NCBI GenBank assembly: GCA_965612795.1 | Contig: CBFDTI010000016.1 | Span: 1 to 21,660, forward strand | DNA from: an uncultured bacterium | GTDB lineage: Bacteria; Hydrothermota; UBA3073; NMUJ01 | Direction of reading: 5' to 3' | Length of the DNA: 21,660 nt | Shown here: positions 1 to 21,660 of the stretch, one piece after another | How the letters are laid out: each line of letters opens with the position of its first letter | How positions within the stretch are numbered: the stretch's first letter is position 1 | The notes under the pieces: generated by a model | Seen by the model: the letters and a program-made list of their open reading frames with translations, nothing else | Database searches by the model: none | Told to the model about the DNA's origin: nothing | Made by a program: the position numbers and the translations under genes

Positions 1-1058
1 AATAAATACCTAAGCGCCCTACCCCAATCACCATGATAGAAGGTTACACATCTATCAAGGTGTATCCTACCAGGTAGGCTACCATCTGCGAGCTGGTTGC
101 TTAAAAACTCCAGTAGCTCACCTCTTGCAAGTATATCGTCCTGCATCCACATTGTTTCACGTACATGTGCAGGCGCACTATAGGCTATAGGTACACGGAA
201 ATATGCAGGCCCTTCAGCTACTGCGGGGTAATGGTAATTGCCACGCTTTTTCCATATAGCGAATGTATATAGGCCGTACCATCGGTAATAGTAGTATTTC
301 TGGATTTTCTGGAGCGAGGTTTCTAGCTTTGGCACTTTGCTGAGAAAGTTTTGCCAATCCTCCAACGCATCGTTGATGGGGGTTGGGGTTTTGCTTAAAT
401 ATTGGTGGGTTACACTTAATTCACATCCACTATCTGCAAATATCAGGCCAACACCTGCTGGTTTGCTGGGTATCAACCTAAAATGTAACCCTATGAATAT
501 CACGTACCCGTTTATGTGTACCGTATTGGGTAGTTTGCCATCGAACACCTCATAAAACGGTGTAACTTCAGGTATTGGTACCATATCTACGTAGTTTGCA
601 CCCTGCACCATAAATGATTGTACTTGTGGTAATACCATAAACCCGGTATGAATAAGGTGGCCGTCAAGTTTACGTATGAGGAATATCGCATTCTCTGCGA
701 TTTTGATGTCTTCCAGCTCCTTAGCAGGGAGTGCGAACCACGCTATGCCATCCATGGGTTTATCCCCCTTAAGTAGATACTCCGAGTATAACGTATCGTA
801 TGGTAATACCGCGGAACGTTCCATAAGCTTATAGCCGTAAATGTCATATTCCTTGGTCAGCAGGTTATAATCCCAACGCAGATCGTGAAACTTAGGGGTG
901 ATAAATCTACCATCTACGTAGAAGCTTACCGTATAAGTGGGGTACCATTTTAGATGGTAGTAATGTGCTTCATCCCACATGCCAGGGGTATCAAGATACC
1001 GAGGGAAAAGAGGTGTCCACACAAGCGCTTTACCGCCACCTAGGTACCAGCGTCTCAT
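1..1058 (-). CDS. Partial gene (runs off the left edge): probable six-hairpin glycosidase (GH63/MGH1-like or trehalase-like)
   Basis: Not in the ORF track because it has no stop in the window. Manual translation from ATG at 1058 is open for about 352 codons: MRRWYLGGGKALVWTPLFPRYLDTPGMWDEAHYY...KYYYYRWYGL...AEGPAYFRVPIAYSAPAHVRETMW...LARGELLEFLSNQLADGSLPGRI...FYHGDWG. The YYYRW, HxRExxW and QxxDGxLP motifs recall the start of (alpha/alpha)6 glycosidase domains. An in-frame TAG just upstream fixes the start. Confidence 0.7.
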   Translation of the reverse strand, partial: MRRWYLGGGKALVWTPLFPRYLDTPGMWDEAHYYHLKWYPTYTVSFYVDGRFITPKFHDLRWDYNLLTKEYDIYGYKLMERSAVLPYDTLYSEYLLKGDKPMDGIAWFALPAKELEDIKIAENAIFLIRKLDGHLIHTGFMVLPQVQSFMVQGANYVDMVPIPEVTPFYEVFDGKLPNTVHINGYVIFIGLHFRLIPSKPAGVGLIFADSGCELSVTHQYLSKTPTPINDALEDWQNFLSKVPKLETSLQKIQKYYYYRWYGLYTFAIWKKRGNYHYPAVAEGPAYFRVPIAYSAPAHVRETMWMQDDILARGELLEFLSNQLADGSLPGRIHLDRCVTFYHGDWGRALRYL

Positions 1059-1078
1059 CAGCTATATAGGTATTGGAG

Positions 1079-2374
1079 TTATTTATTGGGTTCTGGATTC
1101 AGCACATCCATCAACAACTTTATAGCACAGTATTTGCCGCACATCGTACATACGTCAGGTACCGCGGGTACGGATTCTGCGCGCCTCTTACGTACTTTGT
1201 TGGGATCGATTGCCAATTCTGCCATTTTGTCCCAATCCAACTTCTTACGAGCTTGTGACATCTGTAGATCCCACTCACGTGCACCTTTTACACCCTTGGC
1301 TATATCACCTGCATGTGCAGCTATCCTGGCAGCGATTACACCTTCGTACACTTCATCAGGTGTGGGTAATGCCAGGTGTTCTGACGGTGTCACATAACAG
1401 ATGAAGTCAGCACCCGCCGCTGCCGCTATAGCAGCACCAATACCTGCAGTTATGTGATCGTATCCGGGTGCTATGTCAGTAACTACAGGACCTAACACAT
1501 AGAATGGTGCATTATGGCAAAGCTGTTTTTCAAGCTTAACATTTTCTGCCACCATATCTATAGGTATATGGCCGGGTCCTTCTATCATCACCTGTACACC
1601 CGCTTTGAGTGCACGCTGCTGAAGTTCACCCAACGTCATCAACTCATGTATCTGGGCCGCATCCGTACTATCTGCAATCGAGCCTGGTCTGAATCCATCA
1701 CCCAAACTTAACGTAAGATCATACTCACGCGCAATCTCCAACAACCTATCAAACTGCGTATATAGAGGGTTTTCTTCTTTATTCTTCAACATCCACACCA
1801 GCAGGAACGTAGCACCCCGGCTGACGATATCGGTTACACGACCGGTGGCACGTAATCGGTCGAGTGCTGCAAACGTCACACCTGCATGTACGGTGATGAA
1901 GTCGATCCCATCCTTTGCGTGACGTTCGATCACATCAAATATCAGGTCAGGTGTCATAAATATGATACCGCCATGCTGTTTGGTGGCTTCGATCGCTGCT
2001 TCATATATGGGAACCGTACCCATGGGGCCAGGGAATGCCTTCCTTATAGCGCGCCTGAACTCACCTATATCGTTACCGGTGGACAAATCCATTATCGTAT
2101 CAGCACCTGCATCTATAGCAGCACGTACCTTGGCTAATTCCAACTCCAGGTCCGCTACATCGGTGGACGACCCTATGTTGGCGTTAACCTTCGTGCGTAC
2201 CCCTTTACCTATAGCTACAGGTTTCTCTATACGGTAGCGGTTGTTAAATGGTAATACTATCTCACCACGTGCTATACCGGCACGAATGAATTCGGGTGAT
2301 ACACCCTCAAGTTTGGCGACTAACTCCATTTCTGGAGTTATTTTACCCCGTTTCGCGTATTCCAGTTGTGTCAT
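1079..2374 (-). CDS. thiC: Phosphomethylpyrimidine synthase ThiC (short form, radical SAM)
   Basis: MTQLEYAKRGKITPEM start, TKVNANIG, ADTIMDLSTG, SLGDGFRPG, EGPGH, APFYVLGP, DIAPGYDHIT, CYVTPSEHL, and C-terminal CxxCxxxC (CTMCGKYC). Confidence 0.93.
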   Translation of the reverse strand: MTQLEYAKRGKITPEMELVAKLEGVSPEFIRAGIARGEIVLPFNNRYRIEKPVAIGKGVRTKVNANIGSSTDVADLELELAKVRAAIDAGADTIMDLSTGNDIGEFRRAIRKAFPGPMGTVPIYEAAIEATKQHGGIIFMTPDLIFDVIERHAKDGIDFITVHAGVTFAALDRLRATGRVTDIVSRGATFLLVWMLKNKEENPLYTQFDRLLEIAREYDLTLSLGDGFRPGSIADSTDAAQIHELMTLGELQQRALKAGVQVMIEGPGHIPIDMVAENVKLEKQLCHNAPFYVLGPVVTDIAPGYDHITAGIGAAIAAAAGADFICYVTPSEHLALPTPDEVYEGVIAARIAAHAGDIAKGVKGAREWDLQMSQARKKLDWDKMAELAIDPNKVRKRRAESVPAVPDVCTMCGKYCAIKLLMDVLNPEPNK

Positions 2375-2380
2375 CTTTTA

Positions 2381-2407
2381 AAATTAACACAAATTACAAA
2401 TAAGCAA
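2381..2407 (-). promoter_or_regulatory. thiC promoter TTGCTT-N15-TAATTT (TGn extended -10), probably leaderless
   Basis: Minus strand: TTGCTT (2407-2402), 15 nt, TAATTT (2386-2381), 6 nt, ATG at 2374. No SD. Confidence 0.55.
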
Positions 2408-2448
2408 CCACTTTAAGTGATAATTTATAAATACGTCACCGTATATGG

Positions 2449-2475
2449 TTGACCATAAGATTTAACGAGTACCAT
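2449..2475 (+). promoter_or_regulatory. Antiporter promoter TTGACC-N15-TACCAT
   Basis: TTGACC 2449-2454 and TACCAT 2470-2475; same geometry as other promoters in the window. Confidence 0.55.
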
Positions 2476-2534
2476 ATTAACCGTGTTAAGTGCAGAAATG
2501 AAGTTATGCCTAACTTATTGTAGTGGCTCTTGAG

Positions 2535-3716
2535 ATGAATGAGATATTAGCTATTGGGTTGATACTGTTTTTCGGATATTTTGTTGGGCGCCTCATTTCG
2601 AGGTTGAGGATGCCCACCGTCACAGGCTATATACTGTTGGGGTTGGCGTTTGGTGTGTCGTTGCTTAAGATTATACCCAAGGATTTGAACCTAAGGCTTA
2701 CGTGGTTGATAGAGTTTGCACTCCTGTTGGTTGCGTTTAATGTAGGTACGGAGTTGCGGATTGATACATTTAAACGGTTAGGTAAACCGCTCATCTTAAT
2801 CATTGTACTGGAAACCGTAGGTGCATTCCTTTTCTTATTCATGGGTATGATGCTCATGCGTCAGGGTGTGGCATTATCGTTGTTAATAGCCGCTATCGGA
2901 TGTGCGACTGCACCCGCTGTTACTGTGCTGGTGCTTAATGAGTATAGAGCAGCGGGTCCGCTTACACAGGTGTTACTCGCATGTGTGGGTATGGATGATG
3001 CGATCGGACTTACCTTTTACTCGATATGTTCATCCATTGCTCATGGTATGTTCGATAAAACACAGATATCGGTAGTAATCCTGATCGGCAAGATAGTGCT
3101 TGGTGTGTCGATATCCATCATGATAGGGATAGCCTTCGGTATTCTACTGGACCTCATAACCCGTAGGGTGGCGTATCCACTTGATATACTTGTTATCGCG
3201 GTGGGTACGATCATGCTTGTGGGTGGGTTGCTTCAACTCAGACCCCACGGGGTGCGATTCTCGCCATTGATCGCAAGTATGGCGATAGGCTTCTATGTTG
3301 CAAACTTTGCACCCCGTCACCGTGCTATAAGGGGGGCGCTTGAGCATTTCAGTATGCCATTTTATGTGATCTATTTCGTATTGGCGGGCGCGAGACTCGA
3401 CTTTAGGTTACTTATGGCGTTAGGCTTGGTGGCTGCCGTTTACCTTATATGTCGGTTTGGTGGCAAGCTATTCGGTGCGTGGTTGGGTGGTACTATTTCA
3501 CGTGCACCACGTGCTATAAGGAAGTATACGGGGTTTGGGCTGTTTTCACAAGCCGGTATAGCGATAGGGTTATGTTTATATGCAGCGAAGGAATTTCCGC
3601 AGGTGGGTGACGTTATCGTAGCTATAGCGCTGGGGACTACGGTGGTTACCGAACTCATAGGGCCGTTGATGACGAAATTTGCAATATTACGTGCAGGTGA
3701 GGCATACAGGAGGTGA
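2535..3716 (+). CDS. Cation:proton antiporter (Na+/K+:H+ exchanger, CPA2/Kef-like membrane domain)
   Basis: Highly hydrophobic multi-TM protein with PTVTGYILLG, AFNVGTEL, CATAPAVT, VGMDDAIG, FVLAGARL, SQAGIAIGL, ELIGP. Start probably ATG 2535 (MNEILAIG); GTG 2523 is the alternative. Confidence 0.85.
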   Translation: MNEILAIGLILFFGYFVGRLISRLRMPTVTGYILLGLAFGVSLLKIIPKDLNLRLTWLIEFALLLVAFNVGTELRIDTFKRLGKPLILIIVLETVGAFLFLFMGMMLMRQGVALSLLIAAIGCATAPAVTVLVLNEYRAAGPLTQVLLACVGMDDAIGLTFYSICSSIAHGMFDKTQISVVILIGKIVLGVSISIMIGIAFGILLDLITRRVAYPLDILVIAVGTIMLVGGLLQLRPHGVRFSPLIASMAIGFYVANFAPRHRAIRGALEHFSMPFYVIYFVLAGARLDFRLLMALGLVAAVYLICRFGGKLFGAWLGGTISRAPRAIRKYTGFGLFSQAGIAIGLCLYAAKEFPQVGDVIVAIALGTTVVTELIGPLMTKFAILRAGEAYRR

Positions 3717-3724
3717 TGCATTTA

Positions 3725-3753
3725 TTGACATCATGTGATGTACGTGATATTTT
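3725..3753 (+). promoter_or_regulatory. Promoter TTGACA-N17-TATTTT with an overlapping 14-bp dyad
   Basis: TTGACA 3725-3730, TATTTT 3748-3753, dyad ACATCA-TG-TGATGT 3728-3741, SD AGGAGG 3767-3772 ahead of ATG 3777. Confidence 0.6.
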
Positions 3754-3776
3754 AACATAAGAAAATAGGAGGTATA

Positions 3777-4310
3777 ATGTTATTGAGTGAGTTATTGACC
3801 CCGGATTTGGTGATACTCGATTTGAAGGCACGTACCAAACACGATATCATTGCGGAGATGGTGGACTTGTTCGTCCAATCCGGTATCGTAACCGATAGGG
3901 AGAAGTTTATTGAGATGATCGAGAAACGTGAACAGATAGAATCCACCGCTATAGGGGGCGGTATTGCCATACCTCACGCGAGGTCGGAAGTCGTCAAACA
4001 GCTACGGGTGGGGTTTGCACGTTCAAAAGAAGGGGTTGATTTTGATGCACTCGACCGCAAGCCGGTATACTTGATATTTATGATAGCGGCACCTATCGAT
4101 GTACGTAAGGAGTACTTACAGGCGGTAGCTAAGGTGGCACGTCTACTTAAGTCGAGCGTTATGCGTAAGGCGTTGATGGATGCGGAGACAAAAGAGGACG
4201 TTATGAGGGTGATAATGGATTTTGACGGTGTCGTACCCGAACGTGTTGAGGTTAAAACAAAAGAGGGTAGAGTCATATACAAACAGGGTGAGCAACCTAA
4301 AGGAGGGTGA
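3777..4310 (+). CDS. PTS EIIA protein (Ntr/fructose-mannitol EIIA_2 family), stand-alone, with a C-terminal extension
   Basis: REQIESTAIGGGIAIPHAR (phospho-His motif), GVDFDALDRKPVYLIFMI; strong SD. Confidence 0.9.
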   Translation: MLLSELLTPDLVILDLKARTKHDIIAEMVDLFVQSGIVTDREKFIEMIEKREQIESTAIGGGIAIPHARSEVVKQLRVGFARSKEGVDFDALDRKPVYLIFMIAAPIDVRKEYLQAVAKVARLLKSSVMRKALMDAETKEDVMRVIMDFDGVVPERVEVKTKEGRVIYKQGEQPKGG

Positions 4311-4654
4311 TGTATCTGTTGATCATCATCCTACATAAGGAAGAGTATCTTGATGATGTGCTCGAAACCCTCGTGGAGCTGGGTGTGGATGAAGCGATAA
4401 CTGTGGAAGTGGAGTCACTTGGTAAGGCGCTCGCTTATAAGGTGCCAATATTTGCGGGGTTGAGGTTAGGTATCGAGAGTAAACCGTACTCACGTACTAT
4501 ATTTGCGGTGACGGATGATCAATACACTGGACGTAAACTTATAGAGATGTTGCGTAAGGTGGATATCGATCTTGAAGCTAAGGGGGTAGCACGTATACTT
4601 ACGGTGAAGCTGGAATCCGTATATGGTACACCGGAGGAGATAACCGAAATTTAG
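4310..4654 (+). CDS. PII-like (GlnB-superfamily) small protein
   Basis: 114 aa; MYLLIIILHKEEYLDDVLETLVELGV, T-loop-like region with VPIFAGLR, C-terminal GVARILTVKLESVYG. TGATG overlap with EIIA favours ATG 4310 over GTG 4307. Confidence 0.65.
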   Translation: MYLLIIILHKEEYLDDVLETLVELGVDEAITVEVESLGKALAYKVPIFAGLRLGIESKPYSRTIFAVTDDQYTGRKLIEMLRKVDIDLEAKGVARILTVKLESVYGTPEEITEI

Positions 4655-4661
4655 CCATTCG

Positions 4662-4688
4662 TTGACGTGGTAACTCCTGAGGTAAAAT
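4662..4688 (+). promoter_or_regulatory. polA promoter TTGACG-N15-TAAAAT, probably leaderless
   Basis: TTGACG 4662-4667, TAAAAT 4683-4688, 6 nt, ATG 4695. No SD. Confidence 0.65.
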
Positions 4689-4694
4689 TTAATA

Positions 4695-7181
4695 ATGGGT
4701 AAAGTGTTATATTTGGTAGATGGTAGTCTACTTGCTTATCGTGCATTCTATGCGTTTATACGTAACCCATTACGTACGTCAAAAGGTGAAAATACAAGTG
4801 CAGTGTTTGGGTTCACCAATTCGCTGTTGAAGATACTTAATGACTATAATCCCGAGTATATAGCCGTGTTCTTTGATAGTCCAACACCTACGTTTAGACA
4901 TAAACTATTTGAGGAGTATAAGGCTACACGACCGCCGGCACCAGATGAGTTGAAGCCTCAGATACCCAAAATAAAGGCGATTGTTAAATATCTCGGTATC
5001 CCCATGATAGAGGTACCTGGTATAGAAGCAGATGACGCGATTGGTATAGTAGCAGAGAAGGCAGCAGCCGCTAATTGGGATGTTGTGATCGTGGGTAGTG
5101 ATAAAGATTTTCTGCAGCTGTTGTCACCGAAGATAAAGTTGCTCGACCCAAGGGAGTTCAAGCTCTACGGTAAGGAGAAAGTTGAGGAGAAGTGGGGTAT
5201 ACCTGCTGAGTATGGGGCAGATTTTCTTGCACTTGTAGGTGACGATATCGACAATATACCGGGTGTACCTGGTATAGGGCCGAAGACGGCGGCACAACTT
5301 ATACGTAAGTGGGGTAGTATCGAGAATATCTATGAAAATCTACCAAAAGTAACCCCGGAAAAGGTGCGTAAACTGTTGGAGCAACACCGTGATCGTGCAA
5401 TGTTATCGAAGAAACTGGCAACGCTGAGGTTAGAGCAACCGCTGGAGGTTAGGTTTGAGGAGTTACGGCGAGGTGAGCTACAACGTGAACCGCTACTTAA
5501 GATGTTTCGTGAGCTGGAATTTACATCACTTATGAAGAAAATAGGGGGGTTCAAGTTGCGTCCATATCCTGTAAGGGATACACATGACGACTATGTGAAG
5601 GGGGTGACCAAGCTGGCGATTGTGTGGGATGACGACTTCTATAGTATAAGTAAGGCTGAGGGTGATGCCATTGTTGTGACGGACAAACAGAAGCTGGCTG
5701 GTTTGGTGAGCGATCCCAACATATCGAAGATAGTACCGGATGTCAAATATCTACACAAGAATTACGAGGTAGCTGGCCCTGTGTTCGATACCAGTATCGC
5801 ATCGTATTTGTTGGAACCTGATCTTAAAGATCACTCTGTTGAGTATCTATCAGCTGCGTACTTGGCGATACCGATTGAGGTGCCCAAACAGCCATCGTTC
5901 AGCGAACGTACGGCGTTGTTGGGGTTGAAAGCTGAGGTACTTTACAGGGTTGAACGGATACTGTTGGAGGAACTGCGTGAGAAGCAGCTGGATAAACTCT
6001 ATTATGAGATCGATCTACCGTTGGCACGTGTGCTTGCACATATGGAGAAGGTTGGCGTACTTATTGATGTGGGTTACTTAGAGGCTGAATCGCAGCGGTT
6101 AGCACATGAATTACATGAACTTGAACGTCAAATCTATGCGATAGCGGGTGAGGTGTTCAATATACGGTCGCCGAAACAGCTATCATATATATTGTTTGAG
6201 AAGTTGAAGTTACCCAAAGGTAAACGCCGTAAGACGGGACCATCGACAGATGTGGAGGTGTTGGAGAAGCTGGCTGAGGAACATGAGATTGCGCGGTTGT
6301 TGTTACAGTATCGTGAGAAATATAAACTTAAATCCTCGTACATAGATGTGTTACCTCAGATACGTGATGCTTATGGACGTATACATGCGGAGTGGAACCA
6401 AACCGTAACTGCAACGGGTAGGTTGAGCTCATCAAACCCTAACCTCCAGAATATACCGAAACGCGAAATCCGTAAGGCGTTTATCGCACCCAAAGGTAGG
6501 GTACTTGTGGCGGCTGACTATTCACAAATAGAGTTGAGGATAATGGCATCGCTATCGGAGGATCCTAACCTTATGGATGCATTCTTCAAGGGTGAGGATA
6601 TTCACACAAAGACAGCTAAGTTATTGTTTGGTGAAGAGAACCCTGAGACACGACGACGTGCAAAGGTGGTAAACTTCGGTATAATGTATGGTATGGGCCC
6701 GTATGGGTTATCGCAGGAACTCAAATGCCCGATACAGGAGGCACATGCGTTTATTGCTAATTACTTTGCTACGTATCCGAAGGTTAAGGAATGGATCGAT
6801 CGTACGCTGGAGTTTGCACGTGAACATGGGTATGTGACGACGATACTGGGTAGACGGCGTTACTTCAAGAATTTGAACCACCCCAACGCCAACCTGCGCA
6901 GGTTCGAGGAGCGTGCTGCTATAAATGCACCGATACAGGGGAGTGCAGCAGATATGATCAAGAAGGCGATGCTTGATATATACACGACGTTTGAGAAGGA
7001 GAAGATACCTGCGGATATGATAATACAGGTGCATGATGAGCTGGTGTTGGAAGTAGACGAAAGTGTCAAGGATGAGGTGCGTGAGATCGTTCGCAAGAAG
7101 ATGGAGACCGCTATACCGTTGAAGGTGCCGGTGAAGGTTGAGATAGGTGAGGGACACACCTGGTATGAGGCTCACACCTAA
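4695..7181 (+). CDS. polA: DNA polymerase I
   Basis: 5'-3' exonuclease (LVDG, YKATR, EADD, DKD, GDDIDNIPGVPGIGPKTA); polymerase motifs TGRLSSSNPNLQNIP, DYSQIELR, RRRAKVVNFGIMYG, QVHDEL. Confidence 0.98.
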   Translation: MGKVLYLVDGSLLAYRAFYAFIRNPLRTSKGENTSAVFGFTNSLLKILNDYNPEYIAVFFDSPTPTFRHKLFEEYKATRPPAPDELKPQIPKIKAIVKYLGIPMIEVPGIEADDAIGIVAEKAAAANWDVVIVGSDKDFLQLLSPKIKLLDPREFKLYGKEKVEEKWGIPAEYGADFLALVGDDIDNIPGVPGIGPKTAAQLIRKWGSIENIYENLPKVTPEKVRKLLEQHRDRAMLSKKLATLRLEQPLEVRFEELRRGELQREPLLKMFRELEFTSLMKKIGGFKLRPYPVRDTHDDYVKGVTKLAIVWDDDFYSISKAEGDAIVVTDKQKLAGLVSDPNISKIVPDVKYLHKNYEVAGPVFDTSIASYLLEPDLKDHSVEYLSAAYLAIPIEVPKQPSFSERTALLGLKAEVLYRVERILLEELREKQLDKLYYEIDLPLARVLAHMEKVGVLIDVGYLEAESQRLAHELHELERQIYAIAGEVFNIRSPKQLSYILFEKLKLPKGKRRKTGPSTDVEVLEKLAEEHEIARLLLQYREKYKLKSSYIDVLPQIRDAYGRIHAEWNQTVTATGRLSSSNPNLQNIPKREIRKAFIAPKGRVLVAADYSQIELRIMASLSEDPNLMDAFFKGEDIHTKTAKLLFGEENPETRRRAKVVNFGIMYGMGPYGLSQELKCPIQEAHAFIANYFATYPKVKEWIDRTLEFAREHGYVTTILGRRRYFKNLNHPNANLRRFEERAAINAPIQGSAADMIKKAMLDIYTTFEKEKIPADMIIQVHDELVLEVDESVKDEVREIVRKKMETAIPLKVPVKVEIGEGHTWYEAHT

Positions 7182-7761
7182 CATCAAAATAGGGGTTACA
7201 GGTAAATTAGGTGCGGGTAAGTCCACAGTTGCTAGGATATTGGCGGGGTTGGGTGCTAATATCATAGATGCGGATAAGATAGGGTGGCAAATTTTACAAG
7301 AGAAGAGGGACGAAATAGTGAACCTCTTGGGTACGGAAGTGTTGGAAGGTGAACGTATCAATCGCAAAAAGGTAGCGGAGATAGTGTTTAGCTCAAAGGA
7401 TAAGCTGGAACAGTTTGAAGCCATTGTGCATCCACCATTGTTGGAACAGCTCAAGAAGCGGCTACAGAGGCCGGGTGTGGTTGTGGTGGATGCTGCACTT
7501 ATACCTTATTGGGGGATTGAGGATTGGTTTGACTACGTGATATGGGTGGATGCAGCGTGGGAGGTTAGGTTGGATAGGATGAAAAAGCGAGGTTATAATG
7601 AAGCTGACATCGTGCAACGTGAACGTATGCAAAACTTTAGCCCACAGAGGGTTGATTTTTATGTGAAGAACGACGGTGATATGGAAGCGCTGGTTAAACA
7701 GGTACGTAGGATATGGGAAAAGATATTGCGAGAAGCGTCAGATATTGCGGAGTTGTTCTGA
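7165..7761 (+). CDS. coaE: Dephospho-CoA kinase
   Basis: IGVTGKLGAGKST P-loop, IIDAD, INRKKVAEIVF, IVHP; classic polA-coaE linkage. ATG 7165 is the likely start (ORF track gives 7147). Confidence 0.92.
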   Translation: MRLTPNIKIGVTGKLGAGKSTVARILAGLGANIIDADKIGWQILQEKRDEIVNLLGTEVLEGERINRKKVAEIVFSSKDKLEQFEAIVHPPLLEQLKKRLQRPGVVVVDAALIPYWGIEDWFDYVIWVDAAWEVRLDRMKKRGYNEADIVQRERMQNFSPQRVDFYVKNDGDMEALVKQVRRIWEKILREASDIAELF

Positions 7762-8810
7762 TACTGTTGGGGTTGGTGGGATGTGCACCTATAGGTAGGA
7801 AGAAACTAATCCCTACGTATGTACCGGCAACCTGGATACGGGTGTTGATAGATGAGAGTGACAATGGGATTATAAAATTTAGGGGTGGTGCTACCATAAC
7901 TGTAGGGGGTAGGAGTATAAAAGTAGGGAGGGAATTGCAACTTAAGGATGGATACCTTCAAGCTGATGGGTTAACCCTGGACACAAGGGATGGTGTGGTG
8001 ATAACACCTGAACATGGGTATTTCATATGGAAAGGACATCGATATAGGGGTAAACTTATATTGAAAGCTGGTAAGGTGATAAACTACCTGCCACTGGAGG
8101 AGTACCTCTATAGTGTGGTAGCAGCTGAGATGGGGTATAGGCGTGAGTTTGAAGCCCTAAAGGCGCAGGCGGTGGCTGCACGTACGTATGCGGTGCGTAA
8201 GATGGGGGAGAGGCGTAACCGGGATTATGATATACATGCAGCACCAGAGGTAGACCAGAAATACGTGGGTATGGACAACGAATATGAAGGGGCACGTGAT
8301 GCAGTCAATGCTACACGGGGTGAAATACTGGTATACGGGGGTGAACCCATACGTGCATTGTATTCGGCATGTTGTGGCGGATATACGAACGACCCGCCAG
8401 AGGGATGGGATACACCTTATCTTGTGGGTAAGCCCGACCCTTACTGTAAAGGGTCACCGTATGAGAAGTGGAAGGTTACACTGAGTAGGGGTGAGCTTGA
8501 AGCTAAGCTGGGTTGTAGAGTACAGTCTATAGAGGTGGTGGAACGTGACAGGACGGGCCGTGTACGTTTTATAGAGATAAATGGTAAGCGGATGGCGGGT
8601 GGTGAGTTTAGGGCAAAGTTAGAGCTACCCAGTACGTGGTTCGAAGCCAAAAAGCGCGGCGATAGTATAATAATCGAGGGTAGAGGGTATGGTCACGGGT
8701 ATGGTATGTGCCAGTGGGGTGCTATAGGGATGGCGAAACGTGGATACTCGTATCGACAGATACTGGCGTTTTACTACCCAGGGACGAGGGTTGTGAGGTA
8801 TACGAGGTGA
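7713..8810 (+). CDS. SpoIID/LytB-domain lytic transglycosylase, probable lipoprotein
   Basis: INYLPLEEYLYSVVAAEM, EALKAQAVAARTYA, GYGHGYGMCQWGA, ILAFYYPG; signal peptide ending in lipobox LVGC. Confidence 0.9.
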   Translation: MGKDIARSVRYCGVVLILLGLVGCAPIGRKKLIPTYVPATWIRVLIDESDNGIIKFRGGATITVGGRSIKVGRELQLKDGYLQADGLTLDTRDGVVITPEHGYFIWKGHRYRGKLILKAGKVINYLPLEEYLYSVVAAEMGYRREFEALKAQAVAARTYAVRKMGERRNRDYDIHAAPEVDQKYVGMDNEYEGARDAVNATRGEILVYGGEPIRALYSACCGGYTNDPPEGWDTPYLVGKPDPYCKGSPYEKWKVTLSRGELEAKLGCRVQSIEVVERDRTGRVRFIEINGKRMAGGEFRAKLELPSTWFEAKKRGDSIIIEGRGYGHGYGMCQWGAIGMAKRGYSYRQILAFYYPGTRVVRYTR

Positions 8811-8835
8811 CAAATATGGGTTCAACGCAAGTAGC

Positions 8836-8862
8836 TTGATATGAGCGATCTTTGTGTAAATT
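8836..8862 (+). promoter_or_regulatory. MNT-HEPN promoter TTGATA-N15-TAAATT, probably leaderless
   Basis: TTGATA 8836-8841, TAAATT 8857-8862, 6 nt, ATG 8869. Confidence 0.6.
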
Positions 8863-8868
8863 ATATTG

Positions 8869-9210
8869 ATGGACAAAAAATTAAGTGAAATTATAAAAAG
8901 AGTGGTAGATGAAGTCGACCCAGAGAAGATTATACTTTTTGGATCGAGAGCTGTGGGGGGATCGCAGAAATACAGTGATTACGATATATGTGTATTAAAG
9001 AAGGAAATTAAAGATAAAAGAGAAACCATCAGAAGGATCTATCGTAAACTCCTTGGTGTAGGCGTAGCGGTGGATGTGATAGTTGAAACTACTGACCGGT
9101 TTGAAGAATTAAAAGATAAGTGGTTCCTTATTTATAGTGAGATTGCTAAGCGAGGTAAAGTTGTATATGAGAAACGAAAAGTTCGTAGCGGAATGGTTAC
9201 GGAGGGCTAA
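8869..9210 (+). CDS. Minimal nucleotidyltransferase (MNT) antitoxin
   Basis: IILFGSRAVG...SDYDICV (GSx10DxD) and VDVIV; overlaps a downstream HEPN gene. Confidence 0.9.
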   Translation: MDKKLSEIIKRVVDEVDPEKIILFGSRAVGGSQKYSDYDICVLKKEIKDKRETIRRIYRKLLGVGVAVDVIVETTDRFEELKDKWFLIYSEIAKRGKVVYEKRKVRSGMVTEG

Positions 9211-9552
9211 GAGTAACTTAGAAAGGGCAAAAGCAGGCAGGATTTGTGAGGATATCCTATATGAAGATTTATGTTTTGATTGCCAGCAAGCTGTGGAAAA
9301 GCCCTAAAGGCGTTACTTATTAGCATAAATAGGGAATTTCCGCCCACACATTCGATTGCGAGACTTTTGGAATTGATTGAAGATACGGGTATTAATATAC
9401 CCGACGAAGTTAAAAATGCTGTGGAATTGACCGATTATGCGGTGAAAGCAAGATACCCTGGTGAGATGGAACCCGTTACTGAAGAAGAATACAAAAGAGC
9501 GATTAAGATTGCTGAAACAGTGTTTGAATGGGTAAAGGGGTTACTGAGATAG
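9167..9552 (+). pseudogene. HEPN toxin gene split by a 1-nt frameshift near 9297-9301
   Basis: ATG 9167 gives MRNEKFVAEWLRRAKSNL...LCFDCQQAVEKP* (TAA 9305-9307). The -1 frame continues ALKALLI...REFPPTHSIARL...YAVKARYPG to TAG 9552. Joined, they restore the family motif QQAVEKALKA. Confidence 0.85.
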
Positions 9553-9572
9553 TGAAAAAGATGAGCGCATGC

Positions 9573-10040
9573 TTACCCTAATAATGGGGCGACCAACTCA
9601 CATACTTTAATGAGGAAATCCTTATCTTCATCTGTGAATGCTGATGGTTGGTGTGAATCGATGTCGAGCTCAGCTACGAAATTGTTATCAAGGAATATCG
9701 GGATGACGGCTTCGGAGCGAACGTTTATGTCGCAGGCAAGGTAGTTATCTTCTTTGGAGACATCGGAGATGATGAGCGGTTGTTTTGTGTGGGCGACACG
9801 ACCGCAGATACCTTTGCCAAACGGTATACGGGTGTGGATGGTGGGTTTACCGGCGAACGGTCCAAGTACAAGCTCGTCATTGTGAGGGTTAACGAGATAG
9901 AAGCCAACCCAATCGTAACCCGGTACATTATCACGTAGTAGGTTGCAGATGGCACGTAGCTTGGAATCTGTGGTACTATCACCATGTATGATGTGCGTTA
10001 TTTGTGCCACTAAGGTGTTGAACAGCTGTCGTTTATCCAT
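9573..10040 (-). CDS. msrC: GAF-domain protein, free methionine-R-sulfoxide reductase (MsrC/YebR-like)
   Basis: DWVGFYL, LVLGPFAG, IPFGKGICG, NYLAC, RSEAVIPI, ELDIDS. Confidence 0.8.
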   Translation of the reverse strand: MDKRQLFNTLVAQITHIIHGDSTTDSKLRAICNLLRDNVPGYDWVGFYLVNPHNDELVLGPFAGKPTIHTRIPFGKGICGRVAHTKQPLIISDVSKEDNYLACDINVRSEAVIPIFLDNNFVAELDIDSHQPSAFTDEDKDFLIKVCELVAPLLG

Positions 10041-10046
10041 ATGTTA

Positions 10047-10074
10047 AAGATATTAAAGGTGTCCATAAACTCAA
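10047..10074 (-). promoter_or_regulatory. GAF gene promoter TTGAGT-N16-TATCTT, probably leaderless
   Basis: Minus strand: TTGAGT 10074-10069, TATCTT 10052-10047, 6 nt, ATG 10040. Confidence 0.5.
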
Positions 10075-10101
10075 TATAAGTTGACGGTATCGCAAGCTAC
10101 G

Positions 10102-10132
10102 TTGACATGTAAGAGGGTAGTTTATCTAATTT
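10102..10132 (+). promoter_or_regulatory. ABC operon promoter: TTGACA with TATCTA at N15 or TAATTT at N19
   Basis: TTGACA 10102-10107; TATCTA 10123-10128; TAATTT 10127-10132 lies 6 nt before ATG 10139. A second TTGACG sits at 10081. Confidence 0.5.
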
Positions 10133-10138
10133 TAACAC

Positions 10139-11398
10139 ATGCAGGCTGGTGGTAGGTGGTTATTCATGATACTGATAGTGGCAGCAGGTGGATTCTTTTA
10201 CGTATGGTACGTAAATCATGAAGATGATAATGCGATCGTCATCCGATATATGACATGGGATAGTGCGCGTGGGCTCGAACCTGAACGTAAGATTATTGAG
10301 AGGTTTGAGCAACAGCATCCTAACATCAAGATAAGTTTGGAACCCTGCCCACAGGGGTATGAAGATAGGGTGATAGTATCGTTGGCGGGTGGTAAGCCAC
10401 CGGATGTGTTCCTGTGGTGGAACTATCCGAGGTTGGTGGAGTTGGGTGCGTTGGAGGATCTCAGGCCTTACCTTGATAGTGATACCACGATATCGTTGGA
10501 GGATTTTTATCCCAATCTGGTGCCAATCGTCCTCTATAAGGGGAAGGTGTGTGGGTTGCTTAAGGATTTTACGCCTGCAATACTATACTATAACAAGGAT
10601 CTGTTTGATGCTGCAGGTATACCGTATCCGGATTCGGATTGGACCTGGGACGAGTTTCGTGATATAGCCATACAGTTGACGCATGGTGATACGTATGGGT
10701 TTCTGGTTGATGCACGTGATATATACACGTTGGAGATGTGGGTATGGAGTAATGGAGGTGACCTCATGTCACCTGATGGCGATACCGCTACAGGGTATCT
10801 CGATAGCAAGGAGACAATAGAGGCGATCAGGTTCTATACCGAGTTGTACACAAAATATAGGGTGTCGCCGGGGTTGGCCGAACGTGCATCGATGGGTGGA
10901 GGTGTGAACATGTTTATCACGGGTAAGTTGGCGATGTTCGTAAGTGGTAGGTGGCCACTGTTGCAACTCAAACGCATAAAGGGGTTGAGGTTTGGTACGG
11001 TGTTGCCACCGCACCCCAAGGGTAAACAGCTTGTGGAGATCATATACCAATCGGCACAGGTGATGGCAAAGGAGTCACGTCATAAGAAAGAAGCGTGGGA
11101 GTTCCTCAAGGCGATGGCGGATACTGCTGCACATAGGATACGTGGTGAGATGGGTTGGGCCATACCAGCATATCCGGAAGTAGTTAAGAGGTTGGGGTTT
11201 GACAAGGATCCTATCGAACGGCCCTTCATACAGGCGGTAAAGTATGCGACGAAGAAACCGATAGCCCTTAGGACGGTGAGGTGGCCTGAAATTGAACGTA
11301 AGATTGCGTATGGGATGGAACGCATAATGTTGTTGGATGAGGATGTGGAGAAGGTGCTCAAAGAGGTAGCGTATAAGATAGATCATGGGTTAGAATGA
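10139..11398 (+). CDS. Carbohydrate ABC transporter substrate-binding protein (SBP_bac_1/8 type)
   Basis: FEQQHPNIKI, GKPPDVF, LYYNKDLFDAAGIPYPDSDWTWDEF, FITGKLAMFVSGRW, EAWEFLK; N-terminal hydrophobic anchor. Confidence 0.92.
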   Translation: MQAGGRWLFMILIVAAGGFFYVWYVNHEDDNAIVIRYMTWDSARGLEPERKIIERFEQQHPNIKISLEPCPQGYEDRVIVSLAGGKPPDVFLWWNYPRLVELGALEDLRPYLDSDTTISLEDFYPNLVPIVLYKGKVCGLLKDFTPAILYYNKDLFDAAGIPYPDSDWTWDEFRDIAIQLTHGDTYGFLVDARDIYTLEMWVWSNGGDLMSPDGDTATGYLDSKETIEAIRFYTELYTKYRVSPGLAERASMGGGVNMFITGKLAMFVSGRWPLLQLKRIKGLRFGTVLPPHPKGKQLVEIIYQSAQVMAKESRHKKEAWEFLKAMADTAAHRIRGEMGWAIPAYPEVVKRLGFDKDPIERPFIQAVKYATKKPIALRTVRWPEIERKIAYGMERIMLLDEDVEKVLKEVAYKIDHGLE

Positions 11399-12303
11399 AG
11401 CGCCCTAGGTATTGGCGACGTGAGGCGTTGGACGGGTATCTGTTCATATTGCCATGGTTGATAGGGTTGGCAGTGTTCACGTTGGGGCCTATCATTGCAT
11501 CGATGGTCATAAGCCTACATAGGTGGCCATTACTTAAGGAGCCAAGTTTTGTGGGTGTACAGAACTATATCAAGCTGATATATGATCCGTTGTTCCACCA
11601 ATCGCTGAAGGTGACCTTCATCTATGCGTTTGTGAGTGTGCCGTTGAATCTTGGTGTGGCGTTGGGGTTGGCGTTGCTGTTGAACCAAAAGGTCAGGGGG
11701 TTGTCGATGTTCAGGACGTTGTTCTATCTACCGTCGATATTGCCGATGGTGGCGGTATCGGTGGTGTGGATGTGGCTGTATAACCCAAAGTTTGGGTTGA
11801 TCAACTACTTTCTACGTAAGATAGTGGGGCTGTTTGGGGTTGAGTTTCAGGGGTTGGAATGGCTGGCGAGCCCAAGATGGGCGTTACCTGCACTTATATT
11901 GATGAACGTGTGGGGTGTGGGTGGGTCGATGCTTATATTGTTGGCAGGGCTACAGAATATACCACGTACGTACTATGATGCGGCAGCAGTCGATGGTGCC
12001 AATGCGTGGCAGAAGTTTGTGAAGATAACGTTACCGATGTTGTCACCGACGTTGTTCTTTCTGTTAGTGGTGGGCCTCATAGGGGCGATGCAGGTGTTTA
12101 CACAATCGTACATCATGACGGGTGGGGGGCCATTGAATGCTACGTTGTTTACGGTGTTGCTGCTGTACAACCATGGGTTTAGGTGGTTCAGCATGGGTTA
12201 TGCGTCGGCGATCGCGTGGGTGTTGAGTGTGATCATCATGATACTTACAGCTATCATGCTGTATACGTCGAAGAAGTGGGTGTATTACGAAGCAAGAAGA
12301 TGA
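11395..12303 (+). CDS. Carbohydrate ABC transporter permease (MalF/UgpA-like)
   Basis: GYLFILPWLIG, FVGVQNY, FRTLFYLPS, EAA loop YYDAAAVDGA, ITLPMLSP, MGYASA. Confidence 0.93.
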   Translation: MKRPRYWRREALDGYLFILPWLIGLAVFTLGPIIASMVISLHRWPLLKEPSFVGVQNYIKLIYDPLFHQSLKVTFIYAFVSVPLNLGVALGLALLLNQKVRGLSMFRTLFYLPSILPMVAVSVVWMWLYNPKFGLINYFLRKIVGLFGVEFQGLEWLASPRWALPALILMNVWGVGGSMLILLAGLQNIPRTYYDAAAVDGANAWQKFVKITLPMLSPTLFFLLVVGLIGAMQVFTQSYIMTGGGPLNATLFTVLLLYNHGFRWFSMGYASAIAWVLSVIIMILTAIMLYTSKKWVYYEARR

Positions 12304-13130
12304 AGGGTAAACTAAGTGTTACCAAAATACTTGTGTACGTGGTGTTGATAGGCGGGTCGATAATCTTTCTTATGCCATTGGTGTGGATGGTATCGACAGC
12401 ACTTAAGTCAGGTGAGGCGATATTCCAGTATCCACCTAAGTTTATACCGGAGGAGCTACACTGGGAGAATTTCAAGCTCGCACTCACTATATTGCCGTTT
12501 GGGAGGTTCTTTCTTAACACGATCGTGATAGTGGGGTTAAGCTTAATCGGTACGGTGTTGTCGTGTGCAATGGTGGGGTTTGGGTTTGCGAGGTTGAGGT
12601 TCCCTGGTAGGGATGTGCTGTTCTTCATAGTGTTGGCAACGATGATGATACCGTATCCGGTGACAACGATACCGGTGTTTATCATGTTTAGGAAGATGGG
12701 GTGGATAGATACGTTTCTACCGTTGACAGTACCGGCGTTTTTTGGTAATGCGTTCTTTATATTTCTGTTGCGACAGTTCTATCTCAGTATACCGATGGAG
12801 TTGGATGATGCAGCTAAGATTGATGGATGTTCGAGCTGGCAGATATTCTGTAACATACATCTACCGTTGATCAAGCCGGCACTCATAACCATGGCGGTGT
12901 TGCATTTTATTGGGGCATGGAACGATTTCTTTGGCCCACTCATATACCTGACATCACAACGTAATTATACCTTGGCGTTGGGGTTGGCTACGTTTCGTGG
13001 TATGTACAGCACGGATTGGGAGCTGTTGATGGCGGCATCGTTGGTGGTGATCACACCTGCAATCATTGTGTTCTTCTTTGCACAACGTAAGATAATTGAG
13101 GGTATCACACTTACGGGGATGCGTGGTTAG
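12300..13130 (+). CDS. Carbohydrate ABC transporter permease (MalG/UgpE-like)
   Basis: PLVWMVSTALK, FARLRFPGRD, IFLLRQFY, LDDAAKIDG, WNDFFGPLIYL, FFAQR. ATGA overlap gives a start at 12300 rather than 12183. Confidence 0.93.
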   Translation: MKGKLSVTKILVYVVLIGGSIIFLMPLVWMVSTALKSGEAIFQYPPKFIPEELHWENFKLALTILPFGRFFLNTIVIVGLSLIGTVLSCAMVGFGFARLRFPGRDVLFFIVLATMMIPYPVTTIPVFIMFRKMGWIDTFLPLTVPAFFGNAFFIFLLRQFYLSIPMELDDAAKIDGCSSWQIFCNIHLPLIKPALITMAVLHFIGAWNDFFGPLIYLTSQRNYTLALGLATFRGMYSTDWELLMAASLVVITPAIIVFFFAQRKIIEGITLTGMRG

Positions 13131-13153
13131 CACAGTACGGTGAAGGGAATGCG

Positions 13154-13180
13154 TTGACATTTTGGGGTTTGAAGTATACT
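13154..13180 (+). promoter_or_regulatory. Promoter TTGACA-N15-TATACT
   Basis: Perfect -35 (13154-13159) and near-perfect -10 (13175-13180) separated by 15 nt. Confidence 0.65.
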
Positions 13181-13300
13181 GATATATAAGAAGGGGGATA
13201 AATTTGGATAATAAATAAAAAAGTCAGTTTATTCTATAAACCGACAGTTCAGCAAGACTTACAAACAGGAGTAGTGTGAACAAGTAAAAAGGAGGTAATA

Positions 13301-13588
13301 ATGTATGCAGTTGTGATACGTGCACAGGGGCAACCTGGCAAGATAGATACAGCAGCAAGTATCTGGAGAGATTCCGTGATACCTGTACTGAAGCAACGTA
13401 AGGGGTTTAAAGGTGGATTTTTTATGACAGACCCTGACACGGGTAAAGGTATATCGATCACTTTTTGGGAGACGGAAGCTGATGCTAAGGAAGGTGAGGC
13501 CAGTGGGTTGTATAAGGAGCGAATTGCTAAGTTTACGAGCGTACTTACTGAACCGCCTACACGTGAGGTTTACGAGGTACAGATATAA
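13301..13588 (+). CDS. ABM-like (dimeric alpha/beta barrel) small protein
   Basis: 95 aa; PGKID...KQRKGFKG...ISITFWETEADA...EVYEV pattern; SD AAGGAGGT. Confidence 0.75.
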   Translation: MYAVVIRAQGQPGKIDTAASIWRDSVIPVLKQRKGFKGGFFMTDPDTGKGISITFWETEADAKEGEASGLYKERIAKFTSVLTEPPTREVYEVQI

Positions 13589-13878
13589 GTTGTGGTTGAC
13601 GGGTGACATCTGAAGTGAAAATGGTGTGGGAAGCACCATCAGGTATGGATGAATATCGGTATATAAACAGGTTACGGACGAGGTGAACTAGTACAGGGTG
13701 TTAGAATAATAATCTATGTTTTAGCTCCCAATTAACATAGTAATTCAATGACCAGGCCCAGCCATTTACGTTTGTGACACGATACAGGAGGGGTGCAAAA
13801 TTTAGGATAACCGCTTGGTGAGCGATATTTTAGCTTGTTGTTTATACGTACGTTGTAATCCCACATTAGGGGACGAAA

Positions 13879-13906
13879 TTGACAGCTGTAGGTGATGTAA
13901 TACATT
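13879..13906 (+). promoter_or_regulatory. Promoter TTGACA-N16-TACATT
   Basis: TTGACA 13879-13884 and TACATT 13901-13906, upstream of ATG 13934. Confidence 0.55.
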
Positions 13907-13933
13907 AATGTGAGGTATACAATTGGGGATGGG

Positions 13934-14839
13934 ATGAAGGTTAAATGTCCAAGGTGTGGATTTTGGGATGAAGGTAAGTTCTGCAGTAATTGTGGTGCAC
14001 CGTTGCCACAACCGAAGGTGGAGAAGCCCGACGTGCCGGAGGATGTGGCGTGGGTGGACAAATGTCCAGTATGTAAATCAGGTAAGCTGGTGGAGATAAC
14101 CCAAAAGAGGTTGTTTGGGTTGGTGAAGACCGAGCAGCTGGAATGCAACAACTGTGGGGCTAAGTTTGTCAAACATGGTGATAGGTATAAGCTGACGTGG
14201 GTTGAGGATACCACCAACCCGGTATGGGAAGAATATGGTAACCAGACGTTGACACCAAGGGAGTGGAAGAACATCGCGTATGGGGGGATGTCGGATGCGA
14301 AACAGAAAGAGCTGGATATGGAGTGCTGGATGACGGAGCTCAGAGAGGGTAAGGTGCCAATACGTATGGGGGGTGAACCACCCATCATACTGCGTAGAAG
14401 GGAAAACCCGATACTTGTGTTACCCAATGTGGTGTTGTGGGAGCCACGTAGTGTTAGACGGATAACGGGTGGATATGCGGGGCCAACGTTCAGGATAGCC
14501 AAAGGTGTATACTTCAGGGTGGGTGGCTTCCGTGCGGTGGGTGAGTCACACGAGGAGCTTAAGCAGATAGATGAGGGGGTGCTCACGTTGACAGATAGGA
14601 GGTTGGTATTCTCGGGTAGCAAACGTACGGTTAATATCGACCTACGTAAGATTGTGGCTGTAGAGCCATACCGTGATGGTATAGGGGTGCAACGTGCGGA
14701 TAGAGCAAGGACACAGTACTTTACGGGTATAGACCAGGTGGAGCTCAAAATAAGGGTGGAGGATAGAGAATATACCGAACCACTTACGGGGTTGATAATG
14801 AAGTACATGATCGAAGGCCTCGTGAAGCGGATGGGATAG
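13934..14839 (+). CDS. Zinc-ribbon protein with a C-terminal PH-like domain, function unknown
   Basis: Four CxxC pairs (CPRC/CSNC, CPVC/CNNC); C-terminal GPTFRIAKGVYFRVG...DEGVLTLTDRRLVFSG...IDLRKIVAVEPYRDGI. Start ATG 13934 (MKVKC) follows a G-rich SD. Confidence 0.75.
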   Translation: MKVKCPRCGFWDEGKFCSNCGAPLPQPKVEKPDVPEDVAWVDKCPVCKSGKLVEITQKRLFGLVKTEQLECNNCGAKFVKHGDRYKLTWVEDTTNPVWEEYGNQTLTPREWKNIAYGGMSDAKQKELDMECWMTELREGKVPIRMGGEPPIILRRRENPILVLPNVVLWEPRSVRRITGGYAGPTFRIAKGVYFRVGGFRAVGESHEELKQIDEGVLTLTDRRLVFSGSKRTVNIDLRKIVAVEPYRDGIGVQRADRARTQYFTGIDQVELKIRVEDREYTEPLTGLIMKYMIEGLVKRMG

Positions 14840-14869
14840 GAGGTGAAGATCTCTCTTCCTACTTTTTCT
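14837..14869 (+). terminator. Possible intrinsic terminator
   Basis: TAGGAGG...CTTCCTA stem (one G-U pair) followed by CTTTTTCT. Confidence 0.4.
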
Positions 14870-14884
14870 GAGTCACCACAGGAC

Positions 14885-14914
14885 TTGAGTTTTGCTCAAT
14901 CTTTGCTGTATACT
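14885..14914 (+). promoter_or_regulatory. Nuclease gene promoter TTGAGT-N18-TATACT with dyad TTGAG-N5-CTCAA
   Basis: TTGAGT 14885-14890, TATACT 14909-14914, inverted repeat 14885-14899, SD AAGGAGGT before ATG 14947. Confidence 0.4.
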
Positions 14915-14946
14915 TATTTCTGAAAATATCAAAAAGGAGGTAAATA

Positions 14947-16086
14947 ATGGGTATTACTTTAACACAAATTTTAAATTTAGTCGGGAAGTTAGATGATACT
15001 CTAGGGGACGATACTCCAAGAGAGCGTTTTAGGAGATTTCTCAGGGATAATGTCAAAGAAGTAGGACAGATTCGAGATTATATCGAAGAATGCCTAAGGA
15101 ATTCCGGAGATCAGTATAATCGTGCCCTTCAAGATTTAGTGAATCATTTGGCAACTTTCTTAGGATTCAAAGTAGTTTTCGGTAGATACCAAGGAGTCCC
15201 GAGCCAGATTGGATTCGATGGGCTTTGGGAATCACCGTTGGACTTCTTTATTGTTGCTGAGGTTAAAACTACTGAAGTATATGCTATTAAGACGTCCATT
15301 CTCATTGGATATGTGGATGCTTTGATTTCTGAAAGGAAAATCCCTAATTGGGAATATGCGCTGGGGCTTTATGTCGTGGGACGCCCTGATCCTGAACTCC
15401 ACCAGTTAGAAAACTCCATAATAGCTGAACGAAGGATTCACCAACTTCGTATAGTATCAGTAGAATCCTTACTCTCGCTTGCTGAGTTAATGAACGAATA
15501 TGACATTAACCACGCAGATGTCCTCTCGATTTTAAAGCCCTCTGGTCCAACAATAGACCCCGTTGTGGACTTGATGACACGCCTTGTTGCCCAACAGCTG
15601 GCGGAGAAGAAACCGATAGAACAACCTGTGGTGACTGAGGTTTCTCCTGTGGGAGCACAATATTGGCTAACTCCGGTGAAAGGCGATGAGGAGCGGACTG
15701 CAGAAGAGGAGATCAAGATACTTGTTGGTGAGGAGAAGATCTATGCGTTCGGGGAACGTACGCCAGGAAGAAGATATATTAAACCGGATGATTGGATTTG
15801 TTTTTATGCAGCTGGAAATGGCGTAGTAGCTCATGCAAAAGTGGCTTCCACTCCTGAACGCAAACGTCATCCTAAGATTCGACATCCCGATAAGTATCCG
15901 TGGGTATTTCACCTTAAGGACGTTCGGCTCTATCTAGATAATCCTGTGATTATTAATGCAGAACTGCGAGGCAAACTTGATGCTTTCCAAGGGAAGAATC
16001 CAGATCAAGGTTGGGCATGGTTCGTCCAAGCGACTCGTAGAATTACAAGACGAGATTTCGAGCTTTTAACGAGAAGTGAGCAATAA
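14947..16086 (+). CDS. PD-(D/E)xK (Mrr-like) nuclease fused to an EVE/PUA-like domain; candidate modification-dependent restriction endonuclease
   Basis: N-terminal LQDLVNHL...LGF...GFDGLW...IVAEVKT catalytic pattern; C-terminal QYWLTPV...IKPDDWICFYAAGNGVVAHAKVAS...YPWVFHL typical of EVE. Confidence 0.7.
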   Translation: MGITLTQILNLVGKLDDTLGDDTPRERFRRFLRDNVKEVGQIRDYIEECLRNSGDQYNRALQDLVNHLATFLGFKVVFGRYQGVPSQIGFDGLWESPLDFFIVAEVKTTEVYAIKTSILIGYVDALISERKIPNWEYALGLYVVGRPDPELHQLENSIIAERRIHQLRIVSVESLLSLAELMNEYDINHADVLSILKPSGPTIDPVVDLMTRLVAQQLAEKKPIEQPVVTEVSPVGAQYWLTPVKGDEERTAEEEIKILVGEEKIYAFGERTPGRRYIKPDDWICFYAAGNGVVAHAKVASTPERKRHPKIRHPDKYPWVFHLKDVRLYLDNPVIINAELRGKLDAFQGKNPDQGWAWFVQATRRITRRDFELLTRSEQ

Positions 16087-16189
16087 AGATTTATCTTACT
16101 GAAAAAAACATAAAAGACGCATCAGATGATAGGCTCAAAAACTTATTTCTTATATTGGAAAACGTTAACCGGGAGATGAGGGCTAAGAT

Positions 16190-16445
16190 GTGGAGAAAGA
16201 GCCCTCGTATATTGTTTCTATTATTCTGGTACTTGTCATTTCTATAATCGGTTGTATAAAGGTGAAGACGCGGCTTGATGTAGCTATAGTTTCACACCCG
16301 AAGGTGGAGCCAATGTAACCAGTCTTTTCGTTACGTTTGAGGGGCGATTGGAGACTTACGGTGGATGGTTGGGAGCTAAGAGAACCATATCCGTGACTGT
16401 GTAGTGTGGTGGGAAGACTACTATACTAATCAACTCAGGTGTTAA
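16190..16445 (+). pseudogene. Decayed lipoprotein gene remnant
   Basis: SD GAGGG then GTG 16190: MEKEPSYIVSIILVLVISIIGC-IKVKTRLDVAIVSHP. After a frameshift near 16297: EGGANVTSLFVTFEGRLETYGGWLGAKRTISVTV*, TAG at 16402. A second shift gives WWEDYYTNQLRC* (TAA 16443-16445). Confidence 0.5.
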
Positions 16446-16447
16446 TG

Positions 16448-16474
16448 TTGACAACCGTCATGTTGATATATTTT
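16448..16474 (+). promoter_or_regulatory. Promoter TTGACA-N15-TATTTT upstream of carA
   Basis: TTGACA 16448-16453, TATTTT 16469-16474. Confidence 0.5.
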
Positions 16475-16711
16475 TCAAAAGAAGTTTAGCTCTCTCAGTA
16501 ACCATTAGGTGGAATCGCATATCAATGTGTTATACAACAAAACGAGTCAAAATCAAAGAAAGGTCAAACCCCATCACGCAACATCCAACTCACTTGCTTA
16601 AAAGTTGTGTTTTTCCGTTATCCAATCGCTGTAATGGGATCGAAGTCATAACAGATATGAGGTTGGACTTTCCGCATAAAGTGCGGTATACAGGTAAGAA
16701 GCTTTTGGTGT

Positions 16712-17785
16712 ATGGGGTCGTACGAACGGATAGCTAAACTTATCCTCGAAGATGGCTCTACCTTCCAGGGGTATTCATTTGGTGCTAAAAGAGTTGTAAC
16801 TGGTGAGGTTGTCTTCAACACGGGTATGGTCGGCTATCCCGAGAGCTTAACCGATCCATCCTATAGGGGGCAGATTCTGGTTCTAACGTATCCTCTGATA
16901 GGCAACTACGGCGTCCCAGATGACGAGAAAGAAGATGACATATCGGAACATTTCGAGTCAGATAAGATACAGGTGCAGGGATTGATAGTGGCGGATTACT
17001 CCGAAACATATTCACATTGGAATGCGAAAAAGTCGTTATCGGAATGGCTGAGTGAACATAATGTTCCCGGCATATATGGCATAGATACGAGAGAGTTGAC
17101 CAAAAAGCTACGGGAGAGAGGGACGATGCTTGGCAAGATCGTCTACGATAACGAGGATATAGAGTTTGAGGATCCTAACAAACGAAACCTCGTAGCCGAG
17201 GTCAGCATAAAAGAGCCAATCGTCTACAAGAAGGGTAAGAAGAAAATAATACTCATCGATTGTGGTGCCAAAAATAGCATAATCAGAGCATTCCTGAGGC
17301 GGAATATAACCGTTATCCGATGTCCATGGGATTATGATTTCCTGACAGAAAAGGTAGACGGTATCGTGATATCAAACGGCCCAGGTGACCCCAAAATGTG
17401 TGAACCCACAATAGATAATGTCAGAAGAGCGCTGGAGAGAAATGTACCGATCCTTGGTATATGTCTTGGGTCACAAATCCTGGCACTTGCTGCTGGTGCT
17501 AACACCTACAAGCTGAAATATGGTCACAGAAGCCATAACCAACCCTGCATAGAGGTGGGCACCAAGAGATGTTACATCACCCCACAGAACCACGGTTATG
17601 CGGTTGATTCAGACACGTTACCGGAGGATTGGCGTGAATGGTTCTACAACAACAACGACAAGACAAACGAAGGCATTATACACATATCGAAACCATTTTT
17701 CGGGGTACAGTTTCACCCTGAGGCATCACCAGGGCCGGATGATACCGGATTTCTGTTTGATATGTTCATAAGGGCGATACAGTGA
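16712..17785 (+). CDS. carA: Carbamoyl-phosphate synthase small subunit
   Basis: GEVVFNTGMVGYPESLTDPSY, SNGPGDP, GICLG (catalytic Cys), QNHGYAV, QFHPE. Confidence 0.97.
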   Translation: MGSYERIAKLILEDGSTFQGYSFGAKRVVTGEVVFNTGMVGYPESLTDPSYRGQILVLTYPLIGNYGVPDDEKEDDISEHFESDKIQVQGLIVADYSETYSHWNAKKSLSEWLSEHNVPGIYGIDTRELTKKLRERGTMLGKIVYDNEDIEFEDPNKRNLVAEVSIKEPIVYKKGKKKIILIDCGAKNSIIRAFLRRNITVIRCPWDYDFLTEKVDGIVISNGPGDPKMCEPTIDNVRRALERNVPILGICLGSQILALAAGANTYKLKYGHRSHNQPCIEVGTKRCYITPQNHGYAVDSDTLPEDWREWFYNNNDKTNEGIIHISKPFFGVQFHPEASPGPDDTGFLFDMFIRAIQ

Positions 17786-20700
17786 AGGGCAAACTCAAAA
17801 AGGTTTTAATCATAGGTTCAGGTGCGATAAGGATAGGTCAGGCGGGCGAGTTCGACTATTCCGGTAGCCAAGCCATTAAGGCATTAAAGGAGGAGGGTAT
17901 CGAAACCGTGCTGGTGAATTCAAATATTGCCACAGTGCAGACATCTGATTATCTGGCTGATAAAGTGTACTTCTTGCCTATCGATACCTATTTTGTTGAA
18001 AAGGTTATCGAAAAGGAAAGACCCGATGGTATATTGCTCGGGTTCGGTGGACAAACCGCATTAAATGTAGGGGTTGAATTAGCCAAACGGGGTGTTTTTA
18101 AAAAGTATAAAGTAGAGGTGCTGGGTAGCCCTATCGAAGCCATCGAGAACACGGAGGATAGGAGCTTATTTGTCAAGAAAATAGGGGAGATTGGGCTCAA
18201 GCTACCAACCAGCAGCATCGTAACCAATGTGGGGGAGGCTTTAAATGTAGCTGAAAAGATCGGCTACCCCGTGATGTGTAGGATAGGGTATGCATTGGGT
18301 GGGTTAGGGTCAGGTGTCGCCTACAATGAAAAGGAGTTGCTCGAACTAACAAGGAAAGCGTTCTCGTTCACGGATCGTATATCGATTGAGGAATATCTCG
18401 ATGGATGGAAAGAGTTCGAATATGAAGTTATGAGAGACCGTTACAATAACTGTATTGCTGTCTGTTCCATGGAGAATGTCGATCCCATGGGCATCCATAC
18501 CGGTGAAAGTATCGTTGTCGCACCCGCACAGACGTTGAGCGCCTCTGAGTATTTTATGTTACGCTCCTTAGCCATAAAGGTGATACGACATCTCGGTATA
18601 GTCGGTGAATGCAACATACAGTTTGCGGTCGACCCCAGATCGGGGGATTACAGGGTGATAGAGGTGAACGCCAGGTTAAGCAGGAGCTCCGCATTGGCTT
18701 CCAAAGCTACCGGCTATCCGTTAGCTTTTATTGCAACCAAGTTAGCTATAGGTTATAGTCTAACCGAGGTGGAAAACATCATAACCAAGAGGACATCGGC
18801 ATGCTTCGAACCCGCCCTCGACTATGTTGTACTCAAGTATCCGCGATGGGATCTACAAAAATTCCGTAGGGTGAGCTCCAACATAGGGTCTGAGATGAAA
18901 TCTGTGGGCGAGGTGATGGCTATCGCACGCAGTTTCGAGGAAGCTCTCCAAAAGGCAATCCGTATGTTAGACATAGGGATGCCGGGGTTAGCCTATAGTA
19001 AGCTTGAGTTCAACGATCTGGAGAAAGAGATCAAAGAGCCAACCGATAAGCGGATGTTTGCAATCGCTGAAGCAATAAGACGAGGGTATTCCATCGAGAA
19101 GCTACACGAGCTGTCGAAGATCGATCCATGGTTCCTACATAAAATAAAGAACATAATCGAGCTCGAGCATAAACTCAGCCGCTATAAGCTTGAAGATTTA
19201 CCACCACAACTGTTGAGGGAAGCCAAACAAAAGGGTTATTCCGACGCACAGATAGCGATGTTGACTGGTAGCACCGAGCTGGATGTAAGAAAAAGAAGGA
19301 AAGCGCTGGGAATTGTCCCCAGTGTGAAACAGATAGATACATTGGCGGGGGAGTATCCCGCCGAGACCAACTACCTGTACCTAACTTACAATGGTTGTGG
19401 GGATGACATCGATTTCAATGATAAAAATCAGGTCATCGTCTTAGGTAGCGGCCCATACAGGATCGGTTCATCGGTGGAGTTCGACTGGTGTTGCGTCAAC
19501 TCCGTGGTTACATTGAGGAAAATGAACTACAAAGCGATAATGATAAACTGTAACCCCGAAACAGTAAGCACAGATTATGATATCTGTGACAAACTGTACT
19601 TTGAGGAGCTCACCTTTGAAAGAGTGCTCGATATCTACGAAAAAGAGCACCCAATAGGGGTCATAGTTTCGATGGGTGGCCAGATACCCAACAATTTAGC
19701 ATTACCCCTGTACAATGCCGGTGTCCGTGTACTGGGGACATCGCCGGTTGATATCGACAGGGCTGAGGATAGGCACAAGTTCTCGCAACTGCTGGATGAA
19801 TTGGGTATCGATCAACCAGAATGGAAAGAACTCACCAGCATAAGTGAAGCAGCACAGTTTGCGGATAAGGTTGGCTATCCTGTCCTGATACGGCCGAGCT
19901 ACGTGCTTAGTGGTGCCGCAATGAGCATAGCTTTGAGTGAGGACGAACTAAAAGAATACCTTAAGAAGGCGTCTGAGGTTAGCAAGGAGCATCCCGTGGT
20001 GATCAGTAAATTCATAACACGAGCTAAGGAGATAGAAATAGATGCTGTTGCAAGGAATGGCGAGCTCTATTGTTACGCTATCTCTGAACATGTCGAAAAT
20101 GCAGGCGTACATTCGGGGGATGCAACGATGGTGTTACCACCTCAACGCACTTATTTAGAGACCATGCGAAGGATCAAGATAATCACCAGAAAGATAGCCA
20201 AAGCGCTAAACATAAGCGGACCATTTAACATACAGTTTATAGCCAAAGATAATGATGTTAAGGTTATCGAGTGCAATTTGAGGGCTTCGAGAAGCTTCCC
20301 GTTCGTCTCTAAAGTGTTGAAGCTAAACTTCATCGAACTAGCCACCCGTATCATCATGGGTAAGAGTGTGCCAAAGATAGATCGCTCTTCGTTTGACCTG
20401 GATTATGTTGGGGTAAAAGCGCCACAGTTCTCCTTCAGGAGGTTAAAAGGGTCCGACCCTATCTTAGGTGTGGAGATGACCTCCACTGGTGAGGTGGCCT
20501 GTTTGGGTGACGATTTCAACGAAGCATTCCTGAAAAGCCTGCTATCGGTGGGTTTCAAGTTACCCAAGAAAGCCATCCTGTTATCTACCGGCCCGATAGA
20601 TAGTAAAGCGGAGCTACTTGAGAGTACGAGGATATTGAAGAAGATGGGGTTTAAGCTCTATGCTACTCGGGGGACAGCCGATTTCCTGAAAGCCAACGGT

Positions 20701-20970
20701 ATCGAAGCAGTACCCCTCTACTGGCCGCTGGAGAATAAAGAGCCCAACACCGTCAGTTATATAGCGGATGGTAAGATCGATTTGGTGATAAACATACCCA
20801 AGAATATCGAGAAAGAGGAACTCGACAACGATTATCTAATAAGACGGGCAGCGGTCGATTTCGGTGTACCTCTGATCACTAACGTACAGCTGGCGAAGCG
20901 GTTTATTGAGGCGATTTCTAAGGTATCGCTGCATGACTTAAAAGTCAAGAGCTGGGATGAATACAGTTAG
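17782..20970 (+). CDS. carB: Carbamoyl-phosphate synthase large subunit
   Basis: IGQAGEFDYSGSQA, GIHTGES, EVNARLSRSSALASKATGYP, IGSSVEFDWC, NPETVSTDYD, RPSYVLSG, C-terminal MGS domain; GTGA overlap with carA. Confidence 0.98.
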   Translation: MKGKLKKVLIIGSGAIRIGQAGEFDYSGSQAIKALKEEGIETVLVNSNIATVQTSDYLADKVYFLPIDTYFVEKVIEKERPDGILLGFGGQTALNVGVELAKRGVFKKYKVEVLGSPIEAIENTEDRSLFVKKIGEIGLKLPTSSIVTNVGEALNVAEKIGYPVMCRIGYALGGLGSGVAYNEKELLELTRKAFSFTDRISIEEYLDGWKEFEYEVMRDRYNNCIAVCSMENVDPMGIHTGESIVVAPAQTLSASEYFMLRSLAIKVIRHLGIVGECNIQFAVDPRSGDYRVIEVNARLSRSSALASKATGYPLAFIATKLAIGYSLTEVENIITKRTSACFEPALDYVVLKYPRWDLQKFRRVSSNIGSEMKSVGEVMAIARSFEEALQKAIRMLDIGMPGLAYSKLEFNDLEKEIKEPTDKRMFAIAEAIRRGYSIEKLHELSKIDPWFLHKIKNIIELEHKLSRYKLEDLPPQLLREAKQKGYSDAQIAMLTGSTELDVRKRRKALGIVPSVKQIDTLAGEYPAETNYLYLTYNGCGDDIDFNDKNQVIVLGSGPYRIGSSVEFDWCCVNSVVTLRKMNYKAIMINCNPETVSTDYDICDKLYFEELTFERVLDIYEKEHPIGVIVSMGGQIPNNLALPLYNAGVRVLGTSPVDIDRAEDRHKFSQLLDELGIDQPEWKELTSISEAAQFADKVGYPVLIRPSYVLSGAAMSIALSEDELKEYLKKASEVSKEHPVVISKFITRAKEIEIDAVARNGELYCYAISEHVENAGVHSGDATMVLPPQRTYLETMRRIKIITRKIAKALNISGPFNIQFIAKDNDVKVIECNLRASRSFPFVSKVLKLNFIELATRIIMGKSVPKIDRSSFDLDYVGVKAPQFSFRRLKGSDPILGVEMTSTGEVACLGDDFNEAFLKSLLSVGFKLPKKAILLSTGPIDSKAELLESTRILKKMGFKLYATRGTADFLKANGIEAVPLYWPLENKEPNTVSYIADGKIDLVINIPKNIEKEELDNDYLIRRAAVDFGVPLITNVQLAKRFIEAISKVSLHDLKVKSWDEYS

Positions 20971-21032
20971 TTACCTGCTATTACCGCCCGGTGAGTGCGT
21001 CAACCAGATATACTTGTTACACAGGTTTTAGA

Positions 21033-21059
21033 TTGACACATGGTGATTTTGTGTATTTA
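21033..21059 (+). promoter_or_regulatory. hpt promoter TTGACA-N15-TATTTA, probably leaderless
   Basis: TTGACA 21033-21038, TATTTA 21054-21059, 6 nt, ATG 21066. No SD. Confidence 0.6.
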
Positions 21060-21065
21060 ACTTTT

Positions 21066-21581
21066 ATGAGGGTACTCATTTCCGAACGTGCCATTAAGAA
21101 AAAAGTTAAACAGCTGGCTGCTCTTCTTGCACGTGAATATAAAGGTACAGATTGCGTGTTTGTAGGTGTCCTCTATGGTGGGTTCGTGTTTCTTGCGGAT
21201 CTGGTGCGTGAGTTACATCGTTACGATTTACATCCAGCGATCGACTTCGTCCGCCTAACAAGCTATCAGGGTACCGAATCCACCGGCACCATACGTATAT
21301 ATAAAGATGTGGAGCTCGACCTCACCGCCAAACGTGTGCTTATCGTTGATGATATATTGGATACCGGTATGACGTTGAAGTTTCTGAAGGAACACCTTTC
21401 ACAAAAAGGTGCAACCGATGTCAAGCTCTGTGTGTTGCTCGACAAAAAGGGTAGACGTAAGGTGGATATCACCCCCGATTATGTGGGGTTTGAGATCGGT
21501 AACTACTTTGTTGTCGGCTATGGGCTCGATTGTGACCATCGCTATCGTAACCTACCCTATATCGCGATATATGAAGGATAA
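21066..21581 (+). CDS. hpt: Hypoxanthine phosphoribosyltransferase
   Basis: VGVLYGGFVFLADLVR, SYQGTESTG, VLIVDDILDTGMT (PRPP loop), LLDK, FVVGYGLD, YRNLPYI. Start ATG 21066 (MRVLIS). Confidence 0.95.
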   Translation: MRVLISERAIKKKVKQLAALLAREYKGTDCVFVGVLYGGFVFLADLVRELHRYDLHPAIDFVRLTSYQGTESTGTIRIYKDVELDLTAKRVLIVDDILDTGMTLKFLKEHLSQKGATDVKLCVLLDKKGRRKVDITPDYVGFEIGNYFVVGYGLDCDHRYRNLPYIAIYEG

Positions 21582-21660
21582 TGTTGTGGCTCTACCTCAT
21601 CTGTGTACCATTTAAACCAGATGTAATATCTGAGCTCAAACTACAAGGTGTATGGGAGCA
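21581..21660 (+). CDS. 5' fragment of a downstream gene, translationally coupled to hpt
   Basis: TAATG overlap with the hpt stop; frame MLWLYLICVPFKPDVISELKLQGVWE is open to the window end. Confidence 0.5.
   Translation, partial: MLWLYLICVPFKPDVISELKLQGVWE

Follow-up and report, generated by a model that had tools for sequence, protein, structure and literature searches.

A 15-bp modal promoter spacer in an uncultured WOR-3 bacterium without canonical RpoD

Canonical sigma-70 (RpoD) promoters have the form TTGACA-N17(+/-1)-TATAAT. Alternative group 3 sigma factors with short spacers, such as sigma-28 and sigma-32, work with the same core enzyme; they are small and lack region 1.1, but they read different hexamers and serve regulons. 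In the accessible text of two surveys, the most frequent spacer, or the median, is 17 bp for each species covered (PMC8407463), and the median is 17 in all 49 genomes, with 99.2% of spacers within 16-18 bp (bioRxiv 10.64898/2026.09.23.753901). Sigma-AB of the Bacteroidota, an FCB-group phylum, is a compact primary sigma (about 287 aa, without region 1.1) which reads -33 TTTG / -7 TAnnTTTG. Bacteroides spacing is described as variable, and 3.7% of the 5' UTRs of B. thetaiotaomicron are under 10 nt (PMC7366714, accessible text). For Chlorobaculum tepidum, also of the FCB group, the RpoD motif is given as -33 TTG with a TA[ATC][ATC][AT]T box and is likened to TTG-N17-23-TANNTTTG, the box lying 4 bp before +1; the accessible sections of that paper report neither a sharp 15-bp class nor a loss of RpoD (bioRxiv 10.1101/172254). 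The leaderless units of Deinococcus-Thermus and Actinobacteria have a -10 element that adjoins the ORF, as far as they are described in the accessible text of PMC12340547.

The window analysed here is a stretch of 21,660 nt (contig CBFDTI010000016.1, positions 1 to 21,660, forward strand). It comes from an uncultured WOR-3 bacterium with a genome of 1.42 Mb (G000), whose sole order-mate in the sample is G001. G000 promoters share the -35 word TTGACA with canonical sigma-70 promoters, as well as the T-A opening and the final T of the -10; the predicted start about 7 nt past the -10 and the reading motifs of sigma regions 2.4 and 4.2 are also alike. They differ in the modal spacer, which is 15 and then 16 bp, in a putative reader of 275 aa without region 1.1, and in the absence of RpoD. 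Relatives show the canonical mode of 17 +/- 1 bp and G000 does not; nor does G000 have the group 1 sigma that reads such promoters, an RpoD carrying region 1.1.

The 275-aa sigma is compact, as is sigma-AB, and the two are 41-44% identical. Orthology is not supported by a quick tree, which puts the G000 protein with the small sigmas of WOR-3, apart from those of Bacteroidota. The promoters differ from those of sigma-AB in their full TTGACA and sharp spacing. The distance from TTG to TA is 18 nt in G000 (sharp), 19 nt in a Lishizhenia sample, where the peak is weak (23 versus about 10), and 20 nt in canonical promoters. The word TAnnTTTG is absent in G000: the two positions after the hexamer are A or T, with G in 12% and 11%, and a count anchored on TAnnTTTG yields no more than 5-6 TTGAC at the distances in question. 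Unlike in B. thetaiotaomicron, leaderless genes are predicted to be common. The T-rich TAnnnT of Chlorobaculum tepidum, as it appears in the accessible text, resembles the TAttTT of G000. As in the leaderless units of Deinococcus-Thermus and Actinobacteria, the G000 -10 adjoins the ORF: it ends 6 nt before the ATG, and the mRNA is predicted to begin at the start codon. What differs in G000 is a strong -35 fixed at 15 bp. In contrast to sigma-28 and sigma-32, the putative target of the G000 sigma is TTGACA/TAnnnT, upstream of genes for tRNA, rRNA and biosynthesis.

An initial annotation of the window had listed eight sites with a 15-bp spacer. All eight are present at the coordinates and with the hexamers it gave, and its account of the remaining spacers (N16 sites, one clear N17 and an N18) is largely borne out. 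The sites are as follows.

2381..2407, minus strand: thiC promoter, TTGCTT-N15-TAATTT; ATG at 2374, 6 nt past the -10; predicted leaderless
2449..2475, plus strand: promoter with a CPA2-like antiporter ORF (2523-3716) downstream, TTGACC-N15-TACCAT
3725..3753, plus strand: promoter with a PTS-IIA-like gene (3777) downstream, TTGACA-N17-TATTTT; AGGAGG leader; the single clear N17 of the window
4662..4688, plus strand: polA promoter, TTGACG-N15-TAAAAT; ATG at 4695, 6 nt past the -10; predicted leaderless
8836..8862, plus strand: promoter of an MntA-like nucleotidyltransferase, TTGATA-N15-TAAATT; ATG at 8869, 6 nt past the -10
10047..10074, minus strand: promoter of a 155-aa ORF (9573-10040), TTGAGT-N16-TATCTT; ATG at 10040, 6 nt past the -10; predicted leaderless
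10102..10128, plus strand: promoter of an ABC substrate-binding protein, TTGACA-N15-TATCTA; ATG at 10139, 10 nt past the -10
13154..13180, plus strand: site without an assigned downstream gene, TTGACA-N15-TATACT
14885..14914, plus strand: promoter of the ORF at 14947, TTGAGT-N18-TATACT; AGGAGG leader; 18-bp outlier
16233: additional 16-bp site (N16 spacer)
16448..16474, plus strand: site upstream of carA (16712), 237 nt away, TTGACA-N15-TATTTT
21033..21059, plus strand: hpt promoter, TTGACA-N15-TATTTA; ATG at 21066, 6 nt past the -10; predicted leaderless

In thiC, polA, the MntA-like gene and hpt, the ATG does fall exactly 27 nt past the -35 hexamer, and hence 6 nt past the -10. These four genes fit a leaderless arrangement as judged from sequence, in which the start codon coincides with the predicted start of transcription and leaves no room for a Shine-Dalgarno element. 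The thiC start agrees with the NCBIfam alignment, which begins at residue 1; the hpt start agrees with a profile whose position 1 is residue 28 of a longer GTG frame.

Within the window, recurrence of the 15-bp spacer depends on the pattern used. The loose pattern of the initial annotation, TTGNNN-N15-TANNNW, is at chance level (28 matches against 29.7 expected; at least 28 in 66 of 100 shuffles). The pattern restricted to TTGAC is enriched, with 6 sites against 1.87 expected, and none of 100 shuffles reaches 6. The corresponding N17 count is 4 against 2.13 expected, and 19 of 100 shuffles are as high. The observation is confirmed as real, and it is much stronger genome-wide. Among 863 TTGACA sites on both strands of G000, a TANNNT follows at N15 in 99 cases, at N16 in 46 and at N17 in 26. 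The mean over spacers 19-28 is 24.4, so N15 stands fourfold over background. For TTGAC[CGT] (1650 sites) the counts are 106, 67 and 51, with a background of about 44. Four control hexamers give a flat profile genome-wide, without a peak. Spacers of 15, 16 and 17 bp contribute about 72%, 23% and 5% of the excess above background. The -35 stays close to TTGACA: its sixth position is A in 48% of N15 sites. The modal promoter spacer of G000 is thus 15 bp, followed by 16, and not 17. A genome-wide mode of 17 bp, named beforehand as the outcome that would speak against the idea, did not appear.

Three independent anchors (leaderless starts, tRNA 5' ends and motif-free dyads) agree on the register. 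The first is blind to the -35: 216 TANNNT-N6-ATG sites open ORFs of at least 100 codons, and an upstream TTG gives a spacer of 15 in 43 of them, of 16 in 19 and of 17 in 5, over a background of about 5. Conversely, a long ORF starts exactly 6 nt past the -10 at 25 of 205 TTGACN-N15-TANNNT sites (with ATG in 23 of the 25), and an ORF starts within 120 nt of 157 N15 sites, for 62 of them no more than 10 nt away. For the tRNA genes of G000, the distance from the beginning of TTGAC to the mature 5' end is mostly 35-36 nt, compared with 37-39 nt in the 17-bp class-mate G040. The end of TAnnnT lies 6 nt from a leaderless ATG and 7-8 nt from a tRNA 5' end; seven positions past the hexamer, 72% of sites have a purine. 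In the dyad count, GAC-N16-TAT occurs 96 times in 68 kb of intergenic DNA against 32.9 expected. Genome-wide, ATG-anchored and dyad counts thus all support the proposed non-canonical geometry. The 16S gene is preceded by TTGACC-N15-TACATT and TTGACT-N16-TATATT, and the operon of htrA and the 275-aa sigma by TTGACA-N15-TAATTT. As 15-bp sites lie upstream of tRNA, rRNA, polA, thiC, hpt and carA, they are housekeeping promoters, a label which had been applied from the window and which holds.

The 15-bp trait is lineage-specific and confined to one order. Outside this order, all 59 WOR-3 genomes have more N17 than N15 matches; the relation is reversed only in G000 (99 N15 versus 26 N17) and G001 (416 versus 106). 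A 400-kb sample of G001 holds 71 N15, 18 N16 and 18 N17 matches, the last mostly shadows of TATAATTT, and its tRNA genes also carry 15-bp promoters. A sample of the same size from G040 has a single N15 match (TTGACA), with 23 at N16, 42 at N17 and 19 at N18. The 17-bp relatives G040 and G050 show no N15 excess (25 versus 23 in the control for G040, 31 versus 23 for G050). Leaderless starts occur in G040 too and are therefore not a defining trait of the 15-bp lineage. The shift maps to a single branch of 4 genomes, so every trait of that branch is confounded with it.

One such trait is the sigma repertoire. A long RpoD frame (505-669 aa) is present in 60 of 60 other genomes, and G000 has only a 275-aa protein; two genus-mates (87% and 66% complete) likewise carry only a sigma of this type and no long RpoD. 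With three long RpoD queries, tblastn against G000 matches only the small sigma gene. Region 1.1 was not found anywhere in the G000 genome, and the RpoD profile TIGR02393 scores at most 184 bits, below its cut-off of 354. In G001 and G040, rpoD comes after dnaG; in G000 a different gene adjoins dnaG on that side, with no break in the contig. Besides the small sigma, sigma-70 region 2 is matched only by an ECF-type protein. Canonical RpoD is absent from G000 and its two genus-mates, and the 275-aa protein is the only group 1-3 sigma left.

This protein is encoded in an htrA-sigma operon. Pfam finds only regions 1.2, 2, 3 and 4, and its best NCBIfam matches fall short of their cut-offs (RpoS 206 bits, RpoD 197, RpoH 167); it is group 2-like in lacking region 1.1 and the long insert. 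The motifs WWIRQ (region 2.4) and RERVRQ (region 4.2) are kept. The protein has neither region 1.1 nor the non-conserved insert, it lacks the C-terminal tail, and its region 3.0 is changed. WWIRQ and RERVRQ are 149 residues apart, against 151 in 20 of 21 long RpoDs; the shortening is located in the region 3.2 linker, which is 2-3 residues shorter. In a quick tree the protein clusters with small sigmas of its own class, outside the long-RpoD clade (SH-aLRT 100), though the small sigmas are joined with modest support (85). Its identity is 49% to the small sigma of G001 and 35% to the RpoD of G001. The latter is intact from region 1.1 to region 4, with 152 residues between regions 2.4 and 4.2. 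G001 is thus a 15-bp genome with an intact RpoD, so the shift does not depend on losing RpoD. In the 17-bp relatives G012 and G008 the htrA-sigma operon promoters appear to be 17-bp, so the sigma family is not demonstrably 15-bp by nature. The earlier suggestion of an altered sigma gains strong circumstantial support from the loss of RpoD and the lone 275-aa sigma.

A compact sigma has probably replaced RpoD as the housekeeping factor, with a holoenzyme that now prefers 15 bp. On this reading, the window sites are the everyday housekeeping promoters used by a thermophilic WOR-3 genus, with canonical hexamers (-35 TTGACA; -10 TAnnnT, mostly TAttTT) and a preferred spacer of 15, then 16 bp. Transcription is predicted to start about 7 nt past the -10 box, very often at the A of the start codon (giving a leaderless mRNA) or 0-2 nt before the mature tRNA 5' end. 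Such a start would leave the -10 in its normal place (-12 to -7) and therefore bring the -35 2 bp nearer, to about -33 to -28. The putative reader is RNA polymerase with the 275-aa sigma, named by elimination because no other group 1-3 sigma remains. An altered region 2-to-4 architecture may bring region 4 two base pairs nearer region 2, and substitutions at the beta flap tip may contribute to the shift of region 4. We give about even chances to a more specific history, in which a free-living lineage gave up RpoD and left all its housekeeping transcription to a compact, stress-type paralogue cotranscribed with htrA, moving the optimum from 17 to 15 bp; G001, with both sigmas and 15-bp promoters, would be a living intermediate.

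The core enzyme rather than sigma could have been retuned: changes in beta (whose flap carries sigma region 4) or in beta' in the ancestor of the order would have moved region 4 toward region 2 for every sigma, and RpoD, then redundant, would have been lost in the genus. G001 fits this, as it shows only the 15-bp class, tRNA genes included, despite its intact RpoD, and so do the small sigmas of the 17-bp relatives G040 and G050, which have the same 149-residue distance. The flap-tip helix also differs in both 15-bp lineages (ERLLRAVFGQKAADVKD in G000, ERLLRAIFAEKSTDVKN in G001) from that of the 17-bp class-mates, where it is ERLLQAIFGEKARDVKD or ERLIRAIFGEKARDVKD in nine of ten aligned and ERLIRAMFGKKARDVRD in the tenth (G015); three group-specific beta substitutions lie just upstream. 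However, neither beta (13 sequences) nor beta' (14 sequences) has an internal indel specific to the 15-bp group. The flap indel that had been suggested for RpoB is absent. The changes are substitutions only, with 12 group-specific ones in each subunit, by residue pairs mostly conservative. Sigmas that differ in spacer optimum share a single core enzyme, and it is usually sigma that decides. Core changes alone also give no reason why RpoD could be lost, and we regard this explanation as unlikely.

Compensation by DNA topology or temperature had also been proposed, with the twist of the DNA in a reverse-gyrase thermophile making 15 bp equal to 17 bp elsewhere. Within the class sample, full-length reverse gyrase is indeed confined to the 15-bp lineage (G000, G069 and G001). 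In the phylum sample, however, nine other WOR-3 genomes have reverse gyrase, called by a match above cut-off (G006, G010, G020, G038, G043, G051, G052, G056 and G058), and all nine carry a long RpoD and show more N17 than N15 matches. The idea is disfavoured because these genomes keep 17 bp. By our arithmetic, two base pairs are also about 72 degrees and 6.8 angstroms, far beyond what supercoiling gives over 15-17 bp, and Thermotoga, which matches reverse gyrase in the control set, uses 17-bp promoters; this reading is very improbable. It is highly unlikely, too, that the geometry is unchanged and the visible words are offset from the true contacts, for example with region 4 reading 2 bp upstream of TTGACA. 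The case is made from sequence statistics, which favours such an artefact, but RERVRQ and WWIRQ are retained and the -35 flank is alike in G001 and 17-bp G040 (c before TTGACA). Furthermore, G000 and G040 place the ATG or tRNA end equally far from the -10, whereas TTGAC lies about 2 nt closer to the tRNA end in G000. Accidental matches, selected by eye from AT-rich intergenic sequence, would suit the chance-level count of the loose pattern. This candidate is rejected and has almost no probability left: the fourfold genome-wide excess with flat controls, the shuffles of the window TTGAC count, the concurring anchors and the clear contrast with 59 relatives all contradict it.

Promoter predictors hard-code 16-18 bp. 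As this lineage combines 15-bp spacing with canonical hexamers, they would miss most of its promoters. A limited word search of the literature found no published case of rpoD replaced by a group 2 sigma, and no publication in which a 15-bp spacer is paired with TTGACA. A supposed constant is broken here, as the accessible text of the surveys holds the 17-bp spacer to be essentially invariant (PMC8407463; bioRxiv 10.64898/2026.09.23.753901). A compact sigma for TTGACA/TAnnnT at 15 bp may be of use as an orthogonal transcription part. The lineage is also a natural experiment: close relatives are 2 bp apart in spacer, with one genus lacking RpoD and one sister keeping both sigmas. It lets one ask what sets the distance between regions 2 and 4, and how a promoter set co-evolves with its reader. 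If the proposed reading is true, this would be a natural, genome-wide re-tuning of a sigma region 2-4 distance which surveys hold to be fixed across bacteria.

The 15-bp distance between the -35 and -10 words characterises the entire genome that holds the window (G000; 1.42 Mb, marker-gene completeness 99.5%, 128 contigs, of which the window is contig 16). The most frequent spacer is 15 bp, as the initial annotation had proposed from eight sites in the window, and not 17 bp. Of the excess over background, spacers of 15, 16 and 17 bp account for roughly 72%, 23% and 5%; four control hexamers give flat spacer counts. Aligned sites with a 15-bp spacer (N15) have the consensus gTTGACa-N15-TAttTT with A-rich DNA behind it; a purine occupies the seventh position past the -10 hexamer in 72% of them. 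A peak at TTGACA-N10 (54 sites) was rejected as a separate class: most of it comes from N15 and N16 promoters read out of register, the T that ends the N10 match being the T that opens the genuine -10 box.

Spacer counts between the -35 word and TANNNT
G000, TTGACA, 863 sites: N15 99; N16 46; N17 26; background 24.4 (mean, spacers 19-28)
G000, TTGAC[CGT], 1650 sites: N15 106; N16 67; N17 51; background about 44
G040 (class-mate with 17-bp promoters), 400-kb sample: N15 1; N16 23; N17 42; N18 19
G001 (order-mate outside the genus), 400-kb sample: N15 71; N16 18; N17 18; N18 6

All eight window sites are present exactly as first written, and the ATG register claimed for four of them holds. Family alignments are consistent with these four start codons; a fifth case has an N16 spacer.

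thiC, minus strand: ATG at 2374, 6 nt past the -10 hexamer
polA: ATG at 4695, 6 nt past the -10 hexamer
MntA-like gene: ATG at 8869, 6 nt past the -10 hexamer
hpt: ATG at 21066, 6 nt past the -10 hexamer
10047-10074, minus strand: N16 promoter, ATG at 10040, 6 nt past the -10 hexamer

The loose pattern used originally occurs 28 times in the window against 29.7 expected, which is not above chance. When the pattern is restricted to TTGAC, there are 6 N15 sites (1.87 expected; none of 100 shuffles gets to 6) and 4 N17 sites (2.13 expected). The window by itself is therefore suggestive of 15-bp spacing; the decisive data are those of the whole genome. The strong predicted promoter at 13154 (TTGACA-N15-TATACT) has no obvious gene downstream (13154-13300). 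Past it, the first ORF on the plus strand (95 aa, 13301-13588) shares DNA with one on the minus strand (126 aa, 13259-13639) for which no NCBIfam match was found; the region may hold a small RNA or a mis-called strand. The promoter at 16448 is separated from carA by a leader of ~237 nt (16475-16711). An Rfam search of the window at the gathering threshold gave no match, hence nothing that accounts for this leader, which may be an unrecognised pyrimidine or arginine attenuator.

Three anchors do not depend on pairing TTGACA with TANNNT. The 216 sites at which TANNNT-N6-ATG opens an ORF of 100 codons or more were scored for the position of an upstream TTG; this lies at spacer 15 in 43, 16 in 19 and 17 in 5, with a background of about 5. 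Conversely, a long ORF starts exactly 6 nt past the hexamer at 25 of 205 TTGACN-N15-TANNNT sites, and an ORF start falls within 10 nt at 62 of the 157 N15 sites that have any within 120 nt. In about two dozen of the 46 tRNA genes, TTGAC stands 34-38 nt ahead of the mature 5' end, mostly 35-36, and the -10 box ends 7-8 nt from it (for example C1:25917-25989, C2:38899-38971 and C7:28552-28628, on other contigs of G000). The tRNA promoter spacers are 12 N15, 6 N16, 1 N17 and 2 N18, as found by a regular expression that reports the shortest fitting spacer and is hence biased toward short ones. Such a close -10 box is common to many tRNA genes of G000, G001 and G040, and would leave primary transcripts with almost no 5' leader for RNase P. 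Motif-free dyads in 68 kb of intergenic DNA of G000 give the same register: GAC-N16-TAT (96 against 32.9 expected) and TTG-N22-TTT are both among the top dyads, and both correspond to 15 bp. Dyad counts in G001 and G040 were set aside as promoter evidence, being dominated by a repeat array and terminator-like GGG/CCC pairs. In G001 (C1:1-400000) the highly repeated unit (e.g. TTC-N22-AAC, 176 times) is probably a CRISPR-like array. The 16S rRNA gene is preceded by TTGACC-N15-TACATT and TTGACT-N16-TATATT; since N15 sites stand ahead of genes such as this, they would be housekeeping promoters. The predicted -10 box appears to be normally placed relative to the start, with the -35 box 2 bp nearer.

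TTGACA-N15-TANNNT and TTGACA-N17-TANNNT were counted in 61 genomes spread across the WOR-3 phylum. N17 exceeds N15 in all 59 genomes outside the order of G000 (e.g. 285 vs 21, 365 vs 39, 273 vs 28); the relation is reversed only in G000 (N17 26, N15 99) and its single order-mate from another genus, G001 (N17 106, N15 416), and the N17 matches of G001 are mostly TATAATTT shadows. In G001, tRNA promoters are N15 and ATGs peak 5 nt past the -10 box; G040 has leaderless starts as well (+6 to +9), and the TTGAC of its tRNA genes stands 37-39 nt ahead of the mature 5' end. Leaderless units with a -10 box beside the ORF have been described in Deinococcus-Thermus (PMC12340547). The -35/-10 distance alone is affected. 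The shift is thus derived and peculiar to one small order, represented by 4 genomes in the collection, with a single evolutionary origin.

No RpoD, the canonical long housekeeping sigma, was found in G000. An RpoD C-terminal model (cut-off 354) was searched over G000 and 60 other WOR-3 genomes. All 60 have a long RpoD in an open frame of 505-669 aa (248-388 bits); G000 yields only a 275-aa protein at 184 bits, under the cut-off. The genus has two further genomes, with completeness of 87% and 66%; these, too, show no long RpoD, only this small sigma. Searching G000 by tblastn with three long RpoDs gave nothing beyond the small sigma, and no region 1.1 was found anywhere in the genome. The other sigma-70 region 2 match is a single ECF-type protein at a contig end, and a region 4 search gave one additional weak match, in a 130-aa frame. 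In G001 and G040 rpoD lies directly 3' of dnaG. In G000, dnaG (contig 89) runs on unbroken sequence straight into an unrelated ORF of 215 aa, whose start overlaps the dnaG stop, so a gap in the assembly at the customary position does not account for the missing gene. Several checks thus argue that the loss of RpoD is real.

The small sigma has regions 1.2, 2, 3 and 4, and most sampled WOR-3 genomes carry one beside RpoD. It is 49% identical to that of G001 and 38-46% to those of other WOR-3. A quick tree groups it with its class's small sigmas and apart from a strongly supported clade of long RpoDs. WWIRQ and RERVRQ are both kept and stand 149 residues apart, whereas the separation is 151 in 20 of 21 long RpoDs; the shortening falls in the region 3.2 linker. 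Region 3.0 reads VRIPSSKKSN in place of the IRVPVHMIE of long RpoDs, and the RpoD C-terminal tail is missing. The functions of these residues are presumably those assigned in work on E. coli. The gene lies 3' of htrA in one operon (C15:2010-4184) with a TTGACA-N15-TAATTT promoter, and an M23 peptidase gene comes next. The small sigma is the sole group 1-3 sigma of G000. The htrA-sigma pairing is kept in the WOR-3 relatives checked (a search for htrA in one genome, G053, gave no match), which suggests that this sigma originally served in the response to envelope or heat stress. A metagenome scan with the small sigma turned up a single relative at 99% identity and two more at 48%, all with flanks too short for counting spacers. 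The long RpoD of G001 (C7:57373-59097) is on a long branch (0.83); in region 2.4 it has QIMKAISEH for the otherwise invariant AITRAIADQ and resembles small sigmas, and in region 3.0 it has YRIPPHMSN for the otherwise invariant IRVPVHMIE.

By elimination, the small sigma must read the 15-bp promoters of G000. The initial annotation looked to an altered sigma or RNA polymerase, or to DNA topology, for the cause of the spacing. We favour the sigma over the core enzyme as what sets 15 bp, because one core enzyme serves sigmas with different spacer optima. An altered architecture between regions 2 and 4 of the small sigma may bring region 4 nearer to region 2; however, 17-bp relatives without an N15 class carry small sigmas of equal length, and G001 has an RpoD intact in all regions yet has 15-bp promoters. 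A native 15-bp preference of the small sigma family was not borne out by the htrA-sigma promoters of ten relatives: several are not readable, and the readable cases (G012, G008) look 17 bp, so that the operon seems to have 17-bp promoters in 17-bp relatives.

A retuned core enzyme is an unlikely cause. Three of the 12 group-specific substitutions in beta cluster just ahead of the flap-tip helix, which itself differs in both 15-bp lineages, but most of the 12 in beta and of the 12 in beta' are conservative, and the indel sought in the RpoB flap was not found: there is no internal indel specific to the 15-bp group in beta (13 sequences) or beta' (14 sequences). In G000, rpoB (C18:3126-6617) and rpoC (C31:7911-10994 and upstream) lie on separate contigs, which may reflect a broken contig or a true separation; relatives such as G001 and G040 have the two genes side by side. 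Compensation of the short spacer by DNA topology is disfavoured. Reverse gyrase is present in G000, G001 and G069, which is counted with them in the 15-bp lineage, and in none of 11 other class-mates sampled, a distribution that would suit the topology idea; however, nine WOR-3 genomes from other parts of the phylum also encode the enzyme, and in all nine N17 exceeds N15 and a long RpoD is present. Overall it was found in 11 of 61 sampled WOR-3 genomes, over six families. The G000 enzyme is full-length (C59:3527-6988, 1277 bits), and likely marks the lineage as thermophilic.

Four RNA runs from one marine-sediment study share about 12-16% of the sequence words in 2300-10200 of the window. The metatranscriptome matches are assembled contigs, ~96% identical to parts of 4059-9478, and carry no start, end or strand information. 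One contig spans the promoter at 8836 and another starts at 8876; being assembled, they do not inform on start sites. Sequence of a close relative is therefore present in these RNA libraries.

A spacer of 17 bp is the most frequent or the median in every species with mapped starts, according to PMC8407463 and bioRxiv 10.64898/2026.09.23.753901. The nearest departure is the -33/-7 promoter of Bacteroidota, which is read by the compact sigma-AB (PMC7366714). The distance from TTG to TA is 18 nt in G000, 19 nt in Lishizhenia and 20 nt in the canonical form. A 400-kb sample of Lishizhenia has a weak peak of TTG 19 nt ahead of TAnnTTTG (23 vs about 10); counts of TTG-N18-TAnnTTTG in five other genomes are near control, save for an Aureispira MAG, where they are modestly raised (294 vs 182). 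The G000 lineage is without the TAnnTTTG word, and its small sigma does not group with Bacteroidota sigmas in the quick tree. Its promoters look like a parallel case outside that family. A T-rich box similar to the G000 -10 box occurs in Chlorobaculum (bioRxiv 10.1101/172254). Word searches of the literature brought up no paper in which TTGACA is combined with a 15-bp spacer, no study of WOR-3 promoters or sigma factors and no description of rpoD replaced by a group 2 sigma. The G000 promoter can be classed as a variant of the sigma-70 type. Only one WOR-3 order, probably thermophilic, has the 15-bp trait, which in the genus of G000 coincides with the loss of RpoD.
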